From contig JAOSJL010000001.1 of the NCBI GenBank assembly GCA_027494115.1, positions 2,661,937 to 2,725,936 of the forward strand: a DNA stretch of 64,000 nucleotides, in the 5' to 3' direction. Both the position numbers and the translations under genes were made by a program. Numbering within the stretch: position 1 is the first letter of the stretch; every line of letters begins with the position of its first letter. Positions 1-64,000 of this stretch are shown here, one piece after another. A model generated the notes under the pieces. That model did not search any database, had not been told where the DNA came from, and saw only the letters and a list, made by a program, of their open reading frames with translations. The stretch comes from Acidimicrobiia bacterium (lineage in GTDB: Bacteria; Actinomycetota; Acidimicrobiia; IMCC26256; JAOSJL01).

Positions 1-63
1 CGCGTGCGGGAGAACCGCGTCGGGCCGGATCCTTCGAACCTCGATGTCCATGGGCCCGTCAGC

Positions 64-672
64 CTAGAGGGCGAGATCGGCCGCCAACTCTGAACGCTGG
101 GCCGGGCTCAGCTCGACGGACTCGCGGTACTCAGCGTGGGTGATCTCGAGGAACGCCGGGCCTTCGCGCAAGGCAGCAGCTTGAGTGGGCGTGAAGCGGA
201 ACTTCACGTAGTGCACCGCCGGTGTCGTCTCGTCCTCGCGGGTGAGGCGCTCCTCGTCTTCGGGGATGCTGTCGACGCTGTTGTCGACGCCGTTCTCGGC
301 ACCGTCGCCGGATCCGAAGCGGAAACGCACGTGGCGCTGGACCCCGACGAGCTTGGGCAGCCACTCCCGCAGCTGATCGTCGCTCGTGAGCTCGAGGAAC
401 AACGTGGCCGACAGCTCTCCCGGGTCGGGGATGAGCTCGTTGTAGACCTCGACCTCGTGAGCGATCTGCTCGTCGCGCAGCATGCGCTCGGCGCGGGCCA
501 TCTCCTGGATCTGGAACCGGACGGTGTCGGCGTTCTCGAACGTGAGGGTCACGATCGTTCCGAGGTGGATCCGGCGACGCTTCTTCAGCTCGATGACGTG
601 TCGTCGGAACGCGTCGCGCTCACGCTCGTAGGCGCGCAGATCGACGATGTCGTGGACGGTGAGCTTCTGCAC
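64..672 (-). CDS. DUF3501 family protein
   Basis: Same frame as track ORF 64..810. The first 46 codons overlap the upstream gene and are P/R/S/T-rich junk. GTG at 672 (VQKLTVHDIVDLRAYERERDAFRRHVIELKKRR...) lies 13 nt after the upstream stop, with an AGGGGA SD-like element about 8 nt upstream. Family recalled from the sequence and its usual neighbours (CCG Fe-S protein, rubrerythrin); not verified by search. Confidence 0.75.
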   Translation of the reverse strand: MQKLTVHDIVDLRAYERERDAFRRHVIELKKRRRIHLGTIVTLTFENADTVRFQIQEMARAERMLRDEQIAHEVEVYNELIPDPGELSATLFLELTSDDQLREWLPKLVGVQRHVRFRFGSGDGAENGVDNSVDSIPEDEERLTREDETTPAVHYVKFRFTPTQAAALREGPAFLEITHAEYRESVELSPAQRSELAADLAL

Positions 673-685
673 GGGAGCGTCCCCT

Positions 686-1960
686 TCAGTCGTCGTCGGG
701 GATGCCGTAAGCGCGGGCGAGAAGCTGGATCGGATGCGTGGGACCACGCCCGGTCGCCTCGTCGATCGCGGTGTTGGCGAGGTGACAGTCACCCGCGACG
801 ACGGTGGCATCGGATTCCTCGACCCTGCGCATCAGCGGCGTGGCCACCTTGCGCGCCAGTTCGACGTTTTCGGCCCGCAGACCCCACGTCCCGTCGATCG
901 CGGAGCACTTCTCCACGATCTCGACCTCGGCGCCCGTGAGCTCGAGCAACTGCTTGCTGCGCGGGCCCATCTGCTGAGCCCGGTAGTGACAGGCCGCGTG
1001 CCACACGATCGACTCCGGGACATCGCCGTCGAAGTCGGTGTCGAGCTCGTCGTTCCGGTGCAGACCCATGAGGTGCTCGCTGACGTCCTGCACCGAGTCG
1101 GCCACACGCCGGGCGGCGTCGGTCTGGAGGTACTCCGGGTACTCCTTCTTCAGGACGTACGCGCACGTGGGCTGCGGAACGATGATCGGCCGACCGGCGG
1201 TGGCGGCATCGTCGAGTACCTCCACGTTCCGTTTCGCGTGCTTCATGAACCGGTCGACGTCGCCGGCGTCGAGCCATGGCATCCCGCAGCACACCTGACC
1301 CTCCGGCAGGTCGCAACCGATCCCGTTGTGCTCGTACACGCCGACCATGTCTTTGCCGATCGCGGGCTCCTGGTATTCGACGATGCACGTGGGGAAGAGC
1401 GTGACCTCACCCTTGGGCGGATCGGGACGGCGGGGATGCCGACCGAACCACCGTGAGAACCGGACCTTGGCGAAGTTCGGCAGCACGCGGTCGGCGGCGA
1501 TGCCGACGGTCTTCTCCATGGCCCGGCGAATCCACGGCGTGCGGTTGGCGGCGTTGACCGCCCCCGCCATCTTCGACGCCACCTTCCCCTGGAGGTCGGT
1601 GCGGGCCAGCACGTTCGCGGACCGGTCGACCTTGCCCTCGGCACGCTGGATCGACAACGACCGCATCATGAGGCGCGGGAAGTCGAGATCCCACTCGTGG
1701 GGCGGAACGTACGGGCACTTCAGGTAGCAGAGCTTGCACTGGTAGCACTCCCCGACGATGCGGTCGTGCTCGTCGCCGGTGAGGGCGTGCGGGTCATCGC
1801 CGTGCACCTCGTCGATCAGGTCGAAGAGCGTCTCGAACGACGGGCACAGGTTCCAGCAGAGCCGACAGCCGTGACATAGGTCGAAGACGCGGTCGCGCTC
1901 GACGCGCGCGTCGGCCGCGTCGAGATATACCCGATCGTGTGGGTCGTAGGTCGTGGTCAT
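686..1960 (-). CDS. (Fe-S)-binding protein, HdrD/GlpC/GlcF-like (2x[4Fe-4S] ferredoxin + two CCG domains)
   Basis: Track ORF 686..2170 trimmed to ATG 1960 ([14 protein letters not shown]...). Two CxxCxxCxxxCP motifs ([24 protein letters not shown]) are followed by Cys-rich CCG-type segments (PTCIVEY...VCCGMPW; PQPTCAYV...HAACHY). Confidence 0.85.
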
Positions 1961-2057
1961 CGCCCCGTCTTCCCCGTCCTGTCGGTGTCGTCGTGTCGTC
2001 GGTGTCGGCGTCGTCGTCGGTGTCGCTGGTTTCGTCGGCGAAATGCCGGGAGCGTGT

Positions 2058-2082
2058 GGAGGGGCCGACGAGCGGCCCCTCC
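2058..2082 (-). terminator. GC-rich hairpin downstream of the rubrerythrin gene (putative intrinsic terminator)
   Basis: GGAGGGGCCG-acgag-CGGCCCCTCC is a perfect 10-bp stem, 13 nt after the rubrerythrin stop on the minus strand. No U-tract follows. Confidence 0.5.
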
Positions 2083-2094
2083 CCGCTCTCCGAC

Positions 2095-2514
<420 letters not shown>

Positions 2515-2552
2515 CGCTTCTCCTATCTTGTCGGTTTTCTGAGTCTCTCTTC

Positions 2553-2583
2553 GAGAACGGTCTTCCAGAACAGTCTTGAACGG
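2553..2583 (-). promoter_or_regulatory. Tandem 13-bp direct repeats in the rubrerythrin upstream region (candidate regulator site)
   Basis: GAGAACGGTCTTC / CAGAACAGTCTTG / AACGG... lie in the lower-GC 80-bp spacer between the Fur-family stop (2595) and the rubrerythrin start (2514). Confidence 0.3.
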
Positions 2584-2594
2584 TGGGTCGGCAC

Positions 2595-3035
2595 TCAGTT
2601 GGTCGCCGATGCGCAAGCGTCGCACACTCCCCGGTAGTTGACCTCGACGCTGTCGACCGAGAAGCCGTGGCGATCGCGGGCCGAGACGCGCGGCGTGGTC
2701 TCGGGCATCGGGACGTCGCGGATCATCCCGCACCGGACGCACACGAGGTGGTGGTGGGCCTGCTCGATGTTGGGATCGACACGCTGCGTGCCTGTTCCGA
2801 GATCGATGAGCCGAACCTCACCCATGTCAGCCAGGTCGTGGACCGTCTGGTACACGGTCTTCAGCGACACCGTGGTCATCTCCGCCCGGACACGGTCGTG
2901 GAGCACCTCGACCGTGGGGTGTGAGTCGTCGCCCCAGAGGTGCCGGAAGATGCACTCACGTTGGGGGGTGACGCGCAGGCCCTCGGCGCGGAACCGGTCG
3001 GTGAGCAGCTCGGGTGTCTTCACGTCGCCCACCAT
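2595..3035 (-). CDS. Fur family transcriptional regulator (PerR-like by context)
   Basis: Track ORF 2595..3269 trimmed to ATG 3035 ([33 protein letters not shown]...). [10 protein letters not shown] and CDAC metal-binding motifs are typical of Fur/PerR/Zur. The peroxide role is inferred only from adjacency to rubrerythrin. Confidence 0.85.
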
Positions 3036-3122
3036 ATCACCAACGATTGTCGTTAGACAAGTCGAGTCAGACGACAGCTCCTGAGCATAGCCGCACAGGT
3101 CGGGCACGCGAGACTGACCGGC

Positions 3123-3632
3123 GTGTTCGTCACGAACCACGTGTACGCGGGTGCGATCATCGGAGCGCTGTGTGAGGACCGGGCGGGCTCCGCGTTCCTG
3201 GCGGGCTTCGCCTCGCACATCGCCATGGATGCGATGCCCCACTGGGGTGACGACACGATGACGCTCCACGACCCGCGCTTCGAGCGGATCGCCCGCCGGG
3301 ACGGCGTGCTCGGCCTGGCGTCGCTCATCGGGGTTGCCGCGACCTCACGGGGGCGGCGGCGGGCCGTGCTGGCCGGCATGGCCGGTGCCACGATCCTCGA
3401 CGCCGAAAAGCCCTGCCTGTTCTTCTTCGGGGTGAATCCGTTCCCGGCGTGGCTGGACCGTTTCCACCACTGGATCCAGCACGAGGCGCCCCACCGGATG
3501 CCACACGAGATCGCCGTGGGCGCCGCCCTCGCTGCTCTGACGGTGCCATTTCTCAGACGCCGAGTTCCCGCCGCAACGCGGCTTCGAACTCGGCGATCGC
3601 CTCGCCGGCGTGCTGTTCGCGCAGTGCGTTGA
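3123..3632 (+). CDS. hypothetical membrane protein (His/Asp-rich, possibly a metal-dependent hydrolase)
   Basis: GTG-start ORF with hydrophobic segments (VYAGAIIGAL, GVLGLASLIGVAA, AVGAALAALTV) and an HIAMDAMPHWGDD motif. The Arg-rich last ~25 aa overlap the convergent KARI gene by 80 nt, so the 3' end is uncertain. Confidence 0.5.
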   Translation: MFVTNHVYAGAIIGALCEDRAGSAFLAGFASHIAMDAMPHWGDDTMTLHDPRFERIARRDGVLGLASLIGVAATSRGRRRAVLAGMAGATILDAEKPCLFFFGVNPFPAWLDRFHHWIQHEAPHRMPHEIAVGAALAALTVPFLRRRVPAATRLRTRRSPRRRAVRAVR

Positions 3633-4542
3633 GCTTCGGATAGCCCTCGTCGCGCTCCGCGTCCCACTCGTCCGCGAACGTCCCGTTGGCGATGTTCTCC
3701 ACGAGCTCGTGCATCGTGGTGGCGAGATCGATGCCGTCATAGGCCTCGCGTCGGGACAACTGGCCGTACTGACTCGTCGGCGAGTGGTGCCGGAGCTGAC
3801 CGGCGTAGCCCTCCTCTCGGAGGAGCCGGTACGTGCGCTCCACCTCACCCGAGAGGAACAGTTCCACGAGGATCGCTTCGAGCGGGATACCCCGAGTGGA
3901 CATCTCGGTGACGAACGTCTGGTTCACGTGGGTGAGTGCGGGAGCAAGCGCCTGCTCGACGGCGAGGTCGAGGACGGCCTCCTGGCGCGCGGTGAGTTCG
4001 ATGGCGCTCTGCCGAAGCCCGCCGATCGCTTTGGCGACGGCGAGGGTACGGCCCCACGCGTTTCCGGAGAGATCGTGGTGCACGCCGACAGCGGAGATGA
4101 AGCCGGCTCCCTCCTGGTAGCAGCGACGGACCTCGGGTCCGAGCATGCGGGGAGCAACCATTCCGAGGTCACAATCCGGCTCGAAGCGACCGAACGCCGG
4201 CGTGTACCCACTGGCGACGACGACGAGCGCCTCACGGCGCGGAGCCAGGCCGAGATGAGGGATGACGTCGTCGGGAACGAGAACGCAGAGAACGTCGGCG
4301 TCGGAGGCGTCAGAGATCTCGTGGGCGGCGAAGCCTTCCTGCTCGGCCTGGTGGCGCGACTCGTCGGCGCGGACGTGGACCCGAACGTCGAGCCCTGAAT
4401 CGCGCAGGTTGAGTGCCCACGACCGGCCCTGGTTTCCGTAGCCGATGACGGCGACCGCCGCTCCGTCGAGGACACGGAGATCTCCGTCCTCCTCGTGAAA
4501 GATCCTCGTCACTGTCACACCCCGCTGATTTGATGCGTCCAT
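3553..4542 (-). CDS. ilvC: ketol-acid reductoisomerase (class I) paralog
   Basis: AVIGYGNQGRSWALNLRDSG NADPH-binding motif, with full-length KARI-like sequence through ...HSPTSQYGQLSR...FADEW. Start is ATG 4542 or GTG 4518. Not next to other ilv genes in this window. Confidence 0.85.
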   Translation of the reverse strand: MDASNQRGVTVTRIFHEEDGDLRVLDGAAVAVIGYGNQGRSWALNLRDSGLDVRVHVRADESRHQAEQEGFAAHEISDASDADVLCVLVPDDVIPHLGLAPRREALVVVASGYTPAFGRFEPDCDLGMVAPRMLGPEVRRCYQEGAGFISAVGVHHDLSGNAWGRTLAVAKAIGGLRQSAIELTARQEAVLDLAVEQALAPALTHVNQTFVTEMSTRGIPLEAILVELFLSGEVERTYRLLREEGYAGQLRHHSPTSQYGQLSRREAYDGIDLATTMHELVENIANGTFADEWDAERDEGYPKLNALREQHAGEAIAEFEAALRRELGV

Positions 4543-4575
4543 GGCGCGCGCTATTCGAACCTCAGGGACGCATCA
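4531..4575. repeat. Degenerate copy of a ~45-nt palindromic element (left flank of the DUF559 gene)
   Basis: TGATGCGTCC...tat...GGACGCATCA has 10-bp perfectly complementary outer arms. 34/45 positions are identical to the element at 5444-5488, with the same central TAT. It overlaps the start codons of both divergent genes (CATG at 4540-4543). Confidence 0.7.
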
Positions 4576-5446
4576 CATTTTCGAGGCCCAACATGGTCTC
4601 ATCACGCGGCAGCAGGCGCTACAAGCTGGCTTGTCACGAGGAATGATCGCGCGGCTACTCGCCGCCGGCACGTGGCATCGAGCAGATACAGCGGTCTACC
4701 GACTCGCGGGAGTACGACCAACATGGGAACAACGCCTGATGGCTTCGTGTCTTGCCGGGCACGCCGTCGCGTCCCACCGCGCCGCTGCGGCACTCTGGTC
4801 GTTCGCAGGATCGTCCCGCGATGTCGTGGAAGTCACGGCGCTGCGTCACCATCGGAGCAAGAACCCCGAGGTCTGATGTCACGAGTCGCAGACGCTCTTC
4901 GCTCAGGACGTCACCGAAATCGACAACCTTCCTGTCACGGCCCCAACTCGTACGCTCATCGACCTGGCCGTCGTGCTCGACTCCGCGGACCTCGAGATCG
5001 CTCTCGACGATGCGTTGCGGCGGAGTCTGACATCCATCCCACGCCTGAGAACGATGCTCGATGCCCTCGGTCCGCAGCGGCTCGGCAGTACTCGAATGCT
5101 GAGTGTCCTGGACGCCAGGCCCACACCCGGCGCTCTTCCGCAGAGCTACTTGGAGACAAGATTCGTACAACTCGTCCGCAGCGCGGGCCTTCCGGAAGCC
5201 GATCGGCAGTTCAGGGTGGAGAGCGCCGGCCGCATCGCGTATCTCGACTTCGCCTACCCCGCGAAGCGTCTGGCAATCGAGCTCGACGGCTATGAAGGAC
5301 ACGGCGGTCGTTCGGCGTGGCAGGCAGGACTTGAGCGTACGAACCGGATAAGTCAGGTCGGGTGGCGCTCGCTGCACTTCTCATCGACGGATGTCGAGCA
5401 ACGCCCCGAGGTCGTCATCGACCAGGTTCGGGCGGCTCTTCGGTAG
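4541..5446 (+). pseudogene. DUF559 (Vsr-like endonuclease domain) / AbiEi-like N-terminal domain protein, interrupted by an in-frame TGA
   Basis: Track ORFs 4541..4876 and 4973..5446 are in the same frame. Reading through TGA 4874-4876 gives ...RSKNPEV*CHESQTLFAQDVTEIDNLPVTAPTRTLIDLAVVLDS..., a continuous family-typical sequence ending in the DUF559 core (RIAYLDFAYPAKRLAIELDGYEGH). Confidence 0.8.
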
Positions 5447-5491
5447 TGCGTCCGTGAGGTTCGCTATGCGAACCTCACGGACGCACTACCG
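5441..5491. repeat. Perfect 24-bp-stem palindrome (right flank of DUF559; possible bidirectional terminator)
   Basis: CGGTAGTGCGTCCGTGAGGTTCGC-tat-GCGAACCTCACGGACGCACTACCG. It lies between the convergent stops at 5446 (+) and 5500 (-). Confidence 0.9.
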
Positions 5492-5499
5492 GGGAAGGG

Positions 5500-6227
5500 T
5501 CAGGTGTTGCGCATGAGTTTGTAGATGGGGGCGAACTGCTCCATCGTCTCTTCGGGAAGCGGGACGAGGTCGCCGATCTGGCGAGCTCCCCAGATGATCT
5601 CCGCCGTGCGTTCCACCAGTGACGCCACCTTCATCGCCGCCTCGGGTGTCGCTCCGACCGTGAGCAGACCGTGGTTCGCCATCAAGACCGCGCCGCGATC
5701 GCCGACCCATCGTGAAACCTCTTCGCCCAACTCGTCGCTTCCCGTGAGCCGGTAGTCCGCCACGGGGACGTCGCCACCGACGTAGATGTCGAACTCCTCG
5801 ATCACACACGGAATCGGCTGATGCGTGACCGCGAACATCGTGGCGAATTTCGCATGCGAGTGGATGACAGCGCCGATGTCGTCGTGCTTCCTCAGGCACG
5901 CCAGGTGCAGAGCCTTTTCGGTAGTCGGAGCCCGCTCCCTTCCAGGATCTCACCCTCGGAATCACACACGACCAGGTCGTCGAGTGTCATGACCTCGTAG
6001 TCCAGAGATGACGCGGTGAGCACGACGTTGCCGTCGGGGAGGCGGGCGGAAAGGTTGCCCGAGGTCCCTTCGACCAGACCGCGTCGGAGAAGCTCCTTGG
6101 CGGTACTGAGCAGCGACTCCTTCACCGACTTCACATCCCGAGCCGCGTCCTGGGCCGCGTCCTGGGCCGCGTCCTGGGCCGCGTCCTGGGCCGCGTCCTG
6201 GGCCGCATCGTCTGCAATCACGCCCAC
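5500..6227 (-). pseudogene. class II aldolase/adducin-family protein, frameshifted
   Basis: The N-part (track 5892..6227) has TSGNLSAR. The C-part frame (5500..5838) extends upstream to PTTEKALHLACLRKHDDIGAVIHSHAKFATMFAV. The two join if one C is added at the GG run 5927-5928. Span is 728 nt (3n+2). Confidence 0.8.
6142..6201. repeat. 12-bp tandem repeat x5 (encodes (DAAQ)5 at the aldolase N-terminus)
   Basis: GCCGCGTCCTGG is repeated five times perfectly, followed by a partial sixth unit. Confidence 0.95.
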
Positions 6228-7195
6228 ACCTCGGGGTTCGCCAAGTGATCGGGTCGCTCGCCACGTAGGATCCGCTCGAAGCCATCGGCCACGACCATCG
6301 ACTGTAGGACCTCGGTGTCATAGGTGGCACCCCCGATGTGAGGCGTGATCACGACGTTGCGCATCGAGAGCAGCTGATGGTCCTCGGGCAGGACTTCACC
6401 CTCGACGTGGTCGAGGCCCGCGCCACCGAGTTTTTCGGACTCCAGCGCCGATACGAGTGCATCGAGGTCGTGCAGACCGGCGCGGGCCGTGTTCAGGTAG
6501 ATCGCACCGTCACGCATCCGACCGAACTCGTCCGCCCCGATCATCCCGGTCGTCTCGTCGGTGACCCGCGCATGCATCGACACGACGTCGGATTCCTCGA
6601 GGAGGTCGTCGAGAGAGTGGGTCGCGTCCTCGGCGTATGGATCGTGGCTGATCACGCGCATCCCCAGGCCTTCCATCCGCCAGGCTGTCGCGCGACCGAC
6701 GGCGCCGAGACCCACGATCCCGAACGTGCGACCGGCGACCTGCCAGGCCCGGAAGCGCTGGTAGGGAATGAGACCGCCGGCGAACACGCGACCGGCTCGC
6801 ACATCGGCGTCGGCGAGCACCACGGAGCGGCTCACGGCGAAGAGGAGAGCTGCCGTCATTTCGGCGACGGCGTCGGCGTTGCGTCCCGGTGTGTGTACGA
6901 CCGGGATCCCGGCGGCCGTGGCGGCGGGGAGATCGACGTTGACGGGAGCACCCCGACACACGCCGATCGCCCGGAGCGGCTGGTCGAACACCGGTCCGTC
7001 GACCGCGTCGGCCTCGACGACGAGCAACTCGGCGCCCTCGGATTCGATGCGTGCGGCCAGGTCGTCGGCGGAGTAGATCCGTAGCGGCTTCTGGTCGATC
7101 CACGGATCGAGCACGACGTCGGCGATCGCGCGCAGGCGGTCGACCCCCGGCCCGCGCAGGGGCGCCGTCACGAGGGCGGTCGGCAATGTGGTCAC
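6218..7195 (-). CDS. D-isomer-specific 2-hydroxyacid dehydrogenase (PGDH/GyaR-like)
   Basis: GIVGLGAVGRATA NAD-binding motif, plus LNTARAG and ITPHIGGAT catalytic-region motifs. 325 aa. The stop overlaps the aldolase start by 10 nt. Confidence 0.85.
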   Translation of the reverse strand: MTTLPTALVTAPLRGPGVDRLRAIADVVLDPWIDQKPLRIYSADDLAARIESEGAELLVVEADAVDGPVFDQPLRAIGVCRGAPVNVDLPAATAAGIPVVHTPGRNADAVAEMTAALLFAVSRSVVLADADVRAGRVFAGGLIPYQRFRAWQVAGRTFGIVGLGAVGRATAWRMEGLGMRVISHDPYAEDATHSLDDLLEESDVVSMHARVTDETTGMIGADEFGRMRDGAIYLNTARAGLHDLDALVSALESEKLGGAGLDHVEGEVLPEDHQLLSMRNVVITPHIGGATYDTEVLQSMVVADGFERILRGERPDHLANPEVWA

Positions 7196-7272
7196 GTCGT
7201 TTCCCCAGGGTGGACCGGCAACAACCTGACTACCATCTCAGGTTTCGCGCCACCGGGGGTGAACCGACCGAC

Positions 7273-8082
7273 ATGGCGATCCATTACGAGTCTGGCGACG
7301 ACCACGTCGTGGTCATCACGATCGACCGGCCGGAGGCGAAGAACTCCGCGGACATGGAGCACTTCTTTCAGCTGCGGAGTGCCTGGGAGCGCTTCGGCGA
7401 GGACGATGATGCGTGGGTGGCGATCATCACCGGTGTCGGTGACGCCTTCTTCAGCGGCGCCGACCTCAAGCGCTACATCCCCGAGATCACGAAGCTCCAA
7501 GAGCAGATCGCCGAGGGCGACATCGAGGAGATCCATGGCTACCGCCTCGACGACGGCGTCAGGGCGGTCCTGCGTGGCGTCAAGCTCTACAAGCCGATCA
7601 TCGCCGCCGTGAACGGCTACTGCACGGCCGGCGGCATGGAGATGCTCGGCGGGATCGACATCCGCATCGCCGTTCCGGATGCGAAGTTCGCCGTCATGGA
7701 ACCCAAGCGCGGCCTCTTCGCCGGCGGCGGCACGACCGTGCGGCTTCCACGCCAGATCAGCTACCCGCACGCCATGGAGTTCCTGCTCTGCGCCGATCTC
7801 GTTCCGGCGGAGCGCGCACTCGAGATGGGTCTGCTCAACGAGGTCGTCGAACCGGATCAGCTCATGGACCGCGCCCACGAGTACGCCCGACGCATCACCG
7901 CCAACGCTCCCCTCGCGGTCCAGGCCACGAAGCGCAGCGTCCTCGAGGGCCTGGCGACCGACATGCGTAGCGCCTACAAGAACGAGAGCGCGATCGCCGC
8001 CGAGATCTTCCAGACGGAGGACGCGCGGGAGGGTCCGAAAGCCTTCACCGAAAAGCGCGATCCCGTCTGGAAAGCGCGCTGA
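7273..8082 (+). CDS. enoyl-CoA hydratase/isomerase (crotonase) family protein
   Basis: Track ORF 7051..8082 trimmed to ATG 7273 (MAIHYESGDDHVVVITIDRPEAKNS...). ITGVGDAFFSGADL and AAVNGYCTAGGMEM are crotonase motifs. Confidence 0.85.
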   Translation: MAIHYESGDDHVVVITIDRPEAKNSADMEHFFQLRSAWERFGEDDDAWVAIITGVGDAFFSGADLKRYIPEITKLQEQIAEGDIEEIHGYRLDDGVRAVLRGVKLYKPIIAAVNGYCTAGGMEMLGGIDIRIAVPDAKFAVMEPKRGLFAGGGTTVRLPRQISYPHAMEFLLCADLVPAERALEMGLLNEVVEPDQLMDRAHEYARRITANAPLAVQATKRSVLEGLATDMRSAYKNESAIAAEIFQTEDAREGPKAFTEKRDPVWKAR

Positions 8083-8101
8083 GAGGAGCGATCGAAGGCC
8101 C

Positions 8102-9706
8102 GTGCCGACCGACCCCCGCGCTCCGTGCATCGTCGGAGTGGCGACACGCACGTGGCACCCGCCCGCATCCGGCGAGCCCGACGCGCCCGAACCGCTCGAC
8201 ATGTGGGAGCACGTGGCCCGGGAGGCGGCCAGGGATTCCGAAGGCGGGTCAGATGGCGCGCTGACCGCACGGCTCGACTCTGTCGACGTGGTCTACTCGC
8301 AGACCTGCCAGTACGACGACCCCGCGGGACGTCTCTCGCAGCGACTCGGCGCGTCCCCGCTCCGCCTGCACTACTCCGGTATCGGCGGGACGACGCCCCA
8401 CCTCCTGCTCGCCGGCGCAGCAGAGCGGATCCTCGCCGGTGGAACTGATGTGGCGCTGGTCACCGGCGGTGAAGCGCTTGCGACCAAGCGCTCGTACAAG
8501 AAGAGCGGCGAGCGACCGGAGTACTCCTTCCCACCGGCCGAAAAGCCCGCGTTCCCTTGGGAAGCACCGTTCAACCCGGCCGAGGTCGCGCACGAGGTCT
8601 TCCAGGCATGGCTCACGTTCGCCGTGTTCGACAACGCCCGGCGGGCACATCTCGGCACGGACCTCGGCACGTACCGGGCGCAGATCGGCAGAATGCTCGC
8701 GCCCATGACCACCGTCGCCGCTTCCAACCCCGACGCGTGGTTCCGCACCGAGCGTTCGGCCGACGCGATCGTGTCGCCGACAGCCACCAACCGGATGGTC
8801 GGGTATCCGTACACCAAGTACATGGTCGCGGTCATGGACGTCGACATGGCCGCTGCGGTGATCCTCACGAGTCACGAAGCCGCCGACGACCTGGGGATCG
8901 ACGCGGACCGACGCGTCTACCTCCGTGGGTGGTGTCACGCCACGGATCCGGTGCCTGTGGCCGAGCACGCCGAGATGTGGCGTTCTCCCGCCATGGTGGC
9001 GTCGAGCGCCGAGGCGATGCGGCCGGCTGACGTCGACATCGACGACGTCGCCCACGTCGACCTCTACAGCTGTTTCGCCAGCTCCCTGCATTTCGCCCGC
9101 GATGCGCTCGATATCTCCGCCGACGATCCGCGTCCGCTCACCGTCACCGGTGGACTGCCCTACCACGGTGGACCAGGCAGCAACTACGTGACCCACTCCA
9201 TCGCGGCCATGGCACGCACGCTGCGTGACGATCCCGGTTCCTTCGGACTCGTGAGCGCCGTCGGTATGCACATGACCAAGCACGCCTACGCCTTGTACTC
9301 CACCGAGCCGGGCGCCGTGTCGGTGCCCGACGAGATCGGCGTCCAACGCGACCTCGACACGCAGCCCCGGCCCAAGATCGTGCACGAACACGCGGGGGCC
9401 GCGACCGTGGCGGCGTACTCCGTCGTTCACGGACGTGACGGCTCTCCCGAATGGGGACTCCTCGTCTGCGACATCGAGGGAGGCGATATCGCGGAGGAGG
9501 ACGACACCCACACGCGCTGCTACGCGCGCCTCGAGGACCCCGATGAACTCGTCGCTGCCGAGGAGTCGGAGCTCGTCGGGTGCACGGTGACGCTCACGCC
9601 CGAACGGCGAGACGGCCCGGCCGGCCCTCAGATGGTCAATCGGGCAGTTCTCCGCGGGCCGGCACGCGGGCGACCAGGAGGATCGACAGGCCGAACGGCA
9701 GGTTGA
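8102..9706 (+). CDS. thiolase-superfamily protein (acetyl-CoA acetyltransferase-like, ~530 aa type)
   Basis: Track ORF 7679..9706 trimmed to GTG 8102 (VPTDPRAPCIVGVATRTW...). Thiolase-like core (LVTGGEALA, DLYSCFASSL, TVTGGLPYHGGPGSNY). The last ~25 aa overlap the convergent gene, so the 3' end is uncertain. Confidence 0.7.
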   Translation: MPTDPRAPCIVGVATRTWHPPASGEPDAPEPLDMWEHVAREAARDSEGGSDGALTARLDSVDVVYSQTCQYDDPAGRLSQRLGASPLRLHYSGIGGTTPHLLLAGAAERILAGGTDVALVTGGEALATKRSYKKSGERPEYSFPPAEKPAFPWEAPFNPAEVAHEVFQAWLTFAVFDNARRAHLGTDLGTYRAQIGRMLAPMTTVAASNPDAWFRTERSADAIVSPTATNRMVGYPYTKYMVAVMDVDMAAAVILTSHEAADDLGIDADRRVYLRGWCHATDPVPVAEHAEMWRSPAMVASSAEAMRPADVDIDDVAHVDLYSCFASSLHFARDALDISADDPRPLTVTGGLPYHGGPGSNYVTHSIAAMARTLRDDPGSFGLVSAVGMHMTKHAYALYSTEPGAVSVPDEIGVQRDLDTQPRPKIVHEHAGAATVAAYSVVHGRDGSPEWGLLVCDIEGGDIAEEDDTHTRCYARLEDPDELVAAEESELVGCTVTLTPERRDGPAGPQMVNRAVLRGPARGRPGGSTGRTAG

Positions 9707-11255
9707 ACCGGCCCAGCAGCGCCGCCTCCGCACGCGCCAGAGCATCACCGAGGCGGTTCATCCAGGGAGCCGCCAGGCTCACCTCGTCCTGGGTGCGGCC
9801 ACCCGCCAGGCGTCGCAGCGGTGTCCGGCGGATGAGCAGCGCCAGGGGGACGAGCCACGAGTGGAAGTACGTGGCGCGTTCGATCTCGAGCCCGGCCAGA
9901 CGGGCGGTCCGCACGAGTTCGCGAATCGTGTAGCGACGACGATGGCCCAACGCCTCATCGTGATCACTCCAGGCCCACGCATACGCGGGGACCGTGAGAA
10001 CGATCCTTCCCCCGGGTCGCACCACCCGCCCGTACTCCCCCAGGGCAGCAACCTCGTCGTCGAGGTGTTCCACGACGTCGAGTGACGTCAGGACGTCGAC
10101 ACGGTCATCGCCCAGCGGAATCCGTTCGGCCGACGCGCGCAGGAACTCCGGGCCGGCGATGCGATCGGCACGCGCGAGATCGAGGGCGTGTGCACTCGGA
10201 TCGATCCCTACGGCGAGGCGGTAGTCGGGAGTACCCAGTTCGTTCACGGTCGCGCCCGTGCCACACCCGACGTCGACGAGGCGACCGCGCTCCACGCGGA
10301 GATCGTCGAGCGACCGGGCCACGAGACGACGCTTGGCGCGGAACCACCAGTGGTCACGTTCGACACCTGCCATCACGTCGAAGCGCTCGTGGTCCATCTC
10401 CCCCACGTCCGGCGACCACGTGCGCAGACTGCGGCGAAGGCGGAGGACGTCGACCACCGCCCTCGTCCCGTCACGCACAGTTCGAAACCGGCTGTTCTCG
10501 TCGTGCGCCCACGGAATCGGGATCTCGACGATGTCGAGCTCCGCTACACGCGCGCGTGAGAGCACCTCCACGTCGAAGGCGAAGCGTTCGATCCGCAGAT
10601 CGCGAAACAGCATCACGGCGGCGTCGCGGGTGAACGCCTTCAGCCCGCATTGCGTGTCGTGGAAGTCGGTGAGATCCACCTGGTGGAGAAGAGTGTTGAA
10701 CGCCTTCCCGGCCCAACGACGAAACAGGGACGGCTTGGCGCGGATGTCGCTGTCGGGGTGGACCCTGGACGTGACGACGAGGTCGGCCTCACCCGCTTCG
10801 ATCAGCTCGAAACACCGCGTGATCGCCTCCACGGGCGCGGAGAGATCGGCGTCGGAGAAAGCCACCACCGGGCCCCGGGAGACGGCGACGCCTGCGGCGA
10901 TCGCCCCACCCTTGCCGTGGTTCGTGCCGAGGCGGATCACCCGGGCACGGAGCCCGTGCACTCCGACCGCCTTCTCGGCCAGATCCGCTGTGCCGTCGTC
11001 GCTGCCGTCATCGACGAAGACGAGCTCGGTGTCGCCTCGGGCCAGCTCGGAGGCCGCGAGGGCGCCGACCGAGCGCTCGATCCGGGCCGACTCCTCATAC
11101 ATGGGGATGACGAGGGTGCGGGCGACGGGCCGGGCGTGGGAGGCGGGCGGTGACTCCACGCCGGCCGCGTTGCCGCCTGCCACGGCGTTGCCTCCCACGG
11201 CGTTGCCTGCCGCAGCATCACCTGCCACAGCTTCGGGGCCTTGCACGCCGGGCAC
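9636..11255 (-). CDS. bifunctional GT2 glycosyltransferase (DPM1/PpgS-like polyprenyl-phosphate glycosyltransferase) / class I SAM-dependent methyltransferase
   Basis: GT2 half: VIPMYEE, VFVDDGSDDGT, NHGKGGA, SDADLS, QCGLKAF. MT half: VDVGCGTGAT motif I, LDVVEHLDDE, RPGGRIVLTVP. The GTG 11255 start is uncertain, and the first ~45 aa are a G/N/A/V-rich imperfect 15-bp repeat. Confidence 0.8.
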   Translation of the reverse strand: MPGVQGPEAVAGDAAAGNAVGGNAVAGGNAAGVESPPASHARPVARTLVIPMYEESARIERSVGALAASELARGDTELVFVDDGSDDGTADLAEKAVGVHGLRARVIRLGTNHGKGGAIAAGVAVSRGPVVAFSDADLSAPVEAITRCFELIEAGEADLVVTSRVHPDSDIRAKPSLFRRWAGKAFNTLLHQVDLTDFHDTQCGLKAFTRDAAVMLFRDLRIERFAFDVEVLSRARVAELDIVEIPIPWAHDENSRFRTVRDGTRAVVDVLRLRRSLRTWSPDVGEMDHERFDVMAGVERDHWWFRAKRRLVARSLDDLRVERGRLVDVGCGTGATVNELGTPDYRLAVGIDPSAHALDLARADRIAGPEFLRASAERIPLGDDRVDVLTSLDVVEHLDDEVAALGEYGRVVRPGGRIVLTVPAYAWAWSDHDEALGHRRRYTIRELVRTARLAGLEIERATYFHSWLVPLALLIRRTPLRRLAGGRTQDEVSLAAPWMNRLGDALARAEAALLGRFNLPFGLSILLVARVPARGELPD

Positions 11256-11348
11256 GGTACCAGCAGCGCCCTGGAACCCCGCTCTCCGCGTCCCCGGATT
11301 CCGGGAGGTTCCGCTAGCCTGTTCGCTTCACGTGTACAGGAGGTCTCC

Positions 11349-11576
11349 GTGCCCAGCTTCGCCTATCTCGACGGTGGCAGCGCCAGCGTACTCCTGGGGG
11401 GGGTTCTCGCGATCTTCGCCGGAATCGCAGTCTTCGCCCGGATGATCTGGCACAAGATCCGTCATCCCTTCGGCGGCGGTGCTTCAGACGCCGACGCCGA
11501 CGCCAACGATGAAGACGTCCATCTCACCGACGACTCCGAAGACACCGACTCGGTCCCGAGCGTCGATCAGGCCTGA
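11349..11576 (+). CDS. small single-pass membrane protein with acidic C-terminal tail
   Basis: Track ORF 11241..11576 trimmed to GTG 11349, preceded by AGGAGG 6 nt upstream. VPSFAYLDGGSASVLLGGVLAIFAGIAVFARMIW is followed by a D/E-rich tail. 75 aa. Confidence 0.6.
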   Translation: MPSFAYLDGGSASVLLGGVLAIFAGIAVFARMIWHKIRHPFGGGASDADADANDEDVHLTDDSEDTDSVPSVDQA

Positions 11577-11629
11577 CGCGCGCCTCGACTTCGTCGGTTC
11601 CCGCACCCAGCGCACGAGTCCACCACGCC

Positions 11630-13048
11630 GTGACAACTCCCCGGGCTGAGCCCTCGTCGTTTCGCGATCCCGCGAACGCCGTCTTCTACGCCGATGGGCG
11701 AGTGCTTCGTGGCTTGAACGACAAGGCCACGGCCGACTGGGAAGCGGTCAACGCCACGAAGTTCTTCCCCAAGCTCCTCGCCGACGGGCGCGTCGTCGCG
11801 ACCCGCGAAGCAGACGCGTCGGTCGTCGCGGGTCTGGGAAGCGACGCCGGTTGGGCGACGGTCCTGGAGCACGACCGGATCCCGTTCATCTCGTATCCCT
11901 ACGAGTGGACGTTCTCGATGCTGCGCGACGCGGCGATTCTCCATCTCGAGATCCTCCTCGAGGCGCTCGAGGAGGATGTCACGATGAAGGACGGCTACGC
12001 CTACAACGTGCAGTGGCGCGGGACGAGTCCGACCTTCATCGACACGCCGTCGTTCGAGCCCGCCAAGACGATCGGGCCGTGGATCGGCTACCGGCAGTTC
12101 TGCCAGACGTTCCTGTATCCGATGATGCTCCAGGCGCACAAAGGCGTCTCGTTCCAGCCATTCCTCCGCGGTCAGGTCAACGGCCTCACACCCATCCAGA
12201 TGGATGAGCTCATGAGCTTCCGCGACCGCTTCCGCAAGGGTGTCTTCAAGAACATCTATCTCCACGCCCTGCTGGAACGCCGCTACTCCGACAAGTCGAC
12301 CCAGGACACACTCGACAAAGTCAAGAAGGACAAGAAGTCGACCTTCAACACCGAGGTCCAAAAGGCTGTCATCCGCAAGCTCCTGAAGCTGAGCACGAAG
12401 CTGAAGTGGAAGAAGGCGAACTCCACGTGGTCGGACTACCTGGAGATCTGCTCCTACTCCGACGCCGACGCGGAGGCAAAGAAGGCCTTCGTCGGCAAGG
12501 CCGCCGCATCGCGCCACCGCAGCCTGGGCTGGGACCTCGGCTGCAACGAAGGGACCTACACACGGATCGCCGCGCAGCACTGCGACCAGGTCATTGCCGT
12601 CGACGGTGACGACCTCGTGGTCGACCACCTCTACCGGTCGCTGCGCGAGGACGGAACCACCAACATCCTTCCCCTCGTGATGGACCTCACCGATCCGTCG
12701 CCCGGCATCGGGTGGCGTAACCGGGAGCGACGGCCCTTCACCGAGCGGAGCAAGCCGGATCTGGTGATGACTCTCGCTCTCCTCCACCACCTCGCGATCG
12801 CAGCGAACGTGCCGCTCGCCGAGGTTGTCGACTGGCTCCACTCGTTCGACGCCGAGATGATCGTCGAATTCGTGGACCGCCCCGACCCGATGGCCCAGCG
12901 GCTCCTCGCCAACAAGCCCCCGGAGATCCACGCGGACTACGACCTCGAGCACTTCGAGAAGATCTTCACTGCGGCATTCGACGTGCGCGAGCGCGAGGAG
13001 CTCCCGGGCGGGACGCGCGTGATGTACCACGCGACCCCCCGCGCTTGA
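11630..13048 (+). CDS. class I SAM-dependent methyltransferase with a long N-terminal domain
   Basis: The N-terminal SFRDPANAVFY...YPYEWTF region is followed by an LGCNEGTYT motif-I-like element and LALLHHL. 472 aa. The stop overlaps the next start (TTGA). Confidence 0.7.
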   Translation: MTTPRAEPSSFRDPANAVFYADGRVLRGLNDKATADWEAVNATKFFPKLLADGRVVATREADASVVAGLGSDAGWATVLEHDRIPFISYPYEWTFSMLRDAAILHLEILLEALEEDVTMKDGYAYNVQWRGTSPTFIDTPSFEPAKTIGPWIGYRQFCQTFLYPMMLQAHKGVSFQPFLRGQVNGLTPIQMDELMSFRDRFRKGVFKNIYLHALLERRYSDKSTQDTLDKVKKDKKSTFNTEVQKAVIRKLLKLSTKLKWKKANSTWSDYLEICSYSDADAEAKKAFVGKAAASRHRSLGWDLGCNEGTYTRIAAQHCDQVIAVDGDDLVVDHLYRSLREDGTTNILPLVMDLTDPSPGIGWRNRERRPFTERSKPDLVMTLALLHHLAIAANVPLAEVVDWLHSFDAEMIVEFVDRPDPMAQRLLANKPPEIHADYDLEHFEKIFTAAFDVREREELPGGTRVMYHATPRA

Positions 13049-15252
13049 GCACGACGCGCAGTTCCGCCACGCGTCGCTCCCCCGCTGAGCGTCGCGCCGT
13101 CTCGGAACTGCGGGCCTTTCTCGAGATCTTCGCCCTGTGCGGATTCGCCATCGCGCAACCCGTCCTCGACGTGTTCGGCAAGGCTCCGTCCGAGTTCGTG
13201 TTCCGGGGCGCCGGTGCCGCCGACATCGTTGTGTTCGGCCTGATCGTCACCTTCGTCCCCGCACTGATCCTGTGGGTGATCGAGGCGGTCGTCGGCCTCG
13301 TCAACCGGCGCGCCCGACGATGGGCCCACACGGCCTTTCTGGCCGTTCTGGCCGGGTTGTTCGTCCTCCTGCTCGTGAAGGAGGCGTCGGGCCTTCGCGG
13401 TCTGCTGCTCGCAGTGCTCGCTCTGGCAGCCGGAGCCGGGTTCGGCTACCTCTACCTGCGGGTGGAATCGACCCGCACGTGGCTCGCGTACGCCTCGATC
13501 GCACCGCTGCTGTTCCTCGGGCTGTTCCTGTTCTCGTCACCCGTCTCCAAGCTTCTCGGCGGCAACGAGGCGGAGGCGGCACAGCTCGACGGGATCGAGA
13601 ATCCCGCTCCGGTGGTGCTCGTCATCCTCGATGAATTCCCCCTGGCGTCGCTGATCGACGCCGACGGCGAACTCGATTCCGAGCTGTACCCGAACTTCAC
13701 CCGATTCACCGAGGAGGGCACCTGGTACCGGAACGCCACCGCCGTGACGCAGTACACCGGGCGCTCCATACCGGCCATCCTCACGGGCCGCTACCCGCAG
13801 GGACAGGACGACCCGCTCGCGAGCGACCACCCCGAGAACCTCTTCACCCTCCTCGGCGACAGCTACGACCTATCCGTGAGCGAGAGCACGACGCGGCTGT
13901 GCCCCACCAATCTCTGTGGGGAGTCGGGAACCGCGGGCCCCACCTCCTCGGGGGGCCTGGGCGGCCTGCTCGACGACGCTCGGGGGGTGTGGCGAACGCA
14001 GGTGGGCCTCGAGGACAGCGACGCCAATGCCACGTCGGGCTTCGTGGACGACACCGACGTCGAGTCGAACACGGCCGTGGCGGAGGCAGAGGAGGACCAG
14101 CAGGAGCTTCCGAACGCGCTCGGAGAGGCTGCCTTCCCGCAACCCGAGCGATTCGAGTTCCTTCTCGACTCGGTCACGAACCCCGGAGCACACCTCTCCT
14201 ACCTCCACATCCTCCTGCCCCACGTCCCGTACCGCTATCTGCCCGACGGTCGGCTCTACCCCGGTCCGGAGAACCAGCCCGGCGACGTCGACAACGCCTG
14301 GATCGACGATCCGGCGCCCGTCGACCTCGCCCGCCAACGTGAGCTCCTCCAGATCCGCTACGTGGACTCCCTCCTGGGCGATCTCATCGACACCATGAAG
14401 GACGCGGGCACGTGGGACGACGCCCTCGTGATGATCACCGCGGACCACGGCAGCGCCTTCATACCGGGTGAGTCCCTGCGCGGAACCGGGCTGGAGGACA
14501 TGCCCGACGCGCTCTATCCGCAGATCGCCTGGGTACCGCTCTTCGTCCACTACCCCGGGCAGAGTGGCGGGGACGGTTCCGGTTCGGCCGAAGAGATACC
14601 GCCCGCCGGTGAGATCTCCGACGCCAACGTCGAAGGTGTCGACCTCCTCCCGACCATCGCCGACGTGCTCGGCGCGGAGATTCCCTGGGGCGTCGACGGG
14701 TTCTCGATGCTCGACACCGACGCACGCCCGACCGACGAGAAGACTTTTTACGAAGCGAAGAGCGGCGGCGGTCACGTGGACGCGCGGGAACGCCTCACGT
14801 TCAACGGCGCCGACTACTTCCCCGACGTCCTCGCACAGGGCGTCGAGTCGATCCTGCCTGCCGTCGGCGACCCTCTGCGGTCCTACCGGATTGGTGAGGG
14901 TGTCGATCTCGTCGGCATGTCCGCCGACAACGTAGATGTCGTCGACCCGTCCGTGTCGGGTGGCGTCACGGGCACACTCGACCAGGACCTCCTCGAGCGT
15001 GACGTCGATCCCGACGCGGGCTCGATCCCCGTGTATCTGTCCGGACACGTCGAGGGTTTGAACGAACCCGCCACGGTGGCCGTCGGGCTCAACGGGAGAA
15101 TCGGTGGTGTGGCGCGGACGTTCGAATGGGACGGCCACGATCACTTCTTCGGCGTCATGCTGCCACCCGAGTTCCTGGTCGCCGGACCGAACGACATCCA
15201 GCTGTTCCTCGTGCGCGACGGCGACCTGATTCTGATCAGCCCGGGCTCGTGA
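13045..15252 (+). CDS. membrane-anchored alkaline-phosphatase-superfamily phosphotransferase (LtaS/EptA/OpgB-like; usually annotated as sulfatase)
   Basis: About 5 N-terminal TM segments precede an extracytoplasmic domain with ILDEFP (metal ligand), QYTGRSIPAILTG (Thr nucleophile position) and ITADHGSAF (DH metal ligands). No C/SxPxR formylglycine motif. 735 aa. Confidence 0.8.
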   Translation: MSTTRSSATRRSPAERRAVSELRAFLEIFALCGFAIAQPVLDVFGKAPSEFVFRGAGAADIVVFGLIVTFVPALILWVIEAVVGLVNRRARRWAHTAFLAVLAGLFVLLLVKEASGLRGLLLAVLALAAGAGFGYLYLRVESTRTWLAYASIAPLLFLGLFLFSSPVSKLLGGNEAEAAQLDGIENPAPVVLVILDEFPLASLIDADGELDSELYPNFTRFTEEGTWYRNATAVTQYTGRSIPAILTGRYPQGQDDPLASDHPENLFTLLGDSYDLSVSESTTRLCPTNLCGESGTAGPTSSGGLGGLLDDARGVWRTQVGLEDSDANATSGFVDDTDVESNTAVAEAEEDQQELPNALGEAAFPQPERFEFLLDSVTNPGAHLSYLHILLPHVPYRYLPDGRLYPGPENQPGDVDNAWIDDPAPVDLARQRELLQIRYVDSLLGDLIDTMKDAGTWDDALVMITADHGSAFIPGESLRGTGLEDMPDALYPQIAWVPLFVHYPGQSGGDGSGSAEEIPPAGEISDANVEGVDLLPTIADVLGAEIPWGVDGFSMLDTDARPTDEKTFYEAKSGGGHVDARERLTFNGADYFPDVLAQGVESILPAVGDPLRSYRIGEGVDLVGMSADNVDVVDPSVSGGVTGTLDQDLLERDVDPDAGSIPVYLSGHVEGLNEPATVAVGLNGRIGGVARTFEWDGHDHFFGVMLPPEFLVAGPNDIQLFLVRDGDLILISPGS

Positions 15253-17476
15253 AGCAGACGCCCAAGCGGCGCGCCGTCGCCGAGGTGCGCGCGTTCCTCG
15301 AGCTCTTCGCCCTGTGCGGCTTCGCCATCGCTCAGCCGGTCCTCGACGTCTTCGGCAACGCTCCGTCCGAGTTCGTCTTCCGCGGCGCCGACACCGCCGA
15401 CATCGTGGCGTTCGGGCTGATCGTCACCTTCCTTCCGGCCGCTGTGCTGTGGGCCGTGGAGGCTGCTGTCGGGCTCGTCAGCGCGGTCGCACGACGATGG
15501 GTGCATCTCGCGTTCCTGGCGGGTCTCGCGGCGCTGTTCCTGCTCCAGTTGGTCAAGGACGTCAGCCCCGTGAGGGGTTTGTTGCTCGGCATCCTGGCTC
15601 TCTCGGCTCTGGCCGGCTTCGCGTGGTTGTACCTCCGCGTGGCGGCGACCCGCACGTGGCTGGCGTTCGCTTCGATCGCGCCATTGCTGTTCCTCGGCCT
15701 CTTCCTCTTCTCTTCACCCGTGTCAGAGCTACTGGGTGGCAACGAGGCCGAAGCGGCTCAGCTCGGCAATGTCAAGAACCCAGCACCCGTGGTGCTGGTC
15801 GTGCTCGACGAGTTTCCCCTCACCGCGCTGATCGACGCCGATGGCAGCCTCGACGCCGAGCTGTACCCGAACTTCGCCCGATTCTCCGACGAAGGCACCT
15901 GGTACCGAAACGTCACCGCCGTCACGCAGTACACGGAGAAATCGGTTCCCGCGATCCTCACCGGGCGCTATCCGGAAGGCTCGGGTCTCCCGCTCGCCAG
16001 CGAGCACCCCGAAAACGTCTTCACCCTCCTCGGTGACAACTACGAGCTCTCCGTGAGCGAGACGACGACACGTTTGTGCCCGTCCAATCTGTGTGCGGCG
16101 GACTCGGGAAGCGCGGGCACGTCCGGGGGCCTCCGCGCGTTGTTGAGCGACGCCCGCAGCGTGTGGCGGACGCAGATCGGTCTCGAGGACAGCGACACCG
16201 ACCCGACGACAGCCTTCGCCGACGACGTCGACACGGAAAACCGCGTTGCCGTCGCCGAAGCGGTAGCCGACGAGCAGGACTTGCCGAAGCTCGTGGACGA
16301 AGCCGTCGTCCCCCAACCCGAGAGGTTCGAATTCCTCCTCGACGGCGCTGCCGAGCCGGGTGCCCATCTCACCTACCTCCACATGCTCCTCCCCCATGTG
16401 CCGTATCAATACCTGCCCGACGGACGCGTCTATCCGGGCCCGGCAGTCCAGCCCGGCCGCGACGCCGATGAACTCAGCGGCACGTGGGTCGGTGACGCGG
16501 CACCCGTCGACCTGTCCCGCCAGCGGGAGCTCCTCCAGGTTCGATACGTCGACGCACTCATGGGTGAGCTCATGGACACCATGAAGGAGGCCGGCACCTG
16601 GGACGACGCCCTCGTCATCGTGACCTCCGACCACGGCAGCGCCTTCATCCCCGGCGAGTCGCCGCGCGGCAGCGCGCTGGAGGACATCCCCGAGGAGCTC
16701 TACCCCCAGATCGCCTGGGTTCCGCTCTTCGTCCACTACCCCGGGCAGAGTGGCGGGGACGGTTCCGGTTCGGTCGAAGAGATACCGCCCGCCGGTGAGA
16801 TCTCCGACGCCAACGTCGAGGGGGTCGACATCGTGCCGACCATCGCCGACGTGCTCGGCACGGAGATCCCCTGGACCGTCGACGGGTTCTCGATGCTCGA
16901 TCCCGACGCACGCCCCACCGATGAGAAGGTCTTCTACGAGGCCCGCTGGTTCGGGCAGATGGATGCGGGAACCCGTGTCGAGTTCGACGGCTCGGAGTTC
17001 TTCCCCGATGTCCTTGCCCAGGGAGTCGATTCGATCCTTCCCGCCGTCGGCGATCCGCTGCGTTCCTACCGGATCGCCTCCACCATCCCCGAAGGCGTCG
17101 GCTGCGGTGGCATCGCGTGTGGAGGCTTCATCGGGTTGACTGCTGACGATGTAACGGCGCCCGATACGTCGAGCTCGGACGGCATCACGTTCTCACTCGA
17201 TCAGGACCAGCTCGACGGCGACGTGGATCCCGCCGCGAGCTCGGTGCCCGTCTACCTCAGTGGACACCTCGAGGGAGCGACCGAGACCGAGACGGTCGCT
17301 GTCGCGCTCAACGGCCGCATCGGCGCAGTGACGGACACCTTCCCTGGGACGGCCAGGACAGCTTCTTCGCCGTGATGCTCCCCCCGGAGTTCCTCGTGGC
17401 GGGTCACAACGACGTCGAGCTGTTCCTCATGAGCGAAGGTGACCTCGTACCTGTCAGTCCCCCCGGCGCCGGATGA
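15249..17476 (+). pseudogene. paralogous LtaS/EptA-like phosphotransferase, frameshifted near the 3' end
   Basis: GTG 15249 overlaps the upstream stop (GTGA). Collinear with 13045..15252. After ...GAVTDTF the paralog-like tail WDGQDSFFAVMLPPEFLVAGHNDVELFLMSEGDLVPVSPPGAG* is in the +1 frame. One C is missing at the CCC run 17342-17344. Span is 2228 nt (3n+2). Confidence 0.8.
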
Positions 17477-18122
17477 GGCTGAGACCGTCGGCGATCGTGA
17501 GAATGACGGACTCCACGCGGTCGTCCGCTTGGATCATGTCGTTGAAGGCCCGTAGCGCGCGGGTGTCGTCATCGTCGTCGGGTGCCGGATCTTGCGCGAC
17601 CAACCCGCTCCACAGGACGTTGTCGACGAGGATCACGCCACCGGGCTCCATCCGGGCGAGGATCTCCTCGTAGTAGTCGGCGTAGCCGGTCTTGTCGGCG
17701 TCGATGAACGCCAGATCGATCGGCTCGTCGGTCGGTAGAGCGCGCAACGTCTCGATGGCCGGGGCGATGCGCAGGTCGATCCGATCCGCCACTCCCGCCC
17801 TCTCCCAGGCACGGCGCGCGACCGACGTCCATTCCTCACTCACGTCGCACGCGACGATTCGACCCCCGTCGCCGACGCCACGCGCCAGTGCGAGCGTGGA
17901 GTAACCCGTGAAGGTCCCGACCTCCACGACGAGTCGGGCACCGAGCATCTGCGCCACCAGGGTCATGAACGCACCCTGTTCGGGTGCGATCTGCATTGTC
18001 GAGATGTCGCCGAGGGCGGCGGTCTCGGCGATCAGATCGCGTTGGATCTCATCGATCGGTGGCGCGTGTGCCAGCAGATACGTGTGGAGCTCGTCGGTGA
18101 GGAAGAAGGCCTTGGGAGTCAC
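17454..18122 (-). CDS. class I SAM-dependent O-methyltransferase (caffeoyl-CoA OMT-like, family 3)
   Basis: Track ORF 17454..18638 trimmed to GTG 18122 (VTPKAFFLTDELHTYLLAH...). VVEVGTFTGYSTLALA, AFIDADKTGY and VLVDNVLWSG motifs. Confidence 0.8.
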   Translation of the reverse strand: MTPKAFFLTDELHTYLLAHAPPIDEIQRDLIAETAALGDISTMQIAPEQGAFMTLVAQMLGARLVVEVGTFTGYSTLALARGVGDGGRIVACDVSEEWTSVARRAWERAGVADRIDLRIAPAIETLRALPTDEPIDLAFIDADKTGYADYYEEILARMEPGGVILVDNVLWSGLVAQDPAPDDDDDTRALRAFNDMIQADDRVESVILTIADGLSLIRRRGD

Positions 18123-18133
18123 CAGAAGGGGTG

Positions 18134-18601
18134 TTAGTCCAGGATGCCGGTCGGGTAGTCGATGCCCTGGTTGGCGAGGCACTCGGCGTAGCGCTCCGCC
18201 ATCGTCGGGGCATCCTCGACCATGAACGGTTGGTCGTCGTCGTCGAGCAGGACCATTCCGTTTTCGACCGTGAAGTAGATCAGCGCGGGCTCGGACTCGT
18301 CGGCGTCGACGACGAGGGTGTGGGTGGAACCGGCCGGCTCGTAGATGAACGAGCCCGGCTCGGCGATCCAGTCGTACTCCTTGTAGCGCCACCGACCCGA
18401 CAGCGTGTACGCGTGGACCGGTCCGAAGTGCTTGTGGCGCGGCAACTCCACACCGGGAGCGAAGCGGCTCAGGATCGTGTAGGAGCTCCCGTCGGCGGCG
18501 ATCCGCAACAACCTGATCTCGATCCCCTCCCAGAACAGGGCGAACGGGATGTCGGCCTCGCGGGCGACGCTCGTGGTCGTGTCGATCGTCGGTGCGGCCA
18601 T
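18134..18601 (-). CDS. cupin, 2,4'-dihydroxyacetophenone dioxygenase-family protein
   Basis: LPRHKHFGPVHAYTLSGRWRY...EPAGSTHTL cupin His motifs. A GGAGGAGG SD lies directly upstream of ATG 18601. Confidence 0.7.
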   Translation of the reverse strand: MAAPTIDTTTSVAREADIPFALFWEGIEIRLLRIAADGSSYTILSRFAPGVELPRHKHFGPVHAYTLSGRWRYKEYDWIAEPGSFIYEPAGSTHTLVVDADESEPALIYFTVENGMVLLDDDDQPFMVEDAPTMAERYAECLANQGIDYPTGILD

Positions 18602-18662
18602 GTCCTCCTCCGGAGTCGTCGAGTCGTGCAGCCGTCACGCTACCCGCGGCGGTCTCATCGGG

Positions 18663-19814
18663 TCAGGGGCGGTAGCCCTCGATCAAGGCTTTGGCGATCA
18701 GCTCTCGCTGCACTTCGTTCGCCCCTTCGCCGTATTCGAGGATCTTGCAGTCGCGGTAGTAGCGCTGCACAGGGCTATCGATCATGAACCCCTGAGCGCC
18801 GTGGAGGTGCATGGCCCGCTCGGCGATCCACGTCGCGGCTTCTGACGCCGTGAGTTTGGCGATCGACGCCTCGGTGTCGAAGTCGCGACCGTCGGCCATG
18901 GCGGCAGCGGCGCCGTAGACGAGAGCTCGCGCTGCGCTCAGCCGGGCAGCCATGTCGGCCAGGTTGAACCGAACGGCCTGCAGGGCGGCCAGGGGACCGC
19001 CGAACTGTTCGCGCCCCCATGACGTGGCTGACGGCGGCGTCGAGCGCGCCGCCGGCCAGGCCGACCGCGAGCGCCCCTCCGAACACGCGCCCCTTCGACA
19101 GGACGGTCAAGCACTCGCGAAAGCCGGTGTCCTCTTCTCCGACGAGCCGGTCGGCGGGAACGACGCAGCCGTCGAAGTGCAACTCCGCCAGCTCGGAGGG
19201 ATGCATGCCGACCTTGGCCATCGGGCTGCGCTCCAGTCCTGCGCTGTCGCCGTCGACGGCCAGCACGGACAATCCCCGGAGGCGACCCGCTTCGAGCGAG
19301 GTGCGGGCCACGACCAGGATGACGTCGGCGAAGGTGCCGTTCGTGATGTACATCTTCGATCCGTCGAGGACGTAGTGGTCGCCGTCGCGGCGGGCCGCGA
19401 GGCGGGCGCGGGTGACGTCTGCCCCGGCGTCGGGTTCCGCGTAGGCCCAGGCGCCGGTCTGCTCCCCGCCAGCAGGGAGGGCACGAATCGGTCGCGCAGG
19501 TCGGGCGCGGCGATCTCCGCGAGTGCACCGGCGGCCAGTGCGATGTGTACGTAGATCCCCAACGCCACACCGGCGGAGGCCTTGGCGATCTCTTCGATCA
19601 ACAGGCACCGCTCGATGGGTCCGCCACCCGAACCACCGTGGTCCTCGTCGAAGCCGACGCCGAGCCACCCGAGCTCCCCGAGCAGGGCGAACAGCTTGGT
19701 CGGGTAACGATCCTCGGCGTCCCAGGCGGTGGTGTGGGGGGCGATCTCGTCGGCGACGAAAGCGGTGACCTCGGCCCGGAAAGCTTCCTGGGTGTCGGTG
19801 AGCTCAATCACCAC
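18663..19814 (-). pseudogene. acyl-CoA dehydrogenase, two compensating frameshifts
   Basis: Three consecutive frames carry ACAD sequence: VIELTDTQEAFRAEV...PSLLAG | GEQTGAWAYAEPDAGADV...AVSHVMG | REQFGGPLAALQ...MAARL...QRYYRDCKILEYGEGANEVQRELIA. The indels sit at C-runs 19464-19467 (one base missing) and 19014-19018 (one base extra). Span is exactly 384 codons. Confidence 0.8.
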
Positions 19815-20582
19815 TGAACTCCGGGGAGCGCTTCTCCTGGAAGGCGACGACCCCTTCTCGATGATCGGCACTCTGGAGGCACTGGACCTGAGCGAAGATC
19901 TCGAACTCGAACTCGCCGTCCATGTCGGTGCCCAACGATCGGTGGATGGCCCGCTTGGTCCACAGGTGGGCGGCCGGCGGTCCCGCCGCGAGCCGGCGGG
20001 TCCACCGCGTGAGCTCATCGGTGAATGAGTCGGGTGTGACGACGCGGTGGACGAGGCCGATCTCCAGGGCCTCGTCGGCTTTGACCAGGCGGCCGGTGAA
20101 CATCAACTCGGTGGCGGTGCCGAGCCCGACGAGGCGAGGCAGAAACCATCCCGTTGACATGTCGCAGCCGGCCAGGCCGATGCGCGTGAAGGGCGCACCG
20201 AGACGGATTCCGTCGGCGGCGATGCGGATGTCGCACGCCATGGCCAGCCCGAGGCCGCCGCCCACGGTGTCGCCGTGGAGCGCGGCGACGACGGGCTTGT
20301 CCATCTCGACGATGGCACGGATCGGATCGAGGTAGCGGCGTACGATCTGTTCCCACTCCGCAGCGTCACGGGGCCGCATCTCGCCCTGGTCGGCTCCGGC
20401 GCAAAAGCCCTGCCTGCTCCGGCCAGGACCACGACACGGGCCGGCGACGTCGCCGCCTCGGCGAGTGCGTCGACCAGGCGCTCGACGGTGTCGAGCGTCA
20501 TGGTGTTGAGCGACTCGGGCCTGTTGAGCGTCACGGTGGCCACCCCTTCGGCCACCTCCACGAGCACGTCCTGGTCAGCCAT
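19804..20582 (-). pseudogene. enoyl-CoA hydratase/isomerase family protein, frameshifted
   Basis: MADQDVLVEVAEGVATVTLNRPESLNT...LAGAGRAF switches frame to CAGADQGEM...ALHGDTVGGGLGLAMACD. One T is missing in the TTTT run (A-run 20403-20406 on the + strand). A GGAGG SD precedes ATG 20582. Confidence 0.8.
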
Positions 20583-21648
20583 CGGTGCCTCCTCTGCTGC
20601 CTTCTCTGCTGCCTCCGCTGTGACCGCCGGGGGATTCCGCAGGGTCGATGACGGTGCGCGCCGGCCCGCCAGGCTCGGCGAGGAGACCCGGAACGTCTTC
20701 CAGACCGACGCGGCGAGAAACCGATTGGGAGACGTCGAGCCGGCCCCGGTCGATGAGTTCGACGACCGTGGCGATGTCGGCCAGGGTCGAGCCGAACGAG
20801 CCGGCCACCGTGAGCTCCATTCCGATGAATCGGATGATCGGCGGGAGCTGCGGCCGGTCGTGGCCCACGCCGACGACGACGAGCCGTCCGCCCGACGCGA
20901 GGCATTCGAGGCCGTACTCGACGGTGTCGGCACGGCCGACGAACTCGAAGGCGACCTGCGCGCCGCCGACGAGTTTTCGCAGGGCCCGGCCGGGCTGGTC
21001 GTGGGTGGACGGGTCGAAGACGTCGTCGGCACCGACGGCGAGTGCCACGTCTCGGGCCTCGGCCGACGGATCAGCGGCGACGATTCGGGCGGCGCCCATC
21101 ATGCGCGCCAGACCCACCGCGTGCAAGCCCAACCCACCCGCACCGATGACAACGACCGTCTCACCCGCCCGGAGCCGCCCGACGGTGGTGAGGGCGTGAA
21201 ACGGTGTGGCGATGGCGTCGGTGGCGATCGCGCCGATCGCCGGGTCGACGCTGTCGGGCAGAGCAACGAGACAGCGCGCGGGAACCGCCACGTAGTCGGC
21301 GAACCCACCCGGACGGGCCATCCCGAACCCGACCGGTCGGGCACAGCGGTTCTGGTGGCCACCCAGACAGGCTGCGCACGCCCCACAGACGACCTGGCCG
21401 TAGCAGACGACCGGGTCGCCCTCGGTCCATCCGTCCACACCGTCACCCAGCGCCGCGATGCGACCGGCGGTTTCGTGGCCGGGGATCGTGCCGTCGGGCA
21501 CTCCGAGCTCGCCCGCCACGAGATGCCGGTCGGTGCCGCACAGTCCGGCGGCGGCGACCTCCACGATCACCTCACCCGGTCCGGGGATCGGATCGGCCAC
21601 CTCGGTGAGCTCGAGGTTTCCCGGTCCGCGATAGACCAGCGCTCTCAC
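20575..21648 (-). CDS. zinc-dependent alcohol dehydrogenase (MDR family)
   Basis: Track ORF trimmed to GTG 21648 (VRALVYRGPGNLEL...), with a GGGAGG SD. GLCGTDRH, GHETAG, a CGACAAC structural-Zn cluster and the VIGAGGLG NAD motif. Confidence 0.85.
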   Translation of the reverse strand: MRALVYRGPGNLELTEVADPIPGPGEVIVEVAAAGLCGTDRHLVAGELGVPDGTIPGHETAGRIAALGDGVDGWTEGDPVVCYGQVVCGACAACLGGHQNRCARPVGFGMARPGGFADYVAVPARCLVALPDSVDPAIGAIATDAIATPFHALTTVGRLRAGETVVVIGAGGLGLHAVGLARMMGAARIVAADPSAEARDVALAVGADDVFDPSTHDQPGRALRKLVGGAQVAFEFVGRADTVEYGLECLASGGRLVVVGVGHDRPQLPPIIRFIGMELTVAGSFGSTLADIATVVELIDRGRLDVSQSVSRRVGLEDVPGLLAEPGGPARTVIDPAESPGGHSGGSREGSRGGTDG

Positions 21649-21697
21649 GTCCGCCTCCCGAAGGGAACCAACCGCGGCGAGGCGAGAATGGCGAGTG

Positions 21698-22849
21698 TCA
21701 CCGCAGGCCCAGATGGTGGGCGATGATGTTGCGCTGGATCTGGCTGGTCCCCCCGCCCAGTTCGCAGCCCCGCGCCTCGAGGAAGCGGCGCATGAACGGC
21801 GACTCGGACTCGTAGCCGAAGGCGCCGGCGGTCTGGAGCGCCCGTTCCGAGGCACGCACGGCCACGTTGTTGGCGAACGTCTTGGCCATGGACACTTCGA
21901 GGGGGCAGGAACCCTCCACGTCGCGTTTGTGCGCCGCGGCGTAGACCAGCAGCCGCGCCGCGGCGATCTCGGTGTACGACTCCGCGAGCGGATGGGACAC
22001 GGCCTGGAACCGTCCGATCGGTTCTCCGTACTGCTCACGCTCCCGGGCGTACTCGATCGCCAGGTCGATCGCGGCCTGCGCCACACCGACAGCCTGAGCG
22101 GCATTCGCCAACCGCTCGGGATCCATGAGCCGGGAGAGGTTCTTCCAGCCCTCGCCCTCGCCGCCCAGCATCGCGTCGTCGTGCACCTCGACGCCTTCGA
22201 GGTGCACGTCGTCGACCATCAGCCCCCGCATCGCCGGGAACCGGCGGCGCTCGAAACTCAGGCCCTCGGTTCCCGCTTCGACGAGGAACAGGCTGATGCC
22301 ACGCCGGCGCGACTCGGCGTCGGTCGAGGTGCGCGCGGCGCAGATGATGACCTCGGCCCGCTCCGCTCCACTGATCGGGCCCTTCAGACCGTCGAGACGC
22401 CAACGCTCCCCGTCGAGCCTGCTCGCCCGGGTGGTCATGGCCGCGAAGTCCGAGCCGGCGCCCGGTTCGGACATGGCCAGCGCGAAGCGGGCGTCGCCGC
22501 TCACCACCGCCGGAAGGTACCGGTCGCGCTGATCCTTCGAACCGCAGATCTCCAGGGCGTGGGATCCGAAGATCGTTCCCGTGATGTACAGAGTGGCGAG
22601 TGAGATGGAGGTCTTGCCGACCTCTTCCACGAACACGCACAGATCCATGACGCTGCCGCCGCGACCGCCGTACTCGGTAGGGACGGGGATCCCGTTCCAG
22701 CCGCGCTTCGCACACTCCTGGTAGAAGTCGTCGGGATACTCCTCGTTGCGCTCCATGGCTGCGACCCGTTCGGGGGGCCAGGCCTGGTCGAGCCAGGATC
22801 GGACCTCCCCACGCAGCTCGATCTGTTCGGCGGTGAGGTACACATCCAT
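21698..22849 (-). CDS. acyl-CoA dehydrogenase
   Basis: Track ORF trimmed to ATG 22849 (MDVYLTAEQIELRGEV...). AMSEPGAGSD and a C-terminal GGTSQIQRNIIAHHLGL. Confidence 0.85.
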   Translation of the reverse strand: MDVYLTAEQIELRGEVRSWLDQAWPPERVAAMERNEEYPDDFYQECAKRGWNGIPVPTEYGGRGGSVMDLCVFVEEVGKTSISLATLYITGTIFGSHALEICGSKDQRDRYLPAVVSGDARFALAMSEPGAGSDFAAMTTRASRLDGERWRLDGLKGPISGAERAEVIICAARTSTDAESRRRGISLFLVEAGTEGLSFERRRFPAMRGLMVDDVHLEGVEVHDDAMLGGEGEGWKNLSRLMDPERLANAAQAVGVAQAAIDLAIEYAREREQYGEPIGRFQAVSHPLAESYTEIAAARLLVYAAAHKRDVEGSCPLEVSMAKTFANNVAVRASERALQTAGAFGYESESPFMRRFLEARGCELGGGTSQIQRNIIAHHLGLR

Positions 22850-22850
22850 C

Positions 22851-23642
22851 TCAGATCCCCTTGAATCTCGGAGGTCGGCGCGCCTGGAAAGCTTCCAGGC
22901 CTTCGCGGAAGTCTGCCGACGTGATGGCATCGGCCTGGATGTCGGCTTCGAGGTCGAGTTGCTCCTCGAGCGAGCGGCCCTCGATGCCCGCCAGGGCGCG
23001 TTTCGTGCCACGGACGGCGCCCGGAGCAAGACCGGCGAGGCGGTCGCCGAACGCGTTGACGGCCGCGTCGAAGCCGTCGGCGTCGACCACCTCGTTGACC
23101 AACCCGGCCTCGAGCGCTTCCCCGGCGTCGAACACGTGGCCGAGAGACAGGATCTCCATGGCCCGCGGAACACCCACGAGACGGCTCAGCCACCAGGTCG
23201 CTCCCGTATCGGCACCGCTGAGTCCGAGACGGGAGAACACGAATCCGAGCCGCGCGCCGTGGGCCATGATCCGGAAGTCAGTGGACAGGGCGACCGCGGC
23301 CCCACCGCCGTATGCGTCACCGTGCAGCGCGGCAACCGTCGGTACCGACAGACCGGCCAGGGCGAGAATCCCCGTGTTGGCGTTGCGGAGCTCGGCGACC
23401 GCGTGATCGCGGTCACCGTCGAGGAGCTCCCGGAGAGTCTCGAAATCGCCGCCGGTCGAGAACGCCTTGCCCTCACCGGCCACCACCAGCGCGCGGGCAG
23501 CCGGGTCGGCCGCCACGGCGTCGCAGGCTGCGACCATCTCGCGAAACGCCTGACTGTTCAAGGCGTTGCGCACCTCGGGTCGGCGGATGGTGAGCGTGTA
23601 CACGCCTCGACTGTCGGACGCGAGGACCAGCAGGTCACCCAT
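22851..23642 (-). CDS. enoyl-CoA hydratase/isomerase family protein
   Basis: VVAGEGKAFSTGGD and ALHGDAYGGGAAVALSTD crotonase motifs. 263 aa. Confidence 0.85.
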   Translation of the reverse strand: MGDLLVLASDSRGVYTLTIRRPEVRNALNSQAFREMVAACDAVAADPAARALVVAGEGKAFSTGGDFETLRELLDGDRDHAVAELRNANTGILALAGLSVPTVAALHGDAYGGGAAVALSTDFRIMAHGARLGFVFSRLGLSGADTGATWWLSRLVGVPRAMEILSLGHVFDAGEALEAGLVNEVVDADGFDAAVNAFGDRLAGLAPGAVRGTKRALAGIEGRSLEEQLDLEADIQADAITSADFREGLEAFQARRPPRFKGI

Positions 23643-23695
23643 CGGTGCCGGTCCGCTGTTCCGTGTCCACTGTCGCGTGGTCCGTCATCGCCGGC

Positions 23696-24550
23696 TCAGA
23701 CGCCGATCTTGAAGACCGACGCGGCGTTGTCGCGCAGGATCTTGCGGGTCGCCTCGGCCGAGAACCCACAGTCGTAGACGTCATCGACGGTGCGGTCGAA
23801 GGGCAGCAGTGGGTAGTCGGTGGCCCAGATGACCTTGTCCCGGCCGTAGCCGCCGGCGAACTCCCGCAGCTCCTCCGACCAGCGACGAGCGGGCCGCGCC
23901 GACGTCTCGACGTAGACATTCGGATGCTTCCACGCCAGGATCATCATCTCGTCGGCCCAGGGATCGCCGACATGGGTGCCCAGGATCTTCAGATCCGGGA
24001 AGGTGAGCGCCACCTCGTCGAGGTAGATCGGCCGCCCGCATTCGGACGGCAGCAGTGGGCCGGTGTGGCCGACCTGCAACGCAACGGGGATGTCGTATTC
24101 GCAGCACGCCACATAGAACGGCCAGTACATGCGGTGGGTCGGGGGCGGGGCGGTGGCACGTCCGTCGCCGTACTGATACGGCTCGAGACGAAACACACGC
24201 ATGCCCAGATCCTCCACACAGCGGCGGTACTCGCGCATGGCCGGCATGGGGTCGCGGATGTCGACCGTGAAGCTGCCGATGAACCGCTCGGGTGCCTCGG
24301 CCACGAACGCAGCGGTCTCGTCGTTGTCGACCACCCACGTGTCGAGGAACTTGAACGACGATGCCACCCCCATCTCCACGCCGGCAGCGTCCATCTCACC
24401 GATGACCTGATCGAGGGTGAACCCGGCCCGGAAACGCTCCTCGACGCCGTACTTGCGGAAGATGTGCCAGAACGGTTCGGGCCAGCGATCCGCGGTGCCG
24501 GGCGGCACGATGGTCATCCAGGCGTCGATCGCTCCCACACGTTCACTCAT
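23696..24550 (-). CDS. amidohydrolase-2 family protein (ACMSD/decarboxylase-hydratase-like)
   Basis: AIDAW..., VALQVGHTG, LKILGTHVGDPW and VIWATDYP motifs are typical of metal-dependent amidohydrolase_2 TIM barrels. Confidence 0.75.
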   Translation of the reverse strand: MSERVGAIDAWMTIVPPGTADRWPEPFWHIFRKYGVEERFRAGFTLDQVIGEMDAAGVEMGVASSFKFLDTWVVDNDETAAFVAEAPERFIGSFTVDIRDPMPAMREYRRCVEDLGMRVFRLEPYQYGDGRATAPPPTHRMYWPFYVACCEYDIPVALQVGHTGPLLPSECGRPIYLDEVALTFPDLKILGTHVGDPWADEMMILAWKHPNVYVETSARPARRWSEELREFAGGYGRDKVIWATDYPLLPFDRTVDDVYDCGFSAEATRKILRDNAASVFKIGV

Positions 24551-24582
24551 CGCATGCTCCTGACGTGCTCCTCACGATTTCT

Positions 24583-25746
24583 TCACACTGTGACGAGCTG
24601 GCGCGAGATGATCTCGCGCATGATCTCCGACGTACCCGCACCGATGGAGAAGCCGGCCACGTCGCGGTAGTAGCGCGGGATCGGTGACTCCTCCATCTGC
24701 CCGAATCCACCATGCAGTTGCAGGACCTCCGCCGCCACGCGCTGGGCGTTCTCCGCCGCTGCGAGCTTCGCCATCGACACCGCCATCTCTCCCGACGGGT
24801 CGCCACGACTCAACAGGTCCGCGGCGTGGTAGGTGAGCTGGCGAGTCGACTCGAGGCGGGTGGCCATCTCGGCGAACCGGTGTCTCCAGGTCTGAAAACC
24901 CGCCAGAGTCTTGCCGAACACCTGGCGGTCCGAAGCCTGGTCGAGACCGAGCTCGATGAGGCGCTCCATGACTCCGACGGCGAACGCGGCGATCACCAAC
25001 CGCTCGCCGGCGAAGTGCGACAGGATGTAGTGGATTCCCCGACCCTCGTCGCCGACGAGATTCGACGCGGGAATGCGACAGTCGTCGAAGAACAACTCCC
25101 CGGTGTCCGACGCCCGAGCGCCCAGCTTGTCGAGCTTTCGACCCACGGCGAACCCCGGCGTGTCGGTCGGGAAGACGACCAGCGAGATGCCGCCGGAGCC
25201 CTCGCCGCCGGTTCTGACCGCCAGCGTGATGAAGTCGGCGCGTGTGCCGTTGGAGATGAACGTCTTGTGGCCCGAGATCACATACTCGTCGTGGTCGCGG
25301 ATCGCCTGCGTCGAGATGGCCGCGACGTCGGAGCCCGCGTTCGGTTCGGTCACGCCGATGGCACCGATCAGCTCGCCGCGGATCGCCGGCGCCAGCCACG
25401 CCTCTTTCAACTCGTCGGAGGCCTCGTCGGCCAACGCGGACAGAGCGAACTCCGCCTGTGCCATCAGCGCCACCGCAGTGCCGATGGAGTCGCCCTTGGC
25501 GAGCTCCTCGCAGAGCACGACCGTGGCGAAGTAGTCCTGGTCGCTGCCTCCCCATCGCGGGTCATAGCGCAGCCCCAGAAACCCGGCTGCGCCCGCCGTC
25601 GAGTACAGCTCGCGGGGAACCTCGCCGGAGCGCTCCCAGGCCGTGGCGTTCGGGCGGATCTCCCGCTCCACGAAACTGCGCACAGCGGAGCGGAACTCCT
25701 CGTGCTCCGACGAGAGGTGAACGGACGGCTGCCTCGGATAGTCCAC
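24583..25746 (-). CDS. acyl-CoA dehydrogenase
   Basis: Track ORF 24583..26334 trimmed to GTG 25746 (VDYPRQPSVHLSSEHEEFRSAV...). GVTEPNAGSD and GAGTSEIMREIISRQL. The start abuts the palindrome at 25748, so the transcript may be leaderless. Confidence 0.8.
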   Translation of the reverse strand: MDYPRQPSVHLSSEHEEFRSAVRSFVEREIRPNATAWERSGEVPRELYSTAGAAGFLGLRYDPRWGGSDQDYFATVVLCEELAKGDSIGTAVALMAQAEFALSALADEASDELKEAWLAPAIRGELIGAIGVTEPNAGSDVAAISTQAIRDHDEYVISGHKTFISNGTRADFITLAVRTGGEGSGGISLVVFPTDTPGFAVGRKLDKLGARASDTGELFFDDCRIPASNLVGDEGRGIHYILSHFAGERLVIAAFAVGVMERLIELGLDQASDRQVFGKTLAGFQTWRHRFAEMATRLESTRQLTYHAADLLSRGDPSGEMAVSMAKLAAAENAQRVAAEVLQLHGGFGQMEESPIPRYYRDVAGFSIGAGTSEIMREIISRQLVTV

Positions 25747-25747
25747 G

Positions 25748-25774
25748 ACTGACCAATCTAGCTGGCTGGTCAGT
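25748..25774. promoter_or_regulatory. Inverted repeat in the ACAD/TetR divergent spacer (candidate TetR operator)
   Basis: ACTGACCA-N11-TGGTCAGT has perfect 8-bp arms around a CTAG-centred spacer. It lies in the 54-bp gap between GTG 25746 (-) and ATG 25801 (+). Confidence 0.5.
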
Positions 25775-25800
25775 TGTTCGGCAACCGGTACACTGAGGCC

Positions 25801-26403
25801 ATGGCCCCGACATCCACCGCCACACTCGACAGCGAACCCCGCCGGCGGCTGATCGCCGCGGCCGAGGCCCGATTCCGCCGATTCGGCTACCGCCGCACGA
25901 CCGTGGAAGACATCACCGCAGAGGCCGAGACCGGCAAGGGAAGCCTCTACCTGCACTTCGACTCGAAACAGGACGTCTATCTGGCCGTCGTGTCGGAATC
26001 CCTGGAGCGGTTCGTCCGGCGCGCCTCCGAGGTCCTGGAAGGCCACGACAGTGTGCCACTCCGACTCGCCGCGCTCGTCGAGGCCACCGCGCATCACTAC
26101 GGCGAGGACGAGCTGCTGCGCGCGTCGTTGTTGGGACACGGAGAGCTCGTCGAAGGGCGCGTTGCGGAGCTCGCGGCCGAGATCCAACGCGACCGAATCC
26201 GGTCGCTCCTGGCCATGGTGCTCCTGGAGGGCCAGGAGGCCGAAACCATCCGCGGCGACCTCGACGCCGAGACGACAGCCTCGGTGCTCTTCGAGATGGG
26301 CTGGGCCATCGTGCGCGCCGAGCTCGAGGGCCACAGCGATCTACCTCTGGAGCTGGCGCTGCGGACGCTCAACGACGTCGTCGGCCGCGGCGTACTCGCC
26401 TAG
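25801..26403 (+). CDS. TetR/AcrR family transcriptional regulator
   Basis: N-terminal HTH RRTTVEDITAEAETGKGSLYLHFDSKQDV. ATG 25801 is preferred over the TTG at 25774. Confidence 0.85.
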   Translation: MAPTSTATLDSEPRRRLIAAAEARFRRFGYRRTTVEDITAEAETGKGSLYLHFDSKQDVYLAVVSESLERFVRRASEVLEGHDSVPLRLAALVEATAHHYGEDELLRASLLGHGELVEGRVAELAAEIQRDRIRSLLAMVLLEGQEAETIRGDLDAETTASVLFEMGWAIVRAELEGHSDLPLELALRTLNDVVGRGVLA

Positions 26404-27368
26404 CGAGCGTTCCCCGCGTGTGGGCGGGCGGCGCAGACCCCCGGAGACACCGCCGGGCGGAAACGGAACAGTCCCCGATAGTGGTCGTGCCACCAGTCGA
26501 AGAAGTCACCCGGGTCGTGACCCTCGACCATCCACCGGTAGTGCTCGTCGAAGATCGGGCGGGCCGAGGCCACGTCTGTCGCGCTGAACGCCCGGCCGTC
26601 GTAGCCGGCGACCTCTGCAGCGCCGAAGGTCCACGATCCGGCGTTCACGTACTGACGGCCGTCGAGATCCACGACTCCGGGGAGGTGGGTGTGACCACAC
26701 ACAACCGTGCGATAGTCGCTGTCGGCGAGGAATGTTCGGACGGGCTCGAAGAACGAGTTCGGGTCACCCCACACCGCTCGTGACCAGTGGGCGATGAACT
26801 CCTCACCCCGCCCTCGGCGGCGGAGCTGACGGGCGAAACGGTGGCCGAGCCAGTGCATGACCCGGTTCTGCCAGGTGTCGTGGTCCTGGACCGGAACGCG
26901 GAAATGAAAGCGTGCGACGCGCTCGAAGAAGCTGTGCGCGGCCATGGCAACGAAGTAGGCCCACCTGTCGATGTGGACCGTGTCATCGAGAGCGTGGCCG
27001 TGCCACACCAGCGCGTCACCGATCTCGATCCGCTCGGCCATCTCGGCGCCGTGAAACAGCTGGCCGTAGTCGACTCGCCAGTCGTGATTGCCCCGGATGA
27101 ACACGACCCGGGTCTGCGTGGTGAGCCAGTCGATCGTGCGCATGACCTCAGGGTGTGCGGTGGTGATGCGACGCAGACGTAGCCCCTGCGGTAGGTCGAA
27201 GGCATCACCCATGAACACGACTGACTCGCAATCGGTGGCGCATCGCCGGAGGAAATGAACCAGCCGAGTGTCATTGCCACAGAAGATGTCGCTTCGACCG
27301 CCGTCGCCCAGGTGCACGTCACCCACGAAGGCCGTCACCGTGTCGGCCGGCAACCTCAGCATGCTCAC
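26400..27368 (-). CDS. calcineurin-like metallophosphoesterase (LpxH-like architecture)
   Basis: All five motifs are present: GDVHLG, GDAFD, GNHD, WHGH, GHTH. 322 aa. Confidence 0.8.
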   Translation of the reverse strand: MSMLRLPADTVTAFVGDVHLGDGGRSDIFCGNDTRLVHFLRRCATDCESVVFMGDAFDLPQGLRLRRITTAHPEVMRTIDWLTTQTRVVFIRGNHDWRVDYGQLFHGAEMAERIEIGDALVWHGHALDDTVHIDRWAYFVAMAAHSFFERVARFHFRVPVQDHDTWQNRVMHWLGHRFARQLRRRGRGEEFIAHWSRAVWGDPNSFFEPVRTFLADSDYRTVVCGHTHLPGVVDLDGRQYVNAGSWTFGAAEVAGYDGRAFSATDVASARPIFDEHYRWMVEGHDPGDFFDWWHDHYRGLFRFRPAVSPGVCAARPHAGNAR

Positions 27369-27443
27369 CTCTCGGGTTGCCCGGACATTCCTTTCGAGGT
27401 GACCAGACTACGAATCCAGTCAGTCTTGGGCAACTCACCCCCC

Positions 27444-27488
27444 GGCAATTCGGTCCCGGGCAATTCGGTCCCGGGCAATTCGGTCCCG
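27444..27488. repeat. 15-bp tandem repeat x3 perfect (degenerate units on both sides, 27429-27503)
   Basis: GGCAATTCGGTCCCG x3 lies in the 133-nt spacer between the AT3 gene stop (27502) and the metallophosphoesterase start (27368). Confidence 0.95.
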
Positions 27489-27501
27489 GGCAGGTGCCGC
27501 C

Positions 27502-29415
27502 CTACGGCGCAGCGTCGACGAGTTGGGGCATCACCCAGTTCGCGGCGATGTTCGCTCCCTCTCCTTCGAAGTGGATACCGTCGGGTCGGAGCACCACGCC
27601 GTCATCCTCGAGACGGCACTCACCGTCGGGACACGTGAACCCGTCGAGGTCGACGAGTGTGGCTCCTGTCGCGTCGGCCACAGCGCGGATGGCATCGTTG
27701 AAACAACCGAAGCGCTCCTCGGTGTCGGCGGGAACGCCGTCGGCGACGGCCGTGGGCGAGGTGCCGAGCGCCACGACAACTCCCGAAGCCTGAATCGCGC
27801 GTACCTCCGTGGTCATCGCATCGACGTAGAAGTCGGTGAACCTCGTGTCGCACGCCGTGAAGGTCTCGCCGTCGACCTCCCAGGTCGCGAGGCCCGGCGC
27901 CCCCTGGAAGATGAACGCGACGTCGGGATCCGACTCGGCGAGATCGTCGGGCCACTCTCCCGCACACAGGCTCGGGCGATGGCTCAGCAGGACGCATCCG
28001 GGCACAGCCTTGTTCCACGTGAAGACCGAATAGTCGTCTTGCACGTCCTGCATACCGAGACCGAGGAGTGCGCCCACCGAATCACCCAGCACGAGAACCG
28101 TGGTGGTGTCGGGCGCGTTCGGATCCGGTGTCGTGGGTCCCGGCGGTGCAGTGGGCGGCGGTAGATCGCCGTCGATCGCCAGTGCGGGGTCGAAGGGTGA
28201 GGATCGCGCGCCGGCGGTCGACGCGACGAGCGCGAGGACGGCGACGGCGGCGGCCGCTGGGGCGAGGACCTTGAACGTCGGCTTCGAGAGCGCACCTCGG
28301 CGGATCGGCATCTCGAGGACGAAGTACGACGTGACGGCGAACGCCAGGCTGACCGCCACACGGCACACGAAGAGTGGCCACCCGGTGAAGCCCATGCGCG
28401 CCGGACTCATCGTGACGAACACGGGCCAGTGCCAGAGGTAGAGGCCATACGAGATGAGTCCGAGCCAGCGCAACGGAGGGAACGACAGCGCGAGCCCGAG
28501 TGGCCCCGGGCGCGGTTTGGCTCCCGCGGCGATCACCGCCACGGCCCCGACGCCGCACGCGAACAGGCCACCCAGATAGAGAACGTCACTCGTTCCGTCG
28601 AGGGCCACCCACGCCCAGACCAGGCCCGCCGCGCCCACAATGCCCACACCTTCCACCGCGTGCCGGGCACGTGGTGTGCGCGCCGGACCTGTGCTGCGCA
28701 GCCAGACAGCGAGAGCCGCTCCGAGGAGAACCGCCATCGCCCGCGTGTCGGTCCCGAGATAGACGCGCTCGGGATCACCTCCCGGCGTGTACAGAACCAA
28801 CATCCACACTGCGGAGGCCACCGCGACACCGAGGGCAGTGAGAAAGACAGGTCGAAGCCGCCCCGAGCGCCAGCGGAGCAGACCCAGAACGACCAGGGGC
28901 CATATCAGGTAGAACTGCTCTTCGATAGCGAGGCTCCACGTGTGCTCCAGCGGCGAGGGAGCCACGAAGAGCTCCCAGTAGCTCGTCTCGGCGAAGATCG
29001 AATGCCAGTTGGCGACGTAGGCCACCGTGGCGATGCCGTCGGCCCGGATACGGGAGAGCTCGCCGGGATCGGCGAAGAGCCAGGCGTAGACCGCCACTCC
29101 GGCGAGCATCCCGAAGAGCGCCGGCAGCAGTCGGCGTGCGCGCCGTGCCCAGAAGGCGCCGAGCTTCACGGATCCCGTGGAACCCCACTCCTGGAGTAGC
29201 AACGAGGTGATGAGGAAGCCCGAAAGTACGAAGAAGAGGTCGACGCCGAGATAGCCGCCGGTCAGGTAGCCGCCGTGGAAGAACAGGACAGCGACCACGG
29301 CGGCGCCGCGAAGCCCGTCGAGTGCGGGCATGTGAGGAAGGGACCAACGGGAGACCACGGCGCACGGTGAGGCTACTGCCGGGGATTTCGGCCAACCGAC
29401 GCGTCCGTGACGCAC
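27502..29415 (-). CDS. AT3-SGNH O-acyltransferase (OatA/OafA-like), paralog 1
   Basis: PALDGLRGAAVVAVLFFHGG, GVDLFFVLSGFLIT, HTWSLAIEEQFYLIWP and YGLYLWHWPVF match acyltransferase-3. A linker leads to an SGNH domain with VLGDSVG and RPDGIHF. The start (29415 or a few codons downstream) is uncertain. Confidence 0.85.
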   Translation of the reverse strand: MRHGRVGWPKSPAVASPCAVVSRWSLPHMPALDGLRGAAVVAVLFFHGGYLTGGYLGVDLFFVLSGFLITSLLLQEWGSTGSVKLGAFWARRARRLLPALFGMLAGVAVYAWLFADPGELSRIRADGIATVAYVANWHSIFAETSYWELFVAPSPLEHTWSLAIEEQFYLIWPLVVLGLLRWRSGRLRPVFLTALGVAVASAVWMLVLYTPGGDPERVYLGTDTRAMAVLLGAALAVWLRSTGPARTPRARHAVEGVGIVGAAGLVWAWVALDGTSDVLYLGGLFACGVGAVAVIAAGAKPRPGPLGLALSFPPLRWLGLISYGLYLWHWPVFVTMSPARMGFTGWPLFVCRVAVSLAFAVTSYFVLEMPIRRGALSKPTFKVLAPAAAAVAVLALVASTAGARSSPFDPALAIDGDLPPPTAPPGPTTPDPNAPDTTTVLVLGDSVGALLGLGMQDVQDDYSVFTWNKAVPGCVLLSHRPSLCAGEWPDDLAESDPDVAFIFQGAPGLATWEVDGETFTACDTRFTDFYVDAMTTEVRAIQASGVVVALGTSPTAVADGVPADTEERFGCFNDAIRAVADATGATLVDLDGFTCPDGECRLEDDGVVLRPDGIHFEGEGANIAANWVMPQLVDAAP

Positions 29416-29560
29416 GCCTGGCGCGTCGCCTCGGGGCGGGTGTTTTGTGGTAATTTCAGCGAGCGCAGCACTGTCCGCGCGCCGTTGTTCGCGCGCACCC
29501 TGACGTCGGCCCGACGTCTTCGGTCACCGATTCCGGGTCGGTGCGGCGTTCGGAGACACC

Positions 29561-31544
29561 GTGGTGGACAGTCGACAAGAGCCACACAACCAGCGGACGC
29601 TCCGTCACGTACCGGCGCTCGATGGCCTGCGCGGCCTCGCGGTCGCCGGAGTTCTGCTCTTCCACGCCGGGCATCTCACCGGGGGCTATCTCGGCGTCGA
29701 CCTCTTCTTCGTACTTTCGGGCTTCCTGATCACGTCACTTCTGCTGGCGGAATGGCGCCGCGAACGCTCCGTCAATCTCGGCCACTTCTGGGCCCGTCGG
29801 GCGCGACGCCTGCTCCCGGCCCTGTTCGGGATGCTCGCCGGCGTAGCGGTGTACGCCATGGTCTTCGCCCAACCCGAGGAACTCGATCGCCTGCGGGTCG
29901 ACGCTCTCGCCACCATCGGGTACGTCGCCAACTGGAGTTCGATCGCCGGCGACCACGCCTACTGGGAGATCTTCGCCGCCCCCTCACCGCTGGAGCACGC
30001 CTGGAGCCTCGCGATCGAAGAGCAGTTCTACCTGATCTGGCCGCTGGTGTTCGTGGGGGTCTTCGCCTGGCGCCGCGGCTCGGCACGCACCCTCTTCTTC
30101 GTCAGTTCCGGCCTCGCCGTCGCTGCAGCGTTGTGGATGTGGACGCTCTACTCCCCCGGAGGCGACACCAACCGCGTCTACCTGGGCACCGACACCAGAG
30201 TGGCCGGAATCCTCATCGGAGCGGCACTCGCGTCCCTCGTGATGTGGCGTGGGCCCGTTCGCTCAGCGCTGTCACGCGTCTCCCTCGAGATCCTGGCCTG
30301 CGTTGCAGTGGTCGGGCTCGCCTTGGCCTGGTCGCGCGTGGGCGGCCAGACCGGAGGCCTCTACACCGGCGGCCTGTTCCTCTGCGGGCTCGCGGTGGCG
30401 CTGATCATCGCCGCGGCCTCGCATCCGACCAAGGGTCCGGTGTCGTACGCGTTGTCGCTGCCCGTCCTGCGGTGGCTCGGGCTCATCTCGTACGGCCTGT
30501 ATCTGTGGCACTGGCCCGTGTACGTCGTGTTCAGCCCCGAACGCACGGGGATCGACGGGTGGGCGCTCACCGGGATCCGCGTCGCCGTGAGCCTGGCCTT
30601 CGCCGTGCTGTCGTACTTCGTCCTCGAGATGCCGATCCGAAGGGGTGCTCTCCCGGGCTGGCGCATCGCCACGGTCGCCCCCGCCGCCGCCGTCATCCTC
30701 CTCGTCGCCCTTTTCAGCTCGACCGTCGGCGGTGTCCGTCAGACCGAGCTGGCGTTCTCCGAGGTGCCCCCGGCGGATCTTCCGAGCGAGGCGGAGCTCA
30801 CCCAGACCGATCCGAGCGTTCAGGTCGCGGGCGTGGCTGCCGACAACCCCAGCACGGCCCGCCAGCGACGTGTCCTGATCGTCGGCGACTCGGTGTCGGC
30901 GTTCCTCGGGCGCGAGATCGACGCTCTCCAATCAGAATGGTCGGTGAGTGCCCGCAATGGTGGACGCGGGGCCTGTGGCCTCAACGACGGTCAGCGTCGC
31001 ATCCGCACCGCTCAGGGTGACTACGTCACGCAGGAACCCCAGCTCTGCTCGGAGGGTTGGGACGCCTACGTCGACGCTTTTCGTCCCGATGTGATCTTTC
31101 TGGTGCTCGGAGCCCCGAGTATCTCGGAGTGGGAGATCGACGGCACATGGCGCGCCGTGTGAGCCCGAGTTCGACACGTGGTACCACGACCGCCTCGTCG
31201 AGGAGGTCGACAAGCTCACGACCTACGGAGGGAAGGTCGTCATCACGACCGCTCCCGAGACGCTGGCCGGCTGGGGTCCCGCCGACAAGACCTCCTCGAC
31301 GACCTGCGTCAACGCGGTCCACCGCGCCGTCGCCGGCGAGCATCCGCGGGCTTCGCTGGTCGACCTGCGTGCTCGGGTCTGTCCGGACGGTCAGTGCCAC
31401 CGCACGGAGCAGGGCGTCACGCTGCGTCCGGATGGCCTCCACTTCGAGGACGAGGGCGCCCGGATCATCGCCCGCTGGCTCGTTCCCCAGGGCCTCGACG
31501 CTGCCCCACCGGACCCACCCTCCGCGACCGCGGCCGAGCTCTGA
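29561..31544 (+). pseudogene. AT3-SGNH O-acyltransferase, paralog 2, frameshifted
   Basis: Same motifs as paralog 1 (LLFHAGH, IVGDSVS). After ...IDGTWRA the paralog-like tail CEPEFDTWYHDRL...RPDGLHFEDEG...AAEL* continues in another frame. The indel is near 31155-31158. Span is 1984 nt (3n+1). Confidence 0.8.
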
Positions 31545-31666
31545 GCTGCGCTTTCGGAGCCGGTGAGATCCCGTGGCAGTGACTTCACGATGCCAGCACG
31601 CGAACATCTGACTGTGGCGACCACCACTACTCCCCCCTCGTCCCCGCGTCCCCCGCGTCGTCCCCG

Positions 31667-33746
31667 TTGTCGACTGCGTCGTCCACCGTGTCGGCGACGC
31701 CCTCCGCGACGGTTGCTCGACCGACGACAACCGGTTCTGCACCACCTGATACGCCGGTGACCGACGCGCCGGGTGGGCTGAAGAACCGGATCCGCTATAT
31801 GCCCTCGCTCGACGGGATCCGGGGTCTGGGCATGCTCACGATCCTGATGTTCCATGCGGGCCACATTCGCGGTGGCTTCTTGGCCATCGAGGCCTTCTTC
31901 GGGCTCTCCGGTTTTCTCATCACATCGCTGCTGCTCTCCGAGCACGCCAAACACGGCTCGGTGGGCCTCGGAGCGTTCTGGGCCCGGCGCGTGCGGCGAC
32001 TTCTGCCGGCCATCCTGGCGCTCCTGGGTGGAATCGTCCTCTACGCCGTCGTTTTCGCCGCCGCCGACGAACTCGAGACGGTCCGCCGCGACGCACTCGC
32101 GACCCTCGGGTACGTTGCCAACTGGAATGCCGTCGCCGGCGGTCGCGACTACTGGGAGCTCTTCCAGTCGCCGTCACCTCTCGAGCACACGTGGACGCTC
32201 GCTATCGAAGAGCAGTTCTATCTGATCTGGCCGATTCTCTTCGTAGGGGTGTTCGCCTGGAAGTACGGGAATCCGAAAGTGCTCTTCGGGATCTGCGTCT
32301 CGCTGGCCGTGGCATCCACGGCCTGGATGTGGTTTCTCTACTCACCGAGTGAGTCGACGCAGCGCCTCTACATGGGAACCGACACACGCGCTACCGCGTT
32401 CCTCGCCGGATGTGCGCTGGCATGTCTGTTGTTCTGGCGTGGTGAGACCACATCACGTCGCGGGAAACTGTTGCTGAACGGCGCCGCCATCGTCAGCGTG
32501 GTGGTGATGGCGTTCATGTGGCTGTTCCTCACGGGTGAGTCACCGCTCGCCTACCGCGGCGGCATGTTCCTGCACACGATCCCTCTCCTGATCGTCATCG
32601 CTGCGGCGGCTCACTCGCACTCGGGACCTGTTTCGCGGTTCCTGTCCTTCCGACCCTTCGTGTGGATCGGACTCATCTCGTACGGCGTCTACCTGTGGCA
32701 CTGGCCTCTCTTCGTCGTTCTCGACGAGCAGCGCACCGGTCTCGACGGCTGGTCGCTCACCGCTGTTCGGCTCGCGGTGAGCCTTGCCGTCGGCGTCGGG
32801 TCCTATTGGCTCATCGAGATGCCGGTCCGCAAAGGGGCACTGCCCGGGTGGCGGATCAAAGCGCTCCTTCCGGCGGCAGGGCTCGGCGTGGCCGTCCTGC
32901 TCGTCATCTCCACAGCCGGCGCCAAGACCACGACGCAACTCGCCTTCCAGGGAGCCGAGGACGCTGCTGCCGCCGCCGAATCCGGACAAGCGCCACCCCC
33001 GCCACCCGACGTCGCCTCGCCCGACGACCCGCCGCGGGTGATGGTCGTCGGGGACAGTGTCGGCGTCTTCCTCGGCATCGCCATGAAGGACCGCGAGGAA
33101 GACCTCGGCGTCGTCTCCCACAACATCGCCGAGGGAGGGTGCATCTTCACCGAAGGGGCGGAACTGATGCGCTCGCCACAGGTCGGGGGCGTCGAGCTCA
33201 TCGAGCCTGCCGAGCACTGCACCGACAACTGGACAGCGGCAACCCAGGAGTTTCGGCCAGACGTGGTGTTCGCGGCGTTCGGTGGTGGAGCCCGCAGCGA
33301 TCCCGAAGTCGACGGCGAGTTCCTCGTGCCGTGCACACCCGAGTACGCGACCTGGTACAACGCCCAGTTCTCGGCCTCGATCGACGAGTTGACCGCGACG
33401 GGAGCGACCGTCGTCATCGCCACGACTCCCCCACTGGGAGGCCGGCGAATTCCAGGGACGCGGCGACGTGGAATCATGGCTCGACATCGTCAATTCCCGC
33501 ATCGACTGCATCGACGCCCTCAACGCGGACGTAGCCCGCTCCAACCCGAGCGTCGAACTCGTGGATCTCCGCGAGTTCGCTTGCCCCGGCGAGGAGTGCC
33601 TCGAGGAGCTCGACGGCGTGAAGATGCGTGAGGACGGGGTCCACTTCCAAGGCGAGGCGGCCGCGATCGTGAACGGGTGGATCGTTCCGCAGTTGATCGA
33701 CGCGATTCCCGCCGATCCTCCGGCGGCGGCAGAAACCCAGCTCTGA
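31667..33746 (+). pseudogene. AT3-SGNH O-acyltransferase, paralog 3, frameshifted
   Basis: Same motifs (LMFHAGH, VVGDSVG). After ...VVIATT the tail PHWEAGEFQGRGDVESWLDIVNSRID...REDGVHFQGEA... is in the -1 frame. There is an extra C in the C5 run 33428-33432. The start is uncertain (TTG 31667, GTG 31757 or ATG 31799). Confidence 0.8.
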
Positions 33747-33766
33747 CGTGACGGCGTGACTCGGCC

Positions 33767-35830
33767 ATGACGACAGCTCCGCCCACTGCTCCCGCAACCG
33801 CCCGGCCGGCACGGGCTCTGACTGACGACACTGAACCGTCGCCCCGTGCGCACACGGCAATGCACGGGGCTCGGCACCGCCTTCGCTACATGCCGGGCCT
33901 CGACGGTCTGCGGGGCCTGGCGGTCCTCGGAGTTCTCCTCTTCCACGCGGGTTACCTGGGTGGAGGCTTTCTCGGTGTCGATCTGTTCTTTGCTCTCTCG
34001 GGCTTCCTCATCACCTCGCTGCTTCTCGGCGAGCACCGGAACAGCGGGTCGGTCGGCCTCGGAGGGTTCTGGGCACGACGCGTGCGACGCCTGCTCCCCG
34101 CGATCCTCTTCCTCCTGGCCGGCGTGGCGCTGTACGCGGTGCTGTTCGCCGAGGCGGAGGAGCTGAACCGCCTGCGCGCCGAGGCACTCGCCACCCTCGG
34201 GTACGTGGCGAACTGGAACACGATCTTCGACGGCCAGAGCTACTGGGAGCTCTTCCAGGGTCCCTCTCCCCTGGAGCACACCTGGTCGCTGGCGATCGAG
34301 GAGCAGTTCTATCTGATCTGGCCATTGGCGTTCGCCGGCCTCTTCGCGTGGAAGCGCGGCTCACCCAAGGTTCTGTTCGGCATCTGCGTCTCCTTTGCCT
34401 TGGCGGCGGCCGCATGGATGTGGTTCCTCTACACGCCCGGCGGACCGACCCAACGTGTGTACGTCGGAACCGACACCCGCGCCATCAGCCTTCTCGCCGG
34501 TGGTGCTCTCGCCAGCCTGATCGCCTGGCGAGGAGAAGTTCGCAGCTCTCTCGGGCGCTGGGGCCTCGAAGCGGCAGCGATCCTCAGCGTCGTCGGTCTC
34601 ACCTGGGCCTGGATCGTCGCCGACGGTCAGGCCGACGATCTCTACCGTGGAGGGTTCCTGCTCCACGCGCTCGCTCTGGTCGTCCTCATCGCCGCCGTCG
34701 CCCATTCGACGCGCGGACCCGTCGCTCGCGCTCTGTCCTTCAAGCCCTTCGTGTGGATCGGCCTGATCTCGTACGGCCTGTACCTCTGGCACTGGCCCGT
34801 GTACGTCGTTCTCGACCAGCAGCGCACCGGCCTCGACGGTTGGGTTCTCACGGTCCTGCGGATCACGGTGAGCATCGCCATTGCCACCGTTTCCTACTTC
34901 CTCATCGAGATGCCGATCCGGCGCGGAGCGCTCTCAGGTTGGCGAATACAGACCGTGATGCCCGCAGCCGCTGTCGTCGTTGCCGCCCTCCTGGTTGTGA
35001 CGACGGCCGGGGGGAAGACGCCGACGCAACTCGCCTTCGACAGCACGGCCGCCTCCGCAGCGGAGCAGGCGGGCGACTCTGCTCCGCCGCCGCCCGCGGC
35101 CACGGCAGCCGACGAGCCGCGCATCCTCGTCGTCGGCGACTCCGTAGCGTGGTTTCTGGGGTTCGCACTGGAGGATCGCTCCGACGATCTCGGGGTCGTG
35201 GGTTACAACCGCGCGCTTCCCGGATGTGTCTTCGCGTCGGGCGCTACGCGGATGCGTACACAGCAACTCGACAGGAGCCAGCTCGTCGAACCGGCGGAGG
35301 ATTGCAGTGCCACGTGGGCCGACGACGTCGCGGCGTTCCAACCGGACGCGGTGCTCGTCGTGCTGGGCGGTGCCCCGCGTAGCGACGTCGAGGTCGACGG
35401 CGCCTGGCTCGACCCGTGCAGCGCGGAGTATGCCTCCTGGTACAGGTCGGCGTTTCCCCTGGCCGTGGCGACGCTGGGAGCGAACGGCGCCGTCGTCGCT
35501 GTCGCCATCGTGCCGGAATGGGGACAGGCCGGCTTCGAAGGCCGCGAGACCTTCACGTCGCACCGCGACATCGTGAACGAGCGGATTCGGTGCGTCAACG
35601 AGCTGAACGCAGACCTGACTCGAGCCGATCCCGATCTCGCGGGCGTCGACCTCTCGGCCTTCGTGTGCCCTCGGGGTGAGTGCCACGAGGAGATCAATGG
35701 TGTCTTACTGCGTGAGGACGGCGTCCACCTCGAAGGGCCCGCGGCTGTCCTCGCCAACGAGTGGTTCGTTCCGCAGCTCGTCGAGCTCATCCCCGCCGAA
35801 CCCCCACCTCCCGCGGAGACGAATCTCTAG
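33767..35830 (+). CDS. AT3-SGNH O-acyltransferase, paralog 4 (intact)
   Basis: 687 aa. LLFHAGY, HTWSLAIEEQFYLIWP, YGLYLWHWPVY, VVGDSVA and REDGVHLEG. Confidence 0.9.
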   Translation: MTTAPPTAPATARPARALTDDTEPSPRAHTAMHGARHRLRYMPGLDGLRGLAVLGVLLFHAGYLGGGFLGVDLFFALSGFLITSLLLGEHRNSGSVGLGGFWARRVRRLLPAILFLLAGVALYAVLFAEAEELNRLRAEALATLGYVANWNTIFDGQSYWELFQGPSPLEHTWSLAIEEQFYLIWPLAFAGLFAWKRGSPKVLFGICVSFALAAAAWMWFLYTPGGPTQRVYVGTDTRAISLLAGGALASLIAWRGEVRSSLGRWGLEAAAILSVVGLTWAWIVADGQADDLYRGGFLLHALALVVLIAAVAHSTRGPVARALSFKPFVWIGLISYGLYLWHWPVYVVLDQQRTGLDGWVLTVLRITVSIAIATVSYFLIEMPIRRGALSGWRIQTVMPAAAVVVAALLVVTTAGGKTPTQLAFDSTAASAAEQAGDSAPPPPAATAADEPRILVVGDSVAWFLGFALEDRSDDLGVVGYNRALPGCVFASGATRMRTQQLDRSQLVEPAEDCSATWADDVAAFQPDAVLVVLGGAPRSDVEVDGAWLDPCSAEYASWYRSAFPLAVATLGANGAVVAVAIVPEWGQAGFEGRETFTSHRDIVNERIRCVNELNADLTRADPDLAGVDLSAFVCPRGECHEEINGVLLREDGVHLEGPAAVLANEWFVPQLVELIPAEPPPPAETNL

Positions 35831-35841
35831 GCGGGAAGCCT

Positions 35842-37386
35842 CTAGTACGGGTAGGCCTCGCCCTGGTCGTGGCCGAGCCGGCGCGAGAGCCAGCCGATGC
35901 GCCGCCACAGCGCAAACTTGACCAGGAGATTCTTCGCCATCCAGGGGAACTGCGCGCACTGGCGCAGTGCGTTCCCGAAACGGGCCCATACACCGAGGTG
36001 CTCGCGCCGATACTCGGACATGGAACGCTCTCGGCCGACGTAGCGGAAGTCGGCACCGAGAAACAGCGTGCGGACAACGGCGAGGGTGACTCCCGCTGAG
36101 CTGAACGTGTCGTGGATGAGCATCGTGCCCCCGGGGCGTACCCGGCCTCCCCACGCCAGAATGTCCGCGGCCGCCTCGCCGGGCCGGTGCGAGCCGTCGA
36201 CGTACAGGAGGTCGATGGGACCGTCGACGGCGGCGAGCGCTCTGCTCGAGAACTCCCGTACGTAGCGGACCCGATCAGTCACTCCCGCCCGCTGGAGGTT
36301 CTCGACGAAGACTTCGTGATCCCCCTGGCCCGCTTCGGCGGGACCGCTCCATTCCGAAGGCCCACGGTCGTTTCCGGCATGGGGATCGATGGCCACGACC
36401 TCCACGTCGTCCCTGGCCGCGTTGGCGAGCACGATGGCGCTACGACCCTGGAAGCTGCCGATCTCGACGATGCGACCACCCGGTGGGACGGCCACGGCGC
36501 GGTCCCACAGGCGGCGCGCCTGGCCATCGCTCATCCAGCCCTCGACATCGGCAACCGACGCCAGGGTCGTCGCAAAGCCCGTATCCGCCGCTTCGCCACC
36601 CACCCCGTCCGTGCCGCCCACTTCCCTCTCCTTGGTCATTCGGATCACGCAGTTCCACGTCAGCACCTCCCGGACACCGGGAACTCGTGTGACAGCTCTC
36701 GCCCAGGGCCAGTAGCGCGGCTCGACCGAGTCGATACGCAGGCCCGCCGTGTCGTCGAACGTGCGAAGAGTCGGGCCGATGTGCACGGCGAAGAGAGCCT
36801 CACCGTAGCGGTTCTTCCGAGGCGGCCCGTGCCGGCGCTCGTACAACGACGGGCCGAGACGCGGACCGAGGAACTGGTACGGCGTCATGTCGTGGCCGCC
36901 CCACGGCGAGTACCAGTTCGTCCACGACAGGTAACACCACCCTCCGGGTCGGAGTACCCGGGCGATCTCACGCGCGACCGCGGCCGTGTCAGGGGTGTGC
37001 TCCAGCATGTTCGAGCAGAACACGCCGTCCAGCGACTGGTCGGGAACCGGAAGGCGTGTGGCGTCACCCAGCAGAACACCCGCCGGAACGTCTCTCGGAG
37101 ACCCGATCTCCTCCGGGTCGCCCTCGATCGCGACCACCGTCGCACCGGCCGCGCGTAGCGCGTCGGTGTAGTAGCCCGGACCGCAGCCCAGGTCGGCCAC
37201 CCGCTGACCCCGGAGCGGCCCGTGGCGCCACGCGAGATCTTCCACCGCCTCCGCCGCCAGGTAGCGGTAGAAGGGTCCGGGATTCTCACGCTCGTCGCGA
37301 AACAGCGTCCACAGAGTGCGAACACGGGCCATCCCGCGTCGACGCTTCATCTGCTCGGATCCCGAGGTCTCGGGCGATGTGTTCAT
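35842..37386 (-). CDS. fusion of two class I SAM-dependent methyltransferase domains (Methyltransf_11-like + Methyltransf_24/TylF-like)
   Basis: Track ORF 35842..37884 trimmed to ATG 37386 (MNTSPETSG...). Domain 1: VADLGCGPGYY, VFCSNMLEH, RPGGWCYLS. Domain 2: IVEIGSFQGRSAIVLA, LLYVDGSH, RPGGTMLIHD. Confidence 0.75.
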   Translation of the reverse strand: MNTSPETSGSEQMKRRRGMARVRTLWTLFRDERENPGPFYRYLAAEAVEDLAWRHGPLRGQRVADLGCGPGYYTDALRAAGATVVAIEGDPEEIGSPRDVPAGVLLGDATRLPVPDQSLDGVFCSNMLEHTPDTAAVAREIARVLRPGGWCYLSWTNWYSPWGGHDMTPYQFLGPRLGPSLYERRHGPPRKNRYGEALFAVHIGPTLRTFDDTAGLRIDSVEPRYWPWARAVTRVPGVREVLTWNCVIRMTKEREVGGTDGVGGEAADTGFATTLASVADVEGWMSDGQARRLWDRAVAVPPGGRIVEIGSFQGRSAIVLANAARDDVEVVAIDPHAGNDRGPSEWSGPAEAGQGDHEVFVENLQRAGVTDRVRYVREFSSRALAAVDGPIDLLYVDGSHRPGEAAADILAWGGRVRPGGTMLIHDTFSSAGVTLAVVRTLFLGADFRYVGRERSMSEYRREHLGVWARFGNALRQCAQFPWMAKNLLVKFALWRRIGWLSRRLGHDQGEAYPY

Positions 37387-37473
37387 CGCACGGCTTGCTA
37401 GCCGCCTCGTACCGTCCGAGTCAACGCGGACGCATACGATGAAGTCTTTTCCGGCGTCGACGAGGAGGCCCCG

Positions 37474-38637
37474 GTGCCCACCGGCGAGAGCGCGGCCGCG
37501 ATCGCCGAGGTGGCGGCCTCGGGCGGGATCGAACGGATTCACATGTTCGCCTGGCGCGACGTCGAGGACGTCGAGGCAGGTGGCTCGGAGCGCCACGCGG
37601 CCGAACTCGCCCGGCACTGGACCGACGCAGGCCTCGAGGTCACGATGCGCACCTCCTTCGCTCAGGGGCGGCCGCCCGAGGAGTGGCGGGACGGCTACCG
37701 CGTTCGCAGGCGCGCCGGCCGGTACCAGGTCTTCTGGCGGGCCATCGCCGGGGAGATCGCCGGGCGCAACGGCCCACGCGACGCGGTGGTCGAGATCTGG
37801 AACGGCGTGCCCTTCTTCGTGCCTCTGTGGACCTCCGGACCGCGCCTCACGTGGGTCCACCACGTCTACGGTGGGATCTGGCACCGCACGCTTCCCGAGC
37901 GACTCGCGCGTGTGGGCGAAGCCGTCGAACTCACGATCGCGCCACGGGTCTACCGGCGAAGTCCCGTCGTGACCGACAGCGAGTCCTCGCGTCAGGAGAT
38001 CATCCGCCGGCTCGGACTCGACCCCGCGAACGTCTCGGCGGTGGCGCCCGGGGTCGACCCCCGCTTCTCACCCGGTGACGGCCTCAGTCCACATCCGTTG
38101 GTGGTCGCTGTCGGGCGCCTCATTCCCGCCAAACGCTTCGACAGTCTCATCCGGGCACTCGAACCTGTCGCGCGGCGGCGACCCGACCTCGAGCTCGCGA
38201 TCGTCGGCGACGGATATGAACGCGACCACCTGCGGGAGATCGTGGCCGAACTCGATGCCTCCCGTTGGGTCCGTCTGACCGGACCCGCCACCGAGGATGA
38301 ACTCGTCGACTGGTACCGCTCGGCATGGATTCTCACGAGCGCGTCCTCCGCCGAAGGATGGGGCATGACGATCACCGAAGCCGGCGCGTGCGGAACGCCG
38401 GCGGTCGTCACCGACATCGCCGGCCACCGTGATTCGGTGCGCGACGGTGTGACCGGCCTGCTCGCGTCGACGATCGGAGACCTGGCGGACTGCGTGGCAC
38501 GTCTGGTCGATGATTCCGACCTCAGGGCCCGACTCGGTGCAGCAGCGGTGGAGCGCGCTCGGGAGCTGTCGTGGTCCGACACGGCGCTCCACAGCATGGA
38601 GATCCTCGCGGCCGACTCGCGGCGGCGCCGATGCTGA
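37474..38637 (+). CDS. GT4 family glycosyltransferase (module 1)
   Basis: The GTG start has a GAGGAGG SD. The C-terminal GT-B signature is ASSAEGWGMTITEAGACGTPAVV. 387 aa. The stop overlaps the next start (ATGCTGA). Confidence 0.85.
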   Translation: MPTGESAAAIAEVAASGGIERIHMFAWRDVEDVEAGGSERHAAELARHWTDAGLEVTMRTSFAQGRPPEEWRDGYRVRRRAGRYQVFWRAIAGEIAGRNGPRDAVVEIWNGVPFFVPLWTSGPRLTWVHHVYGGIWHRTLPERLARVGEAVELTIAPRVYRRSPVVTDSESSRQEIIRRLGLDPANVSAVAPGVDPRFSPGDGLSPHPLVVAVGRLIPAKRFDSLIRALEPVARRRPDLELAIVGDGYERDHLREIVAELDASRWVRLTGPATEDELVDWYRSAWILTSASSAEGWGMTITEAGACGTPAVVTDIAGHRDSVRDGVTGLLASTIGDLADCVARLVDDSDLRARLGAAAVERARELSWSDTALHSMEILAADSRRRRC

Positions 38638-41600
38638 GCCGGTTGCGGTCACACACGAGCCTCGTGTCCCACGGTGTGCTGGCCGTGCTCACGTTCATCC
38701 CGCTTCTCCTCACCGCGACCGGCCGAGTCGTGGCCGACTCCAAACAGCTGCTGTACGTCGACCCGTCCCGGTGGTTGTCGCGCGCGCCGTACCTGTGGGA
38801 CCAGCACCTCGGCATGGGGACCGTCACCCACCAGAACATCGGCTACCTGTTTCCGATGGGTCCGTACTTCTGGCTCATGGACCTCCTCGGTGTCCCGGTC
38901 TGGATGGCGCAGCGGCTCTGGCTGGCGGCGATCCTTTTCGCGGCGGGGGCCGGGGTTCTGTTTCTCGCCCGGACCCTTCGTTGGACGGGCTGGGCGCCTC
39001 TCGTCGCCGCTCTCGCGTACGCCTTCTCGCCCTACGTCGTGCAATACGCCACGACCCTGTCGGTCTTCCTCCTGCCGTTCGCCGGTCTTCCGTGGCTGAT
39101 CGGGCTCACAGCCCGGGCGCTGCGCCGCGGCGGATGGCGCGACCCGGCGTTGTTCGCCCTCGTCGTTCTCACGGTCAGCGGCGTGAACGCCACGGCGCTC
39201 GCGTTCGTCGGGGTCGGACCGATCCTGTGGATCATCAACGAGACATGGGTGGCGCGCCGAGCGTCGACACGGCAGGCACTGGCGACGATCGGACGGATCG
39301 GCGTTCTCACGTTCAGCGTCTCGCTCTGGTGGATCGTCGCGCTGATGGTGCAGACACGACACGGGCTCCCCGTTCTCGACTTCAGTGAGACGCTCGAGAC
39401 GGTCTCGGTGTCGTCGTCGGGGCCTGAGGTGCTTCGGGGTCTCGGCATGTGGTTCTTCTACGGGCGCGATCCCGTCGAAACGTATTTCGCGGGAGCGCTA
39501 CGCCTGCTGACGAGCGTTCCCGCCCTGACCCTCAGCTTCCTCGTTCCCGGGATCGCCGTCGTGGCCGCGGTCGCGACGCGGTGGCGTCACCGGGCGTTCT
39601 TCCTCCTCCTCGTCGTCGTCGGCGTCGTGATCGCCGTCTCCACCCATCCATTCGACGATCCCTCCCCTCTGGGCCGCGCGATCCGCGACTCCGACTCGAG
39701 CCTGGCGCTGTCACTGCGGAGCTCGACGCGTGCCGTCCCGCTCGTGGCCCTGGGACTGGCCGTGCTCCTCGCCGCAGGTCTCGGAGCACTCGCCCGCCGC
39801 TACCGTGTCGTCGGCAATACTGCTCTGGCGCTCGTGGGTGTGCTCGCCGTCCTCAACCTGTCGCCGCTGTGGGACGGAACGATCATCTCCGACACGCGCG
39901 ACCGCCCCGAGGAGATCCCCGCCTACTGGACCGAAGCAGGCTCCGCTCTCGACGGCCCCGTGAAGAGTGGACGGATTCTCGAGATCCCCGGCAGCGACTT
40001 CGGTTCCTACCGCTGGGGCGACACGATCGACATCATCAGCCCCGGCCTCACCGACCGACCGATCGTGGCGCGCGAGGTGACGAGCTACGGCACCCCGGGA
40101 TCACTGAACCTGATGGCATCGTTCGACCTCCGCCTCCAACAGAACGTCCTCGACGCGCAGGCCGTGGCGCCCATCGCGCAGCTGATCTCGGCCAGTGATG
40201 TGCTCTTGCGTTCCGACCTCCAGTTCGAGAGGTATCGGACCCCCCGGCCCCGCGACCTCTGGAACCAACTCGTACCACCGCCACCCGGCCTCGGCGAGCC
40301 CGTCACCTTCGGGGGAGCCCACGCCCAACGTCCCCGTCGAACGGCTCCCGCTGCTCGACGAGACCGAGTTGGCCATCCCGTGGGACGCCCCGGACCCACC
40401 ACCCCTCGCTGCCTTCCCGGTGGAGAACCCGCGGCCCATGGTGCGGCCGGCCCCGGTGTCGAGATCGATGCTCCTGGCCGGAGACGCCGACGGTCTCATC
40501 GACGCCGCGGCGGCCGGTCTCATCGGCGAGGAGCAGCTCGTGCTCTATACGGGCACTCTCGCGGACGACCCCGACGCCCTGGCCCGCACTCTCGACAACG
40601 GCGCCGAGCTCGTCGTCACCGACACCAACCGTCGACGCGGTCAGAGGTGGCTGACCCTGCGTGACGGGACCGGCTACACGGAGACGGAGGGCGAGAAACC
40701 GCTCGTCGACGACCCGAGCGACGCGCGACTGGAGGTCTTCCCCGACGCGGGCGACGACTCCCGCTCCGTCACGACGATCGACGGTCCGACGGCACGCGCG
40801 ACGGCCTACGGCAACCCCGTGACCCTGACGCCGGACGCACGCCCGCAGCTCGCGGTCGACGGTGCTCCCGCGACAGCCTGGACCGTGGCGGCGTTCAGTG
40901 ATCCTGTGGGCGAGCGAATCGAGGTCACGACGCCCGAGCCCGTGACGACCGACTCGATCACACTCCGTCAGGCGCCCGGTGGGAACCGGCGCATCACGCA
41001 GGTCGGTCTCCGCCTCGACGGCGGTGAGCAATTCACCGTCGACCTGGGTCCCGAGTCCGACGCCGGCCAGGAGGTGACGTTCCCGGAGCAGACCTTCGAG
41101 ACCCTCGACATCGAGATCCTCGATGTGGATCCACACACCGAAACCTTCGCCGGGTTCTCCGGTGTCGGTTTCGCCGAGATAGCGATCCCGGGCGTGGAGC
41201 CCGCCACCGAGGCCGTACGGGTCCCGGTCGACCTCACCGACGCGGTCAGCGGCGACCTTTCGCCGGGCGCTGCCGAAAAGCTTCCACTCACGTATCTCTT
41301 CACGCGGCTGCGCTCCTCGGCCACGGACCGGATCCGCTCCGACGACGAGGTGCACCTCAGCCGCATCTTCGACGTTCCCGTCGAGCGGACCTTCACAGTG
41401 GAGGGCACCGTCCGTCTCCGGGCCGATGATCCGAGCGCCCCGGTCGAGGCCGTGCTGGGCCTCCCGGGAGCAGCGGGCGGAGGTGTCGACGTGACCGCCT
41501 CCGATGTTCTCGAAGGCAACGCGGCCGCCCGCCCGGCCGCCGCACTCGACGGCGACCGCACGACGGCGTGGAGTCCGGGGCTCGGAGAGCAGACGGGCCA

Positions 41601-43004
41601 ATTCCTCGAGTTCACCGCCGCCGAACCGGTCACTCTGGACGGCCTCGACCTCGCGGTCGTCACCGACGGTCGGCACTCCGTTCCCACCGAGCTCACCGTC
41701 GAAGCAGGTGGCGACGCGCGCGTCGTATCCCTTCCCGACCTGGAGGACCTCCCCGCACGAGGCACCACAACCCTGGTGTCCCTCGGTTTCGACGAGCTCA
41801 CCGGTGACACGGTACGTGTGACCGTCACGGGCGTCCGACCGGTCACGACCACCGACTACTTTTCCGGCGCGGCGGTGCCGCTGCCGGTGGGGATCGCGGA
41901 GTTGGGAATCGCGGGTGTGGATCTCGGTCCGCTGCCCGATTCGATTCCGCCCGTGTGCCGCGAAGGCCTGCTCGACATCGACGGAACACCGCTGGCCGTG
42001 CGCGTCTCGGGATCCACCGCCGACGCCCTCGCCGGGCGATCGCTCTCCTTCGAAGCCTGCGACGCTGCCGCTCCCGACAACGCGGCGGCGTCAATCGCGG
42101 TTCCGCTGTCGGCCGGAACGCACACCCTCACGTCGGGCTCGGGATCGGCAACCGGTCTCGACGTGGACCAGGTCGTGCTGTCCTCTCCGGGAGCCCCACT
42201 CCCCGACATGGAGCTCTCCACCGCCACGACACCGACCGTCGAACTCGACACCGTCGATCCCGTCAGTTTCGAGGCCACCGTGACCGGGGCCACCGACCCC
42301 TTCTGGCTCGTTCTCGGTCAGAGCCACAGCGAGGGCTGGGAGGCCACCGCCGGAGGAAAGGACCTGGGGTCACCGACCCTCGTCGACGGCTACGCCAACG
42401 GCTGGTACGTCGATCCCGCCGAGGTGGGCACGGACTTCACGGTCACCATGACCTGGACCCCGCAGCGGTGGGTCTGGATGGGACTGGCCCTGACCGCTCT
42501 CGGAGCACTGGCGTGCCTCGTCATCATCATCGTCGGACGTCGTCCGGGTTCGGGCGGCTCTGACGACAAAGAGGCCGATTCCACGCCGGCGCTGACCTCG
42601 CCCTTCCGGTCGGCGGGCCCCACCGTCCACCCGCTGACCGCGGCCGGTGCGGGCGTTGTCGCCGCCCTTCTCGCCACCGTGCTGTTCTCGCCCGTCATCG
42701 GCGTGGTGACCGGCGTGGCCGCGGGGGTTGCTCTCGCGACGACCCGGGGACGCGGATTGCTCACGGTAGGTGCAGTCGCCGCCTTCGGGGGTCAGCTCTG
42801 ATCGTGGTCGTCCAACAGTGGCGCCACAGATATCCGGTCGACTTCGCGTGGGCCGCCCACTTCGACCTGTCCCACGGGCTCGCCCTCCTGGCCGTGGCTC
42901 TGCTGGGCGCCGACGCCCTGATCCAGGCGTTCCGGAGACGCAGACTGGCCGCGGAGAAGAACTCCTCTCAGGACTCCGTATCTCAGGAGCCGTCCCAGCG
43001 CTGA
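38631..43004 (+). pseudogene. AftD-like giant GT-C glycosyltransferase (alpha-(1->3)-arabinofuranosyltransferase family / DUF3367) with discoidin-type CBMs, two frameshifts
   Basis: Collinear with the intact paralog 45513..49913 over its whole length. Frame changes occur at the G5 run 40311-40315 (extra G; ...GEPVTFG|EPTPNVPVERLPLLDE) and the G5 run 42787-42791 (missing G; ...AAFGG|SALIVVVQQW...PVDFAWAAH). Track ORF 42804..43004 is its true C-terminus. Span is exactly 1458 codons. Confidence 0.8.
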
Positions 43005-44187
43005 GGAAGCCGGTCGGGGTGGGCTGCGACCTCGTCGGCCACCACCTGCAACGTCCCGAGCGCACTCTGGGGCCATGTGAGGCGCGGGGCTCGTGCGAGC
43101 GCGCCCTCCGTGAGCCGTGCACGAAGCTCGTCGTCGGTGAGCACACGGACCATCGCATCGGCGAGTTCCTGAGTACCCGTGGCCAGGAGGCCCGTCGAGC
43201 CGTCGACGACGGCGTCGACATGACCGGGGATTCTGGTGGCAACCCCCGGCGTACCGCACGCGGCCCCCTCCGTGAGCGTGAGACCCCATCCCTCACGCAC
43301 CGACGTCGAGGCAACGAGCCAGGCCGCGCGGTAGCGGTTAACCAGGTCGTCGTTGGACACGCGACCGAGAAACTCGATCCACTCCCCACCGCCGAGGCGC
43401 CGCGCCTGGGCTTCCAGGTCGGCGCGCAGCGGCCCTCGCCGGCAATCCACACGCGGAGGTTCGGGACATGTCGACGAACCTTCGCGACGCTGTCGAGAAG
43501 CACGTCGAAGCGCTTGGGCGGCATGAACCGACCTGCGGCCAGGATCGTCGGTGCCGCAGCCTTCTCTCCGCCCGGCGAGAAGCGGGCGTCAACGCCGTTG
43601 GGGACGACCGAGATTTGACTGCCCCTGAAACCGAGGTCGTCGATGAGCGCTCGACGGGTGGAGTCGGACACCGCCACGATTCGGGTGTTGCGGTAGAGGG
43701 GCGGTTCGACATAGCGCTCGATGCCGTGAGCGATGTGCGAAGCAGCGGGCGGAAGCAGCGAGTGCCACATGTCGAGGTGGAGGTGATGCAGTACGGCGAT
43801 CCGTGGTGCTCGTGTCCACAGCGGGCCGAAGAACGGCAGTCCGTGGAAGATCTCCACCACGGCGTCGGGACGGCCGTCGAGGTTCAGCAGTCCGGCGAGC
43901 GCCGTGCGGGCGAAGACGGTGAACCGACCGCCACGGCGGATCACCCGGTAGCCGTCCCGGACGATCTCGTGCGGACGACCGGGCACTTCGGCGGTCCGGA
44001 GGGTCACGTCGAGGCCGGCCTCCGCCCAGAGCGCGGCGATCTGCGAGGCGTGCTCCTCACTCCCGCCCGCTGTGGGGTCGTCGCGGTCGCGCCACGCCAC
44101 CATGTGGACATTTTGGAGACCCACTGCGGCGGCCGTGGCGGCCATCGCCTCGGGAGTCGCGTCAGCAGGTGCAACACGTGTCGTCAT
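42983..44187 (-). pseudogene. GT4 family glycosyltransferase (third copy, inverted), frameshifted
   Basis: The N-part (track 42370..44187) MTTRVAP...NLRVWIAGEG joins the frame of track ORF 42983..43450 (PLRADLEAQARRLG...TSVREGWGLTLTEGAACGTPGVA). One base is missing at C-run 43433-43435. Span is 1205 nt (3n+2). Confidence 0.8.
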
Positions 44188-44341
44188 GGGCTGCGCAGGC
44201 TAACAGCGGGTGTGCCCGCCCCTGGTCCCGTCCAGGCCGTGTTCGACCGTCCGCTGGTGCGGGGCGCGGAATGGCAGACTGCACCCCTTGTGAGACCTGT
44301 TCCGAGCCGCGGGAGACCCTCGGGCTCCGGGGAGCGCCGAC

Positions 44342-45499
44342 GTGCCTGAGACAGCCGCAAAGATCGGGGACGTCGCCGACGAGGCCGGCCTTCGCCGGAT
44401 CCACATTCTGGCGTGGCGGGATCTCGACGACGTGGAGGCCGGTGGCTCGGAGGTCCACGCCGACCAGGTCGCCCGGCGGTGGGCCGCCGCCGGCATCGAC
44501 GTCACCATGCGAACGTCCCACGCCCAGGGACAGCTCCCCACCGGCATGCGCCACGGATACCGCGTGGTCCGTCGCTCGGGGCGTCACCTCGTCTTCCCCG
44601 ACGTCGCGCTCTCGGGCCTGCTGGGCGGAATCGGCCCCCGTGACGCTCTCCTCGAGGTGTGGAACGGCATGCCGTTCTTCACGCCGCTGTGGGCACGTGG
44701 GCCGCGCGTCACCTTCATCCACCACGTCCACGCACAGATGTGGCGTCAGGCCCTCACCCCCGGGCTCGCGCGCATCGGCGAGCTCGTGGAACTGGGCATC
44801 GCCCCCGTGCTGTACCACCGATCGCGGATTCTCACGCCGTCGGAGTCGTCGCGCCTCGAGATCGTCGAGCATCTCCGTATTCCCGCCGACCGGGTGTCGG
44901 CGGTACCCAACGGGGTGGACCCGCGTTTCGCGCCCGGAGGCGTTCGATCACCACACCCGCTCGTGATCGCGGTCGGTCGGCTCGTCCCCCACAAGAGGAT
45001 CGATGCCCTCCTCGACGCGCTCGCCGTGGTGCGTGAAGATCATCCCGACCTCGAGGCGGTGATCATCGGCGACGGCTACGAGCGTGGTGCGTTGGAGTCG
45101 AGAGCCCACGAGCGGAACATGGAGTCGTGGGTACGCTTCACCGGTCACGTCGACGACGACGCTCTCCTCGACTGGTGTCGCCGTGCCTGGCTGCTGGTGA
45201 GTGCTTCGTCCGCGGAGGGCTGGGGGATGACGATCACCGAAGCCGCCGCGTGCGGGACACCGGCAGTCGTCACGCGGATCGCCGGTCACGTCGACGCCGT
45301 CGCGGAGGGTCGAAGCGGCCTTCTCGCCGACTCCCCCGCCGAACTCGCCGAACCGATTTCGCGCGTACTCGGCGACCACGAGCTCCGTCAGCAGCTCGGC
45401 GAAGGCGCGCAGAAATACGCCGCGCAGTTCACCTGGGATCGTACGGCGCTCGAGATCCTGCGCGCGTTGGCCGACGAGGCGCTGCTGCGGCGCCGATGA
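44342..45499 (+). CDS. GT4 family glycosyltransferase (module 2)
   Basis: Paralog of 37474..38637 along its whole length (IHILAWRDLDDVEAGGSEVHA..., ASSAEGWGMTITEAAACGTPAVV). 385 aa. Confidence 0.85.
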   Translation: MPETAAKIGDVADEAGLRRIHILAWRDLDDVEAGGSEVHADQVARRWAAAGIDVTMRTSHAQGQLPTGMRHGYRVVRRSGRHLVFPDVALSGLLGGIGPRDALLEVWNGMPFFTPLWARGPRVTFIHHVHAQMWRQALTPGLARIGELVELGIAPVLYHRSRILTPSESSRLEIVEHLRIPADRVSAVPNGVDPRFAPGGVRSPHPLVIAVGRLVPHKRIDALLDALAVVREDHPDLEAVIIGDGYERGALESRAHERNMESWVRFTGHVDDDALLDWCRRAWLLVSASSAEGWGMTITEAAACGTPAVVTRIAGHVDAVAEGRSGLLADSPAELAEPISRVLGDHELRQQLGEGAQKYAAQFTWDRTALEILRALADEALLRRR

Positions 45500-45512
45500 C
45501 TGATCCGGCGCA

Positions 45513-48500
45513 ATGAGGACGTCCGAGACCGGCGAGGCCTCCGGCGTCGTTGCGCGTGACCCCTCGCGTCGCTTCTCACTCCTCGCCCACGGAGGCCTGG
45601 CCGTCCTCGCCTACGTGCCGCTCCTGCTCACCGCTCCCGGACGCGTGGCGGCTGACACCCGCGCTCTCATCTACCTCGACCCGGGCGGCTTCGTGCCACA
45701 GGCGCTGTCGCTCTGGGACACGTCGACACATCTGGGAACGGTCACCCACCAGAACCTCGGTCTGGCGTTCCCGATGGGAGCCTGGTTCTGGCTCACCGAC
45801 ACCCTCGGAATCCCGGTGTGGATCGCGCAGCGCCTCTGGTTGGGCACCATTCTGTTCGCGGCGGGCGCCGGCGTGCTCTACCTCACGCGCACGCTTCGCT
45901 GGACCGGCGCGGGTCCGCTGGTCGCAGCTCTCGTGTACATGCTCAGCCCGTACGTGTTGCAGTATGCGCCCCGAACGTCGGTGCTGATTCTTCCGTGGGC
46001 GGGTCTCCCGTGGTTGGTCGCCTACACGGAAAGGGCGGTGCGCACCGGCGGGTGGCGCTACCCGGCGCTCTTCGCTCTGGTGGCTCTCATCGTGGGGGGC
46101 GTCAACGCCACGGCGCTGATCCTCGTGGGTATCGCCCCGGTGATGTGGCTGATCTTCGTGATCTGGGTGACGCGCGAAGTCACCTGGCGCCCCGCGGTCG
46201 GCGCGGCACTACGGATCGCCGCCTTGACGGTGGCCGTGTCGGTCTGGTGGGTCGTGGCGCTGATGGTGCAGAGCCGCTACGGACTCCCGGTGCTGCTGTA
46301 CGGCGAGACCGTCGACCAGGTCGCCACGACCTCCACCGCCACCGAGGTGCTCCGCGGCCTCGGCTACTGGCTCTTCTACGGACGCGACGGTCTCCAACCC
46401 AACATCGCCGCCGCGGTGGCATATCTCCAGAACCCGGGACTGTTGACGGTGAGCTTCCTGCTTCCGGCCCTCGGTCTCGTCGCGGCCTTCGTGCTCCGGT
46501 GGCGGTACCGCGCCTACTTCGCAGCCCTCGTCGTCGTCGGGGTCGTGATCGGCGTCGGCACCTATCCGCCGGGCAACTCCGCGCCTCTGGGCGCCGCCTT
46601 CGCCGACTTCGCCGAGACCTCTTCGGCAGGTCTGGCGCTGCGATCCTCGTCGCGGGTCGTCCCCCTCCTCGTTCTGGGGTTCGCGGTCCTGGTCGGCGCC
46701 GCGACGACGGCCCTGCGCATCCGACGACCTCGCCTCGGGCTCGTCGTTGCCACGCTCATCGGAGTCCTCGCCGTGGCCAACCTCCCCGCTCTCGTCACCG
46801 GCGATTTCGTGGACCGCAACTTCGAGCGCGACGACGCTCTCCCGGAGTACTGGGAGGAAGTGGCGGAGGCCCTCGACGCCACCGACGACGGATCACGTGT
46901 CCTGGAGATCCCCGGCATCCAGTTCGCCAGCTACCGCTGGGGCACCACCTACGACGCTCCCGTCAGCGTCGGGCTGATCGACCGCGACATCGCCGCCCGC
47001 GAGCAGATCCCGTTCGGTTCCGCACCGTCGGCCGACCTCATGATCGCTCTCGACCGCCGACTCCAGGAAGGCGTGTTCGAACCGGAGGTACTCCCCGTTG
47101 CAGCGCGACTCCTCAGCGCAGGTGACGTGTTGCTGCGTTCCGACCTCGAATTCGAGCGCTTCTACGCACCCAGACCACGCCTCGTGTGGTCGCAGCTGCT
47201 CGGTTTCTCCACTCCGTCGGACGACGACCGAGCCGGAGGTCTCGACGAACCACAGGGGTTCGGCGAGCCGACCGAGAACGTGGCCGGGCCCGATTTTCCG
47301 CTCATCGACGAGCAGACCCTCGGACTACGCACCGAGACGGACCCACCACCCGTGGCGTTGTTCGATGTCGTCGGGGCACCGCCGGTGTTCCACACGAAAT
47401 CCACCACCGAGCCGGTTCTCCTGGACGGCGACTCAGAGGGGCTGCTCGACGCTGCGACGGCAGGACTCATGACGGGCGAAGAGGTCGTTCTGTTCGGCGC
47501 CACGCTCGAGGACGACCCGGACCTCCTCGCCCTCTCGCTCGAGAACGACGGCTCGATCGTCGTCACGGACACCAACCGCCTCCGCGAGCGCCGCTGGCGC
47601 TCGACGCGAGGCAACACGGGGTTCACGGAAACCGAAGACGAAGAGCTTGCCCACGCCGGTGTCGGCGAGGGTGAGGCGGTCCTGGAGGTCTTTCCCGACG
47701 CGTCAAACGACAGCCGCACTGTCGCGATCCACGACGGTGCGTCGGCATCGGCCACCGGTTACGGGGGACCTCAGACCTTCGACCCGGCGACTCGACCTGT
47801 GGCAGCCATCGATGGGGACGTCACGACCGCATGGCAGGTCGGGCCGCTCTTCGACGGCGTGGGAGAGCGGCTCGTGATCACCACCGACGAGCCCGTCACG
47901 ACCGACCACATCACGTTGCTGCAGACACAGAACAGCTTCGGGACGTACACGATCCGCGAGGTCGAGGTGCGCACCGATGGCGGCCAGACGTTCGTCGTGG
48001 AGCTCGGCCCGGAGTCACGCACCGGTCCCGGTCAGACGGTCACGTTCCCGGAAACCACCTTTTCTGAACTCGAGATCGAGATCACGGAGACCGGTGTCGA
48101 CGACCCCGAGGAACCCGAGGCCCTGACCCCGGTGGGTTTCGCGGAGGTGGGGATCCCTGGTGTCACGTTCGACGAGCTCGTCCGCCTCCCCGTCAACCTC
48201 ACGAACTCGATGGAGGGTTCGGAGGCCGAGAACACCGCTCTCTCGTACGTGATGACGCGCCTGCGCTCGAATCCGGCGGAGCCGTTGCGCCCCGACGAGG
48301 AGCTCGGAATGAGCCGCATCTTCGAGGTCCCCGCGAGCCGCGGGTTCTCGCTTGTCGGCACGGCACGGATTTCGGCCGCCATTCCCGACGAGCAGATCGA
48401 TGATCTGCTCGGTCTTCCGATCGCGAGCGATCCGGTCGTGGCCGCGCGGTCATCGAGTCGGCTGCCCGGGTCCCTCGAATCCCGTGCCCGGTCCGCCGTC

Positions 48501-49913
48501 GACGGCGACCTCGACACACGCTGGACGCCCGGCTTCCTTCAGAACATCGGCGCCACGGTCACGGTGGATCTCGCCGAGCCGACAACCTTCGACTCCCTCG
48601 ACCTGCAACTCGTCGCCGACGGGCGGCACTCGGTGCCGACCAGAATCGTCGTGTCGGCCGGTGGCGAAGAGCGCAGCGTCGACGTTCCGGCCGTCGAAGA
48701 CCGGTCGGGTGACAACGCCGTCGTCGCGGCACCGGTCGAGTTCGCCCCCCTGACGGGAGATTCCCTCACCGTTCAGATCGACGAGGTCCGCCCAGAGATC
48801 ACGACGGACTTCTTCAGCCAGGGCCCGATCGAGCTTCCCGTCAGCATTGCCGAACTCGGCCTCGGACTCGGCGAAGGCGTCGGCAGCGCCTCTTTGGACG
48901 ACGAGTTCCTCGAGACGTGTCGCGACGACCTTCTGACGGTTGATGGGGAGGAAGTACCCATCCGGGTCACGGGCGCACGGACAACCGCCGAGGCGCGCGG
49001 CGCACTGTCGGTGGAGGCGTGCGACGGCGCGCTGTCACTCGACGGCGGGACCCACGAGCTTCGCACGACGTTCGGACGTGACAGCGGGTTCGACCTCGAC
49101 CGTCTCGTCCTCGCCTCGGACGTCGGCGGCGGGGCTGTCCCCGTCACTGACGGCTCCCTTCCCGCCCCGACCGCGCCACCACCCGGTCCCGCCATCGAGC
49201 TGACGGATGAGGGTCGGGTCAGCTACGACGCCGACGTCGACGCTGCCGACTCGCCCTTCTGGTTGATTCTCGGGCAGAGCTTCAACGACGGATGGGAGGC
49301 GGACGCGCAGGGCCAGGGGGACCTCGGCGCTCCGACCCTCGTGGACGGCTACGCCAACGGCTGGGTGATGGATGCGGGTGGTCCCCGGAGCGTGGCCGTG
49401 GAATGGGTGCCGCAGAAGCTCGTGTACGCGGGCCTCGCCACCAGCTTCCTCGCGGCCTTGGCCTGCCTCCTGCTCGCGTGGCGCGGACGACGCAGCGATG
49501 ACGAGAGCGACGACGAGAGCGACGGCGTGCCCGACCTGGTGCTCCCCCGCACGGGGTCACCGGCACTGACGTCCACCCTCTCGCGCGTCCTCGCGGTGGT
49601 CGGAGCAGGAGTGGTGGGTGCCCTGCTCGTGGGGCCCGCATGGGGCCTCCTGCTCGCCGGTGTCACCCTCGTCGCCACCACGACCCGTGCGGGACGGAGC
49701 GTTCTCGTGGTGGCGGCCGTGGTCCTCGTGGTCGCCGCCTTCACGTCCGTCGTCGTGGGCCAGATCGTCGATCCCCACGTTCCCGACTTCGCCTGGGCGA
49801 ACCAGCAGGAGATCGGCCACCGACTGGCGCTCTCGGGTGTCCTGCTCCTCGGTGTCGACATCCTCCTCGACGTGCTGAGACACCGAGTGAGTTCCGAGAA
49901 GGCCGTTCAGTAG
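45513..49913 (+). CDS. AftD-like giant GT-C glycosyltransferase with discoidin-type CBMs (intact paralog)
   Basis: 1466 aa. The N-terminal polytopic domain carries LIYLDPGGF...GTVTHQNLGLAFPMG...PYVLQY. The central soluble region has repeated DGD..T.W F5/8-type-C-like signatures. The C-terminus has TM helices. Confidence 0.85.
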   Translation: MRTSETGEASGVVARDPSRRFSLLAHGGLAVLAYVPLLLTAPGRVAADTRALIYLDPGGFVPQALSLWDTSTHLGTVTHQNLGLAFPMGAWFWLTDTLGIPVWIAQRLWLGTILFAAGAGVLYLTRTLRWTGAGPLVAALVYMLSPYVLQYAPRTSVLILPWAGLPWLVAYTERAVRTGGWRYPALFALVALIVGGVNATALILVGIAPVMWLIFVIWVTREVTWRPAVGAALRIAALTVAVSVWWVVALMVQSRYGLPVLLYGETVDQVATTSTATEVLRGLGYWLFYGRDGLQPNIAAAVAYLQNPGLLTVSFLLPALGLVAAFVLRWRYRAYFAALVVVGVVIGVGTYPPGNSAPLGAAFADFAETSSAGLALRSSSRVVPLLVLGFAVLVGAATTALRIRRPRLGLVVATLIGVLAVANLPALVTGDFVDRNFERDDALPEYWEEVAEALDATDDGSRVLEIPGIQFASYRWGTTYDAPVSVGLIDRDIAAREQIPFGSAPSADLMIALDRRLQEGVFEPEVLPVAARLLSAGDVLLRSDLEFERFYAPRPRLVWSQLLGFSTPSDDDRAGGLDEPQGFGEPTENVAGPDFPLIDEQTLGLRTETDPPPVALFDVVGAPPVFHTKSTTEPVLLDGDSEGLLDAATAGLMTGEEVVLFGATLEDDPDLLALSLENDGSIVVTDTNRLRERRWRSTRGNTGFTETEDEELAHAGVGEGEAVLEVFPDASNDSRTVAIHDGASASATGYGGPQTFDPATRPVAAIDGDVTTAWQVGPLFDGVGERLVITTDEPVTTDHITLLQTQNSFGTYTIREVEVRTDGGQTFVVELGPESRTGPGQTVTFPETTFSELEIEITETGVDDPEEPEALTPVGFAEVGIPGVTFDELVRLPVNLTNSMEGSEAENTALSYVMTRLRSNPAEPLRPDEELGMSRIFEVPASRGFSLVGTARISAAIPDEQIDDLLGLPIASDPVVAARSSSRLPGSLESRARSAVDGDLDTRWTPGFLQNIGATVTVDLAEPTTFDSLDLQLVADGRHSVPTRIVVSAGGEERSVDVPAVEDRSGDNAVVAAPVEFAPLTGDSLTVQIDEVRPEITTDFFSQGPIELPVSIAELGLGLGEGVGSASLDDEFLETCRDDLLTVDGEEVPIRVTGARTTAEARGALSVEACDGALSLDGGTHELRTTFGRDSGFDLDRLVLASDVGGGAVPVTDGSLPAPTAPPPGPAIELTDEGRVSYDADVDAADSPFWLILGQSFNDGWEADAQGQGDLGAPTLVDGYANGWVMDAGGPRSVAVEWVPQKLVYAGLATSFLAALACLLLAWRGRRSDDESDDESDGVPDLVLPRTGSPALTSTLSRVLAVVGAGVVGALLVGPAWGLLLAGVTLVATTTRAGRSVLVVAAVVLVVAAFTSVVVGQIVDPHVPDFAWANQQEIGHRLALSGVLLLGVDILLDVLRHRVSSEKAVQ

Positions 49914-49922
49914 GATTCTGAG

Positions 49923-52168
49923 ATGCCGGACGACTTTGTCGAGCAGACCCGCGCGCCCGACAACGCTGGTGGCGATGTGCCCGAGGAGGAGCCGCCGAAC
50001 CCGGTCCTCTACCGAATCGCGCGTCGTCGTTTCGTGGCCGCCGTGATCGCCGGCGGCATCCTCGGCACCCTCGCCTTCGGTTGGATGGTCAGTCGCGGCA
50101 CCTTCGACCTCACCGAGTGGCAGAAGGTCGGGTACTTCTACGACGCGCAGACCGAGAGCTGGCTGGACGGCCACTGGGACATCGAGCAGAAGGTCCTCGG
50201 CATCGAAGCCTTCACCGTCGACGACAAGTCGTACATGTACCAGGGTCCGCTCCCGGCCATCCTGCGGCTACCCGTCTTCGCGATCACCGACTCCCTCTAC
50301 GGGCGTCTCACGGCGATCTCGATGCTGCTGGCCTTTGTGGTCGCCGTCACGTTCGCCGGACGGCTGCTCTGGCGGCTACGCAACATCATCCGCCCACGTG
50401 CCCCGGTCGGAAACGGGGAGATCGCCTTCACCGCGTTCTTCATGTTCGTGCTGGGTGGAGGCTCCAGTCTTCTCTACACGGCGAGTCGCGCCTGGGTGTA
50501 CCACGAGGCGATCCTGTGGGGAGTCGCACTGTCGATCGCCGCGTTCGAGGCCATCCTCGCCTTCTTCCAGAAGCCGTCACCCGGAAAGCTGGCGTGGGCG
50601 GCGTTCTTCACGTCGGGAGCGATGCTCTGCGCGTCTCGATCGGGCTCGGTCCGGTGGCCGCACTCGGACTGCTCACCCTCGGGCTTGCCATCTCCTGGCT
50701 GCGAACGCACCTGCGCGGCGATTCGGACTTCGTGCGTCGATGGGGCGACCGGCTTGCGTGGCTCTCACCGCGGCAGATCGCCGGGAATCCCCGCTACCTC
50801 ATCGGTGCCGCCGTTGTGTGCATCCTGCCGGTCGTTCTGTACGCGGCGGTGAACTACATCAAGTTCGACAGCTTCTTCAGCGTTCCCTTCGACGGCCAGA
50901 ATTTCTCGCAGGTCGACCGCGGTCGCCAGGCGTTCCTCGCCGAGAACAACGGAACGCTCTTCGGCCTGAAGTTCATCCCCACCACAGCGTTCCAGTACAT
51001 GCGACCCGACGCGCTCTCCTTCACGAGCACCTTCCCGTTCGTCGACTTCCCTCCGTTCCCCGGCAGAGTCTTCGGCGGCTACCGGCTCGACCTCTTCGAC
51101 CGCACCTCCAGCATCCCGTCGTCACTACCCTTCTGGTTCGCCCTCACCGTCCCTGCGGTCATCGCACTCGTGCTCCCCGCGCGCACCCGGATCCTCAAGG
51201 CCCTGGCCCTCGTCAGAGTGCCGGTCATCGGTGCAGCGGCCGGAGCCCTCACGCTCCTGCCCTTCGGCTACATCTCGAATCGCTACATCGCCGATGCATT
51301 CCCGTTCCTGGTCATCTCCGGCGGCATCGGGATGTATCTGCTCTGGGCGCGCTTCGACCGGCGGTCGGTGCCCGTCACCTGGTGGGTGAAACCCGCGGTC
51401 GGTGGCCTCGTCGTGCTCGGCGTGTTCACGATCTGGGCCAATGCCTCACTTGCTCTTCTCTTCCAGCGTGCGTACTCACCCAACGTTCCCGAACACGTCA
51501 TCGCCGACTGGATCGAGACCCAACACAACGTGAACAGCGCACTCGGCATCGACGACCTCGATCGTGTGGGGTTCGGCGATGAACTCCCGGTGTCCGGCCG
51601 CAGCGGCGACCTCTTCATCATCGGCGCGTGCGACGGTCTCTACCTGTCGGACGGACAGGAGACCAACGACGTCAAGTGGACCAACTGGAATGCCGTCGAA
51701 CGCACCGCCGCCACGGGACATTTCCGCTACGAGGCGACCTTCGAGGAGCGACCCGAGGGCACACGCGAACCCGTCATGGTGTCGGGGACTCCCGAGGCTC
51801 CGAACGTCGTGTGGATGGAGCACCTCGGCGACGATCAGGTCGTGTTCGGATACGACGGCGAGCCGGCCGACTGGGAGTTCCTCCCCGTCGACATCGAGTA
51901 CGGGAAGACCTACACACTGGATCTCGTCATGGACCCCCGTGTGGCCTCGCTCATCGTTCGACTCGACGACGAGCTCGTCTTCGAGACCTTCTACACCGGG
52001 CCACGGGAGATCGAGGTGGGTGAGAACACCGTGGAGGCGCCCGGTGTCGGCCCGTCGCTCGGCGCGGAACTGGTACCGCTCCCCACCGACACCCCGGTGT
52101 GCGACGAACTACTCGCCGACCTGGAGGATCAGAACTCGTCAGCGTCGGGGAGAACACCCAGCTCGTAG
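49923..52168 (+). pseudogene. polytopic membrane protein, probable GT-C-fold glycosyltransferase with a C-terminal soluble beta-rich domain, frameshifted
   Basis: Track ORF 49923..50852 (…FYDAQTESWLDGHWDI…YMYQGPLPAILRLP…) continues in the frame of 50081..52168 from …RVSIGLGPVAALGLLTLGLAISWL. One base is missing around 50620-50635. Span is 2246 nt (3n+2). The family assignment is tentative. Confidence 0.6.
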
Positions 52169-53613
52169 AGGTACTGGTACGCGAACAGGTTCGGCCACAC
52201 CGACACACCGAACCGGTCGATCTTGCCCAGCGCGCCGCCACCGCGCGCCGACGCACCTCTGTGATCGTCGCCGCCCTGCTCGTTCACACCGGCCTCACCC
52301 GCACCGCGGTCGACGACCTCCAGAGGCAGCCCCACCGCCTCACGGCGGCGTACGTCGAAACCGGCACCGGACGCGATGCGCTCGAAGCTTCGACGGGTGA
52401 AGAACCGAACATGGCCGCGGTCGAGGATGCCCCGCCGGTCGTAGTCGAAACGCCCGAGCGCCACGCGCGCACGCGGATACCAGTGGGCGAAGTTGGGGAT
52501 GCTCGTCACGAGTGAGCCGCCGAGGCGCAGCCGACCGCGGATCTCGACCATGAGGTCGCCCGGCTCGCGCACGTGCTCGAGAACGTCGGCAGCCAGCACG
52601 ATGTCGTAGCCCGTGCCCACTTCATCGGGAATCCCGTGGTCGAGGTCGGCTTCGACGAACTGGTCGACACGCTCCCCCACGCCGTCGATCTTCTCGATGT
52701 CGACGCCGGTGACCGTATGACCGTGCTCACGCAGCAACGCCGCCAAGGATCCGTCCGAGCAGCCCAGGTCGAGGATCCTGCTGGCCGGTCGGCCGCGCAG
52801 CCACGCCATCAGCCGCACGTGCGACGTGTCGTCGGACTCCTTCAGTTCGTAGCCCTGGTCGGCGAACGCCATCTCCCCGGTTCCGAAACCCATCTTGTGG
52901 GCTCGGTAGCGCACGACGTCCTTGCTCACGTCGCGGGCGTACTTCATCCCGTCGACGTAGCAGATCTCATCGCCGTAGTACGTGGGGATCGGGACCTCGG
53001 CGATCCGCTTCGAGGCCTCCCTGAGCTGGATGATGATCTGGGTGTCGAAGTTGAAACCGTCGTCGTTGCGGTCGAAGGGAATGTCCTTCAGGGCTGCGAC
53101 GCTGTAGGCGCGGTAGCCCGAGTGCCACTCACTCAGGTCGAGGCCGACCACCTTGTTCTCGAACGTCGTGAGAATCCGGTTGCCGACGTACTTGTACATC
53201 GGCATGCCCCCACGACGCGCTTCGCCCTCGTCGAGCATCCGTGAGCCGAACACCGCGTCGGCCTCGTCGCGCTCGAGCGGTTCCACGATCTGGGGGAGGA
53301 ACTCCGGTGCGTACTGACCGTCGCCGTGGAGCAGTACGACGATGTCGAGGTCGTGGTCGATGGCCCAGCGGTAGCCCGCCTTCTGGTTCCCGCCGTACCC
53401 GAGGTTCCGCGGGTGACGGACCACCGTGAGGGGCAGATCCTCCTGATGCTGCTGGTAGCCGAGACCCACGAGGTAGGTGGAGTCCTGGCTGGCGTCGTCG
53501 CCGATGAGAACCTTGGTGATCCGCGGTCGGAAGTCTTCGGGAATTCGGTCGAGGACGTGCGCGAGCGTCGAGGCGGCGTTGTACGTCACGACGAGAATGC
53601 CGATGCGCTTCAT
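52129..53613 (-). CDS. bifunctional GT2 glycosyltransferase / class I SAM-dependent methyltransferase
   Basis: GT2 half: ILVVTYNAASTL, IGDDASQDST, NLGYGGNQKAGY, LLHGDGQY. MT half: ILDLGCSDGSL, VLAADVLEHV, RLGGSLVTSIPN. 494 aa. Confidence 0.85.
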   Translation of the reverse strand: MKRIGILVVTYNAASTLAHVLDRIPEDFRPRITKVLIGDDASQDSTYLVGLGYQQHQEDLPLTVVRHPRNLGYGGNQKAGYRWAIDHDLDIVVLLHGDGQYAPEFLPQIVEPLERDEADAVFGSRMLDEGEARRGGMPMYKYVGNRILTTFENKVVGLDLSEWHSGYRAYSVAALKDIPFDRNDDGFNFDTQIIIQLREASKRIAEVPIPTYYGDEICYVDGMKYARDVSKDVVRYRAHKMGFGTGEMAFADQGYELKESDDTSHVRLMAWLRGRPASRILDLGCSDGSLAALLREHGHTVTGVDIEKIDGVGERVDQFVEADLDHGIPDEVGTGYDIVLAADVLEHVREPGDLMVEIRGRLRLGGSLVTSIPNFAHWYPRARVALGRFDYDRRGILDRGHVRFFTRRSFERIASGAGFDVRRREAVGLPLEVVDRGAGEAGVNEQGGDDHRGASARGGGALGKIDRFGVSVWPNLFAYQYLYELGVLPDADEF

Positions 53614-53622
53614 GGCGCGATT

Positions 53623-55213
53623 CTACGCGGTTGCTTCGTCGAGGCCATCGTCGTCACGGTGGTCGGCCAACCTGCGGGCGGGATCGACCGAGCGGGGAAT
53701 GATCGGAGCGTCTCGGCCGGTCGTGGACTTCTCCTCCGACGCGGTCTGTTCGTGGTACTCGGCCTCGACGTTCACCGACCAGATGTCGTGCCCGGCGTTG
53801 TCCACGATGTTCTCCACGGTGAGCATCGCCGTGTACATGGAGTGGTCCTGGTTGTTGTACTTGTGCATGCCGTTGCGACCGACGGGATGAACGTCGGGGA
53901 CGTTGTCGGCGATCCACTTCTTCAGCACCTCGACGTTGTCGCTGTAGGTCTCGTCGTAGGTGGGGTACGCCTTGGGCTGTCGGACGACGTAGCCCGACTC
54001 CACACGCGACGGGTCGACCAGGCCGAGCTTCTGCAACTCGCGCTTGCCCAGCTCTATGAGCTCTCCGTCGGGAGCGTTCCAGAGCTCGTCACCCTCGAAC
54101 ACGAAGTACTCGAGCCCGAGACACGTGCGGCCCTCCTTGACGAGGTAGGGCGACCACGATCCGAAGTTCTGGATCCGACCGAGCTCGACGTCGGGATCGT
54201 GCACGTAGATCCAATTGTCGGGGAACCCGACCTCTTCGGGGACGACCAGCGCAACGGTGAGGAAGTCGCGGTAGGTGATGTCATTCGCCGCGTGGAGCGC
54301 CGCATCGCCGGCGGCCGGTTCCATCGCACGCAGCAGGCCGCTGAACGGCATCGACGAGATGACGTCGGTGGCGGGATACCGGGTCGCGGCACCGTCGTCG
54401 GATACCGCCTCCACCGCTACGACCTTGCCGTTCTCGTGGACGACCTTGGTGGCCCGCGTGTTCATCACGACCTTGGTGCCCTGGGCCTCGACGAGGTCGC
54501 GGCAGCGCTCCCACATCATCCCCGGGCCGTACTTCGGGTACTGGAACTCTTCGATCAGGCTCGTGACCTGCTTGCCCTTGCCCTGGCGTCGCTTCCACCA
54601 GTCGGGCTTCAGCGCCTCCCACACGGCCCGGAACAGCGAGAGGTTCTTGATGCGCTGTGCCGCCCAGTCGGCCTGGATCTCGTTGGCGTCGATCCCCCAC
54701 ACCTTCTCGGTGTACGTCTTGAAGAAGTGGTGGTACAGACGCCATCCGGAAGCGCGACGCCGTCCACCCCTCGAACGTGGTCTTGTCCTTCGGTGGCTTG
54801 ATGCGCACCCAGACATAGCTCAGGACGCAACGCACCGCTTCGATGATCCCGAGGCCGCGCAGCGCATTGACCGGCTTGATCGGGTAGTCGAAGTACTTGC
54901 CGTTGTAGAAGATACGGCTCATACGCGGACGCTGGAGAAAGTCTTCGTCGGGGAGGATCTCGTGCCACAGGTCCTCGACGGGCTGGACCTTGGTGAAGAA
55001 CCGGTGGCCACCGATGTCGAAACGCCATCCGTCGCGCTCCACGGTGCGGGAGATGCCGCCCACCGTGTCGTCGGCTTCCAGCACGGTCGCGGTCACGCCC
55101 TTCTTCGCCAACTCGTAGGCCGCCGTGAGCCCGGCGGGGCCGGCTCCGATGATGACGACCTGGGGATCGGAGTCGCGCGTCGAGGGTGCGGTGGATTCGG
55201 CCTGAGAGGTCAT
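53623..55213 (-). pseudogene. FAD-dependent oxidoreductase (Rossmann GxGxxG; amine-oxidase / UDP-galactopyranose-mutase-like fold), frameshifted
   Basis: VVIIGAGPAGLTAAYELAKKG...VLEADDTVGG marks the N-terminus. TTFEGW...SRF then switches frame to GWRLYHHFFKTYTEKVWG. There is an extra C at 54746-54749. Span is 1591 nt (3n+1). Confidence 0.7.
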
Positions 55214-55353
55214 GGGGATACGAGTTCTCCGGAAGTGGGTCCGAGGTGCGTCCGACGCGGAGGGCGGCCCGACCCACGTGGGCTCCTGGCGTCGAACAGT
55301 GTACCGAGAGGTCACTCGAGGGCACCGGATCGTGCCCCGCGCTCAGCAGTCTC

Positions 55354-56519
55354 CTAGGGCGTGTAGATGCCGCTGAAGGTGAACATTGCGTAGGCGACGA
55401 GGGCCCCGGCAGACACGGTCATGGCCACACGCTCGGCCCGTTGGTCGGCCGTGACCATGGCGACGACGATGATGAACGGAAATGCCGCCATGGCGTAGCG
55501 CTCGAGCGAATCGAGGTTGCTGGCGGAGAGCGACAGGAGCAGGATTCCGGCCGAGAAGAGGCCGTAGGAGACCGGCAGCCGCATGAACATCACGACGAGG
55601 AGCGCGAGGAGGAACACCCCCCACGGGAAATGGAGCGCCCGTAGGAGGTCCTCCCGCGCGATGAGGTCTCCGGCGTAGTCGAGCAGACTCGACACCGGGT
55701 GCGCGCGGAACCCTGGCGGGTCGGATCGCTCTGGAGGGTGAGGGGGAGGAAGAGATCGCCGTAGACGATCTGTACCCACACCAGATAGATCCCGATCCCG
55801 ACACCGGAGGAGATCACGGCCAGCAATCCGAGAAGGCGCTCCCGCGAGGCCGATCTCTTCCAGCACCGCCAGAGCTCTGCGGCCGCCGCGACGGCCAGGA
55901 ACACCGCGAAGGGCCGCGTGAGCCCGGCCACCACCCCCAGGGCGATGGCGGGACCCCAACGTCTCGAACGAATGGCGAGGAAGAACCCGACCGCGAGTGC
56001 CAGGAAGAGCGCTTCGGCGTAGCCCATCACGAGCACGAAGGCTGTCGGCCAGATCGCCGACAGCCACACGGCGCGGGTGGCGAGAGCCTCGTCCCCGGTT
56101 TCGCGCATGACGAGGCGTCGCAGTAGCACCATGAACACGATCGCCGACACGTTGGCGATCAGTAGGAGTGCGAGATCGACATTCCCCACGACCAGCGCCA
56201 GCGCTCGGCCGAGCAGCGGGAACAGCGGCCAGAACCGCAACCCCACCTCCCCCACGCCGCCGTAGCCGTCTTCCGCGATTCCCTGATACCAGTCGGCGTC
56301 CCACGCCAGAAGCCCATCGCGCAGCTGGGTCGGGTCCGCGCCCCTATGGAGCTCGTCGACCACGATCTCCGCGACGACGAGCGCAGCGACCGTGAGGACA
56401 CGCCCGACGATCCACGGCAGTGCGACGAGGCGCAGCTCCACGGCCCATCGCTCGACGACCTCCGAGATCCCACGTCCGGGTCGTGCGGACGCCGAGGAGG
56501 TGTGGGCATCCGGCGTCAC
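55354..56519 (-). pseudogene. polytopic membrane protein, PIG-V-like/GT-C mannosyltransferase-like, frameshifted
   Basis: The WDADWYQGIAEDGY motif is followed by multiple TM helices. …GDLFLPLTLQ switches frame to SDPPGFRAHPVSSLLDY…. One base is missing around 55715-55740. Span is 1166 nt (3n+2). Confidence 0.6.
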
Positions 56520-58108
56520 GGTGGTCCAAAGCGCGTCAGGTTCTGGAACTCGAAGAAGTTGTCGTCGCCGACGACGACGGTTTCAGCGTCAGGGCGCTCA
56601 CCCTGCAATGTGGTGACCACAGCCTCGCAACTCGTTTCCAACGTTCTGTACCCCGGGGCCCACACGAGCCAGATCGTGGTGTCCGGTCCGGCCGCGTCGA
56701 GAAGGACCTGCGCGTAGGCAGCGGGGTCGGCGGCGGCGTTCCGCTCCTCGTAGTCGGTCCAGTCGACGAACTCGGGAGACGCTCCGTCGGGCCACGCAAG
56801 ACCCCGCACGTCGACCGAGAGCAGGCGGTCCACGTCGGGACCGACCTGGTCGGGACAGAATCCGACCACGTCTCCCGGCTGTGCAGCTTCGTTGATGACG
56901 CTGGTCACCTCACCTGCCTGTGTGCGGTGGGTGACACCCTGCTCGATACCCCCGGCGAAACCGAGGAGGAGAACGACGGCGAGTGCGGCGCTGCGGAGGG
57001 TCCGCGACGCGAGGGTGAGGAAGCCCGCCGCGGCCACCAGGAGATACAGGGGCAGGACGACCGAGGCGTAGCGGGACTCGAACGCTCCGGCCGTGACCCA
57101 CGCGATACCGCCGCCCACGAGAAGGGTGCCGATCCCGATCGCAGCCTCGTTGCGGGCGAGCGGTCGCGTCTGGAGATCCAGCCCGATGTACCGCCGATCG
57201 AGTGCGACGCCGAACAGCCCGAGTGCGGCGAACGCGACGAGCAGCGGGCCCATCAACCATCCGGCCGGCACGAAACCACCGCCGAAGTCGATGAGCGCGT
57301 GTCCGAGGGCCGTCGTCAATGAAACCGGTGTCGCCCACGGTGTTCCCGTGTGGGCGAGCTGGTCGAGGAACACGGGAACCCACGGGAGGAAGGTGGCGCA
57401 ACCGATCGCGACGGCGACGAGAACGCGCCGCGCCGCGCGCGGGTCGGGATCGCGCACGGATCGAAACACGAGATAGACGCCGACTACGACGACGAGGTAC
57501 AGCGACCAGTACGCGTCATAGAGAAGTAACCCGGTGAGAAGGACGACGACCGCCAGGCGAGCGACCGACGGCCGTTCAAAGGCACGCCGCATCGCGAGAG
57601 TTCCGAGAAGGACGAGGAGTATCTGCAACGAGTAGGGACGCGCTTCGTTGCTGTATCGGATGGCGAATGGCGACAGGGCGAGGAGCAGCAACGCGATCCA
57701 GGCGAGGACCCGACCACCCATTCGTCGGGCCGTGAACCACATGGCGGGGAGCGCCGCCAGGCTGAAGACTCCCGAGAGCGACCGCACGGCGGCGTTCCCG
57801 TCACCGAAGATGTCGATCCAGAAGTGGAGCAGGACGTAGAACAACGGCGGCGACCCATCCCGCCGCAGGGTGTCGACGAGATCGCCGAGGGGAACGGAGG
57901 CGATGTTGACGGTCAGCGCCTCGTCGAGCCAGAGCTCCGACTGGGCGAAGAACCGCAGGACGACGCCTGCGACGAGGGCGAGACCGATCCCGATGGGAAC
58001 AATCCGCCACAGCCAGGTCGGACCGTCGGAACGCGCGGGTGGCTCGTGGTCGTTGCCTCGCTCGCGGGCCAACGGAGCGCGCGTGACCTCGCCGGGGGAC
58101 GTCTGCAC
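56516..58108 (-). CDS. GT-C glycosyltransferase (GT39/ArnT/PMT_2-like)
   Basis: 530 aa and polytopic. ELWLDEALTVNIA, PPLFYVLLHFW and the overall layout are typical of the ArnT/PMT_2 family, with a C-terminal soluble domain. The stop overlaps the next start by 4 nt. Confidence 0.7.
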   Translation of the reverse strand: MQTSPGEVTRAPLARERGNDHEPPARSDGPTWLWRIVPIGIGLALVAGVVLRFFAQSELWLDEALTVNIASVPLGDLVDTLRRDGSPPLFYVLLHFWIDIFGDGNAAVRSLSGVFSLAALPAMWFTARRMGGRVLAWIALLLLALSPFAIRYSNEARPYSLQILLVLLGTLAMRRAFERPSVARLAVVVLLTGLLLYDAYWSLYLVVVVGVYLVFRSVRDPDPRAARRVLVAVAIGCATFLPWVPVFLDQLAHTGTPWATPVSLTTALGHALIDFGGGFVPAGWLMGPLLVAFAALGLFGVALDRRYIGLDLQTRPLARNEAAIGIGTLLVGGGIAWVTAGAFESRYASVVLPLYLLVAAAGFLTLASRTLRSAALAVVLLLGFAGGIEQGVTHRTQAGEVTSVINEAAQPGDVVGFCPDQVGPDVDRLLSVDVRGLAWPDGASPEFVDWTDYEERNAAADPAAYAQVLLDAAGPDTTIWLVWAPGYRTLETSCEAVVTTLQGERPDAETVVVGDDNFFEFQNLTRFGPP

Positions 58109-58170
58109 CGGGTCATGCTAACGCCGCGCCGGTCGCGAACAGCGACCTCGGGCGGCGGCTCCCTGCGCGT

Positions 58171-58638
58171 CTATCCCCCGCTGTCGGGGCTCGTGTCGCC
58201 GAAGTCCCACCACTGGACCTCGACCATCATGGGCAGGAGGTAGCCCACGTAGAAGCTGGTGATTGCCAAGACCTCGAAATCGTCGACCGACTTGTCGACG
58301 ATGTCGACACGCTCGTCCCGTTCCGCGAATTCGCGCGCTCGACCCAGCATGCCGTCGAGTTCGGCCTCGGCGCCCACCGACATGCCGAAATGGTCCATCC
58401 GCGGCGCCCGCATCGGCTCGTCGTCAGCGATCAGGAACACGAACTGCTCGTAGGTGTACGCCGAGAGGATCAGGCGCTCACGATTCCGGGTCATCGTCGA
58501 CAACTCCTCGAAGCCGAACACCGAGCCGTAGAAGTCGACGATGAGGCCGCGGTGCTCTTCGTCGAGCATGTCCGCGGGGAGGCTCATGGCCACGTGGTTG
58601 AAGCGCGGGTGCCGGGTCGGGGTCGTCGAGCTCATCAC
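58171..58638 (-). CDS. VOC (glyoxalase/bleomycin-resistance/dioxygenase) family protein
   Basis: FNHVAMSL...HFGMSV motif pattern. 155 aa. Start is GTG 58638 or ATG 58635. Confidence 0.65.
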   Translation of the reverse strand: MMSSTTPTRHPRFNHVAMSLPADMLDEEHRGLIVDFYGSVFGFEELSTMTRNRERLILSAYTYEQFVFLIADDEPMRAPRMDHFGMSVGAEAELDGMLGRAREFAERDERVDIVDKSVDDFEVLAITSFYVGYLLPMMVEVQWWDFGDTSPDSGG

Positions 58639-59671
58639 TCCACCTCTCTGTTCTCACCGGAGGGCACGATCAGCACCTTGCCCGGGATCTCACCGGTCTT
58701 CAGGCGCTTCATGGCGGACAGCATCTCCTCGAGCGGGACATCGGTCGACTCCACGAGATCCTCCAACGGCAGTGAACCCTGGGCCAAGAGGTCGAGTGCC
58801 GCCCTGAAGTCCCGCTGTCCCGACGCGCAGGGAACCGGTCACGACGAGTTCGTTCAGCAGGATCCGGTTCGGGTCGAAGCTCGGAAACTCCAAACCGGCG
58901 CCGATGATCACCAGCGTGCCGGTCACCGCGAGTTGTCCGAGACACGCCTCGACGGCGGTCGCACTGCCGGAACACTCGAGTGCCACGTCGAACGGTTCCT
59001 CGACGATCTCGTTGGGTGAGCCCGGTGTGACGAGTTCCGACGGATCCCACGCCGTGGCGCCCAACCGCCGCGCGAGATCCTGACGCCGCGGAGCGGGCTC
59101 GCTGACGACGATCTCTCGAACGCCTCTCGCTCGGAGAACAGCGACGGCGAGCGCGCCGATCGGTCCTGATCCCGAGACGAGAACCCGGCTCCCGGCATCG
59201 ATCTCGGCGCGACCCAGAGCGTGCAACGCCACGGCGAGCGGTTCCGCGAGTGCCGCGTGGCGAAGGTCGAGTCCTGCGGGCGGGTGCAGGAGATCACGGC
59301 CACGAGCAACGACGTACTCGGCGAAGGCCCCCTGGAACTCCGACTCACCCAGCGGCGCGCGATCCTCGCACAGCGACGTTCGTGTCTCGAGGCAGTGGAC
59401 GCACGTCCCCACACGGCGCCGGCGGCCCGCCGACCGCGAGATCCCCCGGCGCCCAATCGGATACGTCGGCGCCGACCGCTACGACCCTTCCCGTGTACTC
59501 GTGGCCTCCCACCGAATCGGGGATACCCCACCCGTCGAGGACGGCATGGAGATCGGTACCGCACACGCCGCAGTGGTGGACGGCGACAAGCACGTCGTCA
59601 GGACCGGGCTCGGGTACCGGGATCTCGTGGATGTCGAGAAGGCCACGGCGCCGGTAGACGGCGGCACGCAT
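58635..59671 (-). pseudogene. zinc-dependent alcohol dehydrogenase (MDR family), two frameshifts
   Basis: MRAAVYRRRGLLDIHEIPVPEPG...CGVCGTDLH...GHEYTG | CGTCVHCLETRTSLC...VSGSGPIGA... | RDFRAALDLLAQGSLPLEDLV...GKVLIVP*. There are extra bases at C-run 59407-59410 and within 58811-58821. Span is 1037 nt (3n+2). Confidence 0.75.
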
Positions 59672-59738
59672 CGTGTTTGGCAGACCTGTCGTCGGGAGCA
59701 TTCCTGCAGAGCGATCGCGATTCGTCATCGCGTCCTCA

Positions 59739-60934
59739 TCAGGCGCGAGGCAGCCCGAGTACGCGCTCCGCGATGATGTTGCGCTGAATCTCGCTCGTGC
59801 CGCCCGGGATCGTCCCCCGAAGGAACTCAGGTACTGGACTCCCCACGAGCCCGGTCGCAACAACGTGAACCCGGGGATGTCGTCATCGACGGCCGCCGCC
59901 CCCATCGCCTCGGTCCCTTCGAGGCAGACGCGCTGGACCGCTTCACCCCCGAACAGCTTCAGTAGTGAGTGCTCCGGCGAGCTCTTTCCGGCCAGGAACT
60001 TCGAGAATCCCCGGTAGCCGAGGGCGAGCATGGCGGTGGCATCGATGTAGGCATCCGCAACACGGTCGGCGAACCGGGGATCGTCGGCGATCATGCCTCC
60101 GTGCGCGGCCGGACGTTCGCCCACGCTCCGCAGAGCGTCGGCTGCATGCTGGAGGTCGTAGGCGTAGCCGATCCACAGCATCGCCCGTTCATGGGCGAGC
60201 GAGCCGCCGGCGATCGGCCACCCCTTGTCGAGCTCGCCGAGCAGGTTCGCGCGCGGGACACGGACGTCGGTGAAAAAGACCTCGTTGAAGTCGGTGCGTT
60301 CGGGATCGGTGAGCTCGGCGAACGGGCGCACCTCGATCCCCGCACTCGTCATGTCGACGATGAGGACGCTGATGCCCCGGTGCTTCGGAGCGTCGGGATT
60401 GGTACGGACGAACAGAAGACACCAGTCGGAGTGGTGTGCCCCCGACGTCCAGACCTTCTGGCCGTTGACGACGAACTCATCGCCGTCGAGCACGGCCGAT
60501 GTCTGGAGACTGGCCAGATCGCTTCCGGCGTTGGGCTCGCTCATGCCGATGCACCAGGCGATCTCCGCACGCAGGGTGGGCAACACGAACGCCTCACGCT
60601 GGTCGTCGGTCCCGAAATCGTTGATCGACGGCGACACGATGCCGAGGCCCTGCGGGTTGGTGCTGCGGTGGAGCCCGGCCCGTGAGATCTCCTCGAAGTA
60701 GATCATCTGCTGGACCGGGGTGGCGTTGCGCCCGCCCATCTCGGGCGGCCAACCGGGGACGAGCCATCCGGCGTCGAAGAGGCTCCGCTGCCACTCACGG
60801 GCCCACGGGCGCAGATCCGCCGACGACCGGGGAGGATCCGACTCGCGGACCGCGGCGTCAGGGGTGTTGTCCGCGAGCCAGGCGAGGAGCTCGGCGCGGA
60901 ATGCCTCGTCCGCGTCGCTGTAGTGGAGGTCCAC
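59739..60934 (-). pseudogene. acyl-CoA dehydrogenase, frameshifted near the 3' end
   Basis: MDLHYSDADEAFRAELLAWL...GMSEPNAGSD...YLSSFGG continues in another frame as TIPGGTSEIQRNIIAERVLGLPRA*. One base is missing in the C5 run 59814-59818. Track ORF 59345..60934 is an artefactual read-through into the ADH gene. Confidence 0.8.
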
Positions 60935-60999
60935 GGGGCTCAGACCCTACTCCCGAACCTGACAGGCGCGTCGGAGAACGCAGGGGAGGCTGCGGGCGG

Positions 61000-62169
61000 T
61001 CAGGGCGTGACGGGTCCGAGGTCGGACCGCCAGAGGGAGAACAGTGCCGGGAGGTCGGCGTCGTCCCCGGCGGCCTCGACTCTCGCCAGGACACCCACCG
61101 CATCGGTGGTCCACACGACCGCCGCTCTCTCGGCGGTCATCTCGCAGCGATAGCGGCCGGCGGGAGGATCGCCGGCCGACCGGCTCCATGCCCGCTCCTC
61201 CACCTCGCCCTCGGCGCACCGCGCGGGGCCCGCCAGGTCGGTCGGGCCCCGCAAACCCGGCGGCGCGTCAGCCGTGAAGGCTGCCGACATGGTGTCGGCG
61301 TCGTCGAAGAGCGTGTACTCGAGTTGTCGTCCGTCGTCCTCGCACTCGACGGAAGCCGCGACACCCGAGGTGGCTGTGACCGCTGCGTCCACCGGGCGGC
61401 ACGCATCTCGAAGTGTGACCGGCACGAACTCCGAGAGTGTCGCCGCAGCATCCTGACCCGGGGCCCCTGTGGTGGTCGTCACCCGGACCCCCGTCGGGGG
61501 CGCTACGTCATCGTGTGGGGCAGGTGCGGCCGTTCCGCCCGAGGACCGCGTCACGAGCACCAAGAGCAAACCGACGACCCCGAGAACCGCGACGGCCACC
61601 AGAACGAGTCTTCGCGACCCGCTCATGGCGAACCCGCGCATCGGCCGGGGCAGATCGTCCCAGAACCCTGTGCGATCGAGCTCGCCACCCGGAAGGGGGG
61701 CGACCGCGACCCGCGCCGCCTCCACCAGCGATGCACAGCTCGTGGCGCGTCGCCCTGTGACCGGATCGTGACCCTGCGAGAGCGCGCGGCGGTCATCGGG
61801 GCCGAGCGTGCGCACCAGGCCTCGCACCAGGAGCGAACCGAAACTCACGTAGTCACCGGCGATGGAAGGACGGTCGGCTGCGATCGAAGGGCGGTCGCCG
61901 GCGATGGAAGAGCGGTCGGACCCGCCCCCGGAACGGGCGTCGGGTTCGGTGTCGAAGGGTTCGGGGGGGAGGATCTCCACATCGACGCCCCGGTCCCCGA
62001 CCGTGATCATGATGCGGTCGGCGGCGACCGTCCCATGGGCTCTTCCTCGCCGGTGTAGGGCATCGAGGGTGGCGGCCACCGGCGTGAGCACGGCGCACGC
62101 CACATCCACCGGCAGGTCGGCCCCGCGCCTCAGCAGCGAATCCAGAGACCGTGTCACACATTCTGTCAC
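61000..62169 (-). CDS. membrane protein with a degenerate, N-terminally truncated Ser/Thr-kinase-like domain (pseudokinase) and an extracytoplasmic Cys-containing domain
   Basis: LDALHRRGRAHGTVAADRIMI aligns to the kinase HRDxKPxN catalytic loop but lacks the Asp, Lys and Asn. There is no Gly-loop/VAIK lobe and no DFG. GDYVSFGSLLVRGL resembles subdomain IX. A TM helix (LVLVAVAVLGVVGLLLVLV) precedes a ~190-aa domain with 4 Cys. Confidence 0.6.
   Translation of the reverse strand: MTECVTRSLDSLLRRGADLPVDVACAVLTPVAATLDALHRRGRAHGTVAADRIMITVGDRGVDVEILPPEPFDTEPDARSGGGSDRSSIAGDRPSIAADRPSIAGDYVSFGSLLVRGLVRTLGPDDRRALSQGHDPVTGRRATSCASLVEAARVAVAPLPGGELDRTGFWDDLPRPMRGFAMSGSRRLVLVAVAVLGVVGLLLVLVTRSSGGTAAPAPHDDVAPPTGVRVTTTTGAPGQDAAATLSEFVPVTLRDACRPVDAAVTATSGVAASVECEDDGRQLEYTLFDDADTMSAAFTADAPPGLRGPTDLAGPARCAEGEVEERAWSRSAGDPPAGRYRCEMTAERAAVVWTTDAVGVLARVEAAGDDADLPALFSLWRSDLGPVTP
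61855..61917. repeat. 21-bp imperfect tandem repeat x3 (encodes DR(S/P)SIA(G/A) heptads)
   Basis: ACCGGCGATGGAAGGACGGTC / GGCTGCGATCGAAGGGCGGTC / GCCGGCGATGGAAGAGCGGTC, inside the pseudokinase gene. Confidence 0.85.
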
Positions 62170-62222
62170 ATTCTGAGACTATGTCATGTGTACCCGCCTC
62201 ACAAGAGCCATCTCTCCCGGGA

Positions 62223-63472
62223 TCAGCCGGCGTTGAGGAGCAGGCAGCCGGCGAGAGGTCCGCCACCTGCGGCCGCCACTCCCACGGTCGGGCCACCCGC
62301 GACCTGTCGCTCTCCCGCGTCGCCGCGCAGCTGGGTGACCGCCTCGTGCAGGAACCCGTAGCCGTGGAGACGGCCGCCCGAGAGCTGGCCGCCCTGTGTG
62401 TTGAGGGGGAGGTCGCCGTCCAGGGCGATCCGTCCCCCTCCCTCGATGAAGGGACCGCTCTCCCCCGCCCGCAGAATCCGAGTGCCTCGAGCCAGGTCAT
62501 CGTGATGAAGCTGAACCCGTCGTAGAGCTCGGCCACGTGGACGTCGGCCGGCGTCAGGTCGGTCCGCGTCCAGAGCTGCTCACCGGCGTCGCGGCTCGCC
62601 ATAGTCGTGAGGTCGTCGAACTGGTCCCACGACGGTCGTCCGCGCATCGCGGAGCCCACTGCTTCCACGACGACCGGTCGATGCGGCATGTCGGCGGCCG
62701 TCTCCGCACGGGAGACGATCATGGCGGTGGCACCGTCGGCGGGGGCGTCGCAGTCGAACAGGCAGAACGGCGTCGTGATCATCCGTGCGGCGAGGTAGTC
62801 GTCCATGGTCATCGGATCGCGGTACACGGCGTTCGGATTCAGCTGCGCGTTCTTCCGGGCGTTCAGCGCGATCTGTGCCATCTGCTCGCGGGTCGTCCCG
62901 AACTCGTGAAAGTGGCGTTGCGCATTCATGGCGAGCCAGATGGCCGCCGACGGTGCAGCGAAAGGAAGGGTCCACTGCATGTACGCAGGAGCACGAAAGC
63001 CATCGCCGCTGTCCTCCCCACCACCGTTCCCACCGCTGCTCTCATCCGAACCGGCGCCGGGCATGACGCCGGCCCGCCCCTTGTCGCCCTGGGCGGTGGC
63101 CTCCCAAACGGAGCGAAAACACAGCACGTGGTCGGCCAGTCCCGCGGCGACGGCCAGGCAGGCGTCGATCACCGATCCGAGTTGGCCGGGGAGCTCGATA
63201 CCGCCCGTGAACCACCCGAGCTCGAGACGCAGAGCGTCCTGCACCTCGACGACGCCGGCACCCGAGAATCCGGGAGGTGTCCCGCCTCCACCCGGATAGG
63301 TGGCGATGCCGTCGATGTCGGCGCGTGAGAGCCCCGCGTCATCGATGGCGAGGAGGCACGCGTCGAGGGTGAGGTCGAGAGGGTCGCGGCCGATCCGTCG
63401 GCCCACCTGCGACTGGCCCAACCCGGTGATCGCCGTGCGTTGTTCGATCCGCATATCGCTCGCGATCGTCAC
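62223..63472 (-). pseudogene. thiolase-like protein (SCP-x/lipid-transfer type, DUF35 partner), frameshifted near the 3' end
   Basis: MTIASDMRIEQRTAITGLGQSQVGR...ELYDGFSFITMTWLEALGFCGRG continues in another frame as ESGPFIEGGGRIALDGDLPLNTQGGQLSGGRLHGYGFLHEAVTQLRG...LLLNAG*. One base is missing in the C5 run 62462-62466. Track ORF 61853..63472 over-extends. Confidence 0.8.
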
Positions 63473-63948
63473 GACGCATCCCTCGCGGCATCGACCGATT
63501 CACCGGCGGCGACAAAGGGCTCGAAGAGGGGGATCCACACGTCGTCGTAGTGCTCGAAGACCACCTGCACGGCCATACCGATCTCCACGTCGCCGGGAGG
63601 GCATCCGACGATGTTCGTCGTGAGCCTCAGGTCAGCCTGCTCGGCGATCTCGACGATCGCCACGACGTAGGGAAGTTCGGGGCCGGGCATCCACGGCTGG
63701 TGATTGATCGTGAACGTGTGAACCGTTGCCCGTCCCGACACCGGCTCGGGGGCCAGTTCGCGTCCTTCGCAGCTCGGGCAGAAGGGCACCGGAGGATGAA
63801 CGAAGTATCCGCACGACTGACACCGCAGGAAGACGAGCTCCCCCCGCTCGCCGCCGGTCCAGAAGGCCCGGTTGAGATCGTCTATGCGAGGGAGGATCCG
63901 GAACGGCTTGTCGGTCTCCTCGACCTCGGGAACATCTGTGTCACTCAC
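63469..63948 (-). CDS. Zn-ribbon/OB-fold DUF35 family protein
   Basis: CQSCGYFVHPPVPFCPSC Zn ribbon followed by an OB-fold segment (GRATVHTFTINH...VVAIVEI). The stop overlaps the thiolase-like start by 4 nt. Confidence 0.85.
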   Translation of the reverse strand: MSDTDVPEVEETDKPFRILPRIDDLNRAFWTGGERGELVFLRCQSCGYFVHPPVPFCPSCEGRELAPEPVSGRATVHTFTINHQPWMPGPELPYVVAIVEIAEQADLRLTTNIVGCPPGDVEIGMAVQVVFEHYDDVWIPLFEPFVAAGESVDAARDAS

Positions 63949-64000
63949 GCGTCAGGCACAGGCTCGTCACTCGACCTCGGCGTCGAGCGCGGCGTCGAAG

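What the first reader, a model, noticed from the sequence alone, without database searches (positions are those of the whole stretch)
26400..58108. Expanded, largely uncharacterised envelope-glycan assembly and decoration locus (GT-C / GT4 / GT2-MT / AT3-SGNH)
Seen: from 26.4 to 58.1 kb every gene is envelope-related.
- A calcineurin-type metallophosphoesterase.
- Four AT3-SGNH O-acyltransferases.
- A double methyltransferase.
- Three GT4 enzymes.
- Two ~1460-aa AftD-like GT-C proteins with discoidin-type (DG..T.W) repeats.
- Three more polytopic GT-C-like proteins (49923-52168, 55354-56519, 56516-58108).
- A GT2-methyltransferase fusion and a Rossmann FAD enzyme.

Established: GT-C enzymes act outside the membrane on polyprenyl-phosphate sugars made by DPM1/PpgS-like GT2 enzymes. 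AT3-SGNH proteins (OatA, OafA/OafB) O-acetylate glycans extracytoplasmically. From memory, and needing a check, the M. tuberculosis aftD neighbourhood (Rv0224c-Rv0236c) shows the same MT + GT4 + AT3 + AftD association, and most of it is functionally unassigned.

Inference: this is an amplified version (2 AftD-like, 3 GT4, 4 AT3, at least 4 MT domains). It should build a heavily O-acylated and O-methylated lipoglycan or wall polysaccharide whose structure cannot be predicted from here. No Wzx/ABC exporter, nucleotide-sugar or decaprenyl-phospho-arabinose (UbiA/DprE) genes lie in the window.
Basis: partly seen in the sequence, partly recalled or inferred. Interest (0 to 1): 0.75.

Follow-up and report, generated by a model that had tools for sequence, protein, structure and literature searches.

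The report
Acidimicrobiia cell-envelope glycan assembly locus

Summary
The gene content is as described: 16 consecutive envelope-type genes. They are one metallophosphoesterase, four AT3-SGNH acyltransferases, one double methyltransferase, three GT4, two ~1460-aa AftD-like GT-C proteins with discoidin/CBM domains, three further GT-C enzymes, a GT2-methyltransferase fusion and a flavoenzyme.

Corrections:
- The source is an Acidimicrobiia MAG, not a mycolate-producing organism.
- Seven genes are split in the window by 1-2-bp assembly indels. Three independent assemblies show them intact, so they are not pseudogenes.
- The "Rossmann FAD enzyme" resembles UDP-galactopyranose mutase (E 3e-23, catalytic motifs kept). 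A nucleotide-sugar gene is therefore present.
- Structure prediction shows the two unassigned polytopic proteins are GT-C fold. One founds a family with no Pfam model and carries a lectin-like domain.
- Only three methyltransferase domains lie inside the coordinates.
- The M. tuberculosis parallel (AftD + AT3 + methyltransferase; GT4 only from memory) holds at domain level, but that locus is now partly assigned to mycolate transport.

Best reading: an arabinogalactan/LAM-like assembly line for a furanoside-containing, O-acylated, O-methylated polymer. The donor sugars and the product remain unknown.

It is a new variant of a known kind, of moderate interest. The best lead is the mutase-like/GT2/GT-C module, which recurs across phyla and occurs as a single fused protein.

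The parts
26400..27368 (-). Calcineurin-type metallophosphoesterase (322 aa). It sits at the locus boundary and its membership is uncertain.
   Evidence: Pfam Metallophos and Metallophos_2, E ~2e-9. NCBIfam gives only a weak phosphodiesterase hit. Its presence next to AftD-like genes in relatives was not examined.
27502..29415 (-). AT3-SGNH O-acyltransferase a (637 aa)
   Evidence: Pfam Acyl_transf_3 E 9e-24, plus SGNH and DUF459. The best NCBIfam hit is SucT, E 3e-24, below its cut-off. The GDS and DGxH motifs are kept.
29561..31544 (+). AT3-SGNH O-acyltransferase b (661 aa after correction). The window lacks 2 bases at 31149.
   Evidence: The indel is shown. The corrected protein hits Acyl_transf_3 E 2e-26 and SGNH E 1e-7. 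It is 51% identical to AT3a.
31757..33746 (+). AT3-SGNH O-acyltransferase c (662 aa). The window has an extra C at 33428.
   Evidence: Searches show the intact gene and the indel. One search gives Acyl_transf_3 E 8e-21 and SGNH E 7e-9.
33890..35830 (+). AT3-SGNH O-acyltransferase d (646 aa)
   Evidence: It is 59% identical to AT3c.
35842..37350 (-). Double SAM-methyltransferase (502 aa): Methyltransf_11 at residues 53-140 and Methyltransf_24 at residues 295-415
37474..38637 (+). GT4 glycosyltransferase a (387 aa). Its 3' end overlaps the start of AftD-like 1.
   Evidence: Pfam Glycos_transf_1 E 1e-30 and Glyco_transf_4. It is 54% identical to GT4c.
38631..43004 (+). AftD-like GT-C 1 (1457 aa after correction). 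The window has an extra G at 40311 and lacks a G at 42786.
   Evidence: Indels. Pfam gives GT-C_AftD E 3e-90, F5_F8_type_C, CBM_AftD and DUF7402. TM-like segments lie at both ends.
42983..44145 (-). GT4 glycosyltransferase b (387 aa after correction). The window lacks a C at 43432.
   Evidence: Both GT4 domains are complete in the corrected protein.
44342..45499 (+). GT4 glycosyltransferase c (385 aa), directly upstream of AftD-like 2
   Evidence: Its nearest solved relatives are MshA- and PimB'-type retaining GT4 enzymes.
45513..49913 (+). AftD-like GT-C 2 (1466 aa, intact in the window)
   Evidence: Pfam GT-C_AftD E 7e-89 plus F5_F8_type_C and CBM_AftD. It aligns end to end with M. abscessus AftD (6W98/6WBX), E 1e-36. 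Residues equivalent to K39, E251, K361 and D474 are kept or conservatively replaced.
49923..52168 (+). New GT-C-fold glycosyltransferase with a C-terminal beta-sandwich lectin/CBM-like domain (748 aa after correction). The window lacks a C at 50628.
   Evidence: No Pfam, NCBIfam or PDB sequence hit. The 208 homologues found are all 'hypothetical'. The AF2 model has pLDDT 94. Foldseek gives PglB E 7e-6, AglB, STT3, DPY19, Pmt4, EmbB and AftA for the membrane part, and glucanase, galectin and CBM66 hits for the C-terminus.
52129..53613 (-). GT2-methyltransferase fusion (494 aa, no TM helix)
   Evidence: Pfam Glycos_transf_2 E 5e-21 and Methyltransf_23 E 3e-19. The GT2 domain is nearest to polyprenyl-phosphate sugar synthases: DPMS 5mlz E 3e-7, and AglJ E 4e-18 and PpgS E 5e-14, all below cut-offs.
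53623..55213 (-). UDP-galactopyranose-mutase-like flavoenzyme (529 aa after correction). The window has an extra C at 54748.
   Evidence: The best PDB sequence hits are all UGMs (A. fumigatus 3ute/4u8l E 3e-23, T. cruzi 4dsg E 7e-19). The GGH loop, the LGR arginine, the YP motif and GRxG..Y.NQDHS are aligned. NCBIfam PRK07208.1-4 scores E 5e-240. These motifs are invariant across 40 family members.
55354..56519 (-). PIG-V/GT87-like GT-C glycosyltransferase (388 aa after correction). The window lacks a G at 55701.
   Evidence: Indel. Homologues carry PF04188 or PF09594. The AF2 model has pLDDT 93.5. Foldseek gives STT3, PglB, ALG12/9, ArnT, GPI-MT-I and PimE.
56516..58108 (-). PMT_2-family GT-C glycosyltransferase (530 aa)
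   Evidence: Pfam PMT_2 E 1e-12, above the gathering score. About ten TM-like segments.
58171..58635 (-). 154-aa protein with no family hit, first gene of the minus-strand PMT_2/GT-C/mutase/GT2-MT run. Its role is unknown.
   Evidence: A 61%-identical copy sits directly upstream of the PMT_2/GT-C/mutase-like genes in L014.

Best explanation
The stretch is one intact 16-17-gene cell-envelope glycan locus of an uncultured Acidimicrobiia bacterium. Its logic resembles mycobacterial arabinogalactan/LAM assembly.

Cytoplasmic steps (inferred):
- A UDP-galactopyranose-mutase-like flavoenzyme converts a nucleotide pyranose into its furanose form.
- Three GT4 Leloir transferases and the GT2 domain of the GT2-methyltransferase fusion build a lipid-linked primer and/or load sugar onto polyprenyl phosphate.

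Steps at the outer face of the membrane (inferred from fold and family):
- Five GT-C enzymes extend and branch the polymer from polyprenyl-phosphate-linked donors.
- These are two AftD-like proteins with carbohydrate-binding modules, one PMT_2 type, one PIG-V/GT87 type and one new family with a lectin-like domain.

Decoration (inferred):
- Four paralogous AT3-SGNH enzymes, closest to the arabinan succinyltransferase SucT, O-acylate the polymer.
- Three methyltransferase domains O-methylate it.

What is shown: gene content, intactness, domain and fold assignments, conservation of catalytic motifs, and recurrence of the sub-modules in relatives.

What is inferred: the order of steps, the identity of the sugars, and that all genes serve one polymer.
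For: Intactness rests on three independent assemblies.

AftD-likeness:
- The Pfam GT-C_AftD hits score E ~1e-89.
- AftD-like 2 aligns end to end with the solved M. abscessus AftD.
- Four of the five residues shown essential in M. abscessus AftD are kept or conservatively replaced (residue list from bioRxiv 10.1101/2019.12.22.885152).

Other assignments:
- The GT-C fold of the two unassigned proteins is supported.
- The mutase-like enzyme is supported.
- The AT3-SGNH catalytic motifs are kept in all four copies.

Conservation:
- The same building blocks recur in other Acidimicrobiia. L006, L007 and L008 carry AftD-like, GT4, PMT_2, GT2+DUF2304, methyltransferase and acyltransferase genes, and L007/L008 also carry the mutase-like gene.
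- A 94%-identical genome keeps the locus gene for gene.
Against: - No flippase, no lipid-carrier primase (WecA/WbaP type), no LCP ligase and no decaprenyl-phospho-arabinose genes were found in the window. The pathway is therefore incomplete as seen.
- The sub-modules occur apart in relatives. The PMT_2/PIG-V-like GT-C/mutase-like genes lie without an AftD-like gene within 10 kb in L010, L014 and L018. AftD-like lies without the mutase-like gene in L006. The locus may therefore serve more than one polymer.
- The residue equivalent to AftD D41 is not kept.
- The GT2 domain matches polyprenyl-phosphate sugar synthases only below their family cut-offs.
- No chemistry is known for any Acidimicrobiia envelope glycan.
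Confidence: 0.6

Rival explanations
1. The locus is a 'glycan island' of two or three independent systems that merely lie side by side. The candidates are an AT3-SGNH array, two GT4-AftD-like pairs with the 748-aa GT-C, and a separate PMT_2/PIG-V-like/mutase-like/GT2-MT operon. Each would serve a different polymer or acceptor.
For: - The VOC-like/PMT_2/388-aa GT-C/mutase-like unit is syntenic on its own in L014, L018 and L010. No AftD-like gene lies within 10 kb of it in any of the 68 genome loci tested.
- L006 has the GT4-AftD-like pair without the mutase-like gene.
- In the window the units sit on different strands with convergent ends.
Against: - In L007 and L008 the mutase-like gene directly follows an AftD-like gene.
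- The whole arrangement is kept gene for gene at 94% nucleotide identity.
- Every gene over 32 kb is glycan-related and the stretch is flanked on both sides by beta-oxidation genes.
Confidence: 0.3
2. The mutase-like enzyme supplies UDP-galactofuranose to a cytoplasmic Leloir galactofuranosyltransferase, the GT2 domain, as with glf-glfT2 in mycobacteria. This would build a galactofuran on a lipid carrier. The GT-C enzymes would then add other sugars from separately made polyprenyl-phosphate donors such as DPA or polyprenyl-P-mannose, encoded elsewhere.
For: - The adjacent mutase-like + GT2 arrangement in the window, in Phormidium and in Butyrivibrio mirrors glf-glfT2 (the mycobacterial arrangement is from my own knowledge).
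- AftD homologues in Mycobacteriales use DPA.
- No flippase for a monosaccharide lipid donor is in the window.
Against: - The GT2 domain's nearest characterised relatives are polyprenyl-phosphate sugar synthases (DPMS, AglJ, PpgS), not GlfT-type enzymes.
- A single 1409-aa protein fuses mutase-like, GT2 and PMT_2 GT-C domains. That fits a donor-synthase/GT-C relay better.
- No DPA genes are in the window.
Confidence: 0.3
3. The locus is a decaying, pseudogenised remnant: seven genes are frameshifted and it makes nothing.
For: In the window itself seven genes are split into overlapping ORFs.
Against: - Two independent short-read assemblies have all these genes intact. They differ from the window only by 1-2-bp indels, often in G or C runs, plus two substitutions.
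- A third, 94%-identical long-read assembly has frameshifts at other places and is intact where the window is broken.
- Genes outside the locus are split too: aldolase 5500-6227, an acyl-CoA dehydrogenase fragment at 18663-18953 and an enoyl-CoA hydratase at 19804-20379.
Confidence: 0.02
4. The GT-C enzymes are protein O-glycosyltransferases: the locus glycosylates secreted or S-layer proteins rather than building a wall polysaccharide or lipoglycan.
For: The PMT_2 and STT3/PglB-like folds are shared with protein glycosyltransferases.
Against: - The AftD-type architecture with three CBMs, the four SucT-like AT3-SGNH enzymes and the lectin-like domain on the 748-aa protein all point to polysaccharide acceptors.
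- No candidate acceptor protein is encoded in the locus.
Confidence: 0.08

Closest known systems
[quoted passage not shown]
   Same: - The ~1450-aa architecture is the same: an N-terminal GT-C domain, periplasmic discoidin/CBM modules and a C-terminal TM bundle. AftD-like 2 aligns end to end with the solved structure.
- Equivalents of K39, E251, K361 and D474 are kept or conservatively replaced.
- The AftD-type gene is clustered with an AT3 acyltransferase, a methyltransferase and further GT-C-like membrane proteins.
   Different: - Sequence similarity is low (E 1e-36 over the whole length), and the D41 equivalent is absent.
- There are two paralogues, each preceded by a GT4.
- The acyltransferases are AT3-SGNH fusions, not TmaT-type AT3-only proteins.
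- The host class has no known mycolates or arabinogalactan.
- No DPA genes lie nearby.
SucT (Rv1565c-type AT3-SGNH succinyltransferase of arabinan) and OatA/OafA-type AT3-SGNH O-acetyltransferases
   Same: The domain fusion is the same (Acyl_transf_3 + SGNH). The conserved GDS and DxxH blocks are present. SucT is the best NCBIfam hit.
   Different: The score is far below the SucT cut-off (86 against 1275 bits). There are four divergent paralogues (42-59% identity) in tandem. The acyl group and the acceptor are unknown.
UDP-galactopyranose mutase, eukaryotic type (A. fumigatus 3UTE, T. cruzi 4DSG)
   Same: The FAD fold, the GGH histidine loop, the arginines equivalent to R327 and R447, and the YP and Y..NQDHS motifs all align. 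(The A. fumigatus residue numbers are from my own knowledge.)
   Different: - Identity is only about 25%.
- The protein belongs to the uncharacterised NCBIfam PRK07208 'hypothetical protein' family.
- The position equivalent to R182 is a lysine.
- The substrate is untested, and no paper mentions the family.
Three-component extracytoplasmic glycosylation systems: GtrA/GtrB/Gtr-type, PpgS-Rv3632-Rv3779, and the pentofuranose PPPRS/MATE/GT136 system (PMC11127046)
   Same: A small GT2 of the polyprenyl-phosphate-sugar-synthase type sits next to GT-C transferases. Relatives carry a GT2+DUF2304 pair like PpgS/Rv3632. (The PpgS/Rv3632 pairing is from my own knowledge.) A furanose sugar is implied.
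   Different: - No flippase is in the window.
- The GT2 is fused to a methyltransferase and has no membrane anchor.
- The furanose would come from a flavin mutase acting on a nucleotide sugar, not from PRPP via a UbiA-type synthase.

Membership tests
AftD-type GT-C arabinofuranosyltransferase | N-terminal GT-C_AftD domain (PF11847) | tested here: met
   E 3e-90 for AftD-like 1 and E 7e-89 for AftD-like 2. Both cover almost the whole 661-position profile.
AftD-type GT-C arabinofuranosyltransferase | Full architecture: N-terminal TM domain, long periplasmic region with CBMs, C-terminal TM bundle | tested here: met
   Residues 22-1400 align to 6WBX residues 36-1378. TM-like segments lie at both ends.
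AftD-type GT-C arabinofuranosyltransferase | Residues shown essential in M. abscessus AftD (K39, D41, E251, K361, D474) | tested here: inconclusive
   K39 is K or R, E251 is E, K361 is R and D474 is D. D41 is L here and Y in most Acidimicrobiia homologues. The neighbouring D37 is invariant.
AftD-type GT-C arabinofuranosyltransferase | Transfers arabinofuranose from decaprenyl-phospho-arabinose | not testable with these tools
   No UbiA, DprE1 or DprE2 genes are in the window. The rest of the genome was not available.
UDP-galactopyranose mutase | FAD-binding fold with the histidine loop (GGH) next to the flavin | tested here: met
   GAGPAG and DIGGH align to the A. fumigatus UGM. D66 and H70 are invariant in 40 family members.
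UDP-galactopyranose mutase | Arginines and tyrosines that bind the UDP diphosphate (A. fumigatus R327, R447, Y419, Y453) | tested here: met
   LGR346, GR446, AY416P and Y452-N-NQDHS align with the corresponding UGM residues. The R182 equivalent is a lysine.
UDP-galactopyranose mutase | Pyranose-furanose mutase activity on a UDP-sugar | not testable with these tools
   Indirect support only. Family members are fused to an NAD-dependent sugar epimerase, to GT2, to GT4 and to GT2+PMT_2.
Three-component extracytoplasmic glycosylation system | GT2 polyprenyl-phosphate sugar synthase | tested here: inconclusive
   The best matches are AglJ, PpgS and DPMS, but all fall below the family cut-offs. The domain is only 25-30% identical to the GT2 of the GT2+DUF2304 pairs in relatives.
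Three-component extracytoplasmic glycosylation system | Dedicated flippase (GtrA, Wzx or MATE) in the locus | tested here: not met
   No such Pfam family appears in any ORF scanned in the window. Intergenic gaps inside the locus are at most about 215 bp.
Three-component extracytoplasmic glycosylation system | GT-C transferase | tested here: met
   Five GT-C enzymes are present.
AT3-SGNH O-acyltransferases (OatA/OafA/SucT type) | Fused Acyl_transf_3 and SGNH domains with GDS and DxxH catalytic blocks | tested here: met
   All four proteins qualify.
Mycobacteriales tmaT locus | TmaT-type AT3-only acetyltransferase and a mycolate-transport context | tested here: not met
   The acyltransferases are about 640-660-aa AT3-SGNH fusions nearest to SucT. 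No MmpL/CmpL gene is in the window. Direct comparison with TmaT sequences was not possible.

The most novel reading that the evidence does not exclude
The PRK07208-type mutase-like flavoenzyme, a small GT2 and a GT-C transferase may together form a widespread, undescribed route for adding a hexofuranose (most simply galactofuranose) to envelope glycans outside the membrane.

The proposed relay is UDP-pyranose, then UDP-furanose, then polyprenyl-phosphate-furanose, then GT-C transfer. In Acidimicrobiia the AftD-like and other GT-C enzymes of this locus would use that donor instead of PRPP-derived decaprenyl-phospho-arabinose.

A corollary concerns the AftD + AT3 + methyltransferase (and possibly GT4) module now linked to mycomembrane biogenesis in Mycobacteriales. 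It would be an ancient glycan module that predates mycolic acids.
Probability: 0.2. Interest if true: 0.8.

Novelty: new variant of a known kind. Interest (0 to 1): 0.5.

Why it matters
Acidimicrobiia are abundant in soils, waters and wastewater. No paper on their envelope glycans turned up in the searches.

- The locus shows that they carry, in duplicate, the AftD-type enzyme that is essential in M. tuberculosis. It is clustered with the same kinds of partners (AT3 acyltransferase, methyltransferase, extra GT-C proteins) that were recently tied to the TmaT-AftD complex. This gives an outgroup for asking what that module did before mycolic acids existed.
- The locus also points to a large, unstudied family of mutase-like flavoenzymes: 2130 clusters at E <= 1e-30, across many phyla. 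Its gene neighbours and domain fusions suggest a lipid-linked furanose donor pathway, for which no paper was found.
- It adds a GT-C family with no Pfam model.

None of this is proven. The value lies in well-defined biochemical tests.

Tried and rejected
- **Pseudogene or decay reading.** Rejected after comparison with three other assemblies.
- **Exact look-ups.** The 530-aa PMT_2 protein failed because of a G-to-A difference at window 57763. The 155-aa ORF failed because of a wrong start codon. Shifting the start by one codon worked.
- **PDB sequence searches.** The 748-aa, 388-aa and 530-aa membrane proteins and the 472-aa upstream protein gave nothing usable. Structure prediction was needed for the first two.
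- **Orthology of the GT2 domain.** I expected the window's GT2 domain to be the orthologue of the GT2+DUF2304 pair seen in relatives. It is not (25-30% identity).
- **AftD next to the mutase-like gene.** I expected an AftD-like gene beside the mutase-like gene across genomes. It appeared in 0 of 68 genome loci within 10 kb, so the tight partners are PMT_2 and PIG-V-like GT-Cs. tblastn with window proteins is insensitive outside Actinomycetota, so the counts for GT2 (13 of 68) and PMT_2 (10 of 68) are lower bounds.
- **Literature searches that found nothing.** These were AftD + Acidimicrobiia, PRK07208, lipid-phosphate-galactofuranose spellings, and Microthrix/Acidimicrobiia envelope with arabinogalactan.
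- **Not attempted.** Direct comparison with TmaT/Rv0228 and Rv0225 sequences was not possible, because no route to those sequences remained. A search for DPA genes in the source genome was not possible, because only the window was available.

Full report
**1. Source and sequence quality**

The window is 66-70% G+C. The 1466-aa AftD-like protein is identical to NCBI MCZ7531361.1, named 'MAG: alpha-(1->3)-arabinofuranosyltransferase [Acidimicrobiia bacterium]', on a 3.0-Mb contig. Its homologues at 43-50% identity are almost all from Acidimicrobiia or Acidimicrobiales MAGs. The host is therefore not a mycolate-producing actinomycete.

A codon-position G+C plot showed the coding frame jumping inside seven genes of the locus. 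Their Pfam hits were correspondingly truncated.

Exact-protein look-ups recovered contigs from two short-read assemblies, SRR11288141 and SRR11288142. Over 30 kb they agree with each other and differ from the window only by small changes:
- Indels at window 31149 (2 bases missing), 31641, 33428, 40311, 42786, 43432, 50628, 54748, 55701, 58830 and 59407.
- Two substitutions, at 38744 and 57763.
- Several of the indels lie in G or C runs.

With these corrected, every gene is a single ORF with complete domains. A third assembly (ENA ERZ25039603, 94% nucleotide identity, collinear over 24 kb) has frameshifts at other positions and is intact where the window is broken. Genes outside the locus are split as well. 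The breaks are consensus errors of a long-read assembly, not pseudogenes.

**2. Gene content**

Corrected genes, in window coordinates:

| Window coordinates | Strand | Product |
|---|---|---|
| 26400-27368 | - | Metallophosphoesterase |
| 27502-29415 | - | AT3-SGNH acyltransferase a |
| 29561-31544 | + | AT3-SGNH acyltransferase b |
| 31757-33746 | + | AT3-SGNH acyltransferase c |
| 33890-35830 | + | AT3-SGNH acyltransferase d |
| 35842-37350 | - | 502-aa protein with two methyltransferase domains |
| 37474-38637 | + | GT4 a |
| 38631-43004 | + | AftD-like 1 (1457 aa) |
| 42983-44145 | - | GT4 b |
| 44342-45499 | + | GT4 c |
| 45513-49913 | + | AftD-like 2 (1466 aa) |
| 49923-52168 | + | 748-aa polytopic protein |
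| 52129-53613 | - | GT2-methyltransferase fusion |
| 53623-55213 | - | 529-aa flavoenzyme |
| 55354-56519 | - | 388-aa polytopic protein |
| 56516-58108 | - | PMT_2 protein |

The paralogues are old duplicates. The AT3-SGNH proteins are 42-59% identical, the GT4s 44-54% and the AftD-likes 47%. GT4a/AftD-like 1 and GT4c/AftD-like 2 form two copies of a translationally coupled pair. The same pair is seen in L006.

Only three methyltransferase domains lie inside the stated coordinates.

The flanks encode beta-oxidation and other metabolic enzymes and a TetR regulator. No Wzx, ABC, MATE or GtrA transporter and no UbiA or DprE-type gene was seen.

**3. The large proteins**

- Both AftD-likes hit PF11847 over nearly its whole length. 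They carry F5/8-type-C and CBM_AftD modules.
- AftD-like 2 aligns from residue 22 to 1400 with the solved M. abscessus AftD (E 1e-36).
- The AftD structure paper reports five residues as essential: K39, D41, E251, K361 and D474. Four are kept or conservatively replaced in both copies and in 40 Acidimicrobiia homologues. D41 is not.
- The same paper reports AftD homologues in 11 further orders of the class Actinobacteria. Their presence outside Mycobacteriales is therefore known. Acidimicrobiia were not named in the passages I read, and no paper links AftD with Acidimicrobiia.

**4. The three 'polytopic GT-C-like' proteins**

- The 530-aa protein hits PMT_2 above the gathering score.
- The 388-aa protein has no Pfam hit of its own. 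Many of its homologues carry PF04188 (PIG-V) or PF09594 (GT87). Its model (pLDDT 93.5) matches STT3, PglB, ALG12, ALG9, ArnT, GPI mannosyltransferase I and PimE.
- The 748-aa protein has no hit in Pfam, NCBIfam or PDB sequences. It belongs to a family of about 200 'hypothetical' proteins; the few that carry an organism name are Acidimicrobiia or Actinobacteria MAGs.
- Its model (pLDDT 94, pTM 0.93) matches PglB, AglB, STT3, DPY19, Pmt4, EmbB and AftA in the membrane part. The C-terminal beta-sandwich matches glucanase, galectin and CBM66 folds.

The locus therefore holds five GT-C enzymes, one from an undescribed family.

**5. The flavoenzyme**

- After the frameshift is repaired, all its best solved relatives are UDP-galactopyranose mutases (A. 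fumigatus E 3e-23, T. cruzi E 7e-19). The next class matches only the FAD-binding N-terminus.
- The GGH loop, the arginine in LGR (aligned to FYR), the YP motif and GRxG..Y.NQDHS all align. They are invariant or nearly so in 40 family members.
- NCBIfam places the protein in PRK07208.1-4, named only 'hypothetical protein' (E 5e-240). No paper mentions that name.
- The family is large, with 2130 clusters at E <= 1e-30. It spans Acidimicrobiia, Micromonospora, Frankia, Acidobacteriota, Proteobacteria, Cyanobacteria, Bacteroidota, Clostridia, Bifidobacterium and CPR bacteria.

Family members occur fused to other domains:
- an NAD-dependent sugar epimerase;
- GT2;
- GT4;
- a methyltransferase;
- an LPG_synthase_TM domain;
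- in one 1409-aa protein, both GT2 and a PMT_2 GT-C domain.

That 1409-aa gene is a single ORF on a 33-kb short-read contig. It is followed by a Wzx-type flippase gene and further GT2 and GT4 genes.

In six loci from other phyla, the immediate neighbours were as follows:
- Phormidium: a GT2.
- Butyrivibrio: a GT2 plus an MBOAT.
- A flavobacterium: a GT87 GT-C.
- The other three loci: unrelated or unassigned genes.

**6. The GT2-methyltransferase fusion**

The GT2 domain is closest to polyprenyl-phosphate sugar synthases. These are Pyrococcus DPMS (E 3e-7) and AglJ, PpgS and dolichyl-phosphate hexose transferase, all below their family cut-offs.

Relatives instead carry a 246-253-aa GT2 followed by a DUF2304 protein. 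That resembles the PpgS/Rv3632 pair (my own knowledge). The window's GT2 is only 25-30% identical to it.

**7. Synteny**

- L007 and L008 (wastewater metagenome) carry AftD-like, mutase-like, GT2, DUF2304, methyltransferase, deacetylase, PMT_2, a second AftD-like, DUF459, GT2 and GT4 genes.
- L006 (Acidimicrobiales) carries AT3 x2, GT2, DUF2304, methyltransferase, deacetylase, PMT_2 x2, GT4, AftD-like, MBOAT and GDSL genes.
- Among 68 genome loci anchored on the mutase-like gene, the 154-aa/PMT_2/388-aa GT-C/mutase-like unit recurs, wholly or in part, in L014, L018 and L010. None has an AftD-like gene within 10 kb.

The locus is therefore built from modules that also occur apart. This leaves open whether it serves one polymer or several.

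**8. Comparison with M. tuberculosis**

A 2026 preprint describes a conserved 'tmaT locus' in C. glutamicum, M. tuberculosis and M. smegmatis. [quoted passage not shown] - MmpA and Cgp_3166 are described there as probable glycosyltransferases. MmpA resembles the first 11 TM helices of AftD.

The remembered association of AftD with an AT3 and a methyltransferase is real, and the preprint adds GT-C-like partners. The GT4 assignment of Rv0225 rests on memory and was not checked. The locus is no longer 'mostly unassigned', and its assigned role concerns mycolates.

The acyltransferases in the window differ from TmaT. They are AT3-SGNH fusions whose best named relative is SucT, known to me as the arabinan succinyltransferase. 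All four keep the GDS and DGxH blocks.

**9. Interpretation**

The best-supported reading is an arabinogalactan/LAM-like assembly line for a furanoside-containing, O-acylated and O-methylated envelope polymer (confidence about 0.6).

Three points stay open: whether the furanose enters by a Leloir GT2 or by a polyprenyl-phosphate donor, whether the AftD-like enzymes use DPA made elsewhere, and whether one or several polymers are made.

The most novel reading still allowed is a mutase/GT2/GT-C relay that makes and uses a lipid-linked hexofuranose. No paper describing such a donor was found. Known extracytoplasmic pentofuranose systems start from PRPP instead (PMC11127046).

**10. Verdict**

The locus is a new variant of a known kind of system, in an uncultured lineage. 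Interest is moderate (0.5).

Noticed in passing
window 9636-17375: There is a second envelope-type cluster 9 kb upstream of the locus. It holds another GT2-methyltransferase fusion (9636-11255, minus strand) that is only 22% identical to the first. Next comes a 472-aa soluble protein with a weak C-terminal methyltransferase signature (11630-13048). Two 71%-identical sulfatase/LtaS-type membrane proteins of about 740 aa follow (13045-15252 and 15126-17375)..
   Followed up: partly
window 5500-6227, 18663-18953, 19804-20379, 58830, 59407: Genes outside the locus are also split or truncated. These are a class II aldolase in two ORFs, an acyl-CoA dehydrogenase C-terminal fragment and an enoyl-CoA hydratase lacking its N-terminus. 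Two more indels fuse an alcohol dehydrogenase and an acyl-CoA dehydrogenase into one ORF at 59345-60934. Over the 30 kb compared, the error rate is about one indel per 2.7 kb..
   Followed up: partly
window 58171-59730; L014 5622-6047: A 154-aa protein with no family hit and a 363-aa zinc alcohol dehydrogenase precede the PMT_2 gene on the minus strand with overlapping or near-abutting ends. A 61%-identical copy of the 154-aa protein sits in the same position in another Acidimicrobiia MAG. Its role is unknown..
   Followed up: partly
L089 4398-8627: One 1409-aa protein fuses the mutase-like flavoenzyme, a GT2 and a PMT_2 GT-C domain. It is followed by a Wzx-type flippase gene, a GFO/IDH/MocA oxidoreductase, two GT2 genes and a GT4 gene. 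Other fusions of the same flavoenzyme family join it to an NAD-dependent sugar epimerase (P0364), GT4 (P0454), LPG_synthase_TM (P0491) and a methyltransferase (P0408)..
   Followed up: partly
window 37474-43004 and 44342-49913: GT4 and AftD-like genes form two copies of a tightly coupled pair. In the first pair the GT4 stop overlaps the AftD-like start; in the second the gap is 13 nt. The same pairing, with a 4-nt overlap, occurs in L006 at 8727-14320. This suggests the GT4 and the AftD-like enzyme work together..
   Followed up: no
window 42983-43004 and 52129-52168: Convergent genes overlap at their 3' ends. AftD-like 1 overlaps GT4b by 22 nt, and the 748-aa GT-C overlaps the GT2-MT by 40 nt. 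This leaves no room for terminators between the units.
   Followed up: no
L090 (ENA ERZ25039603 contig_16918, 1.3 Mb): A sister genome at 94% nucleotide identity keeps the locus gene for gene. Its own, different frameshifts break GT4a, AftD-like 1, GT4b and AftD-like 2. It is useful as a second reference for correcting either assembly..
   Followed up: yes

Follow-up and report, generated by a model that had tools for sequence, protein, structure and literature searches.

Two copies of a module, each formed by a family 4 glycosyltransferase (GT4) gene followed by an AftD-like GT-C gene, were found in the window (the whole 64,000-nucleotide stretch of DNA that was analysed), inside a cell-envelope glycan cluster that spans 30 kb in an uncultured member of the Acidimicrobiia. 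Module 1 consists of GT4_1 (37474..38637, + strand), an intact ORF of 387 amino acids for a cytoplasmic GT-B family-4 glycosyltransferase, and AftD-like_1 (38631..43004, +), a GT-C protein with carbohydrate-binding modules (CBMs) and 1457 amino acids after mending of two single-base assembly errors. Module 2 consists of GT4_2 (44342..45499, +), an intact ORF of 385 amino acids, and AftD-like_2 (45513..49913, +), likewise a GT-C protein with CBMs and an intact ORF of 1466 amino acids. An inverted GT4 paralogue, GT4_3 (42983..44187, -; 401 amino acids after mending of a missing C), lies between them. It is convergent with AftD-like_1, with a 22-nt overlap (42983-43004), and divergent from GT4_2, with 154 nt between, as described by the first-pass annotation, which placed it tail-to-tail with copy 1 and head-to-head with copy 2. 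The stop/start overlap claimed for module 1 is present as ATGCTGA at 38631-38637, where the GT4_1 stop overlaps the AftD-like_1 start. The AftD-like_2 start is located 13 nt past the GT4_2 stop, and a vestigial, out-of-frame ATGA overlap remains at the end of GT4_2 (45496-45499). The sequence GGCGCCGATG is common to both GT4/AftD-like junctions.

Analysis of the surrounding cluster revealed methyltransferases, a PMT_2 GT-C, a GT2 fusion, four AT3-SGNH genes and the membrane protein MP748. A double methyltransferase (Methyltransf_11 and Methyltransf_24; 35842..37350, -) is divergent from GT4_1 across 123 nt. The four AT3(-SGNH) paralogues, all membrane O-acyltransferases, occupy 27502..35830 (27502-29415, -; 29561-~31544, +; ~31757-33746, +; 33890-35830, +), and their best NCBIfam model is SucT, with scores below the cut-off. 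MP748 (49923..52168, +), the third gene of operon 2, is a polytopic membrane protein without a Pfam assignment; its model shows a predicted GT-C fold with a C-terminal lectin-like beta-sandwich (AF2 pLDDT 93), its top PDB matches in Foldseek are all GT-C enzymes and its 208 homologues are all unnamed. A fusion of a GT2, polyprenyl-phosphate sugar synthase-like, with a MetW-like methyltransferase follows (52129..53613, -). Its GT2 domain resembles the AglJ, PpgS and dolichyl-P-hexose transferase models, with scores that fall well short of the curated cut-offs, and the fusion is a candidate maker of a lipid-linked donor for the GT-C enzymes. In L002, L026, L082 and L083, MP748 is found 3' of the AftD-like_2 orthologues and the GT2-MetW fusion adjoins MP748. 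No flippase was recognised in the window scans, and scanning 35.5-53 kb for promoters and terminators gave nothing above the shuffled expectation. No exact-protein matches were found for the window ORFs 56516-58108 and 27502-29415, probably owing to start-codon choice.

Both giant proteins belong to the GT-C_AftD family (PF11847), with E values of 3.2e-90 (AftD-like_1) and 7e-89 (AftD-like_2), bit scores of 303.4 and 298.9 (cut-off 26), and 648 of 661 model positions covered. Both also match F5/8-type-C and CBM_AftD, and AftD-like_1 in addition DUF7402. The AftD profile matches three regions of the AftD-like protein. Residues 22-1400 of AftD-like_2 align with residues 36-1378 of Mycobacterium abscessus AftD (6W98/6WBX; E 1e-36). 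Hydropathy analysis gave about nine N-terminal and four C-terminal TM-like segments, so that the architecture is that of AftD: an N-terminal TM bundle, a long predicted extracytoplasmic CBM region and a C-terminal TM bundle. A database protein identical to AftD-like_2, from an Acidimicrobiia MAG, bears the name arabinofuranosyltransferase.

The AftD residues reported as essential are E251, D474, K39, K361 and D41, the last of these in the first extracytoplasmic loop (Tan et al.). Comparison at these positions revealed that E251 corresponds to an invariant E265 in the alignment, D474 to D481 (conserved in at least 90%), K361 to an invariant R381, and K39 to lysine in copy 1 and arginine in copy 2. 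D41 is not conserved, being tyrosine in the family consensus and leucine in both window copies; aspartic acid is retained at the D37 position and four residues downstream in an 'LDP' motif. Among the window ORFs scanned, no homologue of UbiA, DprE1 or DprE2 of the DPA pathway was detected. Because D41 is not conserved and the window lacks genes of this pathway, the sequences suggest that the sugar need not be arabinose and that the arabinose specificity of AftD cannot be transferred to these copies. The first-pass annotation had described AftD as single-copy and arabinan-specific in mycobacteria. This picture needs correcting, as Tan et al. have already reported homologues from 11 further actinobacterial orders, Acidimicrobiales and Frankiales among them, and genomes of Acidimicrobiia commonly contain several copies: three in 16.5 kb in L026 and two each in L037 and L072.

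All three GT4s exceed the gathering thresholds of both PF00534 and PF13439 (PF00534 E values of 9.5e-31 for GT4_1 and 2.2e-32 for GT4_3). They have no TM segment and carry the EX7E motif (EGWGMTITE or EGWGLTLTE) at residues 294 (GT4_1), 292 (GT4_2) and 299 (GT4_3). No specific NCBIfam equivalog was found for them, the best match being MshA, far below its cut-off.

Comparison of the two modules indicates that the GT4 and AftD-like repeat is a genuine, old duplication. GT4_1 and GT4_2 are 54% identical as proteins, and GT4_3 is 44-48% identical to either. AftD-like_1 and AftD-like_2 are collinear, with 47% identity across 1466 columns and more divergence in the CBM half (43% identity) than in the GT-C half (52%). 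At the nucleotide level the modules are 61-62% identical, and the longest exact word in common is 21 nt. One-to-one orthologues in related MAGs are 73-97% identical, compared with 44-55% among the paralogues. In the AftD tree, AftD-like_1 with L015 forms the sister clade of a group in which L026 branches beside the pair AftD-like_2 and L002 (joint bootstrap 98). The description of the pairs as collinear, clearly diverged and old thus holds, and the check for recent, near-identical copies proposed with it has been run. A recent or artefactual assembly duplication, suggested by the same gene order occurring twice in 12 kb, is refuted by the 61% nucleotide identity, the 21-nt longest exact word and the presence of each copy's own orthologues in four other assemblies, leaving this reading with practically no probability.

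Orthologues of the GT4s were also identified. GT4_1 has an orthologue fragment in L082 (97% identity), GT4_2 has orthologues in L082 (94.5%) and L083 (87%), and GT4_3 has one in L083 (85.5%) in the same convergent position. GT4 trees were built by neighbour joining with 100-200 bootstraps; their backbone bootstraps are below 50, too poorly resolved to place GT4_1 and GT4_2 as sisters that arose en bloc with their AftD-like partners, or to place the origin of GT4_3. GT4_2 groups with the GT4 that L002 carries between its two AftD genes (bootstrap 91-96), and GT4_3 and its L083 orthologue form a long separate branch. In L002 and L026, the two modules have no GT4_3 counterpart between them. As shown by the dN/dS figures for AftD-like_1 (0.21) and AftD-like_2 (0.20) against the L083 orthologues, and for GT4_2 (0.10) and GT4_3 (0.11), purifying selection appears to act on all five genes. 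The dN/dS values against L082 are partly unreliable (for example, 0.55 for an N-terminal fragment of AftD-like_1), because this long-read MAG has frameshifts of its own.

Pfam analysis agreed with the families assigned to the five genes by the first-pass annotation, but neither 38631-43004 nor 42983-44187 is a single ORF in the window. Three single-base frameshifts had been read through unremarked: AftD-like_1 has one G too many in a G-run at 40311 and lacks a G at 42786, and GT4_3, whose span of 1205 nt is no multiple of three, lacks a C at 43432. Short-read Logan assemblies from two samples (SRR11288141 and SRR11288142), covering window positions 29698-53857, were used for comparison. They are about 99.95% identical to the window, differing by seven indel events, mostly in G/C runs, and one substitution. 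In these assemblies (L001/L086) every gene is intact, AftD-like_1 has 1457 amino acids and the indels at 40311, 42786 and 43432 are absent. Three more assembly indels are located in the AT3 region (31149, 31641 and 33428), and MP748 lacks a C at 50628. Further frame breaks, relative to an 85%-related MAG, occur in unrelated window genes (an FAD oxidoreductase, a 388-amino-acid unknown and an ADH), and L082, a related long-read MAG, is broken at other positions. Since two independent short-read assemblies are nearly identical to the window yet lack exactly these indels, and since frame breaks also affect unrelated genes, the breaks in AftD-like_1 and GT4_3 are long-read consensus errors and not signs of pseudogenes; in the organism itself, none of the five genes is disrupted. 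It is true that the three frameshifts interrupt exactly AftD-like_1 and GT4_3, as would be expected if copy 1 and the inverted GT4 were pseudogenes and module 2 alone were functional. However, none of the three indels occurs in either short-read assembly and the sequences otherwise agree bar one SNP, the indels lie in G/C runs with similar ones at no fewer than eight other positions in unrelated window genes, and the L083 orthologues are intact with low dN/dS values. This reading is therefore very improbable and was dropped.

A total of 76 AftD-like genes with enough upstream sequence, from Acidimicrobiia and Frankia, were used for the analysis of gene adjacency. A same-strand GT4 gene is located immediately upstream of the AftD-like gene at 48 of these loci, Frankia included, and a GT4 homologue lies within 4 kb at 62 of the 76; about one third of the AftD-like genes have no GT4 directly upstream. 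Analysis of the 48 junctions revealed a 4-nt NTGA overlap with an in-frame AftD start at 33, other overlaps at five and a gap of at most 60 nt at ten; the excess of NTGA overlaps is significant (binomial P <= 6e-7 against a null of 1/3). The literature searched (DUF3367, AftD with Rv0225, AftD with GT4) yielded no earlier account of an operon of GT4 and AftD. The first-pass annotation had proposed that adjacency and overlap be checked in other genomes and that each pair may be a functional unit, with translational coupling implied in module 1; the survey did not refute this proposal. Conserved adjacency and overlap fit translational coupling and a functional GT4/GT-C pair, as far as sequence can indicate.

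The two genes might instead be neighbours by chance and not specific partners, since both occur often in clusters for envelope glycans. The GT4 family is very large, no adjacent GT4 homologue was found at 14 loci, and about 15 loci have the GT4 downstream instead. Such chance association is nevertheless improbable given the immediate upstream, same-strand position at 48 of 76 loci and the exact 4-nt overlap at 33. Furthermore, the GT4s adjoining AftD-like genes are 40-55% identical to one another, and the major clades of the GT4 tree hold the same loci as those of the AftD tree.

Among known systems, mycobacterial AftD (Rv0236c) shares PF11847, the CBM_AftD and F5/8-type-C domains, a full-length collinear alignment and both TM bundles with the window proteins. 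The relationship is distant, as seen from the alignment E value, and D41 is replaced by tyrosine or leucine here. Mycobacterial AftD is a single essential gene, whereas here two tandem copies are present, directly coupled to a GT4 gene. Production of arabinogalactan, LAM or mycolates is not known from Acidimicrobiia.

The tmaT/aftD locus of Corynebacteriales (MtrP Rv0224c, GT4 Rv0225/MSMEG_0311, MmpA Rv0226c, Rv0227c, TmaT Rv0228 and AftD) contains the same gene families as the present cluster, namely SAM methyltransferase, GT4, AftD-family and AT3, the likeness being at the level of family content and orientation. By Mycobacterium tuberculosis gene naming, Rv0224c (complement) and Rv0225 (forward) are divergent, as are the methyltransferase (-) and GT4_1 (+) here, and the divergent MT(-)/GT4(+)/AftD(+) order occurs in at least 14 other loci. 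MmpA is homologous to the N-terminal 668 residues of AftD, TmaT and AftD form a 1:1 complex, and Rv0225/MSMEG_0311 is an essential GT4 without assigned function. The AT3 proteins here, in contrast, carry SGNH and score best, if below cut-off, with the SucT model, and are not TmaT-like. The mycobacterial GT4 forms a monocistronic unit about ten genes from AftD, whereas here the GT4 directly precedes the AftD-like gene. Three-component extracytoplasmic glycosylation systems combine a polyprenyl-phosphate-sugar synthase, a flippase and a GT-C enzyme (Kelly et al. 2024, PMC11127046). Likeness to these systems lies in a GT-C with a CBM and in a candidate cytoplasmic-face lipid-donor synthase in the same cluster (the GT2, below cut-offs). 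They differ in that no flippase was recognised here, the conserved partner is a GT4 Leloir enzyme and the GT-C is far larger.

Overall, we favour, at a probability of roughly 60%, an old tandem duplication of a conserved GT4 and AftD-like unit for inside/outside glycosylation, whose two pairs have diverged and subfunctionalised. Each GT4, a retaining enzyme, would prime or extend a lipid-linked glycan on the cytoplasmic face from a nucleotide sugar. After export, the co-translated GT-C partner would bind the polymer via its CBMs and add sugars from a polyprenyl-phosphate donor, for which the GT2 synthase of the cluster is a candidate source. The AT3-SGNH acyltransferases and the methyltransferases may then decorate the product. 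Following duplication, the two pairs would have diverged, most in the CBM half. Because divergence is strongest there, the two pairs probably differ in the linkage that they form or in the acceptor that they use, within one pathway, and priming inside with elaboration outside, in two specificities, is plausible from the sequences. Hints of such a division of labour are the TM-free GT4s with EX7E, the GT-C halves that retain most of the essential AftD residues, and the more diverged CBM half. Counted against the whole account were the tyrosine or leucine aligned with D41, the 13-nt spacer without overlap in module 2, the one third of AftD-like genes without an upstream GT4, the weak GT2 match, the lack of a recognised flippase and the poor resolution of the GT4 tree.

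The embC-embA-embB genes of mycobacteria are tandem GT-C arabinosyltransferase paralogues that have diverged to different acceptors. They resemble the present genes as tandem GT-C enzymes of about 1100-1450 amino acids with CBMs, and differ in belonging to GT53 and not PF11847 and in having no interleaved GT4 genes. Following this pattern, the AftD-like paralogues might act together as a hetero-oligomer, in EmbA-EmbB style, with the GT4s feeding one shared pathway. The EmbA-EmbB-AcpM2 complex (PDB 7bvf) offers a precedent, both copies are kept together in every relative having the duplication, and the complex with TmaT shows that AftD can associate with another membrane enzyme. However, most Acidimicrobiia loci have a single GT4/AftD-like pair; therefore the ancestral enzyme functions with no paralogue as partner, which makes a hetero-oligomer rather unlikely.

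The GT4 and AftD-like unit is real and conserved, yet a variation on known biology. Its practical impact is modest: no culture of the organism exists, and annotations are already in place for both protein families. Mycobacteria cannot do without AftD, whose exact role is still debated. A tentative reading, possible but doubtful, is that the MT(-)/GT4(+)/AftD-family/AT3 cluster of Acidimicrobiia represents the ancestral, compact form of the essential Corynebacteriales tmaT-aftD locus. If true, the GT4-AftD partnership, and perhaps an AT3-AftD complex, would predate mycolic acids and arabinogalactan, its first role would have been in another envelope glycan, and Rv0225/MSMEG_0311 would act on the cytoplasmic side as partner to an AftD-family enzyme. 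Acidimicrobiia branch deeply among the actinobacteria and have no known mycolate wall, and their AftD-family genes are usually coupled, stop to start, to a GT4 gene of one subfamily. A duplicated and retained GT4/AftD pair in this class provides a testable hypothesis of an inside/outside unit, and Acidimicrobiia may serve as a simpler comparative system for the original role of the AftD family.

A duplicated pair of genes, each consisting of a GT4 glycosyltransferase gene followed by an AftD-like gene, is present in the window: GT4_1 (37474-38637, +) with AftD-like_1 (38631-43004, +) and GT4_2 (44342-45499, +) with AftD-like_2 (45513-49913, +). A third GT4 paralogue, GT4_3 (42983-44187, -), lies inverted between the two modules. 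A total of 80 loci containing 81 AftD-like genes, from Frankia, Aquihabitans, Salinilacustrithrix and many Acidimicrobiia MAGs, were used to analyze this arrangement, and 76 had enough upstream sequence to be judged. A GT4 homologue was found directly upstream on the same strand in 48 of the 76; in ten cases it lies 1-3 kb downstream in the same orientation, and in four to five a convergent GT4 follows directly downstream, the position of GT4_3. An NTGA overlap of the GT4 stop codon with an in-frame AftD start was found at 33 of the 48 junctions (P = 6e-7 against a generous null of 1/3), and the remaining junctions comprise five other overlaps and ten gaps of at most 60 nt. The same loci make up the major clades of both the GT4 and the AftD trees. 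Many loci also have a double methyltransferase gene transcribed divergently from the GT4, or an FAD oxidoreductase upstream of it. Adjacency and start/stop overlap, which the first-pass annotation had proposed to look for in other genomes, are conserved features of the pair.

Analysis of the two junctions in the window revealed an ATGCTGA overlap in module 1 and a 13-nt spacer in module 2, where an out-of-frame ATGA is still present. Both junctions contain the string GGCGCCGATG. A mini-ORF of six codons (ATGACTGATCCGGCGCAATGA) occupies 45496-45516 and forms ATGA overlaps with the GT4_2 stop and the AftD-like_2 start; it may be left over from a 4-nt overlap in the ancestor, or it may relay ribosomes by termination-reinitiation.

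Comparison of the two modules revealed a real and old duplication. GT4_1 and GT4_2 share 54% protein identity, GT4_3 shares 44-48% with either, and the two AftD-like proteins share 47% (52% over the GT-C half, 43% over the CBM half). At the DNA level the modules are 61-62% identical, and their longest common word is 21 nt. In a neighbour-joining tree built from the 83 AftD-like proteins of 80 species-representative loci, AftD-like_1 and its homologue on contig L015 are sister to a group in which L026 (JBFIHN010000020.1) branches next to AftD-like_2 and its homologue on contig L002 (100% support each, 98% jointly). L002 and L015 belong to one MAG, and an upstream AftD fragment on L002 is nearer to AftD-like_1 (49% versus 37%), so that genome carries the order AftD_1'-GT4_2'-AftD_2', in which the inverted GT4 is absent. 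The GT4 tree is poorly resolved, and joint duplication of the GT4 and AftD genes is not provable from it. The complete five-gene layout is kept in two closer relatives, L082 and L083. Identity of L082 to the window is 97% for GT4_1, 93-97% for AftD-like_1, 93% for GT4_3, 94.5% for GT4_2 and 84.5% for AftD-like_2; for L083 it is 73% for AftD-like_1, 85.5% for GT4_3, 87% for GT4_2 and 73% for AftD-like_2. The divergence, the sister clades and these orthologues bear out the earlier view that the paired proteins stem from an old duplication. Comparison with the clean L083 assembly gave dN/dS values of 0.21 (AftD-like_1), 0.20 (AftD-like_2), 0.11 (GT4_3) and 0.10 (GT4_2), and all copies are under purifying selection. 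In L083, GT4_3 and GT4_2 are separated by an inserted B12-binding radical-SAM gene (5380-7074, -) that is absent from the window.

Multiple copies are common in Acidimicrobiia, since several contigs (L026, L037 and L072) carry two to three AftD-like genes within 16-24 kb. A deep AftD clade (L026_12272, L081, L048, L066, L057, L051 and L062) is separate from the clade of the window's copies. Loci L002/L015, L016, L055/L079, L005, L036, L007 and L075 are labelled Burkholderiales, Bifidobacterium breve, Bifidobacteriaceae or Acidobacteria; their AftD-like and GT4 genes nest among Acidimicrobiia sequences, and these taxonomic labels are therefore probably wrong.

GT4_1, GT4_2 and AftD-like_2 are intact ORFs in the window, which has a G+C content of about 68%. 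The gene layout of the first-pass annotation is correct except that AftD-like_1 and GT4_3 are each broken by frame shifts, near 40311 and 42786 in the former and near 43432 in the latter; the coordinates it gives fit the repaired genes, which shows that it had read across the breaks without noticing them. AftD-like_1 regains a length of 1457 aa when a G is deleted from the G5 run at 40311 and another is inserted at 42786, and insertion of one C at 43432 restores GT4_3 to 401 aa, both with no internal stops. A 24.2-kb Logan short-read contig from SRR11288141 (L001 and L086) spans window positions 29698-53857 and encodes an AftD-like_2 protein identical to that of the window. Over this span the contig and the window differ by a single substitution, at 38744, and by seven indel events, most of which fall in G/C runs (31149, 2 nt; 31641; 33428; 40311; 42786; 43432; 50628). 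SRR11288142 (L087), from a second sample, has the same sequence as SRR11288141 at all three indels within its coverage. All genes are full length in the short-read assemblies, including AftD-like_1 (1457 aa) and MP748, a membrane protein of 748 aa. The 7:1 ratio of indels to substitutions, spread over unrelated genes, is characteristic of long-read consensus error and not of gene decay; the breaks at 40311, 42786 and 43432 are assembly artefacts. Comparison with L082, an 85%-related MAG, revealed further frame breaks in the window, affecting the FAD oxidoreductase, an alcohol dehydrogenase and an unknown protein of 388 aa. Indels relative to L082 lie at about 54748, 55715, 58815 and 59408; the long L082 contig is itself fragmented, at other positions. 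Overall, many single-base indels and one 2-nt indel disrupt at least nine genes across 29698-59728, as is usual for a long-read MAG that has not been polished; ORF-based reading of the window therefore requires frameshift-aware translation.

All three GT4 proteins exceed the thresholds of the Pfam families Glycos_transf_1 and Glyco_transf_4, retain the EX7E motif and contain no TM-like segment; among solved structures, MshA and BshA match them best. Both AftD-like proteins match the Pfam families GT-C_AftD (about 300 bits), F5/8-type-C and CBM_AftD, and from residue 22 to 1400 of their own sequence they align with Mycobacterium abscessus AftD (6W98/6WBX; E 1e-36 with a single sequence, 3e-75 with a 19-sequence profile). 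Five residues, K39, D41, E251, K361 and D474, are essential in AftD (Tan et al.). In the AftD-like family the counterpart of E251 is an invariant glutamic acid, that of D474 a nearly invariant aspartic acid and that of K361 an invariant arginine; K39 corresponds to lysine in copy 1 and arginine in copy 2, and D41 is not kept, tyrosine or leucine appearing at that position. Both proteins thus belong, in sequence and in architecture, to the AftD family. An arabinofuranosyltransferase activity does not follow from this, and no DPA-pathway enzyme was found among the window ORFs scanned.

The pairs lie in a cluster that extends from about 27.5 kb to 58 kb in the window. A row of four AT3(-SGNH) O-acyltransferase paralogues (27502-35830, one on the - strand; best NCBIfam model SucT, below cut-off) adjoins the AftD-like genes, an observation of note given the AT3 (TmaT)-AftD complex recently reported from mycobacteria. 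The cluster also contains the double methyltransferase, a GT2-methyltransferase fusion resembling polyprenyl-phosphate sugar synthases (below cut-off), the FAD oxidoreductase, the 388-aa protein, a PMT_2 GT-C and polytopic MP748 (49923-52168, +), which starts 9 nt after AftD-like_2. MP748 matched no Pfam or NCBIfam family, and its approximately 208 homologues are all unnamed. Its AlphaFold (AF2) model (pLDDT 93) has a C-terminal lectin/CBM-like beta-sandwich, and its top structure matches are all GT-C enzymes (AglB, PglB, STT3, DPY19, AftA, EmbB and Pmt4; TM-scores 0.3-0.36); on this modelling, MP748 probably represents an undescribed GT-C family. A second envelope sub-cluster at 9636-17375 comprises another GT2-methyltransferase fusion (9636-11255, -), a 472-aa ORF of unknown function (11630-13048) and a further tandem paralogue pair of approximately 740-aa proteins (13045-15252 and 15126-17375) with C-terminal LtaS/EptA-like Sulfatase/phosphodiesterase domains.

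In LM/LAM synthesis, PimA and PimB' act before GT-C mannosyl- and arabinosyltransferases. By analogy with this logic and with GT-C systems that use lipid-linked donors, both enzymes would serve one pathway, the GT4 at the cytoplasmic side of the membrane and the GT-C at the outer side, and the duplicated pairs would probably differ in linkage or acceptor. The CBM-encoding part of AftD-like_2 (47.5-49.0 kb, residues ~660-1160) is mosaic relative to L082, with 75-78% nucleotide identity against about 96% in the flanks, dS of 0.73-1.0 against 0.24, and omega of 0.14-0.17. The low identity and raised dS suggest that strains have exchanged the glycan-binding region by homologous recombination, which fits the view that the pairs differ in linkage or acceptor. 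The interpretation offered at first pass is largely reasonable, its old duplication and conserved pair being borne out.

Tan et al. have already reported AftD homologues from 11 further orders of actinobacteria, Acidimicrobiales and Frankiales among them, so the presence of the family in Acidimicrobiia is not new, and PGAP annotation already names these proteins. No description of a GT4-AftD operon was found in the literature searched. The closest system is the tmaT/aftD locus of Corynebacteriales, which in C. glutamicum includes aftD (NCgl2757), tmaT (NCgl2759), mmpA (NCgl2761) and mtrP (NCgl2764). MmpA is homologous to the N-terminal half of AftD, Rv0225/MSMEG_0311 in this locus is an essential GT4 with no assigned function, and a 1:1 TmaT-AftD complex has been described (2026 preprint). 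The window's cluster shares with this locus its gene families and the divergent methyltransferase/GT4 orientation, a likeness at the family level that we regard as a lead, not a finding. What this study describes is a GT4/AftD-family unit that is conserved and duplicated in bacteria outside the mycolata.
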